Positions 1-64,000 of a stretch of DNA of 64,000 bases are shown piece after piece. Source of the stretch: an uncultured Clostridia bacterium (GTDB lineage: Bacteria > Bacillota > Clostridia > Christensenellales > UBA1242); assembly GCA_947626955.1 (NCBI GenBank), contig CANQUB010000002.1:1505-65504 (forward strand), given 5' to 3'. Positions within the stretch are counted from its first letter, which is position 1, and every line of letters begins with the position of its first letter. The notes beneath the pieces are model-generated. The model was not told the origin of the DNA, searched no databases, and saw only the letters and a list, made by a program, of their open reading frames with translations. The translations under genes were made by a program, and so were the position numbers.

Positions 1-1
1 A

Positions 2-169
2 GAGCTTGTAAAGGTCAGCGTGCTTGAGAGTGAAGTTGACTATAAGGCCATGCTTGATGAACTTTGCGTTAAACTTAAGGCAGAGCCTGTTTGTTATATT
101 GGCAAGAAACTGGTTTTATATAGGTATTCGACCAAAAAGAATGTAAAGCATATTTTGGAAAATACTTGA
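2..169 (+). CDS. 3' end (55 codons) of an upstream CDS; product not identifiable
   Basis: Frame 2 is open from the window edge (ELVKVSVLES...NVKHILENT) to TGA at 167-169. It is absent from the ORF track because no start lies in the window. Confidence 0.4.
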   Translation, partial: ELVKVSVLESEVDYKAMLDELCVKLKAEPVCYIGKKLVLYRYSTKKNVKHILENT

Positions 170-193
170 CAAAAAACCGCTTAATATTATAAT
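166..193 (+). promoter_or_regulatory. sigma-A type promoter for the pheST leader
   Basis: TTGACA at 166-171, a 16-nt spacer, and TATAAT at 188-193. It lies directly upstream of the T-box leader. Confidence 0.55.
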
Positions 194-204
194 TAGATTA
201 GTTT

Positions 205-432
205 TGTAAAGGCTATGACGGAGTTTTTAGTAGCTTTTTTAACACTTATAGAGAGTCTTTGCCCCGGGCTGAAAGCAAAGATAAGTTCCTTAAAAAAGTA
301 AAGTTCGCCTCCCGAGCTGCCCCTTGGGCCGTGATTAAACACGTTAAAAAATAAATGAGGCCAAACAATGTTTGGCGAAGTTAAGGTGGTACAACGCTAA
401 CGGCGTCCTTGCAATCAAGGATGCCTTTTTAA
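205..432 (+). promoter_or_regulatory. T-box riboswitch leader (Phe specifier) with intrinsic terminator
   Basis: AGAGAG bulge-like element at about 250-255. AGTA box at 297-300, followed by UUC (304-306) and then a purine. Conserved T-box sequence AAGGTGGTACAACGC at 383-397, with UGGU matching discriminator A73. Terminator hairpin GGCGTCCTTG (402-411) / CAAGGATGCC (416-425) followed by TTTTT (426-430). It sits directly upstream of pheS, as is usual for aaRS genes in Firmicutes. Confidence 0.8.
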
Positions 433-446
433 TTTTAGGAGGAATT

Positions 447-1478
447 ATGAAAGAGCGTATTGAAAATTTGTCAAAACTTTTTGACCAAAAAATTAAAGAT
501 GTGACTGACGAAAAGCAGCTTGAAGAATTGAGGCTGGAATTTATTGGAAAGAAGGGTTCGGTTTCTCTTCTTATGAATGATTTTAGAAACGTGTCAAATG
601 ACCAAAAGCGTGAGGTTGGTATGCTTGTAAATGCCTTAAAGCAAAAGGTGGAGACTGAGGTTGAAAACCTTAAGCAAAAGCTCAGTGACCAAAAGCTTGA
701 AAATGAGCTTAAGAGCCAAAAGAGGTTTGACTTTACAATGCCTGTAAACCCGAAGACGGGGGCACTCAACCCACGCACCATTTTGCAAAAGCAGATTGTC
801 GACCTGTTTGTCAGCATGGGCTTTATCATTGAGGACGGCAATGAGATTGAGACCGAATACAACAACTTTGACTCAGTAAATGTGCCACGCTCGCACCCGG
901 CAAGAGATATGCAAGACACCTTCTGGCTGGACAACGGCGAGGTTTTAAAGACCCAAACCACCGCCGCCCAGAACCGCATACTTAGAACTCATGGCCCAAA
1001 GTGTAGGGTGCTTTTCCCTGGACGTTGCTTTAGAAATGAGGAAATTGACGCCACTCACGAAAACACCTTCTTCCAAATTGAAGGGGTGGTGGTTGACGAA
1101 AACGTTTCGGTATCTAACCTCATATATTTCATGAAAGAAATGCTCAAAGGAGTGTTCAAAAAGGACGTCAACGTCAGGATGCGTCCCGGATTTTTCCCAT
1201 TCACCGAGCCATCGTTTGAGCTTGACGCCACCTGTCCAATTTGCGGGGGTAAGGGCTGCAACGCCTGCTCGCACACTGGCTGGATGGAACTTTGCCCATG
1301 CGGCATGATTCATCCAAATGTTTTAAAAGAGGCGGGGATTGACCCCGAAAAATACAACGGCTTTGCCTTCGGGCTTGGTTTTGACAGGCTGGTCATGATC
1401 AAAACAGGGCTAGAAGATATCCGCAGCCTTAATGGAGCGAACATAAAGTTGCTATCTCAATTTGAAACTAAGATTTAA
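447..1478 (+). CDS. pheS: phenylalanine--tRNA ligase alpha subunit
   Basis: Class II aaRS motifs FRNEEIDATHENTFFQIEG and GFAFGLGFDRLVMI, plus the Cys cluster CPICGGKGCNACSHTGW. GGAGG lies 5 nt upstream of ATG 447. The track start at 372 falls inside the T-box terminator and is rejected. Confidence 0.95.
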   Translation: MKERIENLSKLFDQKIKDVTDEKQLEELRLEFIGKKGSVSLLMNDFRNVSNDQKREVGMLVNALKQKVETEVENLKQKLSDQKLENELKSQKRFDFTMPVNPKTGALNPRTILQKQIVDLFVSMGFIIEDGNEIETEYNNFDSVNVPRSHPARDMQDTFWLDNGEVLKTQTTAAQNRILRTHGPKCRVLFPGRCFRNEEIDATHENTFFQIEGVVVDENVSVSNLIYFMKEMLKGVFKKDVNVRMRPGFFPFTEPSFELDATCPICGGKGCNACSHTGWMELCPCGMIHPNVLKEAGIDPEKYNGFAFGLGFDRLVMIKTGLEDIRSLNGANIKLLSQFETKI

Positions 1479-1489
1479 GGAGAACTGAC

Positions 1490-3862
1490 ATGAAAATATC
1501 TATAAATTGGATTAAAGAATTTGTTGACCTTGACGGCATTGAGCCCGAAGAGCTTGTAAAGCGTTTTAATTTAGCCACCGCCGAGATTGAGGGCTATGAA
1601 CTTAAGGGAAAAGACACCTATAATGTGGTTTTTGGCAAGGTTCTGGAAGTTAAAAACCACCCCGAGAGCAACCACTTGCACATTTTAAAAGTGGACGTAA
1701 AGAAAGAGGTTTTGCAGATTGTTTGCGGAGCTCCAAACGTTAGAGAGGGCATGGTTACAGCCGTTGCTCTGGTTGGCGGCTGCGTGTGTGGGCATAAGAT
1801 TAGCCCAGCAAAGCTTGTAGGAGTTGACAGCTACGGAATGTGCTGCAGTGCCTTTGAGCTAGGCATTGGCGGAGATGACGAGGGCATTATGGACATTACC
1901 GAAGACGTCGAGATTGGGCAGGACATAAAGGAATATTTACCAATTGATGATGTAGTTTTTGAAGTGGACAACAAAACCCTCACAAACAGACCCGACCTTT
2001 GGGGGCACTATGGAATGGCTCGTGAGTTCTCGGTCATCTTTGATCGCAAGCTCAAAAATCTTGAGGTCGACGACCTGTCAAAGTATGACAAGTTACCTCC
2101 ACTGCATATTAAAAATAACAGCTTCAACTGCTACAGATATTCGGGCATTTCGGTAGATAACGTGCAAGTAAAGAAAAGCCCGCTTAAAATGGCTGTAAGG
2201 CTGTACTACGCCGGAATGCGAGACATCAACTTGCTTGCCGACATCACCAACTATTTGATGCTCGAACTTGGTCAGCCTATGCACGCTTTTGACCATGACG
2301 TGGTGCACGGAATTGAGGTTGTCGAAGCTAAGAAGGGTGACAAGCTGCTCACTCTTGAAGGCCAAGAGCACGAAATGCCTGAAGGTGCCGTGGTCATTGC
2401 CGACGACAAAAAAGTGCCAGTCGCAATTGCCGGAATCAAAGGTGGGCTAAAGGCCTCAATTTCGGACGAGACAGTCAATGTGCTGTTCGAAAGTGCAACT
2501 TTTGACCCCGTTGCCATTCGTAAGACCTCACGTGCAATTGGACTTGTGACTGACGCCAGCCAGCGTTATGAGAAGTCGCTTGACCCTGAGATGACCACCT
2601 TGGCTATTGCAAGGCTACTTAAGCTTTTAAAGCAGATTGACCCCAAAATTAAAGTGTCAAGTTCGCTGACCGATACCTATAAAAAGGAATATCCACTGCC
2701 TGTTATTGAAATTGATGAAGAGTTCATTTCTCGAAGAATAGGCGAGAAGGTGGAGAAGAAAGAGATTGTCAAAATTTTGACAAAACTCGGCTTCTCTGTC
2801 ACCGAAAAAGGTCAAAAGCTTGAGGTGGTTGTGCCTTCATATCGTGCCACAAAAGACGTTTCTATGAAGGAAGATCTTGTGGAAGAAATTGCCCGCATTC
2901 GTGGATATGACAACATAACCCCAAGGCCACTCAACTTTGAGCCAAAGCCAACCACTCTAAATAAAGCTGTGGCCGAAGAATATAATGTAAAGTATATGCT
3001 GGCCGTTAAATATAACGTCTGCGAGGTGCATACCTACATTTGGAACTATTCTGACTTTAACGAGGCCCACCACATCGACAGCCCGTCGGTGGTAAGGCTT
3101 ATGGACAGCTCTCTTGCTGGGCAAAGCGGAATTCGAAGTGCACTTATGCCAACTCTATTAAAAGTTGTCAGCGACAACCGCAACCAGCTTTCTAACATCA
3201 GGGTGTTCGAGGTCGGTCGAGTTGCGCCAAGTCTTGACGAAAACAACCTTGTAAACGAAGAAAAGCATCTATGCGTGGTGCTGGCAAGCCAAAATGAAAA
3301 GCCCGAGGATCTTCTTGAGGAACTTCGCATGTTCATTGTTGATTACGCTAAACAAAACCTTGCCATTGACATAAACTTTAAGGAGGGGCAAGTGCCAAGC
3401 TACCTTAACCCATACAATAGTGCGCACATTGTAAGCCGTGAGGGCGACTGGGGATATTTGGGGCTTGTGCATCCAAAAGTTGCTTCGTCTATTGACAAGA
3501 GGCTAAATATTGCTGCACTTGAGGTCAACTTTGGTGAACTTTCGAGCAAGGAAGGTTACTACAAAAAGGTCAAAGTGCCAAGCAAGTTCCAATCGGTCAA
3601 CCTTGACGTCAGCATCTTGACCCCAAATACCATGAAATATGGCGACCTTGACCAAATTTTAAATAAATATCGCTCAAAGATATTAAACGGCTACAGACTT
3701 TATGACATTTACGAAGACCCATCGCTAGAGGGCAACCGCAGCATCACCATTCGCTATGAACTTTGCGGTAAGGATCACACGCTTGAAGGCAAGGAGATAG
3801 ACGAGTTCTTAAGTGGACTAATTGCTCATCTTGCCAAGAATAAACTTTCAATAAAAAAATAA
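1490..3862 (+). CDS. pheT: phenylalanine--tRNA ligase beta subunit
   Basis: 790 aa, with an N-terminal tRNA-binding OB region (VVFGKVLEVKNHPESNHLHILKVDV) and length consistent with the B3/4-B5-FDX-ACB order. It lies 11 nt downstream of pheS. Confidence 0.93.
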   Translation: MKISINWIKEFVDLDGIEPEELVKRFNLATAEIEGYELKGKDTYNVVFGKVLEVKNHPESNHLHILKVDVKKEVLQIVCGAPNVREGMVTAVALVGGCVCGHKISPAKLVGVDSYGMCCSAFELGIGGDDEGIMDITEDVEIGQDIKEYLPIDDVVFEVDNKTLTNRPDLWGHYGMAREFSVIFDRKLKNLEVDDLSKYDKLPPLHIKNNSFNCYRYSGISVDNVQVKKSPLKMAVRLYYAGMRDINLLADITNYLMLELGQPMHAFDHDVVHGIEVVEAKKGDKLLTLEGQEHEMPEGAVVIADDKKVPVAIAGIKGGLKASISDETVNVLFESATFDPVAIRKTSRAIGLVTDASQRYEKSLDPEMTTLAIARLLKLLKQIDPKIKVSSSLTDTYKKEYPLPVIEIDEEFISRRIGEKVEKKEIVKILTKLGFSVTEKGQKLEVVVPSYRATKDVSMKEDLVEEIARIRGYDNITPRPLNFEPKPTTLNKAVAEEYNVKYMLAVKYNVCEVHTYIWNYSDFNEAHHIDSPSVVRLMDSSLAGQSGIRSALMPTLLKVVSDNRNQLSNIRVFEVGRVAPSLDENNLVNEEKHLCVVLASQNEKPEDLLEELRMFIVDYAKQNLAIDINFKEGQVPSYLNPYNSAHIVSREGDWGYLGLVHPKVASSIDKRLNIAALEVNFGELSSKEGYYKKVKVPSKFQSVNLDVSILTPNTMKYGDLDQILNKYRSKILNGYRLYDIYEDPSLEGNRSITIRYELCGKDHTLEGKEIDEFLSGLIAHLAKNKLSIKK

Positions 3863-3869
3863 AAAACTA

Positions 3870-3898
3870 TTGCCAACATAAAGTCATGGTGATATACT
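3870..3898 (+). promoter_or_regulatory. candidate sigma-A promoter
   Basis: TTGCCA at 3870-3875, a 17-nt spacer, and TATACT at 3893-3898 preceded by TG. Confidence 0.4.
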
Positions 3899-3921
3899 CA
3901 TAACTTGTTTTGGAGATTATT

Positions 3922-4338
3922 ATGGACACACGCATACAACTTTTTGACCCAAAAGTGAACCAAGTCCTGGACATCTTGCTAGACACAAATATCACTCAAT
4001 TCAATTCATTTGCTGAGGCTATTTTTGCCGCCCAGTCAAATAATTGTCGAGAAATTCTTCTAAGCAAAAAGTCCATGGCCTATCTTTATGATGTCTATTA
4101 TTGTGCCGACTTTTGTGAACAATATTTGATTAAAAAAAGCCAAAGTGAAGATAAGAACATCATTTCGTTTACACTGGTCGAAAACCCTGCCTATGGAATG
4201 CAACTGACCGAGCAATTTGGAAGCCTTAGGCTGAGAATTTCCAATTCGGATGGTATTAGGATATTCACCGGCAAACTAAAAGGCAATTCGCTAGTAAGCT
4301 TTAAAGAAGAAACTGAAGATGACTTAAAGAGAGGTTAA
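3922..4338 (+). CDS. hypothetical protein (138 aa)
   Basis: ORF with GGAG at 3912-3915, 6 nt upstream of ATG 3922. No motif recognised. Confidence 0.55.
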   Translation: MDTRIQLFDPKVNQVLDILLDTNITQFNSFAEAIFAAQSNNCREILLSKKSMAYLYDVYYCADFCEQYLIKKSQSEDKNIISFTLVENPAYGMQLTEQFGSLRLRISNSDGIRIFTGKLKGNSLVSFKEETEDDLKRG

Positions 4339-4350
4339 ACCTCTCTTTTT
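4326..4350. terminator. bidirectional intrinsic terminator
   Basis: Stem AGAGAGG (4328-4334) / CCTCTCT (4340-4346), loop TTAAA, with a T-run on one side and an A-run on the other. It lies between convergent genes. Confidence 0.55.
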
Positions 4351-5143
4351 AACTTATAAGCTGCCGTCCAAGGCTCTTGACACCGACCTCTGAGCGGCCA
4401 AAGATTAGACAGAAAAGACCAAGGGCAAGACATATGCTGGCCGTTATAATGTAGGTCTTAACAAATGGAACAAACAGGCAGGCAAGATAGAGTAAGAAAC
4501 CCACTCTAAAGAAGTTTTTAGCCTGTTTTTTCAAAAATACATGGTTTTTTAACCTAAAATGATGCCTATTTTGCGTTTTTTTGGCGGTGGTCAAAAAGTA
4601 GTTTTTCTTCTTCATCAGTGCGTAGGTTTCAATTGGAGTAAAGAAAGTGAAGGGGATTGAAAACCTTGAAATGCAGGCCTGAGCTTCGGGGGTGACGGCG
4701 TTGCAGACTATTATAATTTCATTGATGCCGCTAATCTCACTTGCAATATAGTTGGCCGAAAAAAGATGATAATCGGACAGAGGTTGGTCAACATAGATAA
4801 GCAGCAGTATTTGATCATCAATGACCAGCCCTTCGTTAAGCGGGGTTATCTTTTTGTCGGATAAAAGTTTTTTGAAAAAATCGTAGCGGTTAGACTTTTT
4901 TAGTTTTCTTAGTTCAAAATTGTTTATGTCAATTTTATATTTTTCATCGGCCTTTATGTTTAGCTCATGGTAGCGTTTGTTTTGAAAATATATAACAAAA
5001 CGCAAGGCTATGACAAAGACGAGCAGGGATAAAATAATGGCCAGGCGGAAAGCAAAAAGTGACCGCAAAATTACAAAACTTGCAAGCCCCATAAGCAGGG
5101 AAACAAAGAGGCCGTCAATAAACCTTCCAAGTGTGGATCGCAT
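4349..5143 (-). CDS. hypothetical membrane protein (2 N-terminal and 2 C-terminal TM helices around a soluble core)
   Basis: 264-aa ORF with hydrophobic segments LFVSLLMGLASFVIL, AIILSLLVFVIALRFVIY, FFRVGFLLYLACLFVPF and ITASICLALGLFCLIF. No catalytic motif recognised. Confidence 0.6.
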   Translation of the reverse strand: MRSTLGRFIDGLFVSLLMGLASFVILRSLFAFRLAIILSLLVFVIALRFVIYFQNKRYHELNIKADEKYKIDINNFELRKLKKSNRYDFFKKLLSDKKITPLNEGLVIDDQILLLIYVDQPLSDYHLFSANYIASEISGINEIIIVCNAVTPEAQACISRFSIPFTFFTPIETYALMKKKNYFLTTAKKTQNRHHFRLKNHVFLKKQAKNFFRVGFLLYLACLFVPFVKTYIITASICLALGLFCLIFGRSEVGVKSLGRQLIS

Positions 5144-5234
5144 AAAATTATTATTGACCTATTGGGTTGGTTTATTCAGCATTTTGCTTGCTAAGTGGTC
5201 ATTATTTGTTGTAAACTAGACTTAGAGGTATAGC

Positions 5235-6533
5235 GTGGAAATTATTGAGATATTAGAGGAAAAGAAGCAGGGTAAAGAGCTCGAAAAAGAAGAGATTGAG
5301 TTCATTATTTACAGCCTGCTTTCAAAGAAGATAAGCGAGGAAAAGATGGTTGAGCTCATGCGGCTTATAAACACATCAAATTTTTCCTATCGTGAAACTT
5401 ATTATTTGGCCGACGCCATGGCAAAGTCGGGCAAATATTTTACTCCAGATGAGATAGGCTTTGCAGTTGATAAACACTCGGCCGGCATTGCCTCCGACGC
5501 TTCCACACTAATTTTTCTGTCGGTGCTTGCCTCGCTTGGTGTGAGGACAATCAAAGGCATTTCCAGCGACTACGGAGATTTTAGAAACTCCCTTGAAAGA
5601 CTAAACTCTTTTGACGGGTTTAATGCCAAAATTAATCGTGAAAAAATTGTCAAAAACTTAAACGAAATTGGCTGTGCGGTCTTTGACGAAAGCCAAGAAT
5701 TTGCGCCTGCCGACATTATGACATACAAACTTAGAAGGCGTTTTAAGATAAATTCAGCTCCGCTTGTGGCCGCTTCTATACTCAGCAAAAAAATCGCCTC
5801 GGGAGCCAGCGTGGTCGTCTACGACGTCAAGACTGGTGAGGGTGCAATTTCGCCCGAAGCTGGCTATAGCCAAACCTTGGCCGAATATCTGGTTCGCTCT
5901 TCCGAGCTGGCTGGAATAAAGGCCGCCGCCGTGATATCTGACCTTAACCAGCCAATAAGTGCCACAATTGGGTCTAGGGTGGAGCTTGAAGAAGTTGTTT
6001 CGGCCCTTACCACAAAAGAGCCAATGTTTGACGAGGGGCTTTTGGCGGTTTCTAGAGAGCTTGTCATCATGGCATTGATTCTTGCAGGTAAGGCAGATGG
6101 TCGAGGCGAAGCAGCCGAGATGTTCGATAAGTCCATTCTCAGCGGTGAGGCACTCAAAACGTTTCAGCAATTTGTAGAGTCCTATGGCGGCAACTATGGA
6201 CAAATTGACAAGCAGCAGAGCATAACCAGCGGGGTGGCGACATCCTATTTAACCTCGGATGAAGACGGATACATCCACGATGTCTATTTGCGTGGTTTGA
6301 TCGACGGCTACAATAATCTTGCAGACGGCATTAAAGGTGGCGACAAGCAGGTCGGAGTGGTTCTTCTTAAGCGTGAGGGTGCAAAGGTAGTGCGGGGCGA
6401 GAAGATAGTTCGAATTTACTACTCCTTCGACAACAAAAACTTTGCAAAAGCAAGGAAACTTTTGATGGATTCGATAACCATTACTAAATCTAAGCCGTCG
6501 CCAAGCAAAATTTTATATAAAGTGGTGGTATGA
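5235..6533 (+). CDS. pyrimidine-nucleoside phosphorylase family protein with degenerate phosphate-binding loops
   Basis: Global PyNP/thymidine-phosphorylase layout. It has the N-terminal helical domain, VDKHS, SAPLVAASILSKKIASGA and VVYDVKTGEGA. However, KHSTGGVGD reads KHSAGIASD, and the SGRGLGHTGGT loop reads SSDYGDFRNS. GTG start with AGAGG upstream. Confidence 0.7.
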   Translation: MEIIEILEEKKQGKELEKEEIEFIIYSLLSKKISEEKMVELMRLINTSNFSYRETYYLADAMAKSGKYFTPDEIGFAVDKHSAGIASDASTLIFLSVLASLGVRTIKGISSDYGDFRNSLERLNSFDGFNAKINREKIVKNLNEIGCAVFDESQEFAPADIMTYKLRRRFKINSAPLVAASILSKKIASGASVVVYDVKTGEGAISPEAGYSQTLAEYLVRSSELAGIKAAAVISDLNQPISATIGSRVELEEVVSALTTKEPMFDEGLLAVSRELVIMALILAGKADGRGEAAEMFDKSILSGEALKTFQQFVESYGGNYGQIDKQQSITSGVATSYLTSDEDGYIHDVYLRGLIDGYNNLADGIKGGDKQVGVVLLKREGAKVVRGEKIVRIYYSFDNKNFAKARKLLMDSITITKSKPSPSKILYKVVV

Positions 6534-7201
6534 TGTGGTTTAAAAAACAATTACCGAGCCAACCAAAGACTCTTAATGAGTGCATTGACCTGACTCTTGT
6601 TGACCCAAGGGCCATCAAAAAAGACGCACAGACCCTTGTCAACCTTGCCGTTAAAAACAACTATCGGGCGGTGGTGGTCAGTCCAAGCCTTGTTAGCTTT
6701 GTAAAAGAGTACATGGAAAAAAAGCTGCAAATTATCCTGCCTGTGGTGGCCACAATCGCATTTCCACTTGGCAACACCACTCTTAATGCCAAAGTGGCCG
6801 AGGTAAAACAAGCCATTGCCGACGGTGCCGATGAACTGGACGTGGCAATAAATATTGGCATGGTTAAAGAGGGGGACTATCACGCTGTAAAAGCCGAGCT
6901 GCAGCGAATTGTGCGGCTGGCAAGAGGCAGGGTGGTAAAAGCCATTATTGAGACCTGCTACCTCAGCCGTGAGGAAATGAAGAACTTATGCAAAGTCTGC
7001 GTCAAAGCTAAAGTGGACTATGTCATGACATCGACGGGCTATGGCACGGGCGGTGCCACAGTTGACGATGTTAAATTTCTGGCCGAAACACTGGCAAATA
7101 AGTGTCAAGTTAAGGCCTCGGGAGCAATACGAACCAAGGCCATGGCCGAAGAGTTACTAAAAGCTGGTGCCAGCCTTATAGGAACAAGTAAAATACTATG
7201 A
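6530..7201 (+). CDS. deoC: deoxyribose-phosphate aldolase
   Basis: DeoC-type TIM barrel motifs: ADELDVAINIG, VKAIIET (Schiff-base Lys region), TSTGYG and VKASGAIRT. The start overlaps the stop of the upstream gene. Confidence 0.85.
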   Translation: MMWFKKQLPSQPKTLNECIDLTLVDPRAIKKDAQTLVNLAVKNNYRAVVVSPSLVSFVKEYMEKKLQIILPVVATIAFPLGNTTLNAKVAEVKQAIADGADELDVAINIGMVKEGDYHAVKAELQRIVRLARGRVVKAIIETCYLSREEMKNLCKVCVKAKVDYVMTSTGYGTGGATVDDVKFLAETLANKCQVKASGAIRTKAMAEELLKAGASLIGTSKIL

Positions 7202-7620
7202 AAGAATATTTGTCAAACAGCGAAAAAGAAACTAGAGAGATTGCAAAAGATGTGGCAAAAAATTTAAAAGTTGGCGACGTCGTTTTGCTCTATGGCGACC
7301 TGGGGGCGGGAAAGACGGCCTTTGTTAAAGGCGTGGCCGAATATTTTGACTATGAGAAAGAAAGTGTAGTTAGCCCTACATTTACTCTTGTTAACACCTA
7401 CAAGACCCAAAAGATGGATATTTATCACTTTGACCTCTACCGAATCGAAAGCCCCGACGAACTTTATAACATTGGAATAGAGGAATATCTATACGGCAGC
7501 GGCATTTGTTTTGTGGAGTGGCCCGAGCGTGCTGAGAATCTTATGCCCGAGTGGGCACAAAAAATTGAGATAACAAAAATTGACGATAGCAAAAGAAAAA
7601 TTATTTGGAGGCAGCTATGA
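7198..7620 (+). CDS. tsaE: tRNA t6A37 biosynthesis ATPase TsaE
   Basis: 140 aa with the P-loop GDLGAGKTAFVKG and the SPTFTL motif. ATGA overlap with deoC. Confidence 0.88.
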   Translation: MKEYLSNSEKETREIAKDVAKNLKVGDVVLLYGDLGAGKTAFVKGVAEYFDYEKESVVSPTFTLVNTYKTQKMDIYHFDLYRIESPDELYNIGIEEYLYGSGICFVEWPERAENLMPEWAQKIEITKIDDSKRKIIWRQL

Positions 7621-8207
7621 TAACACTTGTTTTAGACTGTGCATATGGCTCGAAGGCGGCTGTAATTAGCCAAAATAAACAGCTTTCTTTTGCCTGCGGG
7701 CAGGGGCAGCGTGAGGCCGACAGCTATATGCAGACCATCGACAAAGCTCTAAAAGAGGCAAAACTAGATATTGATGATATTGACGAAATTTGCATAAATG
7801 TTGGCCCAGGAAGCTTTACTGGACTTAGAGTTGCACTGTCGGTGGCAAAAGGACTAGGTTTTGGGTCGAAAATCAACTATAGCACATTCACATCTTTTGA
7901 CTATATGGATTCTAACTTGCCAAAGATAATTGAGGGGTTTTCTTCATTTGTCTATGTTAAAAATGGCAAAGATATTGAATGCGTTGATATAAATAAACTA
8001 AATAAGTGCACCTACTGCGTGGTGACAAAAAGCATGCAAGAAAGGCTAGGAAAAGAAGGAATTGACTGCTCACTTTCTAGCCAAAGGTCATACATTGAAC
8101 TTGTAAAACTTGCTAAACAAGAGCAGTTAAAAAACATAGCTCCGCTATATATCCGTGCATCGCAAGCCGAATTGCAGCGTGCTCAAAAAACGCAAATTAG
8201 GCCATAG
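7617..8207 (+). CDS. tsaB: tRNA t6A37 biosynthesis protein TsaB
   Basis: GPGSFTGLRVALSVAKG motif. GGAGG lies 5 nt upstream of ATG 7617, which overlaps the tsaE stop. Confidence 0.8.
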   Translation: MITLVLDCAYGSKAAVISQNKQLSFACGQGQREADSYMQTIDKALKEAKLDIDDIDEICINVGPGSFTGLRVALSVAKGLGFGSKINYSTFTSFDYMDSNLPKIIEGFSSFVYVKNGKDIECVDINKLNKCTYCVVTKSMQERLGKEGIDCSLSSQRSYIELVKLAKQEQLKNIAPLYIRASQAELQRAQKTQIRP

Positions 8208-8222
8208 GAGAATGAAAAAACC

Positions 8223-8663
8223 GTGTTAAAATCGATAAATATACGAAAATGTTCAATTTTAGACCTTGAAAAACTCAAGGAACTTGAACTGGTTTGTTTT
8301 CAAGATCACTTCCATGAAAACTTCAATTTTGTGCTAAAAAGCAAAAACTACTCCTATTTTCTTGCCGAAGAAGTCGGGCGTATTGTCGGCTATGCAGGTG
8401 CTAGCATATTATATGATGAAAGCGAGCTTCAATACATCGCCACGCTGCCTTCGCTTAGGCGCAATGGAATTGCAAAGGCTCTCATGGCTGTACTAGTTGA
8501 AGACCTGATAAAGAAGGGAGTAAACAAGATGTATCTGGAAGTTAAAGAGGACAATGCACCAGCAATTTCTCTTTATAAAAAACTCGGCTTTATCATCTAT
8601 AACGTTAGAAAAAAATATTATGGCGACAAAGATGCCATCGTTATGGTTAAACTACTAAAGTAA
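8223..8663 (+). CDS. rimI: ribosomal-protein-alanine N-acetyltransferase (GNAT)
   Basis: GNAT acetyl-CoA motif RRNGIAKALM and the classic tsaE-tsaB-rimI gene order. The GTG start is uncertain. Confidence 0.75.
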   Translation: MLKSINIRKCSILDLEKLKELELVCFQDHFHENFNFVLKSKNYSYFLAEEVGRIVGYAGASILYDESELQYIATLPSLRRNGIAKALMAVLVEDLIKKGVNKMYLEVKEDNAPAISLYKKLGFIIYNVRKKYYGDKDAIVMVKLLK

Positions 8664-8679
8664 TTTGCACTTTATTTTA

Positions 8680-9384
8680 ATGGAATATAAAGTTTGTGAA
8701 GGCAAAGACCCTTACATATTTTTTCTTCATGGCTGGGGAGGAAGTCTTAGTTCCTTTTTGATGCTAAATAACTATTTTGAAAACGGCAAGGTTTTTTTGT
8801 CGTTTGCTGGCTTTGGAAATTCGCCCGAGCCGGGGATGGCCTACACTGTTCAGGACTACGCAAATGAGCTTTATATGCTAATAAAAAAGATAACAAGTGG
8901 CAAAATTATTATTGTCTGTCATTCATTTGGTGCAAGAGTGGCGGCAAAAATTGCCTCGCAGCATCCCGATATTATGGAAAAACTTGTCATTATTGACGGT
9001 GCGGGGCTAAAGCCAAAACGGGGCCTTAGTTACTATAAAAAAGTGGCAAAATATAAGAAAGCTAAAAGGCAAGTTCTAAGAGGAAAGCTAGACAAGAGTG
9101 AACTTGAAAAATATGGCTCTAGCGACTACAAAAAGCTAAGCTTTGTTATGAAGGGCACTTTTATAAGGGTGGTAAACGAGGACCTAAAAAGGGACTTTAA
9201 AAAAATTAGGTGCGAAACCCTGCTTATTTGGGGCAGTGAGGACAAAGAAACCCCGCTATATATGGCCCGCCGCCTAAACCGTCTTATTAAAAACTCCAGC
9301 CTAGTTATTTTGGAAGGGGCGGGGCATTTTTGCTATCTTGAACAACCTAGCCAGTTTATAACTTTGCTGGCCTCTTTCATTTAA
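8680..9384 (+). CDS. alpha/beta hydrolase
   Basis: HGWGGS oxyanion region, nucleophile elbow CHSFGA, and C-terminal GAGHF (His of the triad). The start could instead be TTG 8665. Confidence 0.75.
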   Translation: MEYKVCEGKDPYIFFLHGWGGSLSSFLMLNNYFENGKVFLSFAGFGNSPEPGMAYTVQDYANELYMLIKKITSGKIIIVCHSFGARVAAKIASQHPDIMEKLVIIDGAGLKPKRGLSYYKKVAKYKKAKRQVLRGKLDKSELEKYGSSDYKKLSFVMKGTFIRVVNEDLKRDFKKIRCETLLIWGSEDKETPLYMARRLNRLIKNSSLVILEGAGHFCYLEQPSQFITLLASFI

Positions 9385-9388
9385 ACAG

Positions 9389-9417
9389 TTGCAATAAAAA
9401 CTTAAATATTATAAAAT
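9389..9417 (+). promoter_or_regulatory. candidate sigma-A promoter
   Basis: TTGCAA at 9389-9394, a 17-nt spacer, and TAAAAT at 9412-9417. Confidence 0.4.
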
Positions 9418-9432
9418 ATAAACGAGGAAAAT

Positions 9433-11094
9433 ATGAAAATAGGATCGCTTTTGCTTTCGCCGCTTGGCTATGAAAGCCAAATGACCTTTTGGATGGCCAT
9501 CGCTGTTTCAATTATAAACGCCGTTTTGATGGCCTTTGCTGGCTACAAATTTTTGCAGATGATGCAACTCTCTTCATATAAAATGAAGGGCTATTTCGGC
9601 TGGCTGAAAGATACCAAGGGGGCATGGTGGGGCAGGCTTATTATGCTGTCGTTTTTGTCGTCATCGGCCATGCTTATTACCAACGTTCTGCTTAAAGACT
9701 TCTTTGTGTACCAGCTAATGACCTATGTTGGATTGGTATTTTACTTCATATTCACCATTATTTATATCATTAACCAGTACTCAGTTCCTCAAAAGACCCC
9801 GCTAAAATACACTCGCCGCATGACGAGAATGGTGGTGGTTTATGGAATTTTAGTGTTCGTGCTTTCCATGGGACTTTTGACCCTTTCGATAAACTACATT
9901 CCGTACTTTTCGTATGGAGCTCTTGGCCTTGTGCCAATGTTTGTGCCGCTGCTAGTTTGCTTGGCCTATTACATAATGTATCCGTTTGAAACTCTACACA
10001 ACAAGGGCTTTATTAAAAAAGCAAAAAAGCGGCTACTAGAGCATAAAAACCTCATCAAAATTGGCATTACAGGCAGCTATGGCAAGACTTCGGTGAAGAA
10101 TATCCTGGCAACGCTGCTCAGCGAAAAATATGTGGTTTGTTCAACCCCAATGAGCTTTAACACTCCGCTTGGACTTTCTAAGACCATACTTGACAACCTT
10201 GAAAGTAGAGACCAAATCTTCATTGCTGAAATGGGAGCGAGATATGTGGGCGACATCAAGGAGCTTTGCGAAATGATTGAGCCAAACATCGGGGTGATAA
10301 CCGGCATTGGCAATCAACATCTATTGACCTTTGGCAGCCTTGAAAACCTTTATAACACCAAGGGCGAGCTAAAGGACTATATTTCGGTGGCCGGCGGGAC
10401 AATGTTCTTTAATGGTGACAACCAAAAGTGCAGACAAATGGCCAGCGAGTGCATATGCAAAAATGTTGTGAGTACTCCTTTTGAAAAAAATGACCGCGTC
10501 TACGCCGAGGATATTTCCTATGACCAGCAGGGTATGACCTTTACGCTGGTGTTTGGAAGCGAAAAGATAAAAGTCAGTGCAAGGCTGCTTGGCGAGCACA
10601 ATGTGTCTAACATTGTTTTGTGTGCAAATGTCTGCCTGTCGCTTGGGCTTACTCCAAAGCAAATTGCAGACGGAATAAAGAAACTTTTGCCTTCTCCGCA
10701 CCGACTCGCAATTATGCCTTCCTCGCAGTCACTCATCATTATAGACGATGCATATAATGGGAGTGTGGAGGGAAGCCGTGCGGCTCTTAAAGTCCTTGCC
10801 GGATACGACGGCACAAAGGTGGTCATAACCCCAGGACTGGTCGAGCTTGGCAAGATGCAGCAAAAGGCCAATCATGAGCTTGGTGTACTACTTGGGAAAA
10901 GTGCCGACTACGTCATTATTACCGGAACGACCAACTATGAGGCACTTTATGAAGGCTTGAAAGAAAGCGGTATGGCCGAAGAAAAGATACTAAGAGCAGG
11001 AAGTTTGAACCAGGCCGTTACGCAGTTATACGAAATTACTCAGCCCGGCGACGTTGTGCTTTTTGAAAACGACTTGCCAGACAACTACTCCTAA
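9433..11094 (+). CDS. murF: Mur ligase family protein, MurF-like (UDP-MurNAc-tripeptide--D-Ala-D-Ala ligase) with an N-terminal polytopic membrane domain
   Basis: The P-loop GITGSYGKTS appears only at about residue 213. MurF-like central and C-terminal motifs are present (AEMGARYVGDI, DDAYNGS, ITPGLVELG...NHELG). Residues 1-190 contain about 5 hydrophobic helices. It is adjacent to ddl. Confidence 0.75.
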   Translation: MKIGSLLLSPLGYESQMTFWMAIAVSIINAVLMAFAGYKFLQMMQLSSYKMKGYFGWLKDTKGAWWGRLIMLSFLSSSAMLITNVLLKDFFVYQLMTYVGLVFYFIFTIIYIINQYSVPQKTPLKYTRRMTRMVVVYGILVFVLSMGLLTLSINYIPYFSYGALGLVPMFVPLLVCLAYYIMYPFETLHNKGFIKKAKKRLLEHKNLIKIGITGSYGKTSVKNILATLLSEKYVVCSTPMSFNTPLGLSKTILDNLESRDQIFIAEMGARYVGDIKELCEMIEPNIGVITGIGNQHLLTFGSLENLYNTKGELKDYISVAGGTMFFNGDNQKCRQMASECICKNVVSTPFEKNDRVYAEDISYDQQGMTFTLVFGSEKIKVSARLLGEHNVSNIVLCANVCLSLGLTPKQIADGIKKLLPSPHRLAIMPSSQSLIIIDDAYNGSVEGSRAALKVLAGYDGTKVVITPGLVELGKMQQKANHELGVLLGKSADYVIITGTTNYEALYEGLKESGMAEEKILRAGSLNQAVTQLYEITQPGDVVLFENDLPDNYS

Positions 11095-11124
11095 GCCTCC
11101 CTCCACACCAATTTGGGAGGGAAC

Positions 11125-12261
11125 ATGAAGGCACTACTAATTTTTGGTGGAAAATCTTTTGAACACGACATTTCAATAATAACCGCTCAGATAATCTATA
11201 ACAAGGCAAAAAGCTCCAGCTTTGAGCTGCTGCCAGTGTATATAGATAAAAACGATGAGTGGTTTTATTTTACCAAAGATAACATGAACATCACTCTCTT
11301 TAAAGACTTTGAAAAGACCTACAAGCAAAAAGGCTTTGTGAGAGCCTATGTTAAGGCGGGGGAAAACTATCTTTACTACAAAGCCGGCTTAGTGCACCGA
11401 GTACAAGTGGATGCTGCACTGCTTTGCACCCATGGTGGCCGTGGTGAAGACGGACACTTGACCGCTCTACTCGAAGAGGCCAACATTGCTCCGTCGGTGG
11501 GCAGCATGACCGCCCTTGGAATTTGCATGGACAAGGTGTCGACTAAGTATGCATTAAAGGGCATGAAACTGCCAACAATTGACTTTTTCGACTTTACAAA
11601 GGATGAATTTATCATTGGCAAGCAGGCCATCTTTGACCGTGCAAATAAGCTTGGATATCCACTGATAATTAAGCCTGCTAGCCTTGGAAGCAGCATTGGA
11701 ATAAGCGTGGCAAATAATGAAGCACAGCTAGAAACCGGAGTGCAGTTGGCACTGGAGTTCGATGAGCATTTGCTGGTTGAAAAAGCCCTTCTTAGTGGCA
11801 TGGAGGAATACAATGTGGCCTGCATGACACATAATGGAAAGACCATAGTTTCGCCTGTGGATAAACCTGCTCGTGAACATCAAATTTTGAGCTTTGAAGA
11901 CAAATATATAGGCCACCCCGACCAAAAGCGGCCGACAAAGAAACAGGCAGGCGGGTATCTAGCCAAAAAGAAATTTGAAAAAATTGATGAAAAACTCGAA
12001 AAAAGACTAAAAGATTATTCACAAAAGGTCTATGAAAAACTCGGCCTATTTGGTCCGGTTAGAATAGATTTTATTCGAGAGGGAAGCAAAATTTATATAA
12101 ACGAGCTTAACACAATACCGGGCTCGCTAGGCTACTATTTCTTTGTGCCATACACTTTTAAGACCATGGGAGAGTATGTTGACGCCATACTTTTAAATGG
12201 CAAAAAACGCTTTGAAAAAGAACAAAATTTTAAAAAAGAATTTATAACAAAACTCATATAA
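11125..12261 (+). CDS. ddl: D-alanine--D-alanine ligase
   Basis: N-terminal FGGKSFEHDISI, an ATP-grasp core (GYPLIIKPASLGSSIGI), and C-terminal INELNTIPGS. GGGAGGGAA lies upstream of ATG 11125. Confidence 0.9.
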   Translation: MKALLIFGGKSFEHDISIITAQIIYNKAKSSSFELLPVYIDKNDEWFYFTKDNMNITLFKDFEKTYKQKGFVRAYVKAGENYLYYKAGLVHRVQVDAALLCTHGGRGEDGHLTALLEEANIAPSVGSMTALGICMDKVSTKYALKGMKLPTIDFFDFTKDEFIIGKQAIFDRANKLGYPLIIKPASLGSSIGISVANNEAQLETGVQLALEFDEHLLVEKALLSGMEEYNVACMTHNGKTIVSPVDKPAREHQILSFEDKYIGHPDQKRPTKKQAGGYLAKKKFEKIDEKLEKRLKDYSQKVYEKLGLFGPVRIDFIREGSKIYINELNTIPGSLGYYFFVPYTFKTMGEYVDAILLNGKKRFEKEQNFKKEFITKLI

Positions 12262-12324
12262 TTTTGCTAGTTTTGGCCGTTTTGATACGCTTTTTTACAT
12301 AATTTAGGGCTAATTTTGCGTTTT

Positions 12325-13233
12325 TTAAGCGTATTGACTGCAAATTTTATTGCACTCATCTTTGAGTGCATTTTTTAGTTTCTCGGGGGCAACAATTTTA
12401 ACTTTTTCACCTAGAAGCATAAGCCTGTGCACCAGCCCCTGACTATAACTTACAGAGGCAAGAAGGTTGCCGCTTTCAAGAATTTTCACCTTGCTCTTGC
12501 CAAGCCAGTCGTAGATTTCGGGCAAGGCCGATTGATCACAGCTAAGCTCCATTTTAATCTTTTCGAAGCTGTCAGCAAATTCTTTATTCCATGGCCGCTT
12601 TGTAAGGTCTATATTTTTTCTTGTAAAAGTGGTGCTAAGCGTCTTTAATCTTTCAATTCGTGAAATTCTAAACAGCCTAAACGACTGCTTTAGGGTGCAG
12701 AAGGCATACACATACCAAACGCCGGCTTTGTAGACCAGGGTGTATGGTTCAATAACTCGCTGTTTTTCTTCCTCTTTTTTGTATACAATTTCAAGCGGTT
12801 GCTGGTTTTCTATGGCCGATTTTATCTTCTCGAAAAAGTCGGCCTTGTCCTTATCGTCACCCCAGATATCACTGTCAATAATAAGCTGCCCGCAGTGGCT
12901 GTCTAGTCCCTTTAAGCTAGGCTCACTAAACAGGCTGCTTAACCTATCGCTCAGCCCCTCTTCATGGGTAGGGTTGGTCTTTAAAAAGGTTATAAATTCC
13001 GAAAGCTCATTTAGTGTAAAAAAAGAAGAGGAAATTTTGCTCTGCTTTATTAGTTCATATCCGCCGTTTTTGCCAGGGTAACAGGCAATGGGCATCCCGG
13101 CCATGATAAGAGTGTCCACAGCACGGTAGACCGTCTTCACGCTAGTTTCATACTTTTCGGCAAGGGCGGGAGCGGTGTATCTTTTGCCACCAAGCAGCTC
13201 CAGCATTATTGCTATTGAAATGTACTTTTTCAT
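12325..13233 (-). CDS. YafY-type HTH + WYL domain transcriptional regulator
   Basis: N-terminal wHTH (RYTAPALAEKYETSVKTVYRAVDTLIMAGMPI) and a WYL-domain signature (RVIEPYTLVYKAGVWYVYAFCTLKQSFRLFRISRI). GGAGAA RBS upstream of ATG 13233. The track start at 13281 is rejected. Confidence 0.85.
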   Translation of the reverse strand: MKKYISIAIMLELLGGKRYTAPALAEKYETSVKTVYRAVDTLIMAGMPIACYPGKNGGYELIKQSKISSSFFTLNELSEFITFLKTNPTHEEGLSDRLSSLFSEPSLKGLDSHCGQLIIDSDIWGDDKDKADFFEKIKSAIENQQPLEIVYKKEEEKQRVIEPYTLVYKAGVWYVYAFCTLKQSFRLFRISRIERLKTLSTTFTRKNIDLTKRPWNKEFADSFEKIKMELSCDQSALPEIYDWLGKSKVKILESGNLLASVSYSQGLVHRLMLLGEKVKIVAPEKLKNALKDECNKICSQYA

Positions 13234-13378
13234 ATGCTTTTCTCCAACTATAATTTTATACCAACCCGTTCTCGTTTGCAAGCATATTCAAACATTTGTT
13301 CGAATAATTTTGGGCGTGTACAAAGTTTGATACAAGAAATTTATGTGGAGTTATTTTGGAAAAACTGGGTCAAAATGT

Positions 13379-13407
13379 TTGGAAACTTACATTTTGTGGT
13401 ATATAAT
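13379..13407 (+). promoter_or_regulatory. candidate sigma-A promoter for the 13.4-16.5 kb operon
   Basis: TTGGAA at 13379-13384, a 17-nt spacer, and TATAAT at 13402-13407. Confidence 0.45.
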
Positions 13408-13435
13408 AAATTTATTAAGTTTAGGTAGGTGCATT

Positions 13436-14059
13436 GTGTACAATTTTTTCCGTAATGTTGAAGACAAACTGGCCTTTAAGAAAGCTCTAGAAGAAATTGA
13501 AAAGAGCGATTTGCCAAAACTCCACACCAAAGACACGACCGAAAAACGTGTCTATAAGCAGGCACCTGCCGATTCGGGGCAGATTGTTTCGGCTGGTGGA
13601 GGAGCTTCACCTTTGGTTGTTCCATACAAATATCGTTCGCCAGTTGCAAAGCCAAGCACCGATGTTGTTGACCTTAAGGACTACAAAAATTGGAGAGCTA
13701 AGAACCAACCAGCTCCAGCAAAACCTGCAACGCAAACCCCATCGTCTAGCAGCATTCTTGAAAGATTTTCAAGGCCTGCCGATTCTACAAGCTCGGCAAC
13801 CAGCGACTTTGATAGATACTTTGCCGATAGGTTAAAACTCAATCGTTCAACACCTGCAACTGCCAAGCCTGAACCAAAGGTTGAGCCTAAAGTTGAACCA
13901 AAGGTTGAAAAGAAGCCAGCTGAGCCTATAAAGATTGAAGTTATTGACAATACACCAAAAGAAAAGCCAGCTGTAAAGCCAAAGACCACTCGCAAACCTC
14001 GTGGCAAAAGCAAACGTCGCTTCGACGCCGATGTCATCACTTCGGTTGATTGGAAATAG
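13436..14059 (+). CDS. hypothetical low-complexity (P/K/A/S-rich, probably disordered) protein
   Basis: GTG start at 13436, preceded by AGGTAGGTG and downstream of the promoter. It has a PKVE tandem repeat and a basic C-terminal tail (KPKTTRKPRGKSKRRF). Confidence 0.5.
   Translation: MYNFFRNVEDKLAFKKALEEIEKSDLPKLHTKDTTEKRVYKQAPADSGQIVSAGGGASPLVVPYKYRSPVAKPSTDVVDLKDYKNWRAKNQPAPAKPATQTPSSSSILERFSRPADSTSSATSDFDRYFADRLKLNRSTPATAKPEPKVEPKVEPKVEKKPAEPIKIEVIDNTPKEKPAVKPKTTRKPRGKSKRRFDADVITSVDWK
13874..13909 (+). repeat. 3 x 12-nt in-frame tandem repeat (PKVE)3
   Basis: The repeat units are CCAAAGGTTGAG, CCTAAAGTTGAA and CCAAAGGTTGAA. Confidence 0.9.
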
Positions 14060-14061
14060 AG

Positions 14062-15696
14062 ATGAAATATATCTTAGCAAAATTTAAAGATGTGGGACTT
14101 TCAATGCTACCAATTGTGTTGGTAGTACTTGTCGTGCACTTTGGTTTTGCTCATTTTTCCACCAGTCTTCTTCTAAAATTCTTGGCCGCCATAATAATTA
14201 TAACAGTGGGAGAGATCATGTTTTTGACCGGGGTGGACGGGTCCATCATGAAGATGGGCGACTACGTTGGTAACTCGGTCACCAAAATTTCCCACTTTAC
14301 AGTGGTGCTGTTTTTTGCCTTTATCTTTGGGCTATTTGCCACCGTGGCTGAGCCCGACTTAAATGTGCTTGGCACCGAAGTTATAGAAACCGGGGTATTG
14401 AATGTCCCTAAGTTTTTATTCATATTTGTTGTTGGGGCCGGCGTTGGAATTTTTGTGGCCCTGGCACTGTTTAGAATTGTTAGAAGCATAAACTACAAAA
14501 TTTTAATTTTGGCCATATTTGCCTGCGTGTTCATCATTGCCATATTTGTGCCAAACAGCCTTATTGCCATATCCTTTGACGCCGGCGGAGCTACCACCGG
14601 TATCATAACTTCGCCATTTTTGCTAGCCCTTTCGGCCGGCGTTGCCAAGAATAAGAGTAACAGCAACAATAGCGACAATTTCGGGGTAATCGGCATTGCA
14701 TCGTGCGGACCAATTATTGCCACATTGCTGCTTTCCTTAATTTGCATGGGCAGGGGAAACACAGCCGAGGTTGTTGAAAGCATGAACCTTAATATCTTTG
14801 TGGACACTCTTTTAGACACCGTGCTTGCTGTGCTGCCACTGGTGGCCATATTCTTTATCTTTGATATATGTTTCTTAAAAATTTCCAAGAGGCAGAAAAA
14901 GGCGCTGACTGTGGGGGTTGTTATCACCTTTGTTGGCCTTTATCTTTTCTTGTTTGGCATCAATTTTGGAATGCTGGATATGGGCAATGCCGTGGGGGTC
15001 TTCCTTGGCACGAAGAGCCCTGCCGTTTCAATTATAATGGCACTTATAATAGGCTTTTTGATCACCTTTACCGAACCGTCGGTCAGGGTGCTTGGCTCGC
15101 AGGTTGAGGACGTTACGCAGGGCAACATACGCCGAAAACTGGTAACTTTGGCCATTGCCGTTGCCATGATGGTGGCCGTGTCGCTTTCGACCATAAAAAT
15201 TTTGTATGATATTTCCATTTGGTACATTGTGGGAATTGGCTACGCCATAATTCTTATTTTAATGCCATTTTCATCTAACACCTTTGTTAGCATAGCCTTC
15301 GACTCTGGAGGCGTGGCCTCGGGGCCTATGAGTGCGGCCTTTATCTTGCCACTGATGCTCGGTATGGCCAGCATTAACGGCGGTGCACACGAGGGCTTTG
15401 GGCTTATCGCCATTGTGGGCATGATGCCAATATTGGTGCTCGAAGTTATGGGGGTCATCTACAAGGCCAAAAGCAATGCAAACAACACTCGTGCCTACAA
15501 AAAGGCACTTAGAATTTCCTATGGCCTAGAAATGTATTCCAATATCGATTCGCTAGAAGAGGCCTACAACCGCAGGCAGGCATTAAAGCAGATGCAAAAC
15601 GAGGCTAAGAGCCAAGAGGCAGAGCAGCAAATTCTTGAAAAACAGCTTGAAGAGATTAAGCAAATGAAGGAGGAGCAAAATGAAGTTAAAGGATAA
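14062..15696 (+). CDS. polytopic membrane protein with internal duplication (DUF1538-like) and a C-terminal coiled-coil tail
   Basis: The two halves share the motifs G..FL.G....MG..VG...T.(A/T)EP...VLG..V and (S/A)FD(A/S)GG(A/V). It has about 12 hydrophobic helices. The family name is from memory of the DUF1538 + PII gene neighbourhood. Confidence 0.6.
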   Translation: MKYILAKFKDVGLSMLPIVLVVLVVHFGFAHFSTSLLLKFLAAIIIITVGEIMFLTGVDGSIMKMGDYVGNSVTKISHFTVVLFFAFIFGLFATVAEPDLNVLGTEVIETGVLNVPKFLFIFVVGAGVGIFVALALFRIVRSINYKILILAIFACVFIIAIFVPNSLIAISFDAGGATTGIITSPFLLALSAGVAKNKSNSNNSDNFGVIGIASCGPIIATLLLSLICMGRGNTAEVVESMNLNIFVDTLLDTVLAVLPLVAIFFIFDICFLKISKRQKKALTVGVVITFVGLYLFLFGINFGMLDMGNAVGVFLGTKSPAVSIIMALIIGFLITFTEPSVRVLGSQVEDVTQGNIRRKLVTLAIAVAMMVAVSLSTIKILYDISIWYIVGIGYAIILILMPFSSNTFVSIAFDSGGVASGPMSAAFILPLMLGMASINGGAHEGFGLIAIVGMMPILVLEVMGVIYKAKSNANNTRAYKKALRISYGLEMYSNIDSLEEAYNRRQALKQMQNEAKSQEAEQQILEKQLEEIKQMKEEQNEVKG

Positions 15697-16051
15697 AAAG
15701 AAAGCTCCTAGAAAAACGCTTAAACTCAGCCAAATAAACGAACTTACGTTGTCAGTGTTCATTGTAAAAAGGGAGAACGAAGACAAACTAAAAACCCGGC
15801 TTGAAGAGCTTGGGGCAAGGATTTTGAGCATCATGCGTGGGGTTGGCGTGTCGCGCCAGAGCGTGTTTGAATCGCTAAGAATTGGCACTGACGATTGCAG
15901 CGTGTTTGTGTCCACCAGCCGTGTTGAAGATGTTAGAGAGATAATGCAGACCATCTCTAGCGAGTTTGCCTTGACCGTTCCGGGCAACGGAAAAGGCTTT
16001 ACCATCGACGTTGACGGCTACCTTGGTGCCAAGGCCATTTTCATAGAGTAA
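15680..16051 (+). CDS. PII-like (nitrogen regulatory protein P-II family) small signalling protein
   Basis: 123 aa with a beta-alpha-beta-beta-alpha-beta-type pattern. GGAGGAG RBS; overlaps the end of the membrane gene by 17 nt. Confidence 0.55.
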   Translation: MKLKDKKKAPRKTLKLSQINELTLSVFIVKRENEDKLKTRLEELGARILSIMRGVGVSRQSVFESLRIGTDDCSVFVSTSRVEDVREIMQTISSEFALTVPGNGKGFTIDVDGYLGAKAIFIE

Positions 16052-16061
16052 GGAGACAGTT

Positions 16062-16457
16062 ATGGATATTTTTGATGAAGATATTTTTGATGATGACTTA
16101 TATAAACTGGTGGTTGCCATTGTTCAGCGTGGCTACAGCGACGAGGTGGTCTTTGCTGCCAAGGCGGCGGGAGCTAAGGGAGCGGTAATCTTGCAAGGCA
16201 AAGGCTCGGGCGACAGTGAGCGTAAGTTTTTTGGCTTTAAAATTGACCCCGAAAACGAGGTTGTTTTGATGCTTGTTAAAGAAGAAATCGTGGTGCCTAT
16301 AATGAAGGCCATCTACGCTACCACCGACTACCACTCGGCAGCTCGTGGCCTTGTGTTCGCCCTTCCAGTTTCCTATGTTACCGGCATGACCCATATAAGG
16401 GTTGAGGACGAGGAAGAACAAGAACATAAAGAGGAAAAGAAAGAAGAAAAAAAGTGA
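16062..16457 (+). CDS. PII-like small signalling protein with an acidic/basic E/K tail
   Basis: 131 aa: KLVVAIVQRGYSDEVVFAAKAAGAKGAVILQGKGSG..., with the C-terminal tail VEDEEEQEHKEEKKEEKK. AGGAG RBS. Confidence 0.55.
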   Translation: MDIFDEDIFDDDLYKLVVAIVQRGYSDEVVFAAKAAGAKGAVILQGKGSGDSERKFFGFKIDPENEVVLMLVKEEIVVPIMKAIYATTDYHSAARGLVFALPVSYVTGMTHIRVEDEEEQEHKEEKKEEKK

Positions 16458-16475
16458 TAAATTATCACTTTTTTG
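16447..16475. terminator. bidirectional terminator between convergent PII-like gene and murG
   Basis: AGTGATAA (16453-16460) / TTATCACT (16462-16469), flanked by an A-run and a T-run. The loop is very tight and both stop codons overlap the stem. Confidence 0.4.
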
Positions 16476-17520
16476 TGTACTTTAAGATCACTTCCATAAT
16501 CTTATCATTTGCAGGCTGGAAACAGCCTTTTTTTAATGCCTCAACATATTTATCTCTCTCGCGGTATGTTTCAATTATATATGGAAGCAGCCTGTCGTCT
16601 TCAAGCTGCTGCTCGGTAACAAAGTTGGCATAGCCCTCACGGTTGAAATATTTGGCGTTGTCCACCTGGTCACCCCTTGAAGCCCCCTTTGGAAGGGGAA
16701 TGAGTAGCATGGGCTTTAAAAGGGTGGCAAGCTCAAAGATGGTGTTTGAGCCCGCTCTCGACACCACCACATCGGCAAGTGCAAGAATTTGTCCCATTTC
16801 GTTTGTAAAGTCAATTTGCTTGTAGTTTTGGTAGCCGTCCATCCTCTTGTCGTAGTTGCCTTTGCCCACAAGGTGGATGACATAGAATTTGCGGGTTATG
16901 TCGTATAGCTCGCTGTAAACTTTTTGGTTAATAAACCTGCTGCCAAGGCTTCCACCGGTGACAACCAAAATGGGAAGAGAGGTTTCAATGTTAAAGTTTT
17001 TTCTAGCCGTGGCCTTGTCAATATTAAGGCTCCTTCGCATGGGCGAGCCAGTGTAGATGGCCTTTTTTTCATGGTCGGCCGTCTGCTTAAAGGTGGTGCA
17101 AATGGCCGTGCAATACCTCTTTGAAAGTCGGTTTGCAAGCCCCATATTTAGGTCACTTTCGTGGGCAATGACGGGAACTTTGTATCTTTTTGCAGCAAAG
17201 ACCACAGGAAGGCTTACATAGCCACCCTTAGAAAAGACCACATTAGGCTGCTCGGCCTTTATTATCTTCTTTGCCTCATTCGTGGCGCGAATGAGTTTAA
17301 AAGGAATGAGCAAATTGACAAAAAACTTGCCACGCACTAGCTTGGTCGAGGTGATGGGGTAATATTTGATGTCCTTTTCATTTTCAATGAGGCTCTTTTC
17401 AATGCCGCCTTGGCTGCCGATGTAGATTATGGAATCATAGTTTTTTCGCATATCAGCAAGCAGTGCAAGGTGTGGCATGACGTGCCCAGCCGTTCCTCCA
17501 CCCGTCAAAAGTATCTTCAT
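16465..17520 (-). CDS. murG: undecaprenyldiphospho-muramoylpentapeptide beta-N-acetylglucosaminyltransferase
   Basis: The N-terminus MKILLTGGGTAGHVMPHLAL is typical of MurG, with a GT28 C-terminal region (VVSRAGSNTIFELA). The start is taken at ATG 17520. Confidence 0.88.
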   Translation of the reverse strand: MKILLTGGGTAGHVMPHLALLADMRKNYDSIIYIGSQGGIEKSLIENEKDIKYYPITSTKLVRGKFFVNLLIPFKLIRATNEAKKIIKAEQPNVVFSKGGYVSLPVVFAAKRYKVPVIAHESDLNMGLANRLSKRYCTAICTTFKQTADHEKKAIYTGSPMRRSLNIDKATARKNFNIETSLPILVVTGGSLGSRFINQKVYSELYDITRKFYVIHLVGKGNYDKRMDGYQNYKQIDFTNEMGQILALADVVVSRAGSNTIFELATLLKPMLLIPLPKGASRGDQVDNAKYFNREGYANFVTEQQLEDDRLLPYIIETYRERDKYVEALKKGCFQPANDKIMEVILKYTKK

Positions 17521-17611
17521 ATGACCCTCCACTTATTATTATTTTATGCTTCAGACATATTATTATGTAATAAATAAATATATTTATAGCCAAATTTTAG
17601 GCTAATTTCGT

Positions 17612-17640
17612 TTGCCTAAAAAAGTGAAATTTGTTATACT
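17612..17640 (+). promoter_or_regulatory. candidate sigma-A promoter (extended -10)
   Basis: TTGCCT at 17612-17617, a 17-nt spacer ending in TGT, and TATACT at 17635-17640. Confidence 0.5.
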
Positions 17641-17672
17641 AAAAGCCGAAAAACATTAAAAAGGATAAATTT

Positions 17673-19613
17673 ATGGCTAAAAATACTTATGACGCAAAAG
17701 ATATACAGGTGCTAGAAGGGCTGGACGCCGTTAGGCTTCGCCCCGGAATGTATATCGGCACGACCGGTCCAAAGGGCTTGCATCACCTCATTTGGGAAAT
17801 TGTGGACAACGCTATCGACGAGGCTGCAAACAAATATTGCGACCGCATTATTGTAACCCTTAACAAAGACGGCTCGGTGACCGTTGAAGACAACGGCCGC
17901 GGTATACCTGTGGATATGCATCCCGTGCTTAAAAAGAGCGCGGTTGAGGTTGTCTACACCGAGCTTCACGCCGGCGGCAAGTTTAACAACGAAAACTACG
18001 CCTATTCGGGAGGGCTTCACGGCGTTGGTGCGTCGGTTGTAAACGCCCTTTCCAAGTGGTGCAACGTGGTTGTTATGCGTGGTGGCAAGAAATATGAAAT
18101 TCAGTTTGAGACAAAGAAAGTAAATGGCAAGGTTAAGTGCGGGCAGGTAAAAAAGCCACTTACTGAAATTGGCAAAGCCACCACCACCGGAACCATTGTG
18201 ACCTTCATGCCCGACGAAAATGTTTTTGAAACCATAGTTTTTGACTACGACACTATTTCAAAGAGGCTAAAGGAGCTGGCCTTTTTGAACCGCGGGGTGG
18301 AAATTTGCCTTGTGGATGAGCGTGAAGGTGAGGAAAAAATGGGCTTTAAGTCATATAAATATGACGGCGGCCTTAAAGACTTTGTAAAGTACATAAACGA
18401 AGGCAAGAATGTTCTCTATGACGATCCAATTCTTTTTGATGGAGACGAAAACGGCATAAAAATAGAAGTGGCCATCCAGCACACCGACAGCTACGCCGAA
18501 AGCGTGTTCAGCTTTGTAAACAACATTCCAACCACCGAAGGTGGAACCCATGAAGTGGGCTTTAAGTCTGGGCTTACAAGGGTGCTTAACGACCTTGCCC
18601 GAAAGAACGGCACACTTAAAGATAAAGACAACAATCTTATGGGTGAAGACTTTAGGGAAGGGCTGACGGCCGTAATTTCCATAAAGATGAAGAACATCCA
18701 GTTCGAGGGGCAAACCAAGACCAAGCTTGGCAACCCTGAGGCCAAGCCAGCTGTCGAAACAGTTACCGTAAACGGACTTACTAACTACTTTGGTCTTCGC
18801 GGTAGCGGCAAGGTGTTCTCATCCATTCTAGACAAGGCCATCGGGGCTTGCAAGGCCCGTGAGGCCAGCAAAAAAGCCAAGGACATTGTAAGGCAGAAAA
18901 ACAGCATTGAAAACTACACCCTGGTTGGAAAACTTGCCTCTTGCACCGGCCGAAACTATGTCAACAACGAACTCTTTATAGTTGAAGGTGACAGTGCGGG
19001 CGGAAGTGCAAAGCAGGGTCGAGACCGACATTTCCAGGCCATACTTCCGCTAAGAGGAAAGCCACTAAACGCCGAGAAGAAGCGTATTGACCAAGTGCTT
19101 CAAAACGAAGAGATACGAACCATCATCTCGGCTCTTGGAACGGGTATTGGCGAGGACCTTAATCTTGATAACCTAAAGTATCACAAGGTAATTATCTTGG
19201 CCGATGCTGACCAGGACGGCGCCCACATTCGTGCCATCCTTATAACCTTCTTCTTTAGGTACATGAAAGAGCTTATTAACGAGGGCCATCTGTATATCGG
19301 CACCCCGCCACTATACAAGATCTCAAAGCGAGGCAAAGAGGAATATGTCTACTCAGATGCCGAACTGCCTGAGGCCATTGAAAGAATAGGCGGCAAGCCA
19401 TATGACATTCAAAGGTACAAGGGGCTTGGTGAAATGAACCCTGAGCAGCTTTGGACAACCACCATGGATCCAGCCAATCGAACACTGGTACGCGTTACCA
19501 TCGATGATGCAGCCGAGGCCGAAAAGATGATAACCATCTTGATGGGCGACAATATCGAGGCTCGAAAACAATACATTACCGACAACGCCGACTTTAACAA
19601 AAATAACAACTAA
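17673..19613 (+). CDS. parE: type IIA DNA topoisomerase subunit B (GyrB/ParE family; ParE favoured)
   Basis: GHKL ATPase motifs ([31 protein letters not shown]) and Toprim motifs ([24 protein letters not shown]). The ParE call follows the partner A subunit and the [16 protein letters not shown]-terminal region. The B subunit alone is ambiguous. Confidence 0.6.
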
Positions 19614-19624
19614 GGAAAGAGATA

Positions 19625-22207
19625 ATGGATAAAGATAAAATTGACGGACAAGAAGAACAACTGGACATTGACGCCATAATTGATGGGGCAGGGATTGACG
19701 ACCTTGTCACCGGGGCCACCGAAGAGGAGAAGAAGTCCAACAAGAAAAAGCTCAAAGAGCAGCTTTTGGTTTCGGCTCAACTTGGCAAGAACGTCATCAA
19801 CAAAAACCTGGATGTCATTATGCATGAAAGCATGCTTCCATATTCCGAGCACGTAATTTTGGATCGTGCACTGCCACGCGTTGAAGACGGATTAAAGCCC
19901 GTTCAACGCCGCATCCTGTACACCATGAATGAGCAGGGACTGACCCCCGACAAGCCATATCGTAAATCGGCCAAAGTGGTTGGTGACTGCCTTGGTAAAT
20001 ATCACCCTCATGGCGACACATCGGTCTACGACGCCATGGTCAGGCTGGCGCAAGACTTCAACCTGCGTGCTCCGCTTGTTGACGGACATGGTAACTTTGG
20101 TTCGGTGGACGGCGACAGCGCGGCTGCCATGCGTTACACCGAGGTTAGGATGGCACCGCTGGCTCTTGAAATGCTGCGTGACCTTGAAAAAAATACCGTA
20201 CCTTGGATGTTAAACTATGACGACTCGCTGCAAGAGCCCGTCCTTCTTCCAAGCCGTTTTCCTAACATCTTGGTTAACGGCGCAAGCGGTATTGCCGTCG
20301 GCCTTGCCACAAACATACCGCCACACAACCTTGCCGAGACTATTTCGGGCGCCATTGCCTATATCGACAACCCCGACATTTCGCTTGACGAGATGATGAA
20401 GATTATAAAGGCCCCAGACTTTCCAACCGGCGGCTACATTATTGGTGGGGATGAGCTAAAGCAGGCCTATGAAACAGGAAAGGGCAAGATAGCTATTCGT
20501 GCCAAAATTCACATCGAAGGTGAGGAAGGCGAGAAGAAAAACATTGTCATCACCGAAATTCCATACCAGGTAAACAGGTCTAAGCTCCAACAAAAGATTC
20601 TTGAAGTTCGCGACCAAAAGAAAGAAATTTTGGGCGGAATTACCGAAATTTTGGATGAATCGGACAAGTCGGGCTTTAGAATTGTTCTAAAGATTAAGAA
20701 AGACGCCGACTACAAAAAGATTCTTGACTGCCTGTTTAAATTCACCGACCTGCAGGTGTCATACAGCATAAATATGGTGGCCATTGCCGACGGACGCCCT
20801 CAGCAAATGGGGCTTCTAGACATTTTGGCATACTATGTCAACTTCCAGCGTGAAGTCATCTACAAGCGTACCAAATTCGACCTTGACGCCGCCAAAGAGC
20901 GTCAGCACATCTTGCAAGGGCTAATAATTGCCGTTCGCAACATCGACGAAGTGGTTCGCATCATAAAAACCAGCGAATCTACCACGGTGGCAAAGCAGAG
21001 ACTGCGTGAAAGGTTTACCCTAAGCGACAGGCAAGCTCAGGCCATTTTGGATATGCGCCTTGCAAGGCTTACTAGTCTTGAGGTGTTCAAGCTTGAGCAA
21101 GAGCTTTTGGAGCTTGACCGCAAGATTGCCGAACTCACCAAAGTGCTTGGCAGCAAGAAGTTGCAATTTGAAATTGTCAAAGAGGAGATGGGTGAGGTTA
21201 GAAAACGCTTTAAAGACGGCCGAAAGAGTGACCTCATTTCTAGCTTTGAAGAATACAACATCTCAACAGCCACGGTGGCTGGTGCAAAAGGACCAGTGGA
21301 AAATGTGGTGGTTCAGGCCACTGAGGCCGGCACCATAAAGTGCATGACCGCCCGCCACTACAGCCAGGCCTCAAAAGTATGGAATGAACGTTCATCACTG
21401 AGCGAAATTCCTGTTTGCAGCCTTTCTACCACATCCGACCAAACCATTTTGGCCTTTACCGACAAGGGCAATGCCTACAAAATTACTCCAGACAGCCTGC
21501 CAGACAACAAGTTTAGAGACAACGGCGTGGTATTTACTAAGCTGGTTGCAAGCGCTCAGCCTGACGAAAAAGTTGTTTATTTGATGGAACTTAAAGACAA
21601 CCTTCTAAATGAAAATCTGCTATTCTTTACAAAGCTTGGCATGATCAAAAAGACGGCAGTCAGCGAATATCAGCTGCAGAAGTCGGCATACCAGGCCATC
21701 AAACTCAAAGAGGATGACAGCCTTATTAAAATTGAGGTCGACAGGCCAGACACCACCATACTGTTTGCCACCAAGCTTGGCATGGGCCTGAACGCCGAAA
21801 AGAGCGACATTCCTATTCAGGGCCGCATCTCGGGCGGAGTTAAGGGCATTAACCTTGCTGACGGCGACGAAGTTGTCTTTGTTTCGCAAATTACCAAAGA
21901 GGACAGCGTGCTGCTGGTAACCAACAAGGCCTACGCAAAGAAGGTAAACGTTAACGAAATAGACGTGCTTGCAAGATACCGTAAGGGCGTTAAGATATTT
22001 GACCTCAAAGGCGAAAATTCAAGCGGTAGCAAAGTTTTGGCTGCTGGGCTTGCTAATAAGGAGACCGATGTGGTCACCAAGGCTATAAACGGCGATTTCG
22101 CCACCGTTTCGCAAGAAAATGTGGTTGAAGACACCCGTGCTTCCAAGGGTAAGTGCCTATCTATCGGCGACGCTAAACTTGAAGAAGCTTATGTACGCAA
22201 CCTGTAA
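19625..22207 (+). CDS. parC: type IIA DNA topoisomerase subunit A (ParC-like)
   Basis: Catalytic-Tyr region [19 protein letters not shown] has Gln as in ParC, whereas GyrA normally reads KPVHRR. No QRRGGKG-type GyrA box is present where the C-terminal domain begins ([11 protein letters not shown]). The locus is not next to dnaA/dnaN/recF. Confidence 0.6.
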
Positions 22208-22213
22208 AATTGT

Positions 22214-22242
22214 TTGACCAAACATATGGCCTTTGCTATACT
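22214..22242 (+). promoter_or_regulatory. candidate sigma-A promoter
   Basis: TTGACC at 22214-22219, a 17-nt spacer, and TATACT at 22237-22242. Confidence 0.5.
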
Positions 22243-22293
22243 ATATTTAATAATTTTAGTCTGTAAGTGAGAAAATAATATAAGGAGAATAGG

Positions 22294-24057
22294 ATGGACC
22301 AAGAAAAGAAGAAAAAAACCAGCCAAAAAGACGCTAGCCGTCCGTCTTCTCCTGCAAGACTTTCGGAGGACTCCATTGAAAAAGCCCGAAAAAGGCTTAA
22401 AGATGAACTTGGGTTAGATGAACCTGAGATTGTCATTGAACCTACCGAAAAGATCGACCCATCCATAGTTAAAGACCAGGGCGAAATTAACGATATAACC
22501 AATATTCTTGAAAGAGACACCACAAGAAAGCTTTTAAAAGCCGAAAAAGCCAAAGAAAAAGAGCGAAAAAGGCAAGAGAAGGCCGAAGCTAAGGCCAAGG
22601 CCAAAGAAGAGGCAAGGCAGAAAAAAGAGGCCGAAAAGCAGGCTAAGGCTGACGAAAAGATACGCCTTGAGGCCGAAAAAGCCGCCAAAGAAGAAGAGCA
22701 AAGGCAGGCCGAAGCTCAGGCCAAAGCCGAGGCCGAAAAGGCCCAGCAGCCAACAGGGGGCAATGTTTCTCATGTTGACGAAGACGAGATTGCCAAACTA
22801 AAGCGTGAGATTGCTCTTGAGCAGGGGCTTATTACGCCTGACGATGTGGCCGAAAGCCAAAGCGAGAAAAAGAGCGAAAAGACCCTTGATGATGTAATTA
22901 ACCCTACCGAAGAAGAGGCCAAAAAGTTGGCCGATGAAGCCAATGAAGACGCCGAAAGGCGGGCAAACGAAGCCAAGCTTCGTGCCGGGGACTACTCAAT
23001 CCCTAAAACCGACGAAAAATTGCAAGAAGATGAGGAGCAAATTCCTGAAAACTTCGACGATAAAAAGCATCATCTTTTTGGCCATGACCATGGCAACCTG
23101 CCACCCGACAAGAGCCTTCCAGACGACATAACCGACGAGGAAATTCAAGAGCTTCTCGAAGATCAGGAAAGGCAGGCCATACTTGCCGAAGAGCAAGAGG
23201 AAGAAGAATCCTATGAAGGCATGACCGAAGAGGAGATTGCCGATGCCAAGGAAAGAAGACGTAAGTTTAACGAACTTAAGCAACGCTACAACTCCAAAGA
23301 GCAAAGCACCGACGGCGAAGTGGGTGACTATAAAAAGAGCCTTGACTTCTCGCTGAACACCTCGGTCAAGAGGTTTAGGTTAAAGCCACCTAAAAAGCCA
23401 TTTATAATAACCGCCATTGTGGTGGCATTTGTAATGCTTGTGTCGGGGCTGACGACCTACTTTATCCTAAATAAGCCACCAGCACCAGTGGTTCTGACCA
23501 GCGTTAAAATTTCTCAGCCGAGCACCACGCAAACAGTTTGGCAGACAGTTGACCTCAGTGGCATATACGTTACCGAAACATATTCAGACGGCAGCACAAA
23601 AAAGGTATTTTTAACCAAAGAAATGATTGTTAGCAAGTCGTCGAACATTTCGGACAACCTCGTTATAACTGCATACCGCAGCGACACCAAGATAACCTTC
23701 GAAGTCAGCGGGAAAACGGTAGAGCTTGTGTTGAATCTCAATGAACGCCGTGTTAGCAGTATCACTGCCGAAGTGTTTGGGCAAAATGTGGCGGGGCAAG
23801 ACATCACCTTTGAAAACATAATAATTTGGGGCAACCTCGAATACTATGTTGGCGACAGAATCTCTCAAAGGGGAGAAAAAATGTGGCTTAAGGACTTTAC
23901 AAATGTAACACTGTCCATCGATGGCACGCAGCTTGTAAAGACCGATAAAGGCTACACCATTCCAGCCGGAATGTCGGGACAAAAGCAGCTTACAATAAGC
24001 TACAAGGCCGACAACAATCGAACACTTACCACAACGGTTAATATAACAATTGTATAA
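22294..24057 (+). CDS. hypothetical single-pass membrane protein: about 370-aa K/E/A-rich charged N-terminal region, TM helix, beta-rich C-terminal ectodomain
   Basis: Low-complexity AEAKAKAKEEARQKKEAEKQAKADEK region, TM helix IITAIVVAFVMLVSGLTTYFIL, and a C-terminal region of about 190 aa with an Ig-like beta pattern. Confidence 0.6.
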   Translation: MDQEKKKKTSQKDASRPSSPARLSEDSIEKARKRLKDELGLDEPEIVIEPTEKIDPSIVKDQGEINDITNILERDTTRKLLKAEKAKEKERKRQEKAEAKAKAKEEARQKKEAEKQAKADEKIRLEAEKAAKEEEQRQAEAQAKAEAEKAQQPTGGNVSHVDEDEIAKLKREIALEQGLITPDDVAESQSEKKSEKTLDDVINPTEEEAKKLADEANEDAERRANEAKLRAGDYSIPKTDEKLQEDEEQIPENFDDKKHHLFGHDHGNLPPDKSLPDDITDEEIQELLEDQERQAILAEEQEEEESYEGMTEEEIADAKERRRKFNELKQRYNSKEQSTDGEVGDYKKSLDFSLNTSVKRFRLKPPKKPFIITAIVVAFVMLVSGLTTYFILNKPPAPVVLTSVKISQPSTTQTVWQTVDLSGIYVTETYSDGSTKKVFLTKEMIVSKSSNISDNLVITAYRSDTKITFEVSGKTVELVLNLNERRVSSITAEVFGQNVAGQDITFENIIIWGNLEYYVGDRISQRGEKMWLKDFTNVTLSIDGTQLVKTDKGYTIPAGMSGQKQLTISYKADNNRTLTTTVNITIV

Positions 24058-24063
24058 AAAATG

Positions 24064-24116
24064 ACCCTCACCATTAGGTTGAGGGTTTTTTTGTCGGCTT
24101 TTTGCCGATTTTTTTT
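24064..24116 (+). terminator. intrinsic terminator (two consecutive hairpins)
   Basis: First hairpin ACCCTCA (24064-24070) / TGAGGGT (24080-24086) plus a T-run. Second hairpin TCGGC (24094-24098) / GCCGA (24104-24108) plus T8. Confidence 0.7.
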
Positions 24117-24175
24117 GCATAAAAAGCCATATAGCCTTCATAACATTTTATAAACAGACCGCCAAAGAGCACTTT

Positions 24176-24205
24176 TTGACAAGATTAGCGATATAAAGCT
24201 ATAAT
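24176..24205 (+). promoter_or_regulatory. candidate sigma-A promoter
   Basis: TTGACA at 24176-24181, an 18-nt spacer, and TATAAT at 24200-24205. Confidence 0.5.
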
Positions 24206-24268
24206 CTCCAAATTTTGGCTTAGTGATAGAAGGCGGAACTATTATAAAATAGGAGAGCTTAAGCAAAT

Positions 24269-25033
24269 ATGAAAATTTCGTGTTTTTCAATCAAGCCGGT
24301 AAAGGTATTTTTGAGCCTGCTACTTGTTTGCGTCACACTGGGGTTTATGGTGCCACTTACTAAGAGCCAGAGCGTATTTTTTGGCTACACCGAAAGGAAA
24401 GTGCCCATCTACCAGGTTGACACAAACGAAAAGAAGGTTGCCTTAACTTTCGATGCGGCGTGGGGAGCTGACAAGACCAGCGACATTGTAAATATTTTAA
24501 AGAGCGAAAATGTTGGCGGAACTTTCTTCTTGGTTGGCTTTTGGAGCGAGAATTATCCCGACAAAATAAAAGAAATTGACGCTGCAGGTCTTGACATTGG
24601 TACTCACTCAAACACCCATCCAAAGATGAGCACACTATCAAAAGAGCAGGTGATAAATGAGCTTGAAACCAGCAAAAACCTTATAACCAACGTTACTGGA
24701 AAGCCGGTCAGGTTCTTTAGACCCCCTTACGGCGACTACAACGACCAACTCATTGTTACGGCTGACAGCTTGAACCTTCAAACCATTCAGTGGAGCGTGG
24801 ATTCACTCGACTGGAAGGGGCTGACTGCCGACCAAATGATGGTGAGAATCAAAAAGGGAGTGAGCAATGGTGCAATCATACTTTTCCACAACAACTCCGA
24901 CCATATTTTGGATGTTTTGCCAGTGGTGATTGCCTATTTGAAGGCCGAAGGCTACAAAATGGTCAACCTCAGCGAGCTGGTGTACGAGACAGGCTACAAG
25001 ATTGACAACAATGGAATACAAAAAAAGATTTAA
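24269..25033 (+). CDS. polysaccharide deacetylase (NodB homology), PdaB-like
   Basis: N-terminal signal/anchor. NodB motifs TFDAAWG (PdaB-type FDxxWG) and HSNTHP, with RPPYG downstream. Confidence 0.8.
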   Translation: MKISCFSIKPVKVFLSLLLVCVTLGFMVPLTKSQSVFFGYTERKVPIYQVDTNEKKVALTFDAAWGADKTSDIVNILKSENVGGTFFLVGFWSENYPDKIKEIDAAGLDIGTHSNTHPKMSTLSKEQVINELETSKNLITNVTGKPVRFFRPPYGDYNDQLIVTADSLNLQTIQWSVDSLDWKGLTADQMMVRIKKGVSNGAIILFHNNSDHILDVLPVVIAYLKAEGYKMVNLSELVYETGYKIDNNGIQKKI

Positions 25034-25047
25034 TAGGAGAAACCTTT

Positions 25048-25722
25048 ATGATAAACTATGAAAAGAACAATGAAGTATTTTTAAGAGGAACAATTGTAAG
25101 CCCAGTGGCCTATTCTCACAGCGTGCTTGGCGAAGGCTTTTATGAATTTACCCTCTCGGTAAAACGACTTTCGGCCGAGGTGGACTATCTTCCAGTCACC
25201 ATCTCGGAGAGGCTGCTGCCCGAAATAAGTGACCAAACAGCCGAAATAGGCATTGTGGGTCAGCTTAGAAGTTACAACAAGATAGAAGAGGAAAAAAGCC
25301 ATCTTATTTTGACCATTTTCACCCGTGAAATTGTCGACCCCGACACGCTGCCGTCCTCTAACCAAATTAACCTTACTGGCTACATTTGCAAAGACCCAAT
25401 CTACCGCACAACTCCGTTTGGCAGGGAGATTACCGACATTTTGGTGGCGGTAAACAGAGCCTATAACAAGAGCGACTATTTGCCATGCATTGCTTGGGGA
25501 CGAAACGCCCGCTTTGCCGGCGACCTTGTGACCGGGGATAAAATTGAGCTTTCGGGCAGGGTGCAGTCACGCCCATACCAAAAAAAGCTGGACGAGAACA
25601 CAGTTGTAACTCGCACAGCCTACGAGGTGTCAATTGCCTCAATAATGAGCGTGGTAGAAGAGGAGAAGCCAAAGGACGTTAGTTTTGCAGGCGAGGACCA
25701 GTCAATCTCGACAACGGCATAA
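25048..25722 (+). CDS. SSB-like protein with two tandem OB-fold halves
   Basis: Internal duplication: residues about 8-95 and about 105-200 share the pattern N.(V/I).L.G...P......G......L.V.R....DYLP....R........I...G.(L/V).S. There is no canonical acidic D-D-I-P-F tip. Confidence 0.55.
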   Translation: MINYEKNNEVFLRGTIVSPVAYSHSVLGEGFYEFTLSVKRLSAEVDYLPVTISERLLPEISDQTAEIGIVGQLRSYNKIEEEKSHLILTIFTREIVDPDTLPSSNQINLTGYICKDPIYRTTPFGREITDILVAVNRAYNKSDYLPCIAWGRNARFAGDLVTGDKIELSGRVQSRPYQKKLDENTVVTRTAYEVSIASIMSVVEEEKPKDVSFAGEDQSISTTA

Positions 25723-25728
25723 AGACAT

Positions 25729-25755
25729 AAAAAAATGGGCAATGCCCATTTTTTT
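25729..25755. terminator. bidirectional intrinsic terminator
   Basis: An A-run, then ATGGGC (25735-25740), loop AAT, GCCCAT (25744-25749), then a T-run. It lies between convergent genes. Confidence 0.65.
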
Positions 25756-27091
25756 ATTGTTTGAAAATAAGATTTTTGTAGTAGGAAATATCCTTGACTT
25801 GTTCCTTTTTAACATTGCCCGAAAAGGTGATGATTACGTTGTTTTCAGGGTTTAAAACCAGGCTGGCAAAGTCTTTAACCTTTTCCACAGTTAAGGCCTT
25901 TATCGAGCGGCGGTTTTGACGCTTTGTGAAGCGTGGCCAGTCATCACCATAGTAGACCTGCTTGTCTATGTAGCTTTGCACACGTGAGACAGCCGACTTT
26001 TTGTGCTTTAGTTCTCGGTCAAGGTGCATTTGGTAGCCGTCTTTATATTTTTTAACATCTTCCTCTGTTATAAAGTCGTCCTTAAGTCTTGCAATGCTGT
26101 CGCCAAGAAGGCCAAATATCTTTTCAATGTTTTGATAGTTTGAGGCCGTAAACACAATGGACAGCGAAGCGTCGGCATTTTTGCAAGTGGTAGTAAAAGT
26201 TACGCTTGGCGAACTATAGACCAACCCGTTGTCTCTAACCAGGTCTCTAAAGCTTCCCACTTTTTCGAGTAAACACTCCTCAATGACGTGCTGCTCCTTG
26301 TTTAGCGGGAATTTTTCAGGATCGGTAGGGTGGAAGCAGATACTAACAGCCACTCTTTCAATCTCTGACTTTTCGTCGGTTTCGACCTGAAGCTTGTCAA
26401 TTGTGTCATATCTTTTGTCGACAGGGAGAATTAGCGATTTTTCGGTAGGAACTTTTAAGTGTGAAATAAAGTATTTGTCGGCAAGCTTTTTGACCCTATA
26501 AAGCCGACGGCTAGACACAACGCAGAGAATAAATTTGTCTGAATAAAAGTGCCTATTTTTAAAGTCTAGCACATCTTGAATGGTGACCGAATCGAGAAAC
26601 TGCTGGTTTCCAATGCTCTTTTGAACAAAGTCGTCCACACCAGAGTATGAATTGTCCATAAACCATAAATGGCGAAGGAGCACACGGTTGTCCAGCCGCA
26701 GTTTTCTTGCGGTGGTGGCCTGTTCTTCGGCAATAATTTTCTTGTGCTTTTCTAGCACTGTTTGGTCGACCTGGCTGTCGAAAAAGGCCTGGCTGATAAT
26801 TTGCCAAATTAGCTGCTCCTTTTTGTTAGACTGATAGGCAATTCCGCCAAGAAAGTTAGGAGAGGTCATGTAGTTTACCTCTTCCATGAGCGATCGTTCG
26901 GTAAAAACTTCCTCACGGGTCTTGGTGCTGGTCTTTTCGGCCAAAGTGTGCTCAACAAAGTGGGGAAGGCCACCTTCTTCGTAGTGGCTGCCGCACAAAA
27001 AGCCAGCCAAAATGGCCGTGACATTTTTCTCGTGTGCACGATTATAAATTAGAGTTGCCCCATTTTTATAATGAATTATTTTTCTTCTCAT
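25754..27091 (-). CDS. M16 (pitrilysin/insulinase) family zinc metallopeptidase
   Basis: Inverted zinc motif HFVEH (LPHFVEHTLAEK) near the N-terminus, in a 445-aa two-lobe-sized protein. No signal peptide. The start forms an ATGA overlap with the upstream gene. Confidence 0.8.
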   Translation of the reverse strand: MRRKIIHYKNGATLIYNRAHEKNVTAILAGFLCGSHYEEGGLPHFVEHTLAEKTSTKTREEVFTERSLMEEVNYMTSPNFLGGIAYQSNKKEQLIWQIISQAFFDSQVDQTVLEKHKKIIAEEQATTARKLRLDNRVLLRHLWFMDNSYSGVDDFVQKSIGNQQFLDSVTIQDVLDFKNRHFYSDKFILCVVSSRRLYRVKKLADKYFISHLKVPTEKSLILPVDKRYDTIDKLQVETDEKSEIERVAVSICFHPTDPEKFPLNKEQHVIEECLLEKVGSFRDLVRDNGLVYSSPSVTFTTTCKNADASLSIVFTASNYQNIEKIFGLLGDSIARLKDDFITEEDVKKYKDGYQMHLDRELKHKKSAVSRVQSYIDKQVYYGDDWPRFTKRQNRRSIKALTVEKVKDFASLVLNPENNVIITFSGNVKKEQVKDISYYKNLIFKQ

Positions 27092-28989
27092 CTTGTCACC
27101 TTGTTTTTAACGCAGATTATAACAATAAGCAGTATGACATTAATTAACACCAAAAACATTCCAATAAACTGCACAGTGTTCCATGAGTCGGCCTCAAGGT
27201 TGTAGGTGTAGATGTAGCCGGTAAGTTCGTTGCCGTCCTCGTCGTTGAAGGTAATTAGTGTGTAGTTGGTGATTGTGTCTCGCTTGCCGATAACCTTTAC
27301 TCGGTGTCCCTTGTTTAAAATGACATCGAGTGCTTCGCCCTTGTCGTTCGCGGTGACGAAAATTTTGCAGTTGTTACGCATGACGGTAGCGTTTGGCAAA
27401 ACCCTTTCGGTGACCGAACCCACTTCGATAACTCTCGAGCGGTCTATAAAGCCAAGGTCGGTGCCGTTTACAGTTACAAGCAAATATTTGCTACTTGTCT
27501 CATTAGCCCCGAAGGTGGTATAGTCACGAAGAGTGCTCAAAACGTGCAGCCTGGCCGATGAGGAAGTGGCAATTTCACGCACTTCGACATTTTTTTCATC
27601 AATGACGTTTGATGGCAGGCTGTAAATTTTGGTGTAGGCCAACACAGTAACATAATTTTTGGTAAATTCGCCGACCTCTTCATCGGTGATGGTCTTTGTG
27701 TCCAGTGTGCTGACATAGCCATAGTAGTTTTGTCCATTCTCGGTGTAGAGAACATAGCTCCAACCCTCAACAAGGGTGTCGTCTTGGTTATAGCCCTGGC
27801 CAAGAATGGTCACATAATGGTCGACCTTTGCCGTGGCTAGTGGGCTGCGACTGCTTGAGTATGGAGTCTGCTTTACAGGGGTGTCTTTTGCTACTTTCTT
27901 GTAGACATATTCTCGAGCATCATCATATAGAACTTCATGAACATGGTCGTTTTCAAGCAGATAGCCACTAGGGTTGAACACCTCTTCGCCAAGGTCGTAG
28001 ATGACCAGCTTTTGAGCGGCGTTATCTATGCAAGAAATGTAGCCGCCCTTTAGCGAAGAGTCGGTGAGAGAGAACTCTTCATCAAAGGTTATATCTTCTC
28101 TTTCGGCTGGGGTTAAGGTTTTTGCGGCCATGTCGAAGGTAAAGAAGACAATCTTGCTTTCTGAAACTATAGCCAGTTCGTCAGCCTCGGCGTTTTTAAA
28201 GCGAACAAGGTCAAAATTTAGGATATTTTCTTCAATGGTGGTCTCGTTTACTGTAACCTCGCTAACCGAATTTATGGTGGTTGTAGACGTAGGGTCGAGT
28301 TCGCAGGCTAGAAGAGTGGTTTGCTTGCTAAATACAATTATAATTTTCTCCTCATTACAAAATGCCTTTGCGTGTTCGTAAGACTGGACAAGTGCCCCAG
28401 CACCAACACCCGAACTTATACTGAAAGTCTTGGCGTCACTAATGGTTATGTTTTCTTCCTTGCTAATTTTAGCTAGCTCAAATTGACCGCTAACAGGGTC
28501 GGCTGGGTACAAAAGAATGTAGCTTTGCTCTTGACACTTGACAATTTCTAGGCTCTTTGCCGAGGACAGGGTGGTGAGGCTCTCGGTGCCAGTTATGCTG
28601 ACAGGCTGACCAAATGTTTCAGCATTAAGACTGACTGCCGAAAGTGAAGCCTGTTTAGGCTCATCTTGGCCAAGCGAGTAGATAATTAGGTCGTCGTCTA
28701 AAAACAGCATATCTTTAACACCATTTGCCGCTATGCGGTCATTTTCGGCCTCAAATTTATGTGTCTTACCGCTAATTACCTTTATGGTTTGATCGTCTTC
28801 ATCAAAGACGTAGATCTTGTCACCGTTAACTTTAACAAGGGAGACATCAATCAAAAATAAAGAATCTTTTTGCGTGCTTTCGGCCAAGGCCCTTGCGGGA
28901 GTTTTTGCTCCCGCAAAAGGCTGGCCTAGGCCAAGACAAAGGGTTAGAAGTAGTAGAATTGATGTTAGGGTTTTTTTGAAGTTTTTCAT
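27088..28989 (-). CDS. secreted/anchored protein: signal peptide, propeller-like beta-repeat region, about 3 SH3b-like modules, C-terminal TM helix
   Basis: Signal peptide LLLLTLCLGLGQPFAGA. Repeated strand pairs (KIYVFDEDDQTIKVI, DLIIYSLGQD, KIIIVFSKQTTLLACE, SKIVFFTFD, QKLVIYDL). SH3b-like ends (YYGYVSTLDT, LGFIDRSRVIEV, LTGYIYTYNLE). TM helix FIGMFLVLINVILLIVIICV. The RBS sits within the 11-nt spacer after the giant ORF. Confidence 0.7.
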   Translation of the reverse strand: MKNFKKTLTSILLLLTLCLGLGQPFAGAKTPARALAESTQKDSLFLIDVSLVKVNGDKIYVFDEDDQTIKVISGKTHKFEAENDRIAANGVKDMLFLDDDLIIYSLGQDEPKQASLSAVSLNAETFGQPVSITGTESLTTLSSAKSLEIVKCQEQSYILLYPADPVSGQFELAKISKEENITISDAKTFSISSGVGAGALVQSYEHAKAFCNEEKIIIVFSKQTTLLACELDPTSTTTINSVSEVTVNETTIEENILNFDLVRFKNAEADELAIVSESKIVFFTFDMAAKTLTPAEREDITFDEEFSLTDSSLKGGYISCIDNAAQKLVIYDLGEEVFNPSGYLLENDHVHEVLYDDAREYVYKKVAKDTPVKQTPYSSSRSPLATAKVDHYVTILGQGYNQDDTLVEGWSYVLYTENGQNYYGYVSTLDTKTITDEEVGEFTKNYVTVLAYTKIYSLPSNVIDEKNVEVREIATSSSARLHVLSTLRDYTTFGANETSSKYLLVTVNGTDLGFIDRSRVIEVGSVTERVLPNATVMRNNCKIFVTANDKGEALDVILNKGHRVKVIGKRDTITNYTLITFNDEDGNELTGYIYTYNLEADSWNTVQFIGMFLVLINVILLIVIICVKNKVTR

Positions 28990-29000
28990 GTTTTTATCCT

Positions 29001-32000
29001 TTAAAACAAATTAACTAATATGTCTAGGAAGTCTCGATCGGTTTTAAACACAAGCGAAATCATTTCTGCCACGTACAAATACCATGTTGAGCCTACCAAT
29101 ATTATTCCGCCGACAGCATTCAGTACTGGCCATGGACTATACCTATGTTCGTTCGAACGAATTCTTACTCTTGGATCAAGTTTTAGCTGCAGTGTTATTT
29201 TGTTTGAGCCTTGCTTTGCTAAGCTTTCACCATCAAGACACATCATACCTCTTATAAGTCGTCGGAAACTTCCAAGATATTTGAGTGCTCCATTGAACAA
29301 ACCACCAAAATAGTTTCTTAGAACCTTACCAAATGGCAATTTGTTGCATGTTCCTTGGTCTTCATCGGAGTAGGCAAATGTGTTGTTACTTGTGCTAATA
29401 CCATTGAAGCCGGCATTTTCGTACGACAAATTCCATTCGAGCGTAGCTTTAATGAAGTAGTCATAACCTTTTTCAGCTCTCCAAACAACTTTGGCGTCTT
29501 TTGGATGGTTGACTTGTTTTTGATGGTGCTCACTAAGAACGTAGTGATAGAACACAAGGTCGTCGGCATGGAAGAAAGCGTGATAGGAGTTGACATCAAC
29601 GCCATTTCGACACAAATTGAATACGTCGATGACAGTGTAGTGGAAGAAGTTATTGATGTTGTTTTGAGCTTCTTGTCCGGTTCCAAAGTCTATGTTGAAG
29701 TATCTATACAGCAGGTCGGCCATGGCTTCTTGATAGGTATCTAGTTTAGAATAATCTTTCCAAACGTCTTGGCAGGCTGATAGATAATCTTCTCCACGTC
29801 TTTTACCACCAAGGTCATTGTTGCTCGATCGGTCACCCGTTGGTGCAAGACCCACAATCTTTCCGTCTTCGCCAACATCCTTGATTATTGAGGACTCAGT
29901 GAGCATTATTCGAAGAACTTTGGCAAGTTCAAGATCATTCTTGGTTCCTTTTGTTGGATTTGCTTCAAGTATATCTACGATGTCTAGCAGCAAGTTTAGT
30001 AGATATCCACCGTTTTCCATAATAATTATGTAGGCGTTGGTTATTTCGTATTGATTGAGTAAGTCAATACAATCTGCACCATTGTTATTGCTAATCTTAA
30101 GCTTGTTTAGGTCTGCATTTTTAGTAAGGTTTACTACAGAATTGTCTCCAACCTTTACGCTGGCTTCTAGTGTGTAGGCAAATTGGAAATATTTCAAGAG
30201 TACATTTACATCTGGAAGTAGGGTGAGTGGCTGGTCACTATCTTCAAGCTGGTCAATATAGTCTGTATAGAAACCATTGACTTGCGTTGCAGTTTGGACA
30301 TTAATTTCGCTTTGGTTAGTTGAAACATATCCAGGGGTCTCAATTCCCGAAGCATAGATGACTTTTTCACCTCCCGATATATTGCTAAGAGGATTATTCT
30401 GGGTTATCCTAACAGTAGGGAAGCCGTATTCAGTGGCCGAAACTTTGTAGTCTATTACAATTGTTCCTTTCGAGAAATCAACTTGAAGCGCACCTTTCTC
30501 TGTGAAGGATTTTGGATCAATCTTTTCGCCATCTATTTCTAGTGTGAAGAGATTGGCTTTGAGTCTTGGTCCGTCAATTCCGGTTATTTCATCTGGTTGA
30601 GTGTCGATATATCTTAAAATATTGTCGACCTTTGGTATGAGCTTATTATCCGCACCGATGTAGTATTCATATTGGTTATCCCCAAAACCATAGGCATATA
30701 GCGACGCTGGAACATTTCCATCTGTGCCAAATTTCAAATCGAAAGCCTTTTGATTGTTTTTATACTTAGCTTTGGCATAGCTATTGGTATTTTGAGCGGT
30801 GAATGCTACTGTCTTCATTTGATCTTTACTGTATGTTGTATGATTATTATAGGCAATGTAAACTGGTTCGCCTGAAATATAAGATAGCACTTGATTATTG
30901 CGATCTGCACTCTTTTCAATTGAAATTAAGCTGGTTTGGATTCTTGTTGGAATAACATATTTTTGCTCTTGATACTCGTCTATTTCTGAAGATGAATAAA
31001 TTAAATTGCCATCAACATCATTTATTGCATAGACATATGGGTCATGTTTGTCAATGGTTATTTGAGTATTGGTGTTTGCTCGGTTATTCTTGTTTGAACC
31101 GTTTGTGTAAGTATAATAATATGTTCCGGCCGAAGGGTTTTCCCAGTTTGGAGCTTCACGGATATAGTCGGCGTAGGTGAGGTAGGTGTCTCCCATCTGA
31201 TCATTACCCTTACCATTTGGTGCATAAACATAGGCACCAAGCACATCGGTGATATTTATAATTAACCTATATGAAATGTACGAATAGTATGCATCAATTA
31301 TTATGTCTTGGTCGATGTCATAGATATACAGGTTATTTCTCTGGTCGGCGCCGGTAAACTCTCCGGTGCTTGAATCATAGAGGCCATAAACATCATCATA
31401 TTTCAACCTATACACACCAGGCCATTTTTCATAGCCCTCATCGGTAAACTCATGAGCTGGATCTGCCGAGTCGTAGGCAATTTTAATTTTCCTTTCATCT
31501 GATGTGGTGAACTCTTTCTCGGTTGCCCAACCGGCGAATTGAACATAGCGGTGAGATACCGAGGTTAGAAGGGTAGGAGTGTAGGCCTCAACCAGCCTGT
31601 CACCCTTTACATTGGCCGATTGAACTTCCTTCTTGGTCATCCTTGATATGCCCTCGCTGCCCTCTGGGTCGTCCTCATCATACATGACTTCATTGTCTTC
31701 CATGAACTGGTACTGGTTGACAGTTATTGAGAATACTCTAGCTTCGTAGAGAGCATAAACAATGGTATCGTTTGAAAGGGTTATGGTAGTCTCGGCGCTA
31801 TAATAGTTGCCTCTACCATCTTTGAGCAGGCGGTAATTGTTAATGAAGACATAGCTTGTGATAGGAGTGGTATGGCTTTGCTCATCAAAGTCTTGGACAT
31901 TAATGTTGTTATAGTAGCTGGCTGAGATGAGTATGAAGCCAAGGAAGAAGTAGTTTTCTTTGATGTCAGCCGAAAGGGTTACTGCAGTATTTCTTGGAAT

Positions 32001-35000
32001 AAAGCTAGAATTTATTTCTTTAGTAGGGCCACGAAGATTATCATTGTCTCTAATCTCATATCTAACATTATCAATTTCAGCGTGCCTACTCAAATTAAGC
32101 ATTGTGAACATTGAGTCGTCGGTGTAGAATTTCTTGTTGGCTTTAACCGTCTTAAACAACAGGCTGACATATCGGTCTACAGCAATCGAGATGATGTACT
32201 GCTTTATGTTGCTGGCAGGATCTTTTGCACTCTTGTTGAAGTTGTAGGTATAGAAAACGTGCCCATAGCGAGGATTGTTGTATACAACCTTTCGATCATT
32301 TAAAAGCGAAAGCTCTTTAAGACCATCTAGGCCCAGCAGATACAGGTTGGTATGTTGATACTTTGTGTAGCTGCCATCAAGGTTATCGCTATGATATATC
32401 AAGTTAGACTTTTCTTCGATGGTGAGCTCAACATCAAGTGCATCCTCCGAAACAAAGCCAAGAACAAAGCCTTGCTGGCTAACCATTGAATCACCAGTTT
32501 GCACATAGTTGGCTTTTATAGTGCCGTCATATTCAGGGTTGGCAAGAACGGCAAAGATATCGGTCTTTCCTGTCAGGCCAAGGCTCAAGAAGTCGGCAAG
32601 CAGAGATATTGGAGCATTTGCGTAGAAGATGAATTTATCTAGCGTTGCGTTGTCCGAAACATTGGCTGAAGAGATGAGTGCAGTTGCAAGTACAAATGGA
32701 TAGCGGTTTAGTTCTAGCTTTTGCTTCCACCAGTCTTGCGAGCCGCTAAGCTGAGGCTCAGTGCCAAATACATATCCTTTGTTAAGCAGGTTTTTGTTAA
32801 ATACTCCGGCATTTGCATAGTTACCCAAAATGCCTTTGAATATGTAGCCACCAGCAACAAGTTCGTCAGGATTGTCAATCTTGACTTCAGCCGACAAGAT
32901 CATGCCTTCTTCGGCCCAGTAGGTGATGATGGCTTTATCGAGATCAGTTTCGTTGAAGGACTCTTTTATTTTAGTCTTATCAATTGTAAGGTTGTTGGTC
33001 TTTATGTAGTATAGCCCAATTGTGAAGTCGTCGCTGCAATAGTCATAGGCAAATTCAACCCTGTAAAGCCTCTTGGCTTCGGCCGTAATAACGGTGTCTG
33101 AAACATGCTTTGATAGGTCGATCTCGGCCGAGGTATCGTATCTTGTGTTTAGGGTGTTGCCGTCGCTATCCACAAAGCGGTAGAATCTTAGGCGAACGTT
33201 ATTGTCGGTAGTGTCCTTTTCGTAGAACTTTTCTAGCTTAAGAGCGTCAAGATACGTACTGTCGCTTGTGCTTTCTTCAAAGTTAAGTGCAGATACAGAT
33301 ACTTTTACATTAGCCTTAACATAGCTGTTAGGATAGGTAATAGTGTAGGTCATTGTGTCGAAGTCGAAGTTGACATACAGATTGCCAAGTGCTGAGTCGG
33401 TGTAGTGGTTGTTTGGAGCAACTGCTGTACCATTGACCGTGATTGAGAAGCTAGAACTATCATAATTTGCATCAAGTGTTAATGTATTGATAATTTCTTC
33501 AAACAGAGCGTAGATGACATATACGCCGTCCTCTATTTCGATAGAACTTGTTATTATGCTTGGATCGATCATGAGCATCTGCGAATTGGTATTGTTTATG
33601 GCAAGGCCCATACGCTTGTAGCAGTAGCCCTTGAACACGAAATAATTATTGGTGTCGCTTGCAAACAGGGCAGTACCCGAGCCCCAAGAGCATTCAAACT
33701 CAGTTGAGCTGTTATATGAAGAAACCTGTTTGTCACCATACTTGATGTTTAGCCCATCGGTTGGAATGTTATATTTGGTTGCATCATCTGAATTTATAAC
33801 AATTTCCACTTTCATTTTGGCCTTGATATTTGTGGTGTATTCAATTGTTATATAACTTTCTGTGGCAAATTCTATCGTGCCACTTGTGAAGGTTTGGCCG
33901 TTATAAGCAAAGGCATTGCGATCGATTGCACCAACTTTGTCAAGGAAGTTGAAATTGTCAAGTTCGGTCAAGAACTCAATCAATCCGTCGAGGGTCATTG
34001 GGCTCTTATCTTCATATATATAGAGGTTATAAGTGCTCTTAGCACGAGTAGGGTTGTTAGAGCCTTCGGCCATCGAAGCCGTCCAAATGATGAAGTTTAT
34101 GGTTGTGACATGCTTATACACAACTTTTAGCATGAGATTAGCTTTTAGCGACAATTCAATGGTGTAGGATGTTACATAATTACTTAGGTTGCTATCGAAT
34201 GTGCTGTATGTTGGGATAGTAGTATTGACAATTGCAAGTGACTCTAGACCAGTACCGCCGTTAAGCAAGCTTACATAGTCTGAGGTGCTGGATTTTACCA
34301 AAATATCGGTGATCGCATAGTTTTTATATGCGTTTACCGTTAGAGAATAATAGCCATTAACACCAGCTAGTCCGCCACGTTCGCTGATCGAAACTTTGCC
34401 GGCATTTTCGTCATTTTCGGCCACAACCAGGGTGTAGAGAGTGCCGATGACAGCATTAATAGTAAGGCTGCCACTTAGATCGGATGGTAAAGTGTAGTTA
34501 TAGAGAATATTTCTATAATTGTCACCACCAATGACATATTCTAGGAATTGTTCGTCGGCTGACAACTCAACATAGAGGTTGACCACACTGCCAACAACCA
34601 ACTGCCTGGTCTGGCTTTGAGAGGCTGTTACCTCGAAGCTTTGGGTGGTCGAGGTGCTAGGGTCGTAAACGGTGACCACAAGTTTACTGCTTGAAGTTTG
34701 GGTTATAGAGAATGTGGTAGAGATTGTAGCACGGCTATTTAGTACCACGCTTGACTTTGCACCATCTGCAGCATTTTGAGTGGTTGTAACATTATTAACA
34801 TGTGCAGCACACTCAACTACAGTATTGTAGCCAATAATATTAACCTTTGCCACAGTAGAAACATCAGTTCCAACTGTAAAGCTGCTGCCGCTTGAAACTT
34901 GGTGTCCAGCCGCAGCATTATATTGGTTGTGGACATACGAACCAGCCAAAGATGTGCTAGTTATCTTTGTCGAGGTATTGGTGAGCCCTAATCTGGCCGA

Positions 35001-38000
35001 AGTGTCTTGACCCGAATAGTTGGTTACAACCTGACTATACAAGCTAAATGTGTTCGCTGTTCGATAGTCAATGGTGTATTGAGAAAGCTTAACGAATCTG
35101 GCCGTTACATTTGCTACAACGCCATCATATTTAGCTGTTTGAGTTGTGCTATATGTGTTAGACAATTTGAGTTCGTCAATTGTATTGCCAAAAGCAATTG
35201 TGGTGTAGTATCCGACGAACATATATTTTTCGCCATATATGGTGTAAATTTGGTTTGCTCTATCTTCTTGGCTAGAAGAAAGGGAAATATCTCTGCTATC
35301 AATATAATGCTCTTCGCGTGAGTCATATATTGTATAGTAATGCTCAGTGTCGTCAAACACCGAAACATTTTCATATTCTTCATATTTGGCAACCAGGCTT
35401 ATGTCGTCGCTCACCGTCATATCAAAGTTGTAGTTGTAGGAAAGGGCATAGGTGGAGTTTGCAACGTTTTGGCCGTTGTATACGTACCAGCCTTGGAAGT
35501 AGTAGGTCTTGCCATTGCCACTAAGCGTTCTTAGAGCTGAAAGATTAAGGTTATCATTAATATATCCATAGTAATAATTATATCTAAGCTCGTTGGTGTT
35601 ATTAAATCTAACATTGATTGTATTTTCATTATTCTGCGTTACTGTAATAGCATCAATTTGATTGAAATCAAGGCCAAACTTAGAATTAATTTCGCTTTTA
35701 TCCACGCTGCCGTTTACTGCCACATAGAAGTTTATGTTGGTCTCCTGAACAAAGCGTATGTCAACCATAATGTCGCCTTTTCCCTCAGGAACAGCAAAGC
35801 TATACGAGTATGTTGAACGACTGATGTCGATGGCTTCTTGATTGACAAAGATGGCTTTTACCTTATATCCTGCATTCGTATTGACAGAAATATTAATTTC
35901 ATTTTCTTGACTTGTATAGAAGTATTGAGGAGCCACAACTGAGCCACCTGATGGCGTGGTTGAACTGATGTTGACGCTATCCCTTGCAAATGAGGTGGTC
36001 TTGTATGATATTGCATATTCCTTATAGTACACTGCGGTCACGATAAGATTACTTACAGTGTTGACTGCAAGTCTAGCCACAGTTTTTGCCGTATCAGCAA
36101 CATACAAAAGATTGCTTGAAATGTCGGTGCCGTTGTCATAGACAGTGAAGCCCATAAAGCGGTATCCGCTTACATGGTCGGCTGCAAGCACAAGTTCGCC
36201 ACCAAGGTGCAGGTTTAGCGACATACTTGAGCGGTCGCTGTTCATGCTATAGAGTTTGACGCTGGTGTCTGGGGTTTCGTTTGTGCCTTTATTTTCAATA
36301 ATGTTTCCAACAGCCCAAATGGTTAGATCCATGGTTGATGGCTCGTTGTCGACCTCTCTTTCAATGGTGAGGTTGACGGTGGTGATATATCTAGCCACAA
36401 TGGTAGCATTTCGGGTTATTTTATATATGTCTTGATCAATTGTAGCCTCTCTTGATACCAAGGTTTCGTTTATGTACCAACCAACGAAGATATATCTTTG
36501 ATTCTCGGTCGATGTGGTAAATGAATAACTAAGATCGGCAGCCTGAATATTGAAGTTCTTTGTTGCATCTGTGAGTGTTCCGTCCTCACTTTCAACAGCG
36601 TTTTCACGGATGGAGTAGGAAAGAGCAATGTCATCGTAGTTGTCGACCTGCCCGTCAAGCTCACGCATAAGCTGAATTTGAATTGAAGGAACAAAGTCCA
36701 CAGTGAGTGAGGATGACTGCGCTGTGTATTGCAGAGTTATTAATTGAAGCGCGTTATCTAGTCTCTCAGACTGGCCGCCATGGTAGTTTACAATTGAGGA
36801 TACGAAATAGCGGTCAGAAACAACACTAGAAATGGAAATTCTAATAGTTAATTTAGTATTGCTAATATAAACGATGTCTTTTTCAAGGTCGCTGCTTAGC
36901 GATACCGTCTTTTGCTGGTTTTGAGCATCGGTATAGATGATTACTATATCAAACAGCGACTTGAAGGCGTTGGTCATCTGTCCACCAAAGTAATAATTTG
37001 ACTGATCCTTGTCATCTTCGGAAATGGTGATGTTTTTGGTGACATGAAGGGTGGAAACTTGCGAGTAGATGGCTTGAATTTCAACTCTATAAATTTCATA
37101 GGTTGAGCCCGATTGACGAGTTCCGTCATCAATGTTCAATATAATTTCGGCATCTTTTTGATCGCTCAGCATGCGAGGGTTGCTGGCTTTGCCGTTTCTC
37201 CAATAGTTGAAGAAGTAGCGGTCAAGATTGTTGGTCCTGGTTTCAACCACGTGAAGTTTTACGCCCGAAGGCACTCTAAACAAGTCGGATGTGGAGTTTG
37301 TGAAGGCTCTTTCTTTCTGTCCATCACGAACATCGTCATAGCTTACAGTTGCCGAGAAGCCGTTTACTGTTGTGTTTGAAGTTAGAGACAAACTTCTTAC
37401 TGAAAGGTTCAAATAATAGGTGAATCTGGCCTCAACAGCCATATCTTCTTTGACAGTGATATTGTAGGTGTACTCCGAAGATAGAAGCTGGCCGTCTTTA
37501 AACCAACCAATGAAATAGAAATAATCTTTGGTGGAGTCTAGAAGGGACAATGAAATGTCGGTGTTAAGTGCAAATGTACCACTTAGGCCATATGAGTTTT
37601 GTCCCATCATGATTCGAGTTAGGGCACCAATATTTGCTTGCTCTGGGTCGGTGGTCATGTCTATAGTGCGATACAGTCTTTGACTTATTGAAATGCGTGT
37701 TCCACGCTGATACAAAACGCTGATTGTGATGTCGGTTTCAATACGCGAAATAGTGACATGAATATAGCCTTCATGGTTCTCGGTAAGAAGGGTTGGTCCA
37801 GGATTGCTTGGAGTTACAGTAACGGTAGGATAAGTATAGTTTTCGATGATGTAGCAATCTAATTCCAAGGTTGCACCATTTAGAACATAGTTGTAGCCAC
37901 CTTCTTCGTAATAGCCAAATACTGTGGTGCTAAACGAATTTGCACCGCTGCGAATGTTGCCTTGATCGTTTATTTGCATTGAACCTTGACCATCGGCATC

Positions 38001-41000
38001 AATTGTCACTTTGTCAATCTTGACATACTTAATCTCGTAAACACCGGTAGGTGAAAGGACAAGGCTTTGAGCGTCTGTTCCAACAAACTCAACCTCACTT
38101 ACGCCTTGCTGGTAGTTGTATTCGGTCTTAAAGTAGCCAAGGAAGGCGTAAACCGATCCGTTGTAGCTTATAAATTGCGACTTGGTTGCAATCTGCAAAA
38201 TTGCATTGGAGCTAAAGGTGTAAACCCCGGTTCCGTCAAATGTAATCTGGCCATTTTCTTCAAATTCTTCATTATCTAAGAAGCGTTTGCCGTTAAATAT
38301 CAATAGGCTGATTGCCCCAAGGTTTTCAGGGAATTGAGTTCCGGCAATAAAGGCGTCGTTAACACTGTCGACATAGCTATGGGTGAAGATTACCTGCTGA
38401 GTGGTCTCAATGATGGCCTTTGCATAGTAAGCCGAGTTATTTGTAGATAGCTCGAAGTAGTTGTTTGTGTTTAGTTCAACAAGGTCTCCCGAGTACTCGA
38501 AGTTTATGATAAATTCTCCCGACTTTTGACCTTTATAAGCATCCGTGTTAAGTCCAGGGAAGGTGGCTGCAAGGTCGTTAGTATTTTGGCCACATCCATT
38601 GATGTACCACTCGAAGATGGTTGCTCCTTCTTCGGCCCTTTGAAGGGTTATAAGGGCAAGTTTGCCGCTCATTTCGTCGTCAAAGTAGCCGTAGAGTGCA
38701 AGGTGGCCGCCAACCAGCGAAGCACAGATAGGGTATTGAGTGCTGTCTTTGCCGTCTAGGTTCAAAATTGAATCAACATATCCGTCAAACTTTGATCCGT
38801 CGGTCTCTACCAAAAGTTTTGGACTTGCAGAGTCGGAAAGGTCATAGAGTGCAAAGTCGACATTGTTGAATGTATACTCCGAATTTTGTCCTCTTGAACT
38901 TGCGTAGTTCTCGATGTCGATATATACAAGGTTGACTTTCTTGGTCAAAGCCTCAAGCTTAACGTTTGTCAATCTGTCTGTAAGGCTAGCAATTTCTTTA
39001 ACAGGTAGACTCATGCCAAACACACCATTTAGACGCATATCGCCATAGGTGTAGGCCGTGCCGTCATAATCACTATTTCCATCTTTGTCAAAGTAGGTGA
39101 TGTGGTCGTTGTTAAGGTCAAGCTTAATTGGGGTGGCAAAAGAAGCATCTTTATTAACAAAGTTGAAGCCATCAAAGCGATAACCGCCGCTTGGAATAAC
39201 GGTTATTTGAAGCTCGGTATCAAAGCAGAATTTGCCGGTGATTGAGCACATATTACCAGTGATTGACTGAGTCACTGGCTGGCCAAGGCTGTCTAGCCCG
39301 TTATTTGCAAAGTTTATAGTAATTTTGCTCATATCGTAGGTAAATTCTACCTGAACCACTCTCTTATAGAGTGCCACAATAACAGTATCCGAGGTTGCAA
39401 GCGACAGGTATGGCTTTTCTAGGTCATGGGACATAATGGTCATTGGTGACCATAGACCGGTTTGCCTGTCATACTTTTGCTCATACCAACCAACAAAGGC
39501 GTAGCCATTTTCTGCTGCCGAAGTACCATCAAGAAGCACAACGCTGTTTTCGGCAAAAGCAAAGTCTTCGAGCAGGGTGTGGTCTCGGCCGTCTGTGCCG
39601 TATGGCAAGCCCTTATAGTGGGTGTCAAAGACAAATGGTGTGTCGCCAACATAGTAGCCGTTATCACCATGGTTTTTATAGCTATATTCGAGCTCTTCCT
39701 TTTCGCCTGTGCCAAGATAGGTTCGGCCATTTGTTCCAATTGCGGCGTACAGGCCGTTTAGAAGATTGTGCGCCGTTGCGCCTTTCTTCAAAATAACCTT
39801 GCCGTTTTCTTCATACTTAAAGTCGGTTGAATCTTCTTCTTGCTCAAATTGGTCAATGGTCATTGACTGGATGGTGTAGCTGTAAATAGGTATGGTCGAA
39901 AGGTTTACAAAGTTTTGTTGTCCGCTCTTTATCAAATATGGTGGCTGATAATCTTTATCACGCCTAACTTGCCTTATTTGGTTAAAGATTGTAAAGGCAT
40001 CTGAATACTCAGTAGACGATGTGCTGTCTGTGACATGGTCAACATAGTATAGCCCTGGCTGCTTCATTGCAAGGCTGAGCTGGTTTAGACCATCTTGAAT
40101 GTTTTCATAATTTTTTCCACGAACCCTAGCTAAAACATCGCTAGCAAGGTGAAGTCTATCAAAGTATTTGTCTAGGTTTACAGTTTGCAGACCATTGATG
40201 TCGGCTCCTAGATCATAATCAATTTTGTTTCCAAAATTATCATAGTGAACGAAGCCAGCCTTGTTATAGAAGTCAAGGTAGTTACCGGCAAGCACGTCAA
40301 AGGACATTGAATCGCCACGGGTAGGGTGAACAATGTAGCTGCCGTATTCGTTTTCTGGGTCACGGTCGTAGGTGACTCTAAAGATATAATAGTAATAATC
40401 AACGCGATCGGTTTCACGTGCTGACTGGTTGTAGTTGATAAAGTCGTCGGTTGGGTACAAAATTGGCTCTAAGACATAGTTAGAATTCATGCCAAGCGAA
40501 TGTATGGACAAATTATACTGCGATTGAACACTGACCACAATATAAACCGTGGTCATTGGATCAAAGTACATCGACTTCATAACCAAACTTTTATCTAGCG
40601 ATGGATCCTTGTCGGCGTTGACACGATATACACTTGTTTTGCCGCCAAAACCACTTAATAACGAGCTATAGTTATCTGCCCCAACATATGGCTTATCTTT
40701 TCTTTGACTTTGTCCTTCACGATATGTAAAGTCCTTGTTCAAAAATTCTGAGAAGTTAGAAGCTCTGTCGCCATCGTAGAGCTTAAATAGGCTTCTATCC
40801 AAACCGTAAGCATTATAGTCGTAAGCATCAGTGGCGTTTACATACGCACCATCAATACTGCTGCTTCTCAGATGCATTGGCTCTTCGAGGTTCTTTTCGA
40901 CATCTTGGCTAGTGTAGTAGACAGCCTCGACCTTAATTCCCGAATATTCCTCGTCTTCAACATAAATATATTCATTGTAAATTTCAATAAATTTGGCAAC

Positions 41001-44000
41001 ATATCTAACATTGCAGTGCAGGGAATGAATGATGAGGTTGTAGTTCTCGTCAACCACAACGTTGCCCTGAGTGCGGGTGCGATAGTAATGCAACACGCCG
41101 TCCTCGGTAACATTTTTATAAATTCTAATGCCGTTTAAAACATAATAGTCATCGCCAATTTGCTTGATGGCTGCTTCGTAGGTCATCTCGAATACTTCTT
41201 GGTCTTCAACAACGCGGGTAAAGGCGGTGTCGTAGTAATAATAGTCGCTGGCCTCATTTGGACGATAAACCTGGATGTAGTTAGGGTCATCCTTGCTGCC
41301 CGTTGCAATAAAGAATCCACGAACTCGGCTGAGCATAGAATCAGGAACAACGGCAGGCTCGTTATGGCTTACGTCACGATAGTAAATATAACCTCTTGTA
41401 GCATCTTGGGTATAAAAAGGTGTTATATAGTAATATTGTCTAAAATATTCATTATAGTAGGCCCTGAATATCTCATCGGAGTAGGAGTATTCAGAGTTGG
41501 TAACCTTTTCATCGGTGGTCAACCATAGGCCAAGTTCCTCGTCAAAAATGCACTTATACCAGCCTTCAAGTCGATAACCGATTGCTGGCTTTGGAGTGAG
41601 GATAATCTCGGCATCACGGTCAATATATGAGCTCTTAAACTGCTGCGAAGGATAAACATTTCCGTTTTCATCGGCAAAGAGTTCACCATCGGTAAGTGAA
41701 GCATGAGTTGAGTGCTTGCGACCATCTTCGATATGGGCAACAAAAGTTGGCATCTCGGAGTATAGAAGCGAGAATGAATAGCCCACTGTGTCTTTAATTA
41801 AAGAAGTAAAAGGTAAATATGTAGAAAGTTTAAATTCAAAAGAAGTTGTGTCTATTTGATTGAGCTGTATGTTGCTTACAATATGTGCAACAGCACCGCC
41901 AAAAATAGAACCTAGACCGGTAATATTTAATAGATATTGTTCTGACATATTGCGGTCGATAGTTACACCTGCAACACTCTTTAGTCCATAAGCGCCGGCT
42001 GCTTTTAATACCTTTCTGACAGCATCATTGTTAGTGAAGGCATGGCTGTTTTGATACCAGTTCCAATAGATAAGAACGGTCAAAATATTGACATTTTGTT
42101 TAATACTGCTATTACCTTGTCTAAGCGAAGTTAAAGAAGACAAATCTAGGCTAGAAAATTCATTGGTGTTCTCGTCATAGCATAGAGGCATACTAACTCG
42201 GTTGGAAGTATTGCTAGTTATGCTGTCATAGTAGAAGTAGGAGTTGAAGGCATAGTTAAATAGTTCACCAAAAGTAACTGGGTCATTGTGATTTTCCAAA
42301 TAGAACCCTTCGTCTTCAAGTTCCAAATTTGCAGTAATACCGCTGGCCAATTCATAGAAGTACCTGTCGTTTCCGCCTTCATGCCAAATTGGCACAACTC
42401 CACGAACTCCCTCTTTAAGCTCACGCAAAATTCTTATTGGCTCAAAGCCAGTAACATTATTTCCATCCCTTTTAATTTCAAAATATAGAGTGGCTTCTTC
42501 GGTTGAAAGGTTTGCAATGTCTGGTTGATAATTAAACGAAAAGATGTTTTTATTTAATGCAAAGATAGGCTCTGTGCGTTCTTCACCCGTCTCTTCGTCG
42601 GTTATTGTTTTGAATTTACCAGTGAAGTATAGGAAGATAGAACCATTAATTTGGCCGTAGTAGTAACCAGTTTTTCCGTTTTCAACAGTCTCGTAGAAAT
42701 CGGTGAGGTAGAGGTTACGATCAACAAGGCCTTCCATGTTGGCTTCTTCGCTGTCTTTATCATAGGAAAGGTCGATGCTACCACCTTTGTTTAGAGCACC
42801 GTCAATAACCGCCGTTCCAATATCTACCGAGAACACTCTTTGGTAAACTGGCATGATGACATAATAGCCAGCTGTGGATGGGGCAAATTGCAAGATGGCG
42901 TTGTATTGGTCATTAGGTTGAATGGATTTGTCGAGATACAAAATTTCGCTGTTATATCTCTTATAAACACGCCACATTTTGAAACGATAGATGTATGATT
43001 GCCCGGCATCGTCTTGAACCACAACAGTTGGGCTGGCCACAAACACAGCCATTTCACGCCCGGTCAGGAAATATGCATCACGAGCATTATATGCATTGAT
43101 AAGGTTTACTTGTCTGTCAAACCAGTAACCGTTGAGCTCAAAATTTTCAGAGGCCTTTGTTCGGTATGCATAAGCCACGCCACCAAGCATAACTTCGTCG
43201 TAGTTGAACACGCCGTTGTCGCTTTGTGTAATACCAGGAGTGAGGCCTTCAAGCCCGTTGCAAACTTGGTTTTCATCTAAGTTTTCCGAACCCGAAGTGA
43301 AGTATAAAATTCCATCTTGGCCTTCGTAGTAGGTGTGGACGTCGTATACGGGAACTTGCTCAATCTTGGTTGAGTCGGTTCTCCACAAGATGAGCTCTTC
43401 TTCGTAGTTAATCTCTTTAAAGGCCATATTTCCACGTTCGTCGATATATGAACGATAAACCTTGTTTAGATATTTGTCGGATGGGGAAATTACGTCGGCA
43501 AAGTAAAGGTATGAGTCACCGTCGTTGATGCCCACATCTTGAATGGTAAGTTCGTTATTAAGCGTTGTGTATGGAACATAGTACTTGCCGTTATAGTAGA
43601 AGCACATATCGTCAGATACGCCTGCTGGCCTAGAATCAAACTGAACATAACCAACGATTGGTTTAAAGGTCTTGTTATCCAAGATCCAATAGGTCTTGTT
43701 GATATAGTCGTTTAATGTTAGGTTAAGCAGTGTGTCTTTAAAGGCATAGGTGCAGAAATCTCGAACTTGGTTTGAGTCTTCAGGTGCAATGTTTGTTCCA
43801 AGCAACTCGGCATAGAAGGCATCTTTGATGTCAAACGAGATGTTTACAATGGCGTCCTCGCCATATTTATGCCTTATCGAGAAGAAAAGAATTGGGTTAG
43901 GGTATGGCATTCCGGCAAGAAGTTTAAAGCCAGGCATACCTTCAACCACAAGCTGCCTTGAGGTGTAGTCGAGCGAGTAGTATTTAAAGTCTGCATCCTC

Positions 44001-47000
44001 GCCAAGACCATGAGTTAGAATATACGAATCCTCTTCGCTGTATTTGTTATAGGACGAGAAGGTAGGATAGACCACAGGGTCATTTGTTCCCGTCTCTAGG
44101 AAATATTTACCAAGAACGGTAACGTCGTCATTGGTTGTTATGAGCTTTGCCATTCTAATTAGCTGGTTGGCATATCTTGGAACACTTATGGTTTCTATCG
44201 AAGCAACAAGCTCAAACAAATTTGTAGCGAGACCCGATTGAGGTCGTACATTATTGCCATTAGGGTCTTGAATTATATCTCCATCAGGATCTAGCAAATT
44301 GCCATTACTATCCACTATTCGTTGCCCATTTGGATAAGAAGTAGGGGGTTCTGTGCTTCCTTCACCATCTTCGGATGGAGTGAAATTAGCATAGTATCTA
44401 TAAGCTTTGTTATAGCTCAATTCAATATTAGGCACAACAACTTTGTTATCGAGTGTAACACCAAAATACAGGTCAACAGCTGATTGCTCTTCGTCTTCTC
44501 TAATTTGAATGGATGGAATCAAATAATTCAGGTAATTATATTTTGTGGTCGAGACAATTCTTTCCGAAGAATACTCATATTGACTGTAGGTTTGTCTTAT
44601 AGCTGTATCTGGTAAAGCTGCTCCGTTTTTCTTTATACCTGTTATAACAAAACGGCTAGCAAGCGTGTTGTCAACATTAAAGGAAAATTCATATTTTTCA
44701 GTGTCAAGCACAAAGGCTGCTACTGTATTAACAACTTGTTCGGGATCATTGGTGTAGTTGCCATCTGCGTCAACGCCTACCGATATTGAGTTGACAACCT
44801 TATAGTATCCAAAGCCATTGCCTAAATCTGCATGAACCATATCATAAACTTGATAAGACCAATTGCCATCGCTATATTGCGGTTCATAATACTTGAATAA
44901 GAACTTCATATTGTATTTGTTTTCAACCTGGACAAATTTAGCAATAGCAATGTGCAGTATGTTGTTTTCACCATCTTCAATTTCTTGAACTTCACAAGTG
45001 TTCTTGTAGTTGGCAGGGTTGGTGATATCACTGTTAAATCCATAAGATACCAGACCTGATGCAGCGTAAAGTGTATTTGTTTTGACTTTTAACCCAGAAT
45101 CAACGACTTGGCCTCCAACACTTGCTGTGAGCATGGACATGAAGACCGATCTTCCGTTATTATCTTGTAAATCACCAGTGTTAGTTCCGGCAAAACCGCC
45201 CCATCTTTTTAGCTTGCCGTTTGCAGTCTTATACCACAATACCACGCTTTGAGTCTCTTCGTTTGCGGTAATACTTTGAATATATTGACTGACAAGAACT
45301 TCGACTTCTTCTCCAAGCTTTTCAATGTAATAGTAGCACGAGGAAATAATGCTTGAGCCCATGGCATCACGGAAGACGATAGCTTTTTCTTCACTACTTT
45401 TCAAAATATCCCTTCCAAGCATTATACTTCTTTGGCGAACAAGATCATCAAAGTTGGTTATCTCGGGATAGAAGTGCTCATCAACAAAAGTAGTGTCACC
45501 GTCTTCGCCTTCAATGGTAGTCTTTTTGCCAAGAGGAGACTTAAAGTATTTATCGCCACTTGTCGTGGTCACAATGTCATAGTAGACATAAACATTTTGC
45601 TCGCCGTCGCCATCAGGATTTTTATATGTCATTGCCGTTCCATAAACGGTAGCAATGGCACTTACATTTCTCATTTCATGATCAACAGCAGGGTTGTTAG
45701 AGTTGTTAACAGGATCAACTTTTACACCATTTATAAAAATTTCTTCTTCGCCAGTTTGGGTGTTGCCGCTGACTAAGACGTCATCATCATTTACCATGGT
45801 GTAGGTGATGATGGTGACATCATTGTTGCTGCTAGAAAGGTTGTAGGCCAGGACTTCATAGGTTCTTTCGTCGGTTTCATCAAACTTGTTATAATACATG
45901 ATTGTGTTTCCACCGACTTTGGCCGTGCGGGTATAGTTATAGAACTCAGTTCTTCCGCCTCGGGTTATTTCTATTTGCTGCCCATCCACTGTTCGCTTTA
46001 CATTTCCATTGTAAGCGCTGGTGGTAAAGCGGTAGAAATTTGAACGTGTGTAACTAAAGGTGTTTGCGTCGTAGAGCATCTTTGCAACATATTGCTCACC
46101 TGTTAATGAAGAATAGAACTCAAAGGTGTTTTGAGACAGGGTTTCAACATTATATCCAACCAGCGAGCAGTTGGCAGGGAGCTGGATGGAGATGATGACG
46201 TTTGTGGTAACATAGCCATTGTCGTCAACCACGCTGGTCACACTTCTAATGACCTCGTAGCTAATTCCAAGCTGCTTTAATAAATTAAGGTAGGTTGCAT
46301 TGTCGTTTTCATCCTTAAGGCAAGTTTCGCCGTTCTCATCAATTCCGTAGACATTGACAACAAGATTGCTTTCTTCTTCAATCAGTGTAGCAATAATGCC
46401 TGAATTTTGTCTATCGGTGTAAACAGTCTCATTGTCCATGACGGTAAGACACTTTTTGATATTGCCATTAAGGCTCTTTTCACGCATTACAGCCGAGTGG
46501 AAGGTGTATGGCACAGATATATTTTCAAAACCAAAGCCATCGGTTTTGCCAAGTTTTTCGAAGGCGATAAAGTCGCCACATTCAAGGCCGCTGACCGAGA
46601 ACTGAGACCCCTCAATGGAAATGGTGATTGAACGATTACGATCCTGTTCAACCATCAAATTGTTGCCACTATAAGTCCCTTTTGCAGTATCTGTAACCGA
46701 ACTGGTCGAGCTTTGGCTTATCTGGCACAAAATTTCATTGTTTTTATTATAGACAATGATGTCAAAGCCGGTCAAATACTGGTTTCCGGCACCAAAGAAG
46801 TTCTGGCTATCAAAAATTGTGCCCGAGAGGCTGTAGTTTCTAACCTTGGCATGGTTGGCATAAAGTTTACTTCCGGCCAGTCTGGTGCTAGAAGTTACCA
46901 CAAGGTCGCTTCTTAGATAGAGTGCATCGTTTGAATTAACCTCGGCAAGCTCTCCGATATTATTTACGCCGTAGATATATTCCTTTACATATTGGCTAAG

Positions 47001-48479
47001 GGCGGTTGACTCTTCGGGTTTATAGTACCCGGCTTTGTAAGCAAAATCGGCTGGGAAGTCATCGCTTAGTCCATACATGAGGTATGTCACACTTCCAAAG
47101 GCCGACGAATTTGTCTTTAGTGCCTCAGGAATACAACTTAGACCCTCTTTTGTCACAGAATCGTAATTTTGAAAAATATTGTAGTCATTAGAGTACATAT
47201 TCTTTGGCATGGTCTCTTTAATGACGGCAGTGTTTTCGGCCTTGGCATTTAGAGTCCATGGCTGGAAGGCGTAGTCGTAGTCGTTAAAGGCGTTGTAGAC
47301 TTTTTGACCGTTAGAATCAAAACTCTTTACTGTCCTTGACTCACGGGAAACAATAACCTGACGCCCCTCAGGGAAGGAGCCAATAAGCATGGAGTTATAT
47401 TCGGTGTTAGAAACCGAGTCGACCATGCGTTTAACAGTGTGGAAATAGAACGAACCCTCGTCATACAAAAGCCCTCCATAGTTAAGGTCTATGGAGTTAG
47501 GGCTATAGGCTTCGAAGGTCAGAGTATAGGCGTTGAATGCAATAGTGTTCGAATAGAGCGAATCGCCGCGGTTGGTATCTTTTGAAAGCGCCTTTACTTT
47601 AAGATATCTATTTGTGCCACCGCCTTCAAGCATTGGGTTAAACTTTATCATGAAGTTGCCGGTGCGGCTGTCGGTAAAGTAGGTCATCATGCCTTTTGGA
47701 CACTCGATAAACCCATCGCTGACATCGCCTTGAATACGGCCCGAGCGATAGTAGAAACTAAACAATCTGCCATCCTCGTTTTCTACGGCCGTTTGGTCGA
47801 CAAATGGGTTGCTTGCTCGGTCAATATCGTAATCAACACGAGGGTTTTCGTTCAGCACAACTCTAAAAGTATAATACTTGCCGTCGATAACGACTTCGTA
47901 GTCAGGGAAGGAAACCGACCTACCATTAAGCACATATTCCGACTTTGAGTATACAGTGGAAATTTTATTTTCGCCGCTTGACGATGTGTCGGCATAGAAG
48001 TGGCCACGGCCATCAAAAACGCAGTCCCAAGTTACATTTGCAGGGGCAGAATCGCCATAGAAATAGTCGATAACTTCGCTTCTAGATGTGGCATATATAG
48101 GCATCTTTTTGCTGCCGCGAACGTATGGCTCATTAAAACGCGAATCAAGGAAGAAATTCTTCAAATAGCCAATCTGGTCCTCTTCCATAGAATCAGCCGA
48201 GGCATAGTAGTACTGAAGGGGCCAATAAAAGCTGCCTGAATCACTGCTGATATTTTTAGCCTCGCTGGTAAGATAGGCCTCACGGTCGTATGGATAGTAT
48301 TCCAAAGAAGGAGCATACAGCCTTAAATGGCCGTCTGCATCATAGGACGGGTTAATGGTGGATGAACCGCTTGTCAGCTTGCAGGCTGCAAAGGTGAACA
48401 GCCCCAATACAGCCATAAAGACCACCGACAAGATTAGCATTATCCTTGATTTGAATTGACTTTTAGCAGTAACTTTCAT
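29001..48479 (-). CDS. giant cell-surface protein (6,492 aa) with a lipobox-like N-terminus, many degenerate Listeria-Bacteroides (Flg_new/InlB B-repeat)-type modules, a unique C-terminal module and a C-terminal hydrophobic helix
   Basis: Uninterrupted 19,479-nt ORF with AAGGAGAA RBS 7 nt upstream of ATG 48479. N-terminus MKVTAKSQFKSRIMLILSVVFMAVLGLFTFAAC (Cys33). At least 12 copies of an aromatic-x-F-x-G-(W/F/Y)-(Y/F) motif lie between about 41.6 and 31.5 kb. C-terminal segment WPVLNAVGGIILVGSTWYLYVAEMISLVF. Confidence 0.9.
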   Translation of the reverse strand: MKVTAKSQFKSRIMLILSVVFMAVLGLFTFAACKLTSGSSTINPSYDADGHLRLYAPSLEYYPYDREAYLTSEAKNISSDSGSFYWPLQYYYASADSMEEDQIGYLKNFFLDSRFNEPYVRGSKKMPIYATSRSEVIDYFYGDSAPANVTWDCVFDGRGHFYADTSSSGENKISTVYSKSEYVLNGRSVSFPDYEVVIDGKYYTFRVVLNENPRVDYDIDRASNPFVDQTAVENEDGRLFSFYYRSGRIQGDVSDGFIECPKGMMTYFTDSRTGNFMIKFNPMLEGGGTNRYLKVKALSKDTNRGDSLYSNTIAFNAYTLTFEAYSPNSIDLNYGGLLYDEGSFYFHTVKRMVDSVSNTEYNSMLIGSFPEGRQVIVSRESRTVKSFDSNGQKVYNAFNDYDYAFQPWTLNAKAENTAVIKETMPKNMYSNDYNIFQNYDSVTKEGLSCIPEALKTNSSAFGSVTYLMYGLSDDFPADFAYKAGYYKPEESTALSQYVKEYIYGVNNIGELAEVNSNDALYLRSDLVVTSSTRLAGSKLYANHAKVRNYSLSGTIFDSQNFFGAGNQYLTGFDIIVYNKNNEILCQISQSSTSSVTDTAKGTYSGNNLMVEQDRNRSITISIEGSQFSVSGLECGDFIAFEKLGKTDGFGFENISVPYTFHSAVMREKSLNGNIKKCLTVMDNETVYTDRQNSGIIATLIEEESNLVVNVYGIDENGETCLKDENDNATYLNLLKQLGISYEVIRSVTSVVDDNGYVTTNVIISIQLPANCSLVGYNVETLSQNTFEFYSSLTGEQYVAKMLYDANTFSYTRSNFYRFTTSAYNGNVKRTVDGQQIEITRGGRTEFYNYTRTAKVGGNTIMYYNKFDETDERTYEVLAYNLSSSNNDVTIITYTMVNDDDVLVSGNTQTGEEEIFINGVKVDPVNNSNNPAVDHEMRNVSAIATVYGTAMTYKNPDGDGEQNVYVYYDIVTTTSGDKYFKSPLGKKTTIEGEDGDTTFVDEHFYPEITNFDDLVRQRSIMLGRDILKSSEEKAIVFRDAMGSSIISSCYYYIEKLGEEVEVLVSQYIQSITANEETQSVVLWYKTANGKLKRWGGFAGTNTGDLQDNNGRSVFMSMLTASVGGQVVDSGLKVKTNTLYAASGLVSYGFNSDITNPANYKNTCEVQEIEDGENNILHIAIAKFVQVENKYNMKFLFKYYEPQYSDGNWSYQVYDMVHADLGNGFGYYKVVNSISVGVDADGNYTNDPEQVVNTVAAFVLDTEKYEFSFNVDNTLASRFVITGIKKNGAALPDTAIRQTYSQYEYSSERIVSTTKYNYLNYLIPSIQIREDEEQSAVDLYFGVTLDNKVVVPNIELSYNKAYRYYANFTPSEDGEGSTEPPTSYPNGQRIVDSNGNLLDPDGDIIQDPNGNNVRPQSGLATNLFELVASIETISVPRYANQLIRMAKLITTNDDVTVLGKYFLETGTNDPVVYPTFSSYNKYSEEDSYILTHGLGEDADFKYYSLDYTSRQLVVEGMPGFKLLAGMPYPNPILFFSIRHKYGEDAIVNISFDIKDAFYAELLGTNIAPEDSNQVRDFCTYAFKDTLLNLTLNDYINKTYWILDNKTFKPIVGYVQFDSRPAGVSDDMCFYYNGKYYVPYTTLNNELTIQDVGINDGDSYLYFADVISPSDKYLNKVYRSYIDERGNMAFKEINYEEELILWRTDSTKIEQVPVYDVHTYYEGQDGILYFTSGSENLDENQVCNGLEGLTPGITQSDNGVFNYDEVMLGGVAYAYRTKASENFELNGYWFDRQVNLINAYNARDAYFLTGREMAVFVASPTVVVQDDAGQSYIYRFKMWRVYKRYNSEILYLDKSIQPNDQYNAILQFAPSTAGYYVIMPVYQRVFSVDIGTAVIDGALNKGGSIDLSYDKDSEEANMEGLVDRNLYLTDFYETVENGKTGYYYGQINGSIFLYFTGKFKTITDEETGEERTEPIFALNKNIFSFNYQPDIANLSTEEATLYFEIKRDGNNVTGFEPIRILRELKEGVRGVVPIWHEGGNDRYFYELASGITANLELEDEGFYLENHNDPVTFGELFNYAFNSYFYYDSITSNTSNRVSMPLCYDENTNEFSSLDLSSLTSLRQGNSSIKQNVNILTVLIYWNWYQNSHAFTNNDAVRKVLKAAGAYGLKSVAGVTIDRNMSEQYLLNITGLGSIFGGAVAHIVSNIQLNQIDTTSFEFKLSTYLPFTSLIKDTVGYSFSLLYSEMPTFVAHIEDGRKHSTHASLTDGELFADENGNVYPSQQFKSSYIDRDAEIILTPKPAIGYRLEGWYKCIFDEELGLWLTTDEKVTNSEYSYSDEIFRAYYNEYFRQYYYITPFYTQDATRGYIYYRDVSHNEPAVVPDSMLSRVRGFFIATGSKDDPNYIQVYRPNEASDYYYYDTAFTRVVEDQEVFEMTYEAAIKQIGDDYYVLNGIRIYKNVTEDGVLHYYRTRTQGNVVVDENYNLIIHSLHCNVRYVAKFIEIYNEYIYVEDEEYSGIKVEAVYYTSQDVEKNLEEPMHLRSSSIDGAYVNATDAYDYNAYGLDRSLFKLYDGDRASNFSEFLNKDFTYREGQSQRKDKPYVGADNYSSLLSGFGGKTSVYRVNADKDPSLDKSLVMKSMYFDPMTTVYIVVSVQSQYNLSIHSLGMNSNYVLEPILYPTDDFINYNQSARETDRVDYYYYIFRVTYDRDPENEYGSYIVHPTRGDSMSFDVLAGNYLDFYNKAGFVHYDNFGNKIDYDLGADINGLQTVNLDKYFDRLHLASDVLARVRGKNYENIQDGLNQLSLAMKQPGLYYVDHVTDSTSSTEYSDAFTIFNQIRQVRRDKDYQPPYLIKSGQQNFVNLSTIPIYSYTIQSMTIDQFEQEEDSTDFKYEENGKVILKKGATAHNLLNGLYAAIGTNGRTYLGTGEKEELEYSYKNHGDNGYYVGDTPFVFDTHYKGLPYGTDGRDHTLLEDFAFAENSVVLLDGTSAAENGYAFVGWYEQKYDRQTGLWSPMTIMSHDLEKPYLSLATSDTVIVALYKRVVQVEFTYDMSKITINFANNGLDSLGQPVTQSITGNMCSITGKFCFDTELQITVIPSGGYRFDGFNFVNKDASFATPIKLDLNNDHITYFDKDGNSDYDGTAYTYGDMRLNGVFGMSLPVKEIASLTDRLTNVKLEALTKKVNLVYIDIENYASSRGQNSEYTFNNVDFALYDLSDSASPKLLVETDGSKFDGYVDSILNLDGKDSTQYPICASLVGGHLALYGYFDDEMSGKLALITLQRAEEGATIFEWYINGCGQNTNDLAATFPGLNTDAYKGQKSGEFIINFEYSGDLVELNTNNYFELSTNNSAYYAKAIIETTQQVIFTHSYVDSVNDAFIAGTQFPENLGAISLLIFNGKRFLDNEEFEENGQITFDGTGVYTFSSNAILQIATKSQFISYNGSVYAFLGYFKTEYNYQQGVSEVEFVGTDAQSLVLSPTGVYEIKYVKIDKVTIDADGQGSMQINDQGNIRSGANSFSTTVFGYYEEGGYNYVLNGATLELDCYIIENYTYPTVTVTPSNPGPTLLTENHEGYIHVTISRIETDITISVLYQRGTRISISQRLYRTIDMTTDPEQANIGALTRIMMGQNSYGLSGTFALNTDISLSLLDSTKDYFYFIGWFKDGQLLSSEYTYNITVKEDMAVEARFTYYLNLSVRSLSLTSNTTVNGFSATVSYDDVRDGQKERAFTNSTSDLFRVPSGVKLHVVETRTNNLDRYFFNYWRNGKASNPRMLSDQKDAEIILNIDDGTRQSGSTYEIYRVEIQAIYSQVSTLHVTKNITISEDDKDQSNYYFGGQMTNAFKSLFDIVIIYTDAQNQQKTVSLSSDLEKDIVYISNTKLTIRISISSVVSDRYFVSSIVNYHGGQSERLDNALQLITLQYTAQSSSLTVDFVPSIQIQLMRELDGQVDNYDDIALSYSIRENAVESEDGTLTDATKNFNIQAADLSYSFTTSTENQRYIFVGWYINETLVSREATIDQDIYKITRNATIVARYITTVNLTIEREVDNEPSTMDLTIWAVGNIIENKGTNETPDTSVKLYSMNSDRSSMSLNLHLGGELVLAADHVSGYRFMGFTVYDNGTDISSNLLYVADTAKTVARLAVNTVSNLIVTAVYYKEYAISYKTTSFARDSVNISSTTPSGGSVVAPQYFYTSQENEINISVNTNAGYKVKAIFVNQEAIDISRSTYSYSFAVPEGKGDIMVDIRFVQETNINFYVAVNGSVDKSEINSKFGLDFNQIDAITVTQNNENTINVRFNNTNELRYNYYYGYINDNLNLSALRTLSGNGKTYYFQGWYVYNGQNVANSTYALSYNYNFDMTVSDDISLVAKYEEYENVSVFDDTEHYYTIYDSREEHYIDSRDISLSSSQEDRANQIYTIYGEKYMFVGYYTTIAFGNTIDELKLSNTYSTTQTAKYDGVVANVTARFVKLSQYTIDYRTANTFSLYSQVVTNYSGQDTSARLGLTNTSTKITSTSLAGSYVHNQYNAAAGHQVSSGSSFTVGTDVSTVAKVNIIGYNTVVECAAHVNNVTTTQNAADGAKSSVVLNSRATISTTFSITQTSSSKLVVTVYDPSTSTTQSFEVTASQSQTRQLVVGSVVNLYVELSADEQFLEYVIGGDNYRNILYNYTLPSDLSGSLTINAVIGTLYTLVVAENDENAGKVSISERGGLAGVNGYYSLTVNAYKNYAITDILVKSSTSDYVSLLNGGTGLESLAIVNTTIPTYSTFDSNLSNYVTSYTIELSLKANLMLKVVYKHVTTINFIIWTASMAEGSNNPTRAKSTYNLYIYEDKSPMTLDGLIEFLTELDNFNFLDKVGAIDRNAFAYNGQTFTSGTIEFATESYITIEYTTNIKAKMKVEIVINSDDATKYNIPTDGLNIKYGDKQVSSYNSSTEFECSWGSGTALFASDTNNYFVFKGYCYKRMGLAINNTNSQMLMIDPSIITSSIEIEDGVYVIYALFEEIINTLTLDANYDSSSFSITVNGTAVAPNNHYTDSALGNLYVNFDFDTMTYTITYPNSYVKANVKVSVSALNFEESTSDSTYLDALKLEKFYEKDTTDNNVRLRFYRFVDSDGNTLNTRYDTSAEIDLSKHVSDTVITAEAKRLYRVEFAYDYCSDDFTIGLYYIKTNNLTIDKTKIKESFNETDLDKAIITYWAEEGMILSAEVKIDNPDELVAGGYIFKGILGNYANAGVFNKNLLNKGYVFGTEPQLSGSQDWWKQKLELNRYPFVLATALISSANVSDNATLDKFIFYANAPISLLADFLSLGLTGKTDIFAVLANPEYDGTIKANYVQTGDSMVSQQGFVLGFVSEDALDVELTIEEKSNLIYHSDNLDGSYTKYQHTNLYLLGLDGLKELSLLNDRKVVYNNPRYGHVFYTYNFNKSAKDPASNIKQYIISIAVDRYVSLLFKTVKANKKFYTDDSMFTMLNLSRHAEIDNVRYEIRDNDNLRGPTKEINSSFIPRNTAVTLSADIKENYFFLGFILISASYYNNINVQDFDEQSHTTPITSYVFINNYRLLKDGRGNYYSAETTITLSNDTIVYALYEARVFSITVNQYQFMEDNEVMYDEDDPEGSEGISRMTKKEVQSANVKGDRLVEAYTPTLLTSVSHRYVQFAGWATEKEFTTSDERKIKIAYDSADPAHEFTDEGYEKWPGVYRLKYDDVYGLYDSSTGEFTGADQRNNLYIYDIDQDIIIDAYYSYISYRLIINITDVLGAYVYAPNGKGNDQMGDTYLTYADYIREAPNWENPSAGTYYYTYTNGSNKNNRANTNTQITIDKHDPYVYAINDVDGNLIYSSSEIDEYQEQKYVIPTRIQTSLISIEKSADRNNQVLSYISGEPVYIAYNNHTTYSKDQMKTVAFTAQNTNSYAKAKYKNNQKAFDLKFGTDGNVPASLYAYGFGDNQYEYYIGADNKLIPKVDNILRYIDTQPDEITGIDGPRLKANLFTLEIDGEKIDPKSFTEKGALQVDFSKGTIVIDYKVSATEYGFPTVRITQNNPLSNISGGEKVIYASGIETPGYVSTNQSEINVQTATQVNGFYTDYIDQLEDSDQPLTLLPDVNVLLKYFQFAYTLEASVKVGDNSVVNLTKNADLNKLKISNNNGADCIDLLNQYEITNAYIIIMENGGYLLNLLLDIVDILEANPTKGTKNDLELAKVLRIMLTESSIIKDVGEDGKIVGLAPTGDRSSNNDLGGKRRGEDYLSACQDVWKDYSKLDTYQEAMADLLYRYFNIDFGTGQEAQNNINNFFHYTVIDVFNLCRNGVDVNSYHAFFHADDLVFYHYVLSEHHQKQVNHPKDAKVVWRAEKGYDYFIKATLEWNLSYENAGFNGISTSNNTFAYSDEDQGTCNKLPFGKVLRNYFGGLFNGALKYLGSFRRLIRGMMCLDGESLAKQGSNKITLQLKLDPRVRIRSNEHRYSPWPVLNAVGGIILVGSTWYLYVAEMISLVFKTDRDFLDILVNLF

Positions 48480-48548
48480 GAGTTTCTCCTTGGGTTATAC
48501 CTTAGTTTTCGCATACGCACGAATATATATTATTAATATAACAAGCAT

Positions 48549-48576
48549 ATTTTAGCACATTATGTCGACGGGTCAA
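48549..48576 (-). promoter_or_regulatory. candidate sigma-A promoter for the giant-ORF operon
   Basis: On the minus strand: TTGACC (48576-48571), a 16-nt spacer ending in TGC, and TAAAAT (48554-48549). The predicted leader is about 60-70 nt. Confidence 0.45.
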
Positions 48577-48816
48577 AACATTTTAATGGCTTTTGGAAAT
48601 TTTTTGAATTTTTTTTAAAACTAGACAGGCTGCTGTCTGCTTTTGTGTTCTAACATAATATCAAACATATGTTCGAAATGTTTTAGCAAAAAAAAGTTGG
48701 TTTTTATGTCAGTGGCAAAATAAAAAAACCGCCTAAGCGATTTACAATTTGCTCAAAGCCAAGATAAACCCACTTGACAAATAACGACAAATTTCGACAA
48801 AATAGAGGAGACAGAC

Positions 48817-49440
48817 ATGACAAAAGCAGATTCAATTCTAAAATACAAAAAAGCTTACCAAAAAAACACCAATGAAAAGCTAATCGCCGAGGCCCAAAAT
48901 AGCGACCTATTTGCCTACATAAAGGTCCTTTTAAAGGCCTACAAAAACATACCAAACATCATTGCCATTCTCGATAAAATAATTGAAAAGCGTGCCACGA
49001 GCGTGATTCCAACTGCCTCTATCTATGGCGGGAAGTTTTCCACCTATGGCGAGATTGACCATGTCATTGACCTTACTGCAAGAAAAGACAAGCTTTTAAA
49101 CCTCTATGTTCTAACCGGGGAAATGCTCTCTTGTCTTGAAAGTGAGGACAAAAGGCTGCTCACTTTAAAATACGTCAAAAAACTCAGCACGCAAGATATT
49201 GCCGCCTCACTAAAGGTGACCGAACGCACTGTCTTTCGCAGGGAAAGCAGCATATTAAACAAGCTGGCCATTTGCCTTCTAAAAAAGAACTGGACAAGTA
49301 TGTTTTTGCAAAGCCAGATTGGGGATGAACCATGGCTTAATGAGCTCTACCAAAAGGTCAAAGCCGACGAGCTGACCAACCAAGCCCGCTCAGAGAAGGT
49401 GAGCCGCTACAATAGGTCGTCATCATCGATTACTTCATAG
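48817..49440 (+). CDS. sigma-70 region-4-like HTH transcription regulator (ArpU/RinA-like or sigma-like; family uncertain)
   Basis: The segment EDKRLLTLKYVKKLSTQDIAASLKVTERTVFRRESSILNKL matches the sigma region 4.2 / LuxR-like HTH pattern. GAGGAG RBS. Divergent from the giant ORF. Confidence 0.6.
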   Translation: MTKADSILKYKKAYQKNTNEKLIAEAQNSDLFAYIKVLLKAYKNIPNIIAILDKIIEKRATSVIPTASIYGGKFSTYGEIDHVIDLTARKDKLLNLYVLTGEMLSCLESEDKRLLTLKYVKKLSTQDIAASLKVTERTVFRRESSILNKLAICLLKKNWTSMFLQSQIGDEPWLNELYQKVKADELTNQARSEKVSRYNRSSSSITS

Positions 49441-50405
49441 GTAGGAAACACAGGTTTCAGCGAAGCTGACGCCTCTTTTTTACGGTTTAAAAATGTCTCT
49501 TTTCGGCTTAACGGCTGGCCCTCAAGCTCATCTATGCTATGAATTTTACGATCACTCTTTTTGGCGGGTTTTTCGGGCTTTGACAGCTCCTTTTCAATGT
49601 CTTTTGCCCTTTTAGTCGACCGCTTTTGACCCACCAAAAGTAGTATAAACACAAGCAGTATTGGAAGGCAAATTAGAGCTATCAAAATGCCCTTTACAGC
49701 ACCGCTAATTGCAAAGCTTTCGGCGTCGGCTTGTTCTTCGTTTTTGGGCGGCTCAATAATATCTTCGGCATTTGCCTTAATGGGGGTGAGATTGGTGGTT
49801 CGCTCGCTATAAACATAGCCCTCAATAACGCTTGTGGTGCTGCTAGATGGGGTATAGACAGCGAGATACCAAATGTTTGAACTTCCCCCAACCGGAATGT
49901 CGCCCACAATCTGGCCAACATAGATAAGCGAGCTTGCACCGGCTGGCACAATCTCGAGTATCTCGGCCGAATCGCTGGGAGCTAAACGAATATGCGTGCC
50001 CGACTTACTGCTGATGTCAAAGGTAATACCCTCAAGCGTTGGCTGAATTGGCACAAAGTCCACAACCTTAATCTTGCTTGCATCAACATAACCAACCTGA
50101 CCGTCGTAGTCCACCCGAGCGATGGAGGAACTCACATGACTCAGCACCACCACAAAATAACTTTCGGGCAAAATAAATTTGACATTGCGATAGGAAAGGT
50201 CGCTAATGTCTGAAGTGGTAAACAGGTGACAGTCCTTTTTAATCTTGGCATACTCAACCTGGCTGGGCACATAGGCTGAAGCTCTGCCATAAAACATTGG
50301 CGCCTGCCTAGCCGTTCGAAAAATATAGCCCGCACTCATGACCACCACCAGGGGAGCAAAGACCATTATAAAGGCCAAATTTAAAACACAAATAAATCTT
50401 TTCAT
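49407..50405 (-). CDS. membrane protein: N-terminal signal/anchor, 2 SH3b-like modules, TM helix, charged cytoplasmic tail
   Basis: N-terminal hydrophobic segment FICVLNLAFIMVFAPLVVVM. SH3b-like ends GQVGYVDASKIKVV and IEGYVYSERT. TM helix GILIALICLPILLVFILLLVG. ATG at 50405; the track start at 50411 is TTG. Confidence 0.65.
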   Translation of the reverse strand: MKRFICVLNLAFIMVFAPLVVVMSAGYIFRTARQAPMFYGRASAYVPSQVEYAKIKKDCHLFTTSDISDLSYRNVKFILPESYFVVVLSHVSSSIARVDYDGQVGYVDASKIKVVDFVPIQPTLEGITFDISSKSGTHIRLAPSDSAEILEIVPAGASSLIYVGQIVGDIPVGGSSNIWYLAVYTPSSSTTSVIEGYVYSERTTNLTPIKANAEDIIEPPKNEEQADAESFAISGAVKGILIALICLPILLVFILLLVGQKRSTKRAKDIEKELSKPEKPAKKSDRKIHSIDELEGQPLSRKETFLNRKKEASASLKPVFPTYEVIDDDDLL

Positions 50406-50513
50406 GGCCAAAAGTTTAGCAAATATAGACCACCATTTTAAAGGCGAAAAAGAGCAGTTTTTAATAAAAGACTGCGAATAAATAAAATCTTTGTAACAAG
50501 CAAAATTTCGGTC

Positions 50514-50538
50514 AAAAACGCAAAAATATTGCGTTTTT
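50514..50538. promoter_or_regulatory. perfect 10-bp inverted repeat (candidate operator) upstream of the terminase gene
   Basis: AAAAACGCAA (50514-50523), spacer AAATA, TTGCGTTTTT (50529-50538). A third half-site, AATTTTGCGTTTTTT, lies at 50555-50569 and abuts the RBS of the terminase gene. Confidence 0.45.
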
Positions 50539-50580
50539 TCATCATTTTTCGATTAATTTTGCGTTTTTTAAAGGAGGAGC

Positions 50581-52014
50581 ATGAAAAACGACATAATAAA
50601 AAAAGCTCAAAAACTTTCCCAGGAAATAGCCAAGAGAAAGAGCCGTCCTATCTATAACTACAACACCGGAAAATTAGTTCATAAAAAGCAACTTGAATTT
50701 CACAAATGCCAAAAGCGTAATCGCTGGGTGTTTGGAGGAAACCGAACAGGCAAGACCGAATGCGGAGCTGTTGAGGTGGTGTGGCTAGCCACTGGAACGC
50801 ATCCTTATAGACCCAATAAAAAAGACACCTTCGGCTGGGTGGTCAGCCTATCAACCAAGGTGCAAAAAGAGGTGGCACAAGAGAAAATTTTAAAATATCT
50901 AGACAAGTCATTTATCAGCGAAATTATCATGAACAGCGGCAAGAAAAACAGTCCCGAGTATGGGGTCATTGACACCATTGTTGTAAAGAATGTCTTTGGT
51001 GGATTCTCTAAAATTTCCTTTAAGACCTGCGAAGAGGGGCGAGAAAAATTCCAAGGTACTTCGCTTGACTATGTCTGGTTCGACGAAGAGCCGCCCGAGG
51101 ACATATACAGCGAGTGCGTCATGCGAGTCCTTGACAAAAAGGGCGACATTTTTGGCACAATGACCCCGCTAAAGGGGCAGACCTATATCTATGACAAAAT
51201 TTACTTAAACCCCACTGGCGACCCCGAAATTTTTTGTATGTTCATGGAGTGGAACGACAACCCATACCTAAGCCAGGCCGAACTTGCAAGGCTAAATAGC
51301 ACACTAAGTGAGGAAGAGCTGACCGCTCGAAGATATGGCAGGTTTATTATGAATCTAACCAGCCTTGTATATAAGGAGTTCGACCCCTCGATAAACATCA
51401 TTGAACCCATCAGCTTGCCGCATGAATACTACGACAATATCTCCATCGACCCCGGACTCAACAACCCGCTTTCAGCCCACTTTTATGCCTGCGACTACGA
51501 CGGCAATATCTATGTCGTGGCCGAGCACTATATGGCCGAGCAGAATGTTGAGTATCATGCAAGCAAGATAAAAGAAATTGCCGCATCCCTTGGCTGGCCC
51601 AAAAGAAAGGATGGGAGGCTAGAGGCACTAATTGATAGTGCTGCCAACCAAAAGACCCTTTCGTCAAGTAAGAGCGTCTCTGAGCTGTTCTTTGAAAATG
51701 GAATTGCTGTAAACCCCAATGTCAACAAAGACTTGTTTGCCGGCATAAGTCGAGTTAAAAGTTATCTTAAAAGTGCCGATGGGCGAAGCCGACTATTTAT
51801 CTTTTCTTCCTGCGTGAACCTCATCCGTGAAATAAAGAGCTACCATTGGGGAGACGGTGATCGGCCGGTAAAAACCGACGACCATTGCCTGGACGAGCTG
51901 AGATATTACCTCATGAGCCGCCCCGAGAACAAAGCGCCAAAGCCTGAGAAAACCGAAATACAAAGAGACAAGGAGAGGCTATATCGCAGGATAAGAAACT
52001 CATATGGAAGATAA
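50581..52014 (+). CDS. phage terminase large subunit
   Basis: Walker A FGGNRTGKTECGA and Walker B LDYVWFDEEP, with a C-terminal nuclease-sized domain (SAHFYACDYDGNIYVVAEHY, DDHCLDELRY). AAAGGAGG RBS. Confidence 0.88.
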   Translation: MKNDIIKKAQKLSQEIAKRKSRPIYNYNTGKLVHKKQLEFHKCQKRNRWVFGGNRTGKTECGAVEVVWLATGTHPYRPNKKDTFGWVVSLSTKVQKEVAQEKILKYLDKSFISEIIMNSGKKNSPEYGVIDTIVVKNVFGGFSKISFKTCEEGREKFQGTSLDYVWFDEEPPEDIYSECVMRVLDKKGDIFGTMTPLKGQTYIYDKIYLNPTGDPEIFCMFMEWNDNPYLSQAELARLNSTLSEEELTARRYGRFIMNLTSLVYKEFDPSINIIEPISLPHEYYDNISIDPGLNNPLSAHFYACDYDGNIYVVAEHYMAEQNVEYHASKIKEIAASLGWPKRKDGRLEALIDSAANQKTLSSSKSVSELFFENGIAVNPNVNKDLFAGISRVKSYLKSADGRSRLFIFSSCVNLIREIKSYHWGDGDRPVKTDDHCLDELRYYLMSRPENKAPKPEKTEIQRDKERLYRRIRNSYGR

Positions 52015-52375
52015 CAAGCTTTTAAGCACCCTAAAAAAGGTTCTACTCAAAAAGGCCAAGGGCTATATGTATAAAGAAGAGGTCGATGAGTACGAAAGTG
52101 CGCAAGAAAAACCAAAAAAGGAGTCTGTCGGCGTCAGTCAGCAACTCGATTTTTCCAGCCTTAATATAAACTTTAAACCGGTCAGCACTCCAAAGAAAAG
52201 TTTGACCCTTGTGAAGAAAAAGGTGAGCAGTCATCATGTTCCGCCCGACCTTGCTGCCATAAAACTGCTAATGGACTATTTCATAACGCAGAACGACGAC
52301 GAACTGTGCAATCTTAGCGACAAGGAACTAAATGAGCTTAAGGAGAGCCTAATTGACCAACTCAAAAAATTATAA
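52004..52375 (+). CDS. hypothetical phage protein (123 aa, K/E-rich)
   Basis: The ORF overlaps the TerL end by 11 nt. The segment HHVPPDLAAIKLLMDY faintly recalls the C-terminal region of small terminase subunits. That resemblance is from memory and is weak. Confidence 0.5.
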   Translation: MEDNKLLSTLKKVLLKKAKGYMYKEEVDEYESAQEKPKKESVGVSQQLDFSSLNINFKPVSTPKKSLTLVKKKVSSHHVPPDLAAIKLLMDYFITQNDDELCNLSDKELNELKESLIDQLKKL

Positions 52376-52387
52376 AGGAGAGAAAAA

Positions 52388-52582
52388 ATGCAAATTGACT
52401 ACTGCCCAAAAAACATCCGCTGTGACACTGCCACATGTAACAAGATGGCAAAAGTGTGCATAAACACTTCGGGACACAAAGGCAGCCTGCACCTTTGCGA
52501 GGACTGCTTTTTACAAATGCTAGCCATTATGACAAAGATGAAAAAAGAACTTATAGAGATTCAAAAGGAGACAAAGAAGTGA
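52388..52582 (+). CDS. small Cys-rich (zinc-ribbon-like) phage protein
   Basis: 64 aa with Cys residues at C6, C12, C17, C24 and a C47-x2-C50 pair. AAAGGAGAG RBS. The stop overlaps the portal GTG start (GTGA). Confidence 0.5.
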   Translation: MQIDYCPKNIRCDTATCNKMAKVCINTSGHKGSLHLCEDCFLQMLAIMTKMKKELIEIQKETKK

Positions 52583-54507
52583 ATTCAAAAAACGCAAAAA
52601 CAAACATAAAAAACGTAAAAAACCGCTCAAAAACTCAAAATGACGAAAAATTTTATTATTCCAAAGAGCAAGACGAGGTCATTGTGAATGATGTTTTAAA
52701 AGACTTTGAAAGGCGTCGTGAGGAGCGAAAGTCATATGAGCTTGCCTGGGAGCTAAACATGAATTTCATGCTTGGCAACCAATATTCTTGCATAAGCCCA
52801 TCGGGAGAAATTGAGCAATCGGCCAAGAACTATTACTGGGAAGAGCGTGAGGTCTACAACCACATTGCACCCATAATTGAGTCCAGACTGGCCAAGCTTG
52901 GAAAGGTCAGGCCGACGGTTTCGGTTCGTCCGTCGGGCAACGAACAAAAGGATCTATATTGTGCAAAGCTGTCTAAGGCTATAATAAATAATTTGACCGA
53001 CCGTTCCAACCTCAGTGAGCTTATAACCACAGCCACCATTTGGAGTGAAATAACCGGCACCGCCTTTTACAAAATTATTTGGGACGACCTTGCCGGCGAC
53101 ACAATTGCCTACGAAAACGACAAGAGCATAAAGGCGGGAGACATCAGCATAACCGTTTGCCCGCCTTTTGAAATTTTTCCCGACTCGGCCGGCTACACCG
53201 ACATCGAGGCGTGTGAGAGCATAATCCACGCAAGAGCCTTCCCGGCTCACCAAGTCGAGGAGCTTTGGAATGTTAAACTCACCGGCAAGGACATTGACTG
53301 CTTTTCGTTTAACAACCTGCTGTTAAAAGGCGGCATGAGCGGGCTTAGTAATGTTACCAGGCTGTCGCACTCAATAAAGCACGACCAAGTCATGGTGCTT
53401 GAAAAATATATTAAGCCTTGCGAAAGCCTACCAAATGGTCGACTCATCATAATCGCCGGCGACAAGCTTGTATACGACGGAGATATGCCATTTATCATTG
53501 GTGCAAACGGCTCACGAGCCTTTCCTTTTGTAAAGCAAATTTCAACCAGCCAAATTGGCAGCTTCTGGGGAGTTAGCGTTATTGAGCGTTGCATTCCAAT
53601 ACAGCGTGCCTACAACGCCATCAAAAACCGCAAGCACGAGTTCATGGCCAGGCTGTCATCGGGAGTGCTAGCCGTGGAGGATGGGTCAGTGGACATTGAC
53701 AATATCGAAGACGAAGGCTTAGCTCCCGGCAAAATTTTGGTTTATCGCAACGGCAGCACTCCGCCAAGGTTTATCGACGGGGGCAGCATACCATACGAGT
53801 TCAACAATGAAGAGGATAGGCTGCTCAGCGAATTTATTTCAGTCTCGGGAGTCAGCGAGATCATGCGTAACAGCTCAATCCCATCAAATGTGTCCAGCGG
53901 AACGGCACTTAACCTTCTAATCGAGCAAGACGACACTCGAATGTCGGTGACCGCCGAATACATACGCTCGGCCGTAAAGAAAATTGCTCAAATTGCCATT
54001 AGGCTCTACAAGCAATATGCAACCAGCCAAAGGCTGAGCCAAATCACCGACGAAAATGGTGACATTGAGCTTTATTACTGGAAGGGCAGCGACCTTACTA
54101 GTGACGATGTGGTACTCGACACCGAAAACGAGCTCAGCCAAACACCAACCCAACGTAAAAATATGCTGCTTGAACTATATCGAGACGGACTGTTGAATGA
54201 CGAAAACGGAAGATTATCCAACCGCAATCGTACAAAGCTTCTTGAAGCGCTCGGCATGGGCATTTGGGAAAACCAGGGCGACCTAACACAAATGCACATC
54301 AAAAAAGCCATAAAAGAAAACTTAAATCTTGTAAGTGTCGTGCCTTCTGAGATAGACGACCATCAAATCCACATCGAGGAGCACACGAAATTTTTACTAA
54401 GCGATGAGAGCCAAAAGTTCTCAAAAGAGCATTTAGAAAAATTGACCGAGCACATCTTGGCTCACCGCTCAATGATATATGCCGATAGTCAAACCACGCA
54501 AAATTAA
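52579..54507 (+). CDS. phage portal protein
   Basis: About 642 aa, lying between the TerL block and the scaffold and capsid genes. AAGGAG lies 7 nt upstream of GTG 52579. The longer track ORF from 52456 overlaps the Cys-rich gene in another frame and has no RBS. Confidence 0.7.
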   Translation: MNSKNAKTNIKNVKNRSKTQNDEKFYYSKEQDEVIVNDVLKDFERRREERKSYELAWELNMNFMLGNQYSCISPSGEIEQSAKNYYWEEREVYNHIAPIIESRLAKLGKVRPTVSVRPSGNEQKDLYCAKLSKAIINNLTDRSNLSELITTATIWSEITGTAFYKIIWDDLAGDTIAYENDKSIKAGDISITVCPPFEIFPDSAGYTDIEACESIIHARAFPAHQVEELWNVKLTGKDIDCFSFNNLLLKGGMSGLSNVTRLSHSIKHDQVMVLEKYIKPCESLPNGRLIIIAGDKLVYDGDMPFIIGANGSRAFPFVKQISTSQIGSFWGVSVIERCIPIQRAYNAIKNRKHEFMARLSSGVLAVEDGSVDIDNIEDEGLAPGKILVYRNGSTPPRFIDGGSIPYEFNNEEDRLLSEFISVSGVSEIMRNSSIPSNVSSGTALNLLIEQDDTRMSVTAEYIRSAVKKIAQIAIRLYKQYATSQRLSQITDENGDIELYYWKGSDLTSDDVVLDTENELSQTPTQRKNMLLELYRDGLLNDENGRLSNRNRTKLLEALGMGIWENQGDLTQMHIKKAIKENLNLVSVVPSEIDDHQIHIEEHTKFLLSDESQKFSKEHLEKLTEHILAHRSMIYADSQTTQN

Positions 54508-54519
54508 AGGAGAAAAAAT

Positions 54520-55215
54520 ATGGAAGAAAATTTGGAACAACCTTCAACCACTAGCACCAATGTTAGCGAACAAATCGACAAAGAAAGTGAGGGTGAACAA
54601 AAGGTTGAAGGCTCCACTTTTGGAAAGTTTAAAGATGCATCAAGTCTTTTAGAGGCCTATACCAGCCTTGAAAAAGAGTTCACACGCAAGGCACAAAAAT
54701 TATCTGAGCTTAAAAAGGCATATGAAAATTTAAGCGTTGAAAAAACGCAAAATCAACCTTCTATAGATGAAAAAACCGTTCAAAATGCCCAAAGTGAAGA
54801 AAATTTGAGTGATGAAGCCACAGCTGTGGCCGATAATAACAAGCCCTTATATCTTAAAAGCGACTGGCCAAAAAGGGTAAGGCAATTTTTTGAGGGCCAC
54901 CCCGACGCCAGTGAGTATAGAGCCGACATTGCAAGAAAGCTTATGCAAGACAGCAGCCTTTCGCAAAATGAAAACTGCCTTGAATATGCCTATTTGCTTG
55001 CAAAAGAAAAAAGACCTGCAAACACTTCTCCAAAGATTACCGACCAAGACAAAGAAGAGATAATTCGCGAGTATCTCAAAGGTCTTAAAGAGGGTAAAAG
55101 TAATTTAAGGTTTATTTCGGGAGAGGCCACATTTTCGGCTGCAACTCCAAACGCAAATAGACCAAAAACAATCAAAGAAGCTTCTAACATTCTAGAAAAG
55201 CTGCTACAAAAATAA
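54520..55215 (+). CDS. phage scaffolding protein (candidate)
   Basis: 231 aa, acidic and helical, positioned between the portal and major capsid genes. AAGGAG RBS. Confidence 0.6.
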   Translation: MEENLEQPSTTSTNVSEQIDKESEGEQKVEGSTFGKFKDASSLLEAYTSLEKEFTRKAQKLSELKKAYENLSVEKTQNQPSIDEKTVQNAQSEENLSDEATAVADNNKPLYLKSDWPKRVRQFFEGHPDASEYRADIARKLMQDSSLSQNENCLEYAYLLAKEKRPANTSPKITDQDKEEIIREYLKGLKEGKSNLRFISGEATFSAATPNANRPKTIKEASNILEKLLQK

Positions 55216-55224
55216 GGAGAAAAA

Positions 55225-56406
55225 ATGGTAACACTAGAAACAGCAAACAAGGCCTTAAAAGAAGTTTACCTTGGTGTGGTTGCCGAGCAACTCAACACAG
55301 GAGTGAACCCACTTTTGGCCCGAATCAATCAAACCACCAGCGACGTTTGGGGCAAAGAAATTAGAAAACTTGCTCCATTTGGAATCAATGGTGGTATAGG
55401 TGCTGGCGACGAGGACGGCAAATTGCCAACAGCTGCCGGCAATTCGTACGCTCAGTTCGTACTCGATCTTAAAAACCTTTATGGCAAGATCGAAATTTCA
55501 GACAAGGCAATTCGTGCTTCGCAAAACTCTGCCGGAGCATTTGTAAACCTTCTAAACGCCGAAATGGAAGGCCTCATCAAGGCAAGTTCTTTCAACTTTG
55601 GAAGAATGCTCTATGGTGACGGCACTGGCTTTTTGGCAAAGATCACCACAAACACAGCCACAGTTTTGACCGTTGACTCGGTTACAAACCTGGTTGAAGG
55701 CATGGTGGTTGATGTGGTAAATGGTTCGGGGGTTGTTCAATCAACCGGAACTGCACTTAGAATTAAATCCATCAACCGTGCCGCAAAGACTGTCACTATC
55801 GATAAGACTGTTGGTGCAGATGCTTTCAAGTCGGACGAAACACAATATTATCTCTGCGTTCAGGGCTCATACGGCAAGGAAATCACAGGTCTTGGTGCAA
55901 TCTTCAAAAATGATGGCTCACTGTATGGCCTTGCAAGAAGTGAATACAGCTGGCTAATCCCATACATGAAAGACAACGGCTCGGCCGACATAAGCGAAAT
56001 TGCCATGCAAACAGCTATCGACACCCTAGAAGAGGTCAACGGCAGCAAGGTAGACTTCATCGTCTGCTCGGCAGGAGTTAAGAGAAACTATCAAAAATAT
56101 CTTGCTAGTTACCGCAGCAATGTGGACATCATGGATCTTGCCGGTGGTTACAAGGCCATTTCTTATAACGGTATCCCTGTTATTTCTGACCGCTTTGCAC
56201 CAGCAAACAGTATGTATCTTCTAAACACCAAGGCCTTCACTCTTCATCAGCTTTGCGACTGGCAATGGCTTGAGGGTGAGGATGGAAGAGTTATTAAGCA
56301 AACCTTCAACAAGCCAACCTACACAGCAACACTTGTAAAGTACGCTGACATCATCTGCGACCAGCCAAGTGGACAAGCTCTAATTACAGGTATTTTGGAG
56401 TCATAA
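55225..56406 (+). CDS. phage major capsid protein (HK97-fold type, by position and size)
   Basis: 393 aa immediately after the scaffold gene, with AAGGAG RBS. It is followed by the strongest terminator in the window. Gly-rich loops are present (GINGGIGAGDEDG, YGDGTG). Confidence 0.7.
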   Translation: MVTLETANKALKEVYLGVVAEQLNTGVNPLLARINQTTSDVWGKEIRKLAPFGINGGIGAGDEDGKLPTAAGNSYAQFVLDLKNLYGKIEISDKAIRASQNSAGAFVNLLNAEMEGLIKASSFNFGRMLYGDGTGFLAKITTNTATVLTVDSVTNLVEGMVVDVVNGSGVVQSTGTALRIKSINRAAKTVTIDKTVGADAFKSDETQYYLCVQGSYGKEITGLGAIFKNDGSLYGLARSEYSWLIPYMKDNGSADISEIAMQTAIDTLEEVNGSKVDFIVCSAGVKRNYQKYLASYRSNVDIMDLAGGYKAISYNGIPVISDRFAPANSMYLLNTKAFTLHQLCDWQWLEGEDGRVIKQTFNKPTYTATLVKYADIICDQPSGQALITGILES

Positions 56407-56410
56407 TTAT

Positions 56411-56450
56411 CTGTTTTCTCTCGGGTTACCGAGAGAAAACAGCCTTTTTT
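56411..56450 (+). terminator. strong intrinsic terminator after the capsid gene
   Basis: Perfect 14-bp stem CTGTTTTCTCTCGG (56411-56424) / CCGAGAGAAAACAG (56429-56442), loop GTTA, followed by CCTTTTTT. Confidence 0.85.
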
Positions 56451-56483
56451 AGTATTTTTGACCCATTTTTTCAAGGAGTTTAT

Positions 56484-56879
56484 ATGAAAAATGCGGAAAA
56501 TTTAAAAATGACAAAAATAAATGATGTGTATTTCATATCAAAATTTTTGAAAAATTTTAATCCAAATTTTTGTCTGGTATATTTATTTGAACTAAACAAA
56601 TATGCCGTTTTTGACACAGCAAAAAAGCAAATAGTTATAACCTATGACCGCTATCCAGACTATGGCATTTTAGTAAAACTCAAGGTTACCAGCCGCGAAA
56701 ACATACAAAAATATCTCAGCCAAATCGAGCAAAAGAATCTTGAAATTGAGCTTAAAGATGTCAATAAAAAAATTGGCAAGGCTAAGGACCAACTATGTGA
56801 AGTTTTTAGCTATGCCGAAAAAGCGGGTGGGGGAAACTTGGGTCAAAACCAAATCAAAAAAATTATTAATGAGGAATAA
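56484..56879 (+). CDS. hypothetical phage protein (131 aa)
   Basis: ORF with AAGGAG RBS, in a structural-gene context. Confidence 0.55.
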   Translation: MKNAENLKMTKINDVYFISKFLKNFNPNFCLVYLFELNKYAVFDTAKKQIVITYDRYPDYGILVKLKVTSRENIQKYLSQIEQKNLEIELKDVNKKIGKAKDQLCEVFSYAEKAGGGNLGQNQIKKIINEE

Positions 56880-56881
56880 AT

Positions 56882-57448
56882 ATGACAAAAGATATTTTGT
56901 TACTGACAGCCACCATGCTTAACCTCGACGACGTTATAACTCATCTGTCTAGCGAGGACATGGAGGCCAGCGAAGACACTAAAAAGACCGAAGGCGAGCT
57001 TATTGCCTACCTAAACTACGTGCTCTCTTCAATCACAAAAGAATACATGACACTAGAGACCATAGAAAGAGTGACTTCGGACGCCGAGTGCCAAATTGCA
57101 TATGAAAAGCTTTCAAAGTCGGCCGTATCAATTTCTAAGGTCATCCTCTGCGGTTCATCGGTCACCTTCAACCTTTATCCCGAGTATATAAAGGTGGGCA
57201 GGCCTAACCAGGAGTATGAAGTGCTTTACTACTACACGCCAAACAAGGTTAAAGAGCTTTCGGACAAGGTGGAGATGCCTCTTGGGCTCAGTGACTTTGT
57301 GCTCTGCTACGGAATTGCCAGCGAATATGCTCTCTCAAAACTTCTATACGACGAGGCTGCCATGTGGCAAGCAAAGTTTGTAAACTCACTTGAAAAAGCA
57401 AAGCTTAAGGGCAAAGAGAAAAGGTTTTATGCGAGGAAACTCAAATGA
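56882..57448 (+). CDS. hypothetical phage protein (188 aa; head-completion/adaptor position)
   Basis: ORF with GAGGAA RBS, lying 2 nt after the previous stop. Confidence 0.55.
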   Translation: MTKDILLLTATMLNLDDVITHLSSEDMEASEDTKKTEGELIAYLNYVLSSITKEYMTLETIERVTSDAECQIAYEKLSKSAVSISKVILCGSSVTFNLYPEYIKVGRPNQEYEVLYYYTPNKVKELSDKVEMPLGLSDFVLCYGIASEYALSKLLYDEAAMWQAKFVNSLEKAKLKGKEKRFYARKLK

Positions 57449-58941
57449 AGATTAACTATCCGTCTCAAAGCAAACTCACCATAAAGATAGACAATTTTGC
57501 AAACGGCCTCAATACCAAATATGACCAAAACCATTCCCAAATAAATGTGAGCGAAACCCTCAAAAACTTCGCCTACGACAGGGGAGCACTGGTAAGCGGT
57601 ATTGGTTTTGATAGCCTTTCAAGCCACCTGGCTAGTAGCGCACAGGCCGAAATTCTTGACCGAGACCTTGCCACCATTGGCAGCATTGAAAGAATTTTTC
57701 ACTTCTATAAATACGATGAAGAGGAAGGGATGAGGAAGGACAAATTGATATTCGTCAGTTCTAATTATCAGCTCTATTACATCAACCTCTACAGCGAGGA
57801 CAAGAGCGTGAACATGATACGAAACATCAAGTTTACGTCGTTGCCACAGGCGGTCAGGTATAGGCTAAATGGCGAGGACGTCATAATTTTCACCAGCCCA
57901 ACCGACAACATGGTGGTGTGGAATGGGGTAGATGAGCCCTACGATGTCTTAGACGCTCCACGAATTTCTTCCATGTGCCTTCATTATGAAAGGCTTTTTG
58001 CCACGGTTGACGGCGAGCAAAATGCCGTTTGGTTTTCAGACGACCTCGACCCAACCAACTGGAGCTTGAACCTAGAAGAGGCCGGTTTCATTGAGCTTAT
58101 CGATGAGCGTGGTGCTCTTAAAAAGGTGGTATCTTTTGGCGACTATGTCTATATCTTCCGCGAATATGGTATTTCTCGCCTCACTGCCTTTGCAAGCCAA
58201 AGTGAGTTTTCGGTGAGCAACCTCTTTGTGTCCAGCGGAAAAATTTACACCAACTCGGTCAGCGTTTGTGGGGATAGAATAATCTTCATGGCTGAAGATG
58301 GGATGTATGCCTTTGACGGTCTGACCACCACAAAAATACTTGAAGAGATAAGCCATGGCCTTGTTGGCCAAAACAATGATGACTGCTCGGCCTGCTACTA
58401 TAATGGCAACTACTATCTGTCCTGCAAATTCCTGTTCGGCGACGATGACGACAACTGCAAGAATAATTTTGTGGCCAATTCTATTCTTGAAATAGACGCC
58501 ACTACATGTAAGTTAAAAAGCCTTACTCACGGACTAAATATAAAATATATTTCGGCCATGACTGGCAACTTTCCCGGCGTCGTAGCCCTTGTAAGCCCAA
58601 ACGAAAAAAACGCATTTTTGCCCACATTTATATGTAAAAATGGACAATATTTGGGCAAAACACTAGAAAAAGTTTGGAAATCGCCATTTACAATACTGAC
58701 AAACGGTATGGAAAAAAAGACGCTAAGAAAGCTATCGGTTAGCACTCTTGGCGACATAAAAATAAAAATTTTTCATGACGACAAGCAACATGAATACGCC
58801 ATTAAAGGTTCAAAAAAACCAACCATACTTAGACTAAACATTGGCCTAGACAACTTTGCTTTTGCCATTATTTCGTGCGACCAACTTTGCCAAATTGACC
58901 GAATCATGTTTGAATTTTCGGTAGCGAAAACCATTTATTAG
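57445..58941 (+). CDS. hypothetical phage structural protein (498 aa, propeller-like beta repeats)
   Basis: ATGA overlap with the upstream gene. Recurrent strand-pair pattern (LIFVSSNYQLYYI, VIIFTSPTDNMVVWNG, RLFATVDGEQNAVWFSD, YVYIFREYGISRL, RIIFMAEDGMYAFDG). Confidence 0.6.
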   Translation: MKINYPSQSKLTIKIDNFANGLNTKYDQNHSQINVSETLKNFAYDRGALVSGIGFDSLSSHLASSAQAEILDRDLATIGSIERIFHFYKYDEEEGMRKDKLIFVSSNYQLYYINLYSEDKSVNMIRNIKFTSLPQAVRYRLNGEDVIIFTSPTDNMVVWNGVDEPYDVLDAPRISSMCLHYERLFATVDGEQNAVWFSDDLDPTNWSLNLEEAGFIELIDERGALKKVVSFGDYVYIFREYGISRLTAFASQSEFSVSNLFVSSGKIYTNSVSVCGDRIIFMAEDGMYAFDGLTTTKILEEISHGLVGQNNDDCSACYYNGNYYLSCKFLFGDDDDNCKNNFVANSILEIDATTCKLKSLTHGLNIKYISAMTGNFPGVVALVSPNEKNAFLPTFICKNGQYLGKTLEKVWKSPFTILTNGMEKKTLRKLSVSTLGDIKIKIFHDDKQHEYAIKGSKKPTILRLNIGLDNFAFAIISCDQLCQIDRIMFEFSVAKTIY

Positions 58942-58949
58942 GAGGCATT

Positions 58950-61337
58950 ATGAACTACGGAAAAAGTGCATATATAAAAGTTGTCGATCTTGAGCAACGC
59001 CTAATGGGACTATCTACAAATAGTTCAAGCTATGAAAACTATCTTGAAATAAGCAAGCCAAGTATCAATCAATCTTTTTCTAAGGGCTACAATCTTTCGG
59101 TCGACTTTCCGCCTTTTGACACAAAGGAAGGAAAGAACCTTTGCTTTCAAATTAGTGCCAGCCTAAGCCTGCCATCTGCCACAAATATTTCAATTGACCT
59201 TAGTGTCAATGGCTCAATTATCCACAGTGAAAAAAGGTCTCTTGCCACAAGTGGGGACATATTGGTCTTTAAGACTTTTACGCCACTGGCCGACGGTGAC
59301 CTTTCGTTAAATATAACTTTCGCCACCCAAGATAATGTCGTGGCTACTCTTAAAAGTATTTCGGCGGTGGTGCTTGGAGCATCGGGCAGCAACATTTCAA
59401 GCGACATTGAACTGCGTGCTCTAAAGACCGGCGACAATATTCTTATTTCGTATGTCGACGACAACAAGCTCTATAAAGCCACCGTACCAGCCCTCGACAC
59501 CAGCCTTAAAGCCGACGACTTTACCTATGTTGATGTTGCCATAAGCCACTGCTACTCAACAAAGTCTTTCGAGGATGACGAGCTAAATTTATATGAGGTC
59601 GATACCAACGGCAAGTTATATTTAAGCAGCGGACAAAATAAAACCATGATTGCTGAAGATGTGTTAAAAGTCTTTGCCTGTCCGTGCCCAAGCGGTGGGG
59701 ACTATTCGAACATTGTGGTATATGTCAAGACAAACGGCCTATGCTACTACAAGATGGTTGAAGGCACCAAGTTTACCACCGAAACTGAGTTCAATTTTCC
59801 AAGTGGGGACTATGTCGACATCTTAGCGGTGTCTAGAAGTGACTCAAAATACATCTATGTCGTGGCCAGTCACAAAAATGGCTCTAACTACATTGCCAAA
59901 TCTCTCATTGATGTGGCAACTGGCAAGACCATAGAAAATTTGCAAATATCCTATTTTGTGCAAGCGGTAAAGTATATCGACATTTCCTTTTGCAAAAATA
60001 TCGAAAACATCAAGCTTGACGTGGTGTTTGAGATTACCAGTGAAAACATTTTAAATAAGCTTTTTGACGAGAATTCATTTGCCACCATAAAAAGCACCAT
60101 GTCATTCACTGAAAAGAAATACACCATCGTTCAGCCGGTCACTTATGGTGTGCTTATCGACCCTTCAAATCCAGATAACAACACTTGGGTAAGCTACTGC
60201 GACGACTCGCAAAACTACGAGCCTGCCACTTACGATCCTGTCAATAAAATCTTTAACGACAATGGTTGGCTTGATCGTTGGCCAATTTCAGAGATTCGGC
60301 CATGCCTAGTTAAAGACGGCGAGGTTGTTGGATACTTAGACAAGAATGATTACACGCTCTTTGAGGACGGCACGCCAAGCGAAATCACAAAAAAAGCCAG
60401 TGGCAATGTCATGGTTGAATTTCCCGAAATATATTATAAGATTAGCAAAGTTGACGGCAAGATTAAGCTAAATATTTCCAACTTTGAACAAGAGGGTTTT
60501 AACAACGACGCCTACTTTTTCAATGGCAAGGAGCATGACAAATTTTATGTGGCAGCCTACCTTTGTGCAGGTTCAGACGTCCTTTACTATGGTTTAAGCT
60601 GTTACTCGGGTAGATATGTAAACGCATCATATGCTTTGAGTTATAAAAGCGTATATAACTTATATTTTGAAAGCAGTCTCGACCCTGAACAATATATAAT
60701 AGGCATGCCATACCACTTTTGCAACACACTTTCATGTCTTTATTCCATCATGTTCAAAACTACTAAATCAATAGACGTCATGGGAGTGGGGGCGAGCTCG
60801 TACAATGGTTCATATAAAACCGGTGTTTATGACAAAATGGGACTATTTTATGGCACTAGCAAAGTCCGGTCTTATCCAAAATTGTTTGGGCTAGAGGCTT
60901 TGTATGGAATACGCGAAACGGCCGTGCCGGGAATTTGGATGGATACCGACTATAAACTTCATTTTGCCGATCCAAAAACCAATCCCAATATTAAATACAC
61001 CCCAACCGAAACGCTTGATTATCCTACTTTTGATAAAGACTTTGTGCCGGCAAATACCGATGCTTCAACATATGTTGCCCTAGATATTAACGGATACAAC
61101 GAAACTGGTTTTTTCCATATGGGAACTCCAAACGACAAATGGTCTTATGACTCTACAAAAGGCTTTTGTTGTCAATCAAGCCAAAAAACTTCTGATAATG
61201 GCGGATACATGACCTTTGGCCTTTCGCCTAACTCTGCTCAAAAACATTCGGGCATGTTCTGTCAAATGTTACGAAATCTTGATCAAGCCCAAAGTCCGGC
61301 CGAAAATATCCGTTTTGCAATGTATCCAAAAACTTAG
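58950..61337 (+). CDS. hypothetical phage structural protein (795 aa; candidate fibre/receptor-binding protein)
   Basis: AGGAGG RBS, beta-rich. The C-terminal half is Y/N/G/C-rich, and a segment (KLFGLEALYGIRETAVPGIWMD) weakly recalls the G-x-E-N-x-W-G-N-x-W tail-fibre tip motif. Confidence 0.55.
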   Translation: MNYGKSAYIKVVDLEQRLMGLSTNSSSYENYLEISKPSINQSFSKGYNLSVDFPPFDTKEGKNLCFQISASLSLPSATNISIDLSVNGSIIHSEKRSLATSGDILVFKTFTPLADGDLSLNITFATQDNVVATLKSISAVVLGASGSNISSDIELRALKTGDNILISYVDDNKLYKATVPALDTSLKADDFTYVDVAISHCYSTKSFEDDELNLYEVDTNGKLYLSSGQNKTMIAEDVLKVFACPCPSGGDYSNIVVYVKTNGLCYYKMVEGTKFTTETEFNFPSGDYVDILAVSRSDSKYIYVVASHKNGSNYIAKSLIDVATGKTIENLQISYFVQAVKYIDISFCKNIENIKLDVVFEITSENILNKLFDENSFATIKSTMSFTEKKYTIVQPVTYGVLIDPSNPDNNTWVSYCDDSQNYEPATYDPVNKIFNDNGWLDRWPISEIRPCLVKDGEVVGYLDKNDYTLFEDGTPSEITKKASGNVMVEFPEIYYKISKVDGKIKLNISNFEQEGFNNDAYFFNGKEHDKFYVAAYLCAGSDVLYYGLSCYSGRYVNASYALSYKSVYNLYFESSLDPEQYIIGMPYHFCNTLSCLYSIMFKTTKSIDVMGVGASSYNGSYKTGVYDKMGLFYGTSKVRSYPKLFGLEALYGIRETAVPGIWMDTDYKLHFADPKTNPNIKYTPTETLDYPTFDKDFVPANTDASTYVALDINGYNETGFFHMGTPNDKWSYDSTKGFCCQSSQKTSDNGGYMTFGLSPNSAQKHSGMFCQMLRNLDQAQSPAENIRFAMYPKT

Positions 61338-61348
61338 TAGGAGGAAAT

Positions 61349-63421
61349 ATGAATATTAGATTACACAACAAATTTGAAATTTTATATAACAACAAAACCA
61401 TAACGGCCTACAACACTCTTTTAAACACCGTTTTTGACAAGATTGGCAGCCTTAGTCAGTACACATCGCACCTAGCTCTCGGCCTTGGCAAGGAGCAACG
61501 TTTACCAACCGACAGCAAGCTTGGTCAATATGCTTTAAGTTTTGAGTGCACCACCGAAGAGATACAAAGCGACGTTACCAAAGACACGCTCTACATCAAA
61601 AAATCGGTGGTAATACCCGAAAATAATGAGACCGAATTCAGCTTTTGCGAACTTGGGCTGACCGATAGCGGCGACTTTGACCCCGTCATTTACAACCATG
61701 TACTTTTAAAAGACACAGCCGGGCAGGTGGTCACCATCAATCGCAAAAAAGGCGAGGCACTCGAAATTAAGGTTACTATTTACCTTGAACTATCAACCAC
61801 GGGCAAGGGGCTGTTTATTAAAGGGGAAAACAATTTAATAAAACAAATTCTTGGCGAAAAACTTGAACTTTCAGACACGAACTTGTACGCTTGCCGAGGA
61901 GAAAATCTGACCGGCAACGAATATACCACTCGTGTGCTGCCAAAGATGGACAATGCCGTGGTTTGCGACAAAGAAATAACCAAGACCGACAGCGGCCTAG
62001 ATATCACATTTAAGGCCGACATGGGAGTGGGGGTTACCGAGGAATTGGTGCTGGTTTATGGCAATCAATCGGTACTTAGGATAAACACCCTTGAAACCAA
62101 AGCCCCCAAAAGCGTTACAACCACATTAACTTCGCTAAACGGAAATGTGCTTGAACTTGGTGAAAACGTCAAGGAAGTGACCAGCGTTAAGTGCGGTGAA
62201 GAGGCCGAGACAAGTTATACTTTGACAAGATATGCCTCAAAACTAACCGACAAGATCGAAAACCTCTTTGATCAGCCATTCACATCATCTACCAAGAGAT
62301 ATGTCTCTCGTGACCAAAGCATGATTGCCTTTATATACCAGTCGCAGGTGCACCTCTACAGGGCAACCGGCTATGGCTTTGAAAAGCTCAACACCACACA
62401 AATGCCAGCTAGCGACATTATGAAAATGTTTATATTTAGCAACAAAATTCTTATGCTTATGACCACCAGTCCATACTTTCGCATATTCGATATTGATGGC
62501 AACAACGTTATAAGCCGTGGGGTGGACCTGACCTTTTATCAAACCTCAATCTACCCGTATTCTTGGATAGATGCCGATGCCACAGTCTGCGATGACGGCA
62601 AGATTATCCTTGGCCTTATCATAAACAACGAGGAGCACACTCCGGTTATAATGCGTTTCAACCAAAACGTGAACACCACATACTACGACAGCATTGAAAA
62701 GCCAAAGTCGGTAGGAGCACTAAAGGTATTTGCTCTTGGCAAAACACCGTATAATGAGCCACTTGTGGCCTTTGTCACCGACAACTACCTTGGTGAAGAA
62801 CTCTATGCCATCGAAGAATTTTTTGAATCTTCTTCAGCTCTTGGCGACAGCGAAAAGGCCTACACTCTTGTCAATGATTCGCTAGAAATAAAGGCAGCCG
62901 GGAGAGCAGTGATGAGCCAGTACGAGCTTTCGCCCTATCTTCGCGTATATTACTTTCCAACTCTTATAGAGTCGCCCACCCATCTTTCGACGGGCAAAAA
63001 GCACTATGTGTCAGGGGACGGAAACTATATAATCGCCGTGGGGCAAGATGATGACTTTAAAATTTATAACTTCCATAATCCATCCGCACTTGAAGAGTTC
63101 GCAGGCGGCTTTCCTGAGTTTTTCAATAAAGTGGACGCTAAGGACTTTGAGTTCGTTGGCCATATGCTGCTAGTCTTCACACTTAGCTCTGTATATGGAA
63201 TAGTTTTGAAGGAGTCTATGATAAGGCTAGACAATGTGAAAAATAGCCAGGCCAGTTATGATGTGGAGATGAAAACCTACGATCTGCTTGGATCAAAAGA
63301 GCTTGAAGGGGTGAGGTTAGAGCTTAAACTGACCTTTGCTGATGACACAAAGCCAAGGGCGGCTAAGGCCATGTACTTTACAAAATATTCGTCGCTAGGC
63401 GACGAAAGGGTGGAAAACTAA
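61349..63421 (+). CDS. hypothetical phage structural protein (690 aa, propeller-like C-terminal half)
   Basis: AGGAGG RBS. Recurrent strand pairs (MIAFIYQSQVHLYRATG, KILMLMTTSPYFRIFDIDG, KIILGLIINNEEHTPVIMRF, NYIIAVGQDDDFKIYNF). Confidence 0.55.
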   Translation: MNIRLHNKFEILYNNKTITAYNTLLNTVFDKIGSLSQYTSHLALGLGKEQRLPTDSKLGQYALSFECTTEEIQSDVTKDTLYIKKSVVIPENNETEFSFCELGLTDSGDFDPVIYNHVLLKDTAGQVVTINRKKGEALEIKVTIYLELSTTGKGLFIKGENNLIKQILGEKLELSDTNLYACRGENLTGNEYTTRVLPKMDNAVVCDKEITKTDSGLDITFKADMGVGVTEELVLVYGNQSVLRINTLETKAPKSVTTTLTSLNGNVLELGENVKEVTSVKCGEEAETSYTLTRYASKLTDKIENLFDQPFTSSTKRYVSRDQSMIAFIYQSQVHLYRATGYGFEKLNTTQMPASDIMKMFIFSNKILMLMTTSPYFRIFDIDGNNVISRGVDLTFYQTSIYPYSWIDADATVCDDGKIILGLIINNEEHTPVIMRFNQNVNTTYYDSIEKPKSVGALKVFALGKTPYNEPLVAFVTDNYLGEELYAIEEFFESSSALGDSEKAYTLVNDSLEIKAAGRAVMSQYELSPYLRVYYFPTLIESPTHLSTGKKHYVSGDGNYIIAVGQDDDFKIYNFHNPSALEEFAGGFPEFFNKVDAKDFEFVGHMLLVFTLSSVYGIVLKESMIRLDNVKNSQASYDVEMKTYDLLGSKELEGVRLELKLTFADDTKPRAAKAMYFTKYSSLGDERVEN

Positions 63422-63666
63422 TGCTGTTTAGTAGCCGCCTTGCAAAGTTTGGAAAGGGCGAAAACCTCTCGGCCATCATGTTTAGCCCTGACCTTCTTTC
63501 AATATATTATTTTGAAAAGGGCATAACAAGAAAGGACGTGCACCTTGACACCATGACCCTCGAAAGAGTGAAAGTCAACCTTCCATACCGCGAAGTTATA
63601 CCTGTTGACCAAAACACTTTTGTTACAAGACTTGACAAATCCATAGGAGTTAAAAATGAGCAGTAG
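63421..63666 (+). CDS. hypothetical phage protein (81 aa)
   Basis: TAATG overlap with the upstream gene. Confidence 0.45.
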   Translation: MLFSSRLAKFGKGENLSAIMFSPDLLSIYYFEKGITRKDVHLDTMTLERVKVNLPYREVIPVDQNTFVTRLDKSIGVKNEQ

Positions 63667-63754
63667 TAAACCAAAAAACGCAAAATTGTATATCGAAGAG
63701 TTGAAAAACAACCTCAAAATAGCCAAAATAACCAATAAAAATCTTTTTAGATAA
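63656..63754 (+). CDS. possible small ORF (32 aa, MSSSKPKNAKLYIEELKNNLKIAKITNKNLFR)
   Basis: ATG at 63656 preceded by GGAG, and it fills the gap before the next gene. It is too short to support further. Confidence 0.25.
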   Translation: MSSSKPKNAKLYIEELKNNLKIAKITNKNLFR

Positions 63755-63764
63755 AGGAGAACAA

Positions 63765-64000
63765 ATGGCAAACACTTCTAAAATTTCAGAAAACAAAAAG
63801 CATCTAACCGCCGAAGAGGTGGAGGATGTTTTAAAAGACATTGAGAGAAAATATTCCTTCAATGACTATGTCGACGCACCCGACTCGCTAAATCTTGATA
63901 AGGTCGAAGTACCAAACAAAACCGACGAAGAGATTATTGGAGCAGTGAAAAATTCGCTTACAGACAAGTATTCTAAGAAAAAAGAAACCACCGACCAAAG
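63765..64000 (+). CDS. 5' part of a further phage gene (runs off the window)
   Basis: AAAGGAGAA RBS lies 5 nt upstream of ATG 63765. The frame is open to the window end (MANTSKISENKKHLTAEEVEDVLKDIERKYSF...). Confidence 0.5.
   Translation, partial: MANTSKISENKKHLTAEEVEDVLKDIERKYSFNDYVDAPDSLNLDKVEVPNKTDEEIIGAVKNSLTDKYSKKKETTDQ

Follow-up and report, generated by a model that had tools for sequence, protein, structure and literature searches.

Experiments in Faecalibacterium prausnitzii have demonstrated a podovirus-like gene transfer agent (GTA), FpGTA (Nat Commun 2026, PMC12946183). GTA-like packaging was also seen in Christensenellaceae, where the genes were not assigned (PMC12946183). The locus described here contains a phage-like cluster, termed unit 2, that is similar to FpGTA. 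Both occur in Gram-positive gut Clostridia, are near-ubiquitous within a lineage, and are chromosomal operons of ~10 kb that encode TerL, portal, scaffold, MCP and conserved hypothetical proteins. Both have podovirus-type proteins and holin/lysis genes and are devoid of replication and integration genes. The likeness is one of architecture and gene content, and the GTA-like nature of unit 2 is a prediction from genomics. The tail-fibre genes and holins of unit 2 are contiguous with the head genes, while those of FpGTA form a second locus. The unit 2 locus also has a sigma-region-4 activator preceded by a LexA-like box, two surface proteins of the SH3b/TM type and, in one subclade, a gene for a 6.5-k-aa lipoprotein; nothing comparable has been described for FpGTA. 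PBSX and RcGTA resemble unit 2 in being structural-only clusters at a fixed chromosomal site, with vertical inheritance, slow evolution and lysis-dependent release. They are myovirus- or siphovirus-like whereas unit 2 is podovirus-type (NF033394), and neither is known to be accompanied by a gene for a giant surface protein. PBSX is SOS-inducible.

The giant protein encoded beside unit 2 shares several properties with the Listeria-Bacteroides/InlB-B-repeat giant adhesins. It is predicted to be exported, is β-rich, very large and fast-evolving, and holds Flg_new/Flg_new_2-type modules. Unlike those adhesins, it has as its predicted anchor a lipobox and a hydrophobic tail at the C-terminus rather than LPXTG, SLH, GW or choline-binding elements. 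It also differs in having no BLAST-detectable internal repeats and a ~1,600-aa core without outside relatives, in the tight length range of its family (6.3–7.8 k aa), and in its consistent linkage to the phage-like cluster. N4-like and crAss-like packaged giants are likewise multi-thousand-residue proteins encoded beside podovirus-type head genes. Those proteins are not known to have signals for export and contain RNA polymerase modules, whereas the giant protein has a lipoprotein signal and no PHROG match, and its gene lies on the opposite strand behind a housekeeping-type promoter.

The window is the whole 64,000-nucleotide stretch of DNA that was analysed. A sequence-only reading of it had grouped five genes into one surface module. 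All five ORFs were confirmed exactly as it described them, and its 11-nt spacer with an RBS, its ATGA overlap and its 337-bp intergenic region were borne out. The single promoter and single bidirectional terminator that it proposed were found at 48576-48549 and as a palindrome at 25727-25757, respectively. The five genes are two separate units rather than one module, because the regulator (sig) and the second SH3b protein (SH3b2) belong to the core of the neighbouring phage-derived cluster and are present without the giant gene. Unit 1 would comprise two genes, giant (29001-48479) and SH3b1 (27088-28989), under one conserved housekeeping-type promoter, with the M16 gene as a recent add-on. A domesticated podovirus-like cluster, fixed in the chromosome, would begin with unit 2 (from 48817 onwards), which would contain no regulator of unit 1. 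A divergent control region of 337 bp would be common to both. We assign a probability of about 0.6 to the joint reading, in which a single subclade acquired an operon for a giant surface lipoprotein and its partner beside a domesticated GTA-like locus.

The giant gene (29001..48479, − strand) is one uninterrupted ORF of 19.5 kb and 6,492 codons, which cannot have arisen by chance. 28 homologs of 4.5–7.8 k aa were found. The ORF was intact in >35 diverged homologs, and the family was full-length across >35 lineages at 23–39% identity. Among 1.84 billion proteins, matches to the central conserved core (~1,600 aa) were confined to 44 clusters, nearly all of 6.3–7.8 k aa, and the core had no relatives beyond its own family. 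The ORF thus belongs to an unnamed orphan family. In comparison with a close relative, the giant protein had a dN of 0.57 and ParC one of 0.059, with 0 stops across the 3,328 codons compared. Preservation at full length and the stop-free dN comparison argue that the gene is real, under selection and fast-evolving. Its predicted product is an exported surface-type protein of uncultured gut Clostridia.

The N-terminus has a putative lipoprotein signal peptide (48381..48479, −) with lipobox TFAAC and Cys33, and the PROSITE-type lipobox Cys was present in 37/37 full-length family members. Hydropathy identified a C-terminal hydrophobic segment (residues 6459-6477; 29049..29105, −) followed by an F..L.N-L-F tail, which was kept in the homologs inspected. 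Given the lipobox and this tail, the earlier inference that the giant protein has no anchor was wrong. The protein is predicted to be a cell-surface lipoprotein that, after export, would be attached by a lipid on Cys33 to the outside of the membrane. Conservation was strongest in an all-β core at residues 1440-2090 (42210..44162, −), where mean identity peaked at 56%, and alignment A2 of the core contained invariant H98, E119, D135, D274, H276 and C301. PDB sequence searches with the giant protein were empty, and Foldseek with the AF2 model of the core (pLDDT 57) gave nothing. Residues ~2300-5515 (31932..41576, −) form a diverged InlB-B-repeat/Listeria-Bacteroides-repeat-like zone with matches to Flg_new (28.0 bits) and Flg_new_2. 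The protein has 13 ‘Y.F.GW’ motifs, compared with 3.1±1.8 in shuffles, and 12/13 are inside this zone.

SH3b1 (27088..28989, −; 633 aa) follows the giant gene and is a predicted type-I membrane protein with a signal peptide, a β-propeller (~45-345), SH3b/GW-like repeats and a C-terminal TM helix (603-632). The propeller had been proposed from sequence, and structure prediction agreed. The AF2 model (pLDDT 71) gave 438 Foldseek matches at E≤0.001, and the best 50 of these were almost all β-propeller or WD40-type proteins. The SH3b assignment was weaker than claimed, with the window's copy reaching 17.1 bits where the cut-off is 27. It is based on the L108 ortholog, in which SH3_3 is above threshold (33.1 bits), on two orthologs just below threshold, and on F27, an SH3b1-like protein that passes both SH3_3 and GW. 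F27 aligned with SH3b1 in hhalign (probability 97.9%, E 3e-13) and occupies the same position in giant-less loci, so an SH3b1-like gene is not exclusive to giant-bearing loci. In 9/9 loci that reach far enough, the SH3b1 gene was co-oriented with the giant gene and came after it, and it is the sole invariant partner of that gene. This arrangement and the 11-nt spacer, AGGATAAAAAC, which has an AGGA RBS inside, suggest that the two genes form an operon. SH3b1 would be a single-pass membrane protein with an extracellular propeller and wall-binding SH3b/GW repeats. Together, the giant lipoprotein and SH3b1 would most likely form a cell-surface fibre or coat that is very long and evolves fast.

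The M16 gene (25754..27091, −) overlaps the SH3b1 gene by ATGA. The HxxEH metallopeptidase motif noted previously was found as HFVEH together with Peptidase_M16_C (E 8e-16), and HxxEH was present in all 4 M16 orthologs. The gene was found in 4/9 giant loci and was missing from L006, L008, L010, L108 and L109. A search for an export signal found no signal peptide, TM or hydrophobic segment. M16 therefore looks like an accessory gene of the closest relatives only, with a predicted cytoplasmic product. The processing protease envisaged earlier was neither conserved nor, by prediction, extracellular. A palindromic intrinsic terminator (25727..25757) with a 14-bp stem and T-runs at both sides is common to the M16/partner/giant operon and a convergent SSB-like gene.

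In the 337-bp region between the giant gene and sig, the giant operon has a sigmaA-type promoter, TTGACC-16-TGcTAAAAT (48549..48576, −), and AAGGAG precedes the giant-gene ATG. The extended −10 was kept in L004, L005, L006, L008 and L010. The best reading is that this conserved promoter is a candidate for constitutive expression of the operon. A LexA (Cheo/SOS)-box-like palindrome, CAAACATATGTTCG (48662..48675), is located 142 nt upstream of the sig start codon. Its reverse complement fits GAACnnnnGTTT, the LexA (Cheo/SOS) box consensus of PMC4234289. Loci of both kinds, giant-bearing and giant-less, keep the box ahead of sig, and 7 giant-bearing loci showed none. Between the giant promoter and the box is a covarying hairpin with a GACA..TGTC core (48622..48639). 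In 10 giant-bearing loci its dG was −10 to −15 kcal/mol, and the stems vary yet still pair. The box is 86 bp upstream of the giant promoter −35, past the hairpin, which argues for separate regulation of the two units. Being upstream of the activator gene, it would probably make unit 2 SOS-inducible. A promoter-like site with three direct repeats, TGACAAA/CGACAAA (48774..48803, +), is just upstream of the sig RBS.

The sig gene (48817..49440, +; 207 aa) encodes a sigma-region-4-only regulator. As the earlier reading had it, Sigma-70 region 4 was above Pfam thresholds (Sigma70_r4_2, 29.1 bits; Sigma70_r4, 26.3 bits). The protein was below every cut-off of the NCBIfam sigma models and resembled phage late activators (phrog_36, E 2e-11). 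SH3b2 (49407..50411, −; 334 aa) has an N-terminal hydrophobic segment, two SH3b1-like repeats, a TM and a charged cytoplasmic tail, with TM segments at 1-34 and 230-265. The earlier call of a second SH3b protein was stronger than the data: its link to SH3b1 (residues 409-633) is through hhalign only (probability 84%), and no Pfam match was obtained. SH3b2 was present in 33 GTDB loci in addition to the window's own copy. The earlier reading closed the locus at SH3b2 and overlooked the terminase, portal and capsid genes that come next. These belong to a podovirus-type structural operon (50581..63421, +) that was identified with Pfam, PHROG and NCBIfam and runs on past the window. Its genes, all on the + strand, are TerL (50581-52014), p123 (52004-52375), portal (52456-54507), scaffold-like (54520-55215), MCP (55225-56406; NF033394 capsid_maj_Podo, 286 bits), p131 (56484-56879), p188 (56882-57448), p498 (57445-58941), tail-like p795 (58950-61337) and tail-fibre-like p690 (61349-63421). 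The set carries Pfam Terminase_6N/6C and P22_portal, and its PHROG matches were to major head, virion, tail and tail-fibre proteins. The gene order of unit 2 is sig, SH3b2, TerL, portal, scaffold, capsid, head-tail and tail genes, DUF7934 and holins, with the holins at the cluster end.

Housekeeping genes flank the cluster, with ParE/ParC/Pda/SSB on the left and RNase J, O-methyltransferase and U32 peptidase on the right. The same flanks were found in many species, including genomes with ParC only 63% identical. Identity across loci was 62–77% for TerL, portal and MCP versus 63–76% for ParC, suggesting that the cluster evolves as slowly as ParC. This parallel divergence and the constant flanks speak against unit 2 being an ordinary temperate prophage, possibly still active, that favours one integration site and has the giant operon as its ‘moron’ cargo. 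Furthermore, no integrase, repressor, replication genes or att features were found between the flanks, no whole viral genome with the module was found in IMG/VR or among GenBank phages, and the best MCP match among GenBank phages was 29% identical. The structural gene set is complete with holins, the candidate SOS-box control is prophage-like, portal-MCP blocks related to this one are also seen in different surroundings (L061, L077, L080, L085), and the MCP was found in a few IMG/VR fragments (16 contigs only, 15/16 <20 kb). On balance we consider a prophage of this kind very improbable. Unit 2 instead has the genomic hallmarks of a GTA or defective-phage particle.

The MCP family was found in 242 GTDB species genomes, and most cluster-bearing genomes were without the giant gene. 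Both sig and SH3b2 occurred without it in L090, L052, L055, L057, L059, L067 and L082. L090 has the order ParC-Pda-SSB-sig-SH3b2-TerL, and L052, L055, L057 and L059 carry F27 and no giant gene. In giant-less genomes sig-SH3b2 was always at the head of the terminase operon. Since sig-SH3b2-TerL…MCP occurs without the giant gene, with fixed flanks and a ParC-like rate, unit 2 appears to be separate from, and older than, unit 1. The dedicated five-gene module, in which sig would regulate the giant gene, the two SH3b proteins would tether or assemble its product on peptidoglycan and M16 would process that product, appears largely refuted by these comparative data and is very improbable. What speaks for it is that all five genes are adjacent, that the giant and sig genes share a divergent intergenic region, and that giant, SH3b1, sig and SH3b2 were together in 7/7 loci reaching that far. 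Its supposed regulator and second SH3b member are core genes of the phage-derived cluster, SH3b1-like F27 exists without the giant gene, M16 is missing from 5/9 loci and predicted cytoplasmic, the giant protein has a lipid anchor of its own, and the conserved hairpin separates the sigmaA-type giant promoter from the sig control elements.

A more serious alternative is that unit 1 is an ordinary fast-evolving adhesin/coat operon in a permissive site, functionally unrelated to the phage-like cluster, and that nothing but the youth and synteny of the lineage keeps the linkage in place. Giant-bearing genomes all fall within a single subclade, whose MCPs share at least 67% identity with that of the window, the giant core was absent from IMG/VR, and the two units have separate promoters, with the hairpin between and a constitutive-type one for the giant gene. 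In a mirror-tree analysis, the giant gene co-varied with p690 and p795 no more than other fast-evolving genes did (partial r 0.27 and −0.02, respectively). We nonetheless find mere neighbourhood possible but rather unlikely. The giant gene adjoined sig and SH3b2 in 7/7 loci reaching upstream, which had been found through giant homology alone. This linkage outlives a change of left flank to DegV/PolA (L006, L010), the split of the giant gene in two (L110), and a giant identity of only ~23–29%. Moreover, an ancestral SH3b1-like gene and SH3b2, both surface proteins, are long-standing in the phage-like locus, and giant-gene gain coincides with tail and tail-fibre gain inside the operon. p795/p690 were present in 10/11 giant-bearing and 0/15 giant-less loci; this co-occurrence comes from one clade and may be a single historical event. 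Co-occurrence with extra tail genes and adjacency to a podovirus-type head-tail cluster would also suit a virion component or cargo, like the N4-like or crAss-like packaged giants, or a giant tail fibre. That is extremely unlikely: the conserved Sec/lipoprotein signal would export the giant protein before cytoplasmic capsid assembly, the gene has its opposite strand and housekeeping-type promoter, the protein has no PHROG match or similarity to tail proteins, and most cluster-bearing genomes do not have it.

Returning to the joint reading of a giant lipoprotein operon gained beside a GTA-like locus, the giant protein may act together with the particles, serving them as a receptor, a shield or a help in release; such a functional link is plausible, and we lean weakly towards it. 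In that subclade, the giant gene would have entered between the activator gene and an SH3b1-like gene that was already there, and the extra tail and tail-fibre genes would have shown up in the same subclade.

The locus is best explained as two units. Unit 1 comprises the giant gene (29001-48479, reverse strand; 6,492 aa), the gene for its 633-aa partner SH3b1 (27088-28989, reverse strand) and, in some genomes, a gene for an M16 metallopeptidase (25754-27091, reverse strand). Unit 2 is a phage-like cluster that begins with sig (48817-49440, forward strand; a 207-aa sigma region 4 protein) and SH3b2 (49407-50411, reverse strand; a 334-aa transmembrane protein). In unit 1, a giant lipid-anchored surface protein would be co-transcribed with a wall-binding propeller/SH3b membrane protein, and the product is probably a long, hypervariable fibre or coat. 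Unit 2 would be a GTA-like, podovirus-derived cluster that owns sig and SH3b2, which the sequence-only reading had mistaken for parts of unit 1.

The coordinates and strands of all five ORFs were reproduced, as were the junctions between them. The giant stop codon lies 11 nt from the SH3b1 ATG, and the spacer, AGGATAAAAAC, contains the ribosome-binding site. The SH3b1 and M16 genes overlap through ATGA, and the two-way terminator is the palindrome AAAAAAATGGGCAATGCCCATTTTTTT at 25727-25757. The 337-bp region 5' of the giant ORF carries the promoter TTGACC-16-TGcTAAAAT and an AAGGAG ribosome-binding site. The sig and SH3b2 genes converge and share their last 34 bp (49407-49440). To the right of SH3b2 are genes that had been missed, encoding a large terminase (TerL), a P22-like portal and a major capsid protein (MCP). 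Ordinary bacterial chromosomal genes fill the left third of the window: PheST, TsaE/B, a Mur ligase, Ddl, MurG and a ParE/ParC-like topoisomerase.

SH3b1 consists of a signal peptide, a β-propeller (residues ~45-345), probable SH3b/GW-type repeats and a transmembrane helix. The suspected propeller was modelled confidently; Foldseek returned 438 matches at E≤0.001, the best listed of which were almost all propeller proteins, and a search against viral structures found generic propellers only. The window copy scored 17.1 bits with Pfam SH3_3, below the gathering score, and orthologs scored 33.1 (locus L108), 25.6 and 25.1 bits. Two hydrophobic segments and a charged tail at the C-terminus were recognised in SH3b2. 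Its window copy had no Pfam SH3_3 or GW match, the copy in the distant locus L110 had one match of 15.6 bits, and the resemblance to the C-terminal half of SH3b1 is at profile level only (hhalign, 84% probability). The SH3b part of its name is tentative. The M16 assignment was upheld by an HFVEH motif at residue 44, conserved in 4 orthologs, and by Peptidase_M16_C (58.8 bits); the N-terminal domain was sub-threshold (16.6 bits). Its proposed role as a dedicated extracellular processing protease was abandoned, as the protein lacks a signal peptide or transmembrane segment and occurs in only 4/9 loci (the window, L004, L005 and L111).

Eight giant family members were placed in their loci by exact-sequence look-up, and L111 was reached via its SH3b1 homolog. 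In 9/9 loci that extend downstream of giant, the next gene is co-oriented and encodes an SH3b1-like protein of 600-650 aa. In 7/7 loci that extend upstream, the reverse-strand giant gene is followed by sig (forward), SH3b2 (reverse) and then TerL, p123, portal, a scaffold-like gene and MCP (forward). The order giant-sig-SH3b2-TerL holds where the far-left flank is altered, DegV/PolA replacing SSB/Pda/ParC in L006 and L010, and in L110, where giant is split. The giant N-terminus was found in 14 GTDB loci only, all within a subclade with ≥67% MCP identity to the window. Giant, SH3b1, M16, sig and SH3b2 had been read as a single five-gene module. The linkage of giant and SH3b1 survives this comparison, while sig and SH3b2 turn out to be core members of the phage-like cluster, and we now consider the single module very unlikely.

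Relatives of MCP were found by alignment search in 242 GTDB species genomes. The best 80 of these 242 are 59-78% identical and all come from uncultured gut or rumen Clostridia; several of the genomes are labelled Christensenellales, Christensenellaceae, Christensenella or Catabacter. The conserved block contains sig, SH3b2, TerL, p123, portal, p231, MCP, p131, p188 and p498. It is followed by the optional p795, p690 and F16, then by DUF7934, a BhlA-type holin and a second holin. SSB, a polysaccharide deacetylase (Pda) and ParC/ParE flank the block on the left; RNase J, an O-methyltransferase, a U32 peptidase and a sigma factor flank it on the right, this boundary being taken from the GTDB loci beyond the window end. 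These flanks are shared by the window, L004, L005, L008, L090, L108, L109 and L111. L090 reads ParC-Pda-SSB-sig-SH3b2-TerL without giant, SH3b1 or M16. In L052, L055, L057 and L059, the position of SH3b1 plus giant is occupied by a ~600-aa protein, F27, which shares the SH3b1 architecture (hhalign 97.9% probability, E 3e-13) and matches SH3_3 (34.1 bits) and GW (36.2 bits). Judged from these sequences, the phage-like cluster predates the giant gene and is more widespread; giant would have entered one subclade upstream of an SH3b1-like gene that was already there.

In a more distant group (L061, L077, L080 and L085, also L072, L074, L084, L086 and L091) a p123-portal-scaffold-MCP-p188-p498 block with MCP ~60% identical was observed. 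No recognisable TerL, sig or SH3b2 was found near the blocks of L061, L077, L080, L085 and their group, and their terminase may be elsewhere or lost. The block adjoins OGG-, NfeD- and FloA-like genes in L077, L080 and L085. At the left flank of the window cluster, the SSB-like gene (25048-25722) encodes a two-OB-fold SSB paralog (NF004476, 291 bits) with a further match to phrog_26861, an uncharacterised phage family (E 3e-34). This paralog is found in temperate-phage replication modules (Dulem virus 39); at this locus it is a fixed chromosomal neighbour. It was considered as a phage marker and rejected: because it is a curated bacterial SSB paralog that also occurs in phages, it was not counted toward a prophage boundary.

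TerL (68-77% identity across loci), portal (62-70%) and MCP (70-77%) have changed no more quickly than ParC (63-76%). Other proteins of the locus behave differently: giant 23-31%, SH3b1 24-37%, sig 27-47% and SH3b2 35-43%. MCP matches the curated podovirus-type capsid model NF033394 (286 bits), and its best identity to GenBank phages is 29%. An active prophage would account for the structural genes. However, the compared gene maps contain no integrase, repressor or replication genes between the housekeeping flanks, divergence is as slow as that of ParC, and IMG/VR contains MCP in 16 contigs only, 15 of them <20 kb; we regard this explanation as very improbable. On its genomic features, unit 2 has the marks of a domesticated particle-forming cluster that is passed on vertically, and it does not match a mobile prophage.

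Two features expected of a GTA were found in unit 2: phage-like genes for structure and lysis at a chromosomal locus that lacks integrase, repressor and replication genes, and vertical inheritance with purifying selection at a conserved position. On its genes, the best-supported description is a GTA-like, podovirus-derived cluster. A podovirus-like GTA, FpGTA, has been demonstrated in Faecalibacterium; its 10.5-kb operon contains TerS, TerL, portal, scaffold and MCP plus lysis and tail genes (PMC12946183). In gene layout, its architecture matches that of unit 2. The FpGTA I reference proteins are RCH50849.1 and RCH50851.1, from CP030777 2536737-2546346. An MCP profile search returned 6,529 matches, and among the 120 closest listed none was named Faecalibacterium. 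GTA-like packaging has been observed in Christensenellaceae MAGs, the lineage of this locus, where it is unexplained and its genes were not found (PMC12946183). Unit 2 may be the gene cluster that explains this DNA packaging.

The giant protein begins with a classical lipoprotein signal (...LGLFTFAAC) with the lipobox MKVTAKSQFKSRIMLILSVVFMAVLGLFTFAAC and Cys33. A lipobox with an invariant Cys (PROSITE PS51257-type pattern) is present in 37/37 family members >5,000 aa, and an FDxxGxLR motif directly after the Cys is conserved in the family. By this signal pattern the protein is predicted to be a bacterial lipoprotein, a substrate of Lgt/Lsp. A hydrophobic segment at the C-terminus (residues 6459-6477) is also conserved, with an ...N-[LIM]-x-F tail. 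As proposed earlier, there is no LPXTG sortase signal, [LIS]PX[TSA]G being absent across the entire protein. Tyr, Asn, Ser, Thr and Asp are abundant, and BLASTP self-comparison detected no internal repeats at E<1e-3.

With the C-terminal 5,000 residues as query, 28 homologs were found, none of them named; 26/28 are 6,322-7,789 aa long with 23-42% identity. A profile of residues 1440-2090 was compared with 1.84 billion representative proteins and matched 44 clusters and no more. Nearly all are giants of the same size; the others are fragments or, where two genes encode the protein, its N-terminal half. The family is therefore considered an orphan. Mean identity is greatest, 56%, across residues 1500-1900; more peaks follow as far as about residue 3100, and identity in the C-terminal half is only ~20%. 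Within the core, H98, E119, D135, D274, H276 and C301 (alignment numbering) are invariant. The protein contains 13 InlB-B-repeat-like 'Y.F.GW' motifs, compared with 3.1±1.8 in shuffles, most of them in the C-terminal half. This excess agrees with marginal matches to Flg_new (28.0 bits, Pfam cut-off 27) and Flg_new_2 (18.8 bits, cut-off 23.6), and several homologs have precomputed PF09479/PF18998 matches. Beyond these marginal Flg_new matches, Pfam, PHROGs and NCBIfam found nothing in tiles of the protein, and a PDB sequence search with two tiles and the core profile gave nothing significant. An AF2 model of the core (residues 1440-2090, 19-sequence alignment) was all-β with low confidence (pLDDT 57), and its Foldseek comparison with the PDB was uninformative (best E 0.01, TM <0.1). 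In one distant lineage (L110:10001-30737) giant is present as two consecutive ORFs of 3,578 aa and >4,822 aa, 190 bp apart; the split is near the boundary of the conserved N-terminal half and the repeat-rich half.

The sigma-like character of sig was borne out by sigma-70 region 4 matches above Pfam thresholds (Sigma70_r4_2 29.1 bits, r4 26.3 bits), but its proposed role as regulator of the giant module was not. Region 2 of a full sigma-70 factor was not detected, and all NCBIfam sigma models were far below their cut-offs. Over its whole length, sig is matched best by phrog_36, a phage transcriptional-regulator family (E 2e-11). We take sig to resemble the activators of late genes found ahead of terminase genes in Firmicutes phages.

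Alignment of the giant/sig intergenic region from six loci revealed four conserved elements. The giant promoter at 48549-48576 has a conserved extended -10, TGnTAAAAT. A hairpin at 48622-48639 has a GACA...TGTC core and stems that differ among loci yet pair, with ΔG between -10 and -15 kcal/mol across ten giant-bearing loci. Equivalent sites with compensatory stem changes are present in L004, L005, L006, L008, L015, L018, L022, L028 and L033. The hairpin might act as an insulating terminator or as a palindrome bound by a protein; the giant-less L082 and L090 have weaker GACA..TGTC palindromes. The hairpin stands 16-25 nt before the third element, a LexA-like box. This 14-bp palindrome, CAAACATATGTTCG (48662-48675; reverse strand CGAACATATGTTTG), has GAAC-N4-GTTT as its reverse complement and fits the Firmicutes operator pattern GAAC-N4-GTT[CT], the clostridial LexA operator consensus being taken from the literature (PMC4234289). 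At least 20 loci have conserved it upstream of sig, among them the giant-less L052, L055, L059, L067, L082, L088 and L090. Because it precedes sig with or without the giant gene, the box belongs to sig, and because it lies 86 bp upstream of the giant -35 in the window, it is unlikely to repress the giant promoter. Finally, three direct repeats (TGACAAA, CGACAAA and CGACAAA, ~10-11 bp apart) at 48774-48803, directly before the sig ribosome-binding site, overlap a promoter-like site. Conserved also in L005, L006 and L008, the repeats could serve as an operator. We infer that the giant operon would be expressed constitutively, and that sig, and hence the capsid operon, would be SOS-induced via the putative LexA box. 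The box before this sigma region 4 activator offers a testable regulatory handle.

Three further elements were noted in the window. A terminator-like hairpin, AAAAACGCAAAAATATTGCGTTTTT (50514-50538), lies between SH3b2 and the TerL start. TTTTGCG(T)n motifs are repeated at 50412-50580 and recur upstream of TerL in most compared loci (L110 is unclear); this element could be a late promoter or an antitermination element. A second LexA-box-like palindrome, CAAACATTTGTTCG (13289-13302), occupies a 61-bp gap between the divergent genes for a WYL-domain HTH regulator (12325-13281, reverse strand) and a 238-aa unannotated ORF (13343-14059, forward strand), which suggests another SOS-controlled gene pair.

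We rate a functional link between giant and the particles as plausible and no more. The tail-like p795 and tail-fibre-like p690 are present in 10/11 giant-bearing and 0/15 giant-less loci. Together with the unbroken linkage, this distribution hints that giant works with the particles, for example as their receptor or shield or as an aid to release. In a mirror-tree test, the giant N-terminus had partial r of 0.27 with p690 and -0.02 with p795, nothing beyond other fast-evolving genes. The hint is weakened by this lack of specific co-variation and by the fact that giant-bearing genomes all form one clade. Both points favour the view that the units are purely neighbours, which we consider unlikely but a serious contender.

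Giant and p795/p690 might be a lineage-specific lock-and-key pair, with giant as receptor or self-shield for SOS-induced GTA-like particles from kin. DNA transfer or tailocin-like killing would then be limited to cells displaying a matching giant protein; we regard this as quite doubtful. That giant is itself a virion component shares the p795/p690 association, and we give it hardly any chance. The giant protein has no similarity to p795, p690, p498, SH3b1 or SH3b2, and its core had no match in IMG/VR.

Under the two-unit reading, surface proteins recur at a phage-derived locus: the SH3b1-like gene, SH3b2, giant in one clade and F21 in another. This recurrence suggests a coupling of particle and envelope functions, which is undescribed for GTAs of Gram-positive bacteria. 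F21 is an exported protein of 750-900 aa found between TerL and p123, inside the phage-like operon, in the giant-less L060, L081, L082 (L082:4627-6891), L086 and L088. It has a signal peptide, a C-terminal transmembrane segment and InlB-B-repeat-like motifs; no similarity to the giant family was detected.

Giant Gram-positive surface proteins and GTA-like clusters are each of known kinds. The giant family itself is new: it is unnamed, its core is an orphan, its members combine a lipobox with a C-terminal tail, and their length is conserved at ~6.5 k aa. Also new are the consistent association of this family with a domesticated capsid locus and the make-up of that locus, with a sigma region 4 activator behind a LexA-like box and two SH3b/transmembrane surface proteins.

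The rate of change of giant was estimated from L111, a close relative of the window (identity 97% for ParE, 91% for ParC and 92% for Pda). Over its C-terminal 3,328 residues, the L111 giant is only 39% identical to that of the window, yet this stretch contains no stop codon; SH3b1 is 68% and M16 46% identical. dN was 0.57 for giant and 0.059 for ParC, only dN being usable because dS was saturated (~1.5-2.6). The 19.5-kb frame is kept open as its sequence changes ~10x faster than housekeeping proteins. A family so tightly kept in length and so divergent in sequence is a target for the surface biology of uncultured gut and rumen Clostridia. A 587-aa ORF at 22294-24057, with one transmembrane segment and without a family match, is also fast-evolving (51% identical where ParC is 91%). 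Its counterparts in related genomes vary in length from 345 to 765 aa and are located between the ParC and deacetylase genes.

Follow-up and report, generated by a model that had tools for sequence, protein, structure and literature searches.

What kind of protein is encoded by a single open reading frame (ORF) of 19.5 kb in an uncultured gut bacterium, and where would such a protein act? This is the question raised by the giant gene (ORF 29001..48479(-)) within the window, i.e. the whole 64,000-nt stretch of DNA analysed here. The ORF specifies 6492 aa and is intact, with one terminal stop and, when its translation is read end to end, no internal stops. As argued below, its product is probably an N-terminally lipid-anchored fibrillar adhesin-like surface protein of uncultured gut Clostridia. 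Very long ORFs on metagenome contigs merit checking, but an assembly artefact or decaying pseudogene, for which nothing specific speaks, is of practically negligible probability: apart from the uninterrupted frame, the gene has no DNA repeats able to cause collapse or expansion, and collinear orthologues of the same length exist in independent assemblies from many samples. Near-identical DNA repeats and stops, which a previous sequence-only reading of this DNA had named as warning signs, were looked for in the assembled sequence and neither was found. That reading had been silent on the orthologue family, the operon partners, a conserved core (aa 1500-1900) and an adjoining phage-like module.

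Table 1. Features of the giant gene and its operon partners (positions in the window; strand in brackets).
Feature	Nucleotides	Residues	Remarks
Promoter-like site	48549..48576(-)		TTGACC, 16 nt, TAAAAT, extended TG; consensus scan 10/12; pattern match only
Signal peptide with lipobox	48381..48479(-)	1-33	...LFTFAAC, Cys33; read directly from sequence
N-terminal non-repetitive region	41625..48380(-)	34-2285	No known domain; holds the family's most conserved blocks
DPDGD-type acidic loop	44250..44306(-)	1392-1410	NGNLLDPDGDIIQDPNGNN
Most conserved core	42750..44012(-)	1490-1910	Alignment of 16 orthologues
Repeat (stalk) region	35052..41624(-)	2286-4476	About 10 diverged Flg_new-like units among other beta domains
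Stalk units 1-5		2286-2309 (partial), 2975-3047, 3422-3494, 3636-3700, 3736-3818	
Stalk units 6-10		3978-4045, 4092-4166, 4190-4257, 4308-4373, 4413-4476	
GYRFDGFN motif	39162..39185(-)	3099-3106	Motif level only; Flg_new_2 13.3 bits, hhalign <=13%
C-terminal region	29004..35051(-)	4477-6492	Poorly conserved, no known domain; motif-only copies at aa 4947, 5510, 5646
C-terminal hydrophobic segment and conserved tail	29004..29123(-)		...GGIILVGSTWYLYVAEMISLVFKTDRDFLDILVNLF
633-aa protein gene	27088..28989(-)		N-terminal signal peptide, C-terminal transmembrane anchor; termini read from sequence
M16-family metallopeptidase gene	25754..27091(-)		445 aa; HFVEH (HxxEH) motif; Pfam Peptidase_M16_C 8e-16
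Terminator-like hairpin	25727..25757(-)		14 pairs; consensus scan, pattern match only

The giant gene has AAGGAG 5' of its ATG and, about 70 nt upstream of the latter, a promoter-like site. Its product begins with MKVTAKSQFKSRIMLILSVVFMAVLGLFTFAAC, i.e. with the basic n-region, hydrophobic h-region and invariant cysteine within about 40 residues that make up a lipoprotein signature. The lipoprotein-like N-terminus noted earlier, with TFAAC and Cys33 encoded at 48381-48383, is borne out by the family: 33 of the 35 full-length members have a basic n-region, a hydrophobic core and the [AGS]-C pattern, the lipobox being scored with a PROSITE-like regular expression ([^DERK]{6}[LIVMFWSTAG]{2}[LIVMFYSTAGCQ][AGS]C). 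The residue at position -3 is F, which is not the most frequent one there. Cys33 is the predicted site of lipidation. Enrichment in Y, N, T, S and D, initially ascribed to the first ~2,300 residues, does exist there, but it is the same along the whole protein, with S, Y, N, T and D contributing 7-8% each throughout. Two stretches, aa 34-2285 and 4477-6492, which together make up about 65% of the protein, show no detectable domain or periodicity.

Fifteen orthologues of 6320-7165 aa are collinear with the giant protein over its full length, and at least 45 clusters (at 50% identity), most of them 6,300-7,800 aa long, match at E < 1e-30. Among GTDB species genomes, 10 with the label Clostridia carry the giant gene; they are from the gut of sheep, rabbit, roe deer and humans, and their loci were found with the alignment as a query, whereas a single-sequence query returned none. 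Each genome examined has one collinear copy of the gene, always at the same locus. Between genomes the giant protein is only 31-35% identical, as compared with 76-81% for GyrA. TerL, portal, major capsid protein, SSB and gyrase genes nearby, together with contigs of 166-385 kb, had suggested a huge phage as the bearer of this locus. This was rejected, because the left part of the window is housekeeping in nature (pheS, pheT, a MurF-like ligase gene, ddl, murG, gyrB and gyrA), contigs with pheS orthologues reach 1.12 Mb, on a 772-kb contig pheST, murF and ddl come after ctsR-mcsB-clpC and in the order that they have in the window, an arrangement typical of Bacillota, and no relative was found in IMG/VR or INPHARED. 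Further pheS orthologues are on contigs of 165994, 100884, 72951 and 61763 bp, sizes shared with contigs carrying the giant gene. The giant gene is chromosomal and belongs to an uncultured gut Clostridia lineage; its host would be a monoderm bacterium. An Rfam search found no match in the window.

The sequence-only reading had described at least 12 copies of a motif typical of InlB-B-type repeats, and all twelve are present within a few nucleotides of where they had been placed: GYRLEGWY (~41555-41585), GYAFVGWY (~39482-39510), GYRFDGFN (~39165-39194), FYFIGWF (~37488-37526), YFFNYW (~37191-37223), YIFVGWY (~36462-36500), GYRFMGF (~36135-36170), YYFQGWY (~35471-35513), YMFVGYY (~35202-35234), FVFKGYCY (~33615-33647), YFFLGF (~31926-31958) and VQFAGW (~31521-31556). 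Their pairing at a distance of about 100 aa is likewise seen, at residues 2993/3100, 3654/3755, 3996/4106 and 4326/4419. The generalised motif [FYWVIL]x[FL]xG[WFY] occurs 14 times, as against a mean of 2.3 +/- 1.5 and a maximum of 9 in 500 residue shuffles. As repeat units, however, not all of these copies stand: when a unit profile was aligned to the family profile with hhalign, about 10 units were obtained with probabilities of 52-99%, all within aa 2286-4476, whereas the copies at aa 3100, 4947, 5510 and 5646 reached at most 21% and are similar at the motif level only. A window-by-window self-comparison against the family profile and an iterated HMM search agree with this unit map; when an HMM was trained on just the giant protein's own 12 motif segments, it was overfitted and detected few units in orthologues. 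The units are mostly 65-80 aa long, and the unit type with the best match comes back at intervals of 330-342 aa (3636, 3978, 4308).

To which family do these units belong? Their alignment yields the consensus YxFxGWY...IEAxY over 66 profile positions, which is the Flg_new-type signature, and no Pfam families other than Flg_new and Flg_new_2 recur across units, one or the other being matched in 7 of 10 motif-centred segments. The A1 profile also recovers multi-repeat proteins at the first unit. Aa 2201-4600 taken as a whole score 30.5 bits with Flg_new (cut-off 27) and 23.2 bits with Flg_new_2 (cut-off 23.6), but no single stretch of it is significant for either family, and every single unit, at 13-18 bits, stays below the Pfam cut-offs. 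The slice aa 3390-4500 of the giant protein alone has no Pfam match at E <= 0.01, whereas among 11 orthologous slices three reach 7.5e-10 with Flg_new and three reach 1e-8 with Flg_new_2. Matches of single segments to Dmd, YonK and SANTA were dismissed as chance, driven by the FIGWF-type motif. Overall, the profile comparisons support a probable relationship of the stalk repeats to the Flg_new or InlB-B type.

At the level of predicted structure, an AlphaFold2 model of aa 3390-4500 (pLDDT 74.6) is all-beta and multi-domain, with the motifs lying within beta strands and units of the right size. Foldseek matched this model to Gram-positive pilins and adhesins (PitA, T-antigen, SpaC and SdrD; E 1e-11 to 1e-6); with the whole model as query, Ig/CnaB-like pilin arrays dominate and the InlB B repeat is not among the top 50 PDB fold matches. 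Among the fold matches in the viral library are proteins with the labels 'Bacterial repeat domain-containing' and 'Internalin B'. The InlB B repeat has a beta-grasp-like fold without the helix (PMC8900821). With this repeat (PF09479 Flg_new, PF18998 Flg_new_2; 2Y5P) the stalk units share a length of ~65-80 aa and an aromatic-x-F-x-G-W/F-Y strand, followed ~30-35 residues on by a hydrophobic-x-A-x-[YF] strand, but they differ by their sub-threshold Pfam scores, and the unit profile matches the solved structure 2Y5P with E = 0.73 only.

How old are these repeats? At the DNA level, every comparison of the giant gene with itself remained at chance, in line with the earlier statement that long identical nucleotide repeats are absent: a repeat search found only chance-level matches of 20-31 nt with 64-87% identity, TRF reported three trivial arrays with scores of at most 51, blastn (word size 7, E <= 0.01) gave 0 off-diagonal matches, and the longest exact repeat is 14 nt, as against 12-20 nt in 30 codon shuffles. 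Nor did blastp of the whole giant protein against itself find anything, and a version with fragments gave only E >= 4e-4. Across genomes, the nearest neighbours of 60 of 65 units are their positional orthologues, with 34% identity between these as compared with 19.5% between paralogues. Because the units group by position and not by genome, the duplications that generated them must be ancient, and the modules are indeed as old and diverged as had been proposed. It would be a reasonable inference that the lack of near-identical repeats stabilizes the giant gene against recombination. What did not hold is the view that this lack is unusual for an adhesin gene, since in this class stalk domains do not all occur as highly identical repeats (Monzon & Bateman, PMC9210967). 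Periscope proteins and classical repeat adhesins such as SasG, Rib and Ebh are also long Gram-positive surface proteins with a rod of tandem domains, but there the tandem repeats are highly identical and variable in number, whereas the giant gene shows neither highly identical DNA tandem repeats nor variable copy number: its paralogous units are only ~20% identical and its length is stable between species.

The non-repetitive region that precedes the stalk had offered no nameable motif in the first ~2,300 residues, and Pfam, NCBIfam and PHROG searches of aa 34-2285 are indeed blank except for one marginal Flg_new_2 match at the region's end. Cryptic periodicity, proposed as a check for residues 1-2300, was looked for by profile self-comparison of aa 34-2285 and none was found (probability <=0.6%). 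Yet it is inside this very region that the most conserved core of the family is located (aa 1500-1900). At aa 1501-1600 and 1801-1900, ~60% of 15 homologues share the residue of the window protein per position, with core blocks such as EGFPG..LLAG.PYPNPV and IYRFKEW.IYSRYNSE. The N-terminal region with this core is presumably the functionally constrained part of the giant protein. A DPDGD-type acidic loop, previously located at ~44.25-44.34 kb, is present, but it is an insertion found in this one genome only: in the other 15 orthologues its columns are gapped or unrelated. A function as an RNA polymerase-like DxDGD motif or a calcium-binding loop was rejected, the loop being absent from all orthologues.

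Could the core (aa ~1500-3100) be an unrecognized enzyme or toxin module, acting for instance on polysaccharides or the cell wall, with the repeats serving only to present it? It is far more conserved than the rest and has many invariant polar and aromatic residues, and a link to cell-wall degradation has been drawn for giant proteins from other bacteria (bioRxiv 10.1101/2023.11.21.568195). Most of these invariant residues, however, are Y, G, F, N or P, which is also the case in structural beta domains; the core matches no sequence profile in Pfam or NCBIfam, and its own profile found nothing in the PDB. An AlphaFold2 model of aa 1430-2629, with a mean pLDDT of 46 too poor to use, gave no fold match. 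We regard an enzymatic core as highly improbable.

Downstream of the stalk, aa 4477-6492 have no match in Pfam, NCBIfam or PHROG, and only ~10-36% of homologues share the residue of the window protein per position. At the very end, most orthologues have a hydrophobic or Gly-rich stretch followed by the tail pattern D..R..F....N.[FW]. This conserved segment, a possible membrane anchor, does not fit a simple model in which the distal tip of the protein is free. It might instead suggest that the giant protein is fixed at both ends, through its N-terminal lipid and a membrane segment at the C-terminus, and serves the cell envelope structurally, as a surface layer, tether or scaffold acting with the 633-aa protein, which likewise has a C-terminal transmembrane anchor; the single copy at an invariant locus and the absence of an adhesive domain in Pfam searches would also be consistent with this. 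Yet in the window genome the hydrophobicity of the segment is moderate, below the Kyte-Doolittle threshold of 1.8, several orthologues have no clear hydrophobic segment, and such very fast divergence is less typical of a scaffold than of an exposed binding protein. A scaffold seems unlikely.

The gene for the 633-aa protein begins 11 nt past the stop of the giant gene, adjoins it in 9 of 10 loci (with 26-41% identity of the products) and is itself overlapped by 4 nt by the gene for an M16-family peptidase. The terminator-like hairpin shares 4 nt with the end of the M16 ORF (stop codon 25754-25756) and reaches 27 nt downstream. Because of the 11-nt gap, the 4-nt overlap and the promoter-like and terminator-like sites at the two ends, the three genes are predicted to form an operon. 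Orthologues of the peptidase carry PF00675 and PF05193, and in two orthologues of the 633-aa protein there are faint or weak matches to SH3_3.

A conserved phage-like capsid and tail module adjoins the giant operon, and in all loci whose flank is long enough a sigma/ArpU-like gene, TerL, portal, major capsid protein and tail genes follow each other in this order. Some phages are known to encode lipoproteins that block superinfection. The giant gene might be imagined as a functional part of this phage-derived module, encoding a particle-associated fibre, or else a shield or receptor on the cell surface that governs the adsorption of those particles or of related phages (superinfection exclusion). 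Besides the constant gene order, the best viral-library fold matches, which are gut-phage proteins with similar domain arrays (E down to 1e-31), would agree with this, but Flg_new or Ig-like arrays are generic and common to cellular and phage proteins. Moreover, the giant gene is transcribed divergently from the phage-like genes and evolves far faster (31-35% identity versus 70-77%), a lipoprotein export signal is incompatible with assembly in cytoplasmic virions, and relatives of the giant protein were found neither in PHROG nor by tblastn in 50,697 phage records nor in IMG/VR contigs. We consider such a role quite improbable. Very doubtful, too, is a more far-reaching idea, in which the giant lipoprotein, its 633-aa partner and the M16 peptidase would be a lineage-specific envelope apparatus, with a new fold or function in the core (aa ~1500-3100), coupled to a vertically inherited phage-derived capsid and tail module and, for example, releasing, receiving or blocking gene-transfer-agent-like particles.

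Our preferred reading remains that of a lipid-anchored fibrillar adhesin-like protein. The giant protein shows the hallmarks of fibrillar adhesins, since it is large, has a stalk built of repeated domains and carries a surface anchor, here a lipobox rather than a sortase motif. In fibrillar adhesins, Flg_new counts among the stalk domains, and enrichment in threonine is a typical feature (PMC9210967). Like the Firmicutes fibrillar adhesin-like proteins with Flg_new stalks (PMC9210967), the giant protein is very long, secreted, T/S/N-rich and fast-evolving, and its stalk consists of small Flg_new-related beta domains that are not near-identical. In contrast to these proteins, which have a C-terminal LPXTG motif or wall-binding domain, it has its lipobox at the N-terminus, with no sortase motif or wall-binding domain found; its recognizable stalk makes up only about one-third of its length, its units remain below cut-off, and Pfam and NCBIfam reveal no known adhesive (ligand-binding) domain. 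Giant proteins with Listeria-Bacteroides repeats have been reported from gut Clostridia (West-Roberts et al. 2023, bioRxiv 10.1101/2023.11.21.568195). With these mammalian-gut proteins of 10,000-30,000 aa it shares habitat, class, repeat type and a proposed role in adhesion, but it is smaller (6.5k aa), mostly non-repetitive and a predicted lipoprotein, and belongs to a distinct collinear orthologue family with a fixed chromosomal locus.

As a lipid-anchored adhesin, the giant protein would be exported via its type II (lipoprotein) signal peptide, and the lipid on Cys33 would tether its N-terminus to the outer face of the cytoplasmic membrane. The other ~6,450 residues, beta-rich as well as S/T/N/Y/D-rich, could then reach through and past the cell wall as a fibre, in which the non-repetitive aa 34-2285 would be followed by the stalk of about 10 ancient, diverged InlB-B-type units and beta-sandwich domains and finally by the fast-evolving C-terminal ~2,000 residues, presumably distal. 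Diversifying pressure on exposed parts would explain the fast divergence. As in fibrillar adhesins, the role of this fibre may be adhesion to, or interaction with, the host, mucus or other cells, and the putatively co-transcribed 633-aa protein and M16 peptidase may help to assemble or process it.

In kind, the giant protein is an ordinary large adhesin-like protein, and to find one with Flg_new-type repeats in a gut Firmicute is no surprise. What it defines, however, is an uncharacterised conserved family of surface proteins of 6,300-7,800 aa in an abundant uncultured gut Clostridia lineage present in human, rabbit and ruminant samples. It also provides a clean example of a giant stalk with ancient repeats that were never homogenized, and such proteins would largely be missed by repeat-based adhesin finders and by Pfam at gathering cut-offs. 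About two-thirds of the protein, including its most conserved part, have no known fold, and the family is therefore a target for structure-based annotation.

The open reading frame of the giant gene is the sole very long one in the window; it comprises 6,492 codons with a single terminal stop and starts with an ATG preceded by AAGGAG. Its translated N-terminus, MKVTAKSQFKSRIMLILSVVFMAVLGLFTFAAC, bears out the Cys33 codon at 48381-48383 noted by the sequence-only reading, all twelve of whose listed motifs, as well as the acidic loop NGNLLDPDGDIIQDPNGNN, were found in their proposed places. The generalized motif [FYWVIL]x[FL]xG[WFY] occurs 14 times in the giant protein, compared with 2.3 +/- 1.5 (maximum 9) in residue shuffles. 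The claim that long DNA repeats are lacking also holds: a repeat search of the giant gene returned short matches only (64-87% identity), TRF reported three trivial arrays, a sensitive blastn self-comparison gave no off-diagonal match, and exact repeats reach at most 14 nt, where codon shuffles of the gene give 12-20 nt. DNA repeats in the giant gene do not exceed chance, and the original observation is confirmed.

With residues 1-4999 as the query, 15 further proteins of 6,320-7,165 aa were found (27-39% identical in the best local alignment), and MAFFT aligned these orthologues collinearly from end to end, with 25-37% identity across 5,560-5,880 aligned positions. An exhaustive HMMER search with a profile of residues 1430-2629 yielded 45 clusters (50% identity level) at E < 1e-30, mostly of 6,300-7,800 aa. 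Since independent assemblies agree in length and order, the alternative that the giant ORF is an assembly artefact or a pseudogene is excluded. Conservation, expressed at each position as the share of the 15 homologues that agree with the window protein, is uneven: it peaks at about 60% at aa 1501-1600 and 1801-1900, is also high at aa 2300-2500, 2600-2800 and 3000-3100, and amounts to about 16-30% in the repeat region and across the last third of the protein, dropping to 10-13% at aa 5301-5500. The DPDGD-type loop falls into a poorly occupied stretch of the alignment, where the other 15 orthologues are gapped, and is an insertion restricted to this genome.

That the region of aa 2286-4476 contains true, very diverged repeats was seen when 120-aa windows of the 16-sequence alignment were compared with the whole alignment by hhalign (top pair 3975-4050 versus 3633-3705, 95% probability, E = 2e-8). 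To map the units in the table, a unit profile was built from the 16 orthologues by iterated HMM searching and set against the family profile. The unit type that matches best returns every 330-342 aa; this spacing accounts for the pattern previously described as pairs about 100 aa apart. The unit consensus, YxFxGWY followed some 30 residues on by IEAxY, is the signature of Flg_new, the Listeria-Bacteroides repeat family. Pfam weakly supports this kinship: aa 2201-4600 as a whole score 30.5 bits with Flg_new (cut-off 27) and 23.2 bits with Flg_new_2 (cut-off 23.6), seven of ten motif-centred segments match one or the other at 13-18 bits, three of 11 orthologous slices reach 7.5e-10, and these two are the only families matched more than once by 20 isolated units. 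The proposed Flg_new-type repeats are partly borne out, by signature and whole-region score; individual segments score low, and the copies at aa 3100, 4947, 5510 and 5646, linked to the units with at most 21% probability, hold at motif level only. Multi-repeat proteins that are otherwise unrelated also match the profile of aa 1430-2629, each in as many as 26 stretches; the matches fall at about positions 800-835 of the profile, in the region of the first unit.

Features of the window and units of the giant protein (identity ranges for GyrA, TerL, portal and giant protein leave out L005, the most distant related locus)
Feature	Position	Strand	Identity between genomes	hhalign probability	Remarks
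Housekeeping block	nt 372-17532				pheS, pheT, pyrimidine-nucleoside phosphorylase gene, deoC, tsaB, alpha/beta hydrolase gene, MurF-like ligase gene, ddl, DUF1538 membrane protein gene, murG
GyrA			76-81%		
587-aa protein gene	nt 22294-24057	+	31-47%		
M16 metallopeptidase gene	within nt 25754-28989	-	26-33%		4-nt overlap with 633-aa gene; HFVEH motif, no signal peptide
633-aa protein gene	within nt 25754-28989	-	26-41%		11 nt after giant gene; signal peptide and C-terminal transmembrane anchor
Giant gene	nt 29001-48479	-	31-35%		
C-terminal segment and tail	nt 29004-29123 (aa 6453-6492)				
DPDGD-type loop	nt 44250-44306 (aa 1392-1410)				
Phage-like module	nt 48817-64000				
334-aa ORF	nt 49407-50411	-	35-42%		
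TerL			77%		
Portal			69-73%		
Major capsid protein			73-77%		
Unit (partial)	aa 2286-2309			52%	
Unit	aa 2975-3047			88%	
Unit	aa 3422-3494			97%	
Unit	aa 3636-3700			99%	
Unit	aa 3736-3818			71%	
Unit	aa 3978-4045			98.5%	
Unit	aa 4092-4166			76%	
Unit	aa 4190-4257			89%	
Unit	aa 4308-4373			97.5%	
Unit	aa 4413-4476			79%	

AlphaFold2 gave a usable model of aa 3390-4500 (pLDDT 74.6), an all-beta string of about ten domains with every motif in a strand. Foldseek matched it to the Gram-positive pilins and adhesins PitA, T-antigen, SpaC, TIE and SdrD in the PDB (E 1e-11 to 1e-6), and to gut-phage proteins with 'bacterial repeat domain' arrays in a viral library (E down to 1e-31); the bead-on-a-string arrangement of the domains keeps TM-scores low. 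In its solved structure, the InlB B repeat has a beta-grasp-like fold that lacks the helix (PMC8900821). As the unit profile matches this repeat only at E = 0.73, it is plausible that the units share its fold.

The age of the repeats was assessed from the 65 units that the 16 orthologues yielded. In 60 cases the closest unit sits at the same position in another genome, and in a single case it belongs to the same protein; positional orthologues are on average 34% identical, paralogues 19.5%. This pattern, which backs the description of the modules as old and diverged, shows that the duplications are older than the radiation of these genomes and that no homogenization has taken place. That the lack of identical repeats would be unusual for adhesin genes was overstated, however, since high repeat identity is what defines the 'periscope' subclass, and not every fibrillar-adhesin stalk domain is of this kind (PMC9210967).

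All 16 aligned orthologues begin with a basic n-region and a hydrophobic core followed by a lipobox with its terminal Cys, and 33 of 35 full-length family members keep this signal, in line with the lipoprotein-like N-terminus originally proposed. Residues 34-2285 match no Pfam, NCBIfam or PHROG family except for a marginal Flg_new_2 match at aa 2269-2307, and profile self-comparison detected no internal periodicity there (probabilities up to 0.6%). For aa 1430-2629, the AlphaFold2 model (11 sequences) is of low quality (pLDDT 46) and matched no fold, nor did the profile match any PDB sequence; a rival explanation for this well-conserved core is that it constitutes an unrecognized enzyme. Residues 4477-6492 contain no known domain. 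At the C-terminus, a hydrophobic or Gly-rich segment followed by a tail, D..R..F....N.[FW], recurs in most orthologues and may represent a second membrane anchor or a sorting signal; an LPXTG motif is absent. With two such anchors, the giant protein could alternatively be an envelope scaffold fixed at both ends.

A first impression that the giant gene belongs to a phage, given by the phage-like genes to its right and by SSB and gyrase genes to its left, was rejected. The left 24 kb of the window are housekeeping, i.e. genes of the block in the table together with gyrB and gyrA. Orthologues of pheS (75-90% identical, mostly 77-81%) reside on contigs of up to 1.12 Mb and also on contigs matching those of giant-gene orthologues in size (165,994; 100,884; 72,951; 61,763 bp), and a 772-kb contig carries ctsR-mcsB-clpC, then obg, pheS, pheT, tsaE, tsaB, rimI, murF and ddl, in the order of the window. 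The giant gene is present in ten GTDB species genomes from the gut of sheep, rabbit, roe deer and humans, every one of them labelled Clostridia (or Clostridiales / Thermoanaerobacterales); it has no relative in IMG/VR, and neither the region nor the protein core has a match in INPHARED. Thus, the giant gene is chromosomal, in a lineage of uncultured gut Clostridia. A search of the whole window, the region upstream of pheS included, detected no T-box and no other Rfam family. Between gyrA and a polysaccharide deacetylase gene lies the gene for a 587-aa protein that matches no Pfam family and whose N-terminus is rich in Lys and Glu; the protein varies from 365 to 961 aa in other genomes, in contrast to its well-conserved neighbours.

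The genes for the 633-aa protein, two orthologues of which show faint SH3_3 matches, and the M16 peptidase are probably co-transcribed with the giant gene. A promoter-like site lies upstream of the latter, and the M16 stop codon is overlapped by a hairpin of 14 pairs that extends just beyond it. Wherever the flank is long enough, in nine of the ten loci fetched by look-up, the giant gene is followed by the 633-aa gene, and the M16 gene comes next in eight of these nine, being absent in L005, where identities are 63% for GyrA, 66% for TerL, 62% for portal and 26% for the giant protein. Judged by its identities, the operon evolves in the manner of exposed surface proteins.

The best reading of the giant protein is that of an N-terminally lipid-anchored, fibre-like and adhesin-like surface protein; we infer export, lipidation, geometry and adhesion alike. 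A constrained inner part would be followed by a stalk of ancient Flg_new-type units and then by a variable distal part. The closest known kinds are Firmicutes fibrillar adhesin-like proteins with Flg_new stalk domains (PMC9210967) and giant gut Clostridia proteins with Listeria-Bacteroides repeats (bioRxiv 10.1101/2023.11.21.568195). The present family differs in having a lipobox anchor, no known adhesive domain, about 65% non-repetitive and unannotated sequence, and a fixed chromosomal locus.

To the right of the giant gene, and at coordinates 1-9700 of the related loci L001-L005, a complete-looking phage structural module is found within the bacterial chromosome: a sigma-region-4/ArpU-like regulator, TerL, a P22-type portal, a 231-aa protein, an HK97-type major capsid protein, a virion protein, and tail and tail-fibre proteins. 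Between regulator and TerL lies a 334-aa ORF without a family match, with a hydrophobic segment at its N-terminus; it shares 34 nt with the 3' end of the regulator gene and is kept in all related loci. A functional link between giant protein and module is a further rival to the surface-fibre reading. Wherever the flank suffices, the related genomes all carry the module at one common locus, and its TerL, portal and capsid protein are about 70-77% identical between genomes, comparable to GyrA and SSB. These features suggest an element of phage origin that is inherited vertically under selection and possibly resembles a gene transfer agent. A phage-like capsid and tail module as conserved as gyrase is more surprising than the giant gene itself.
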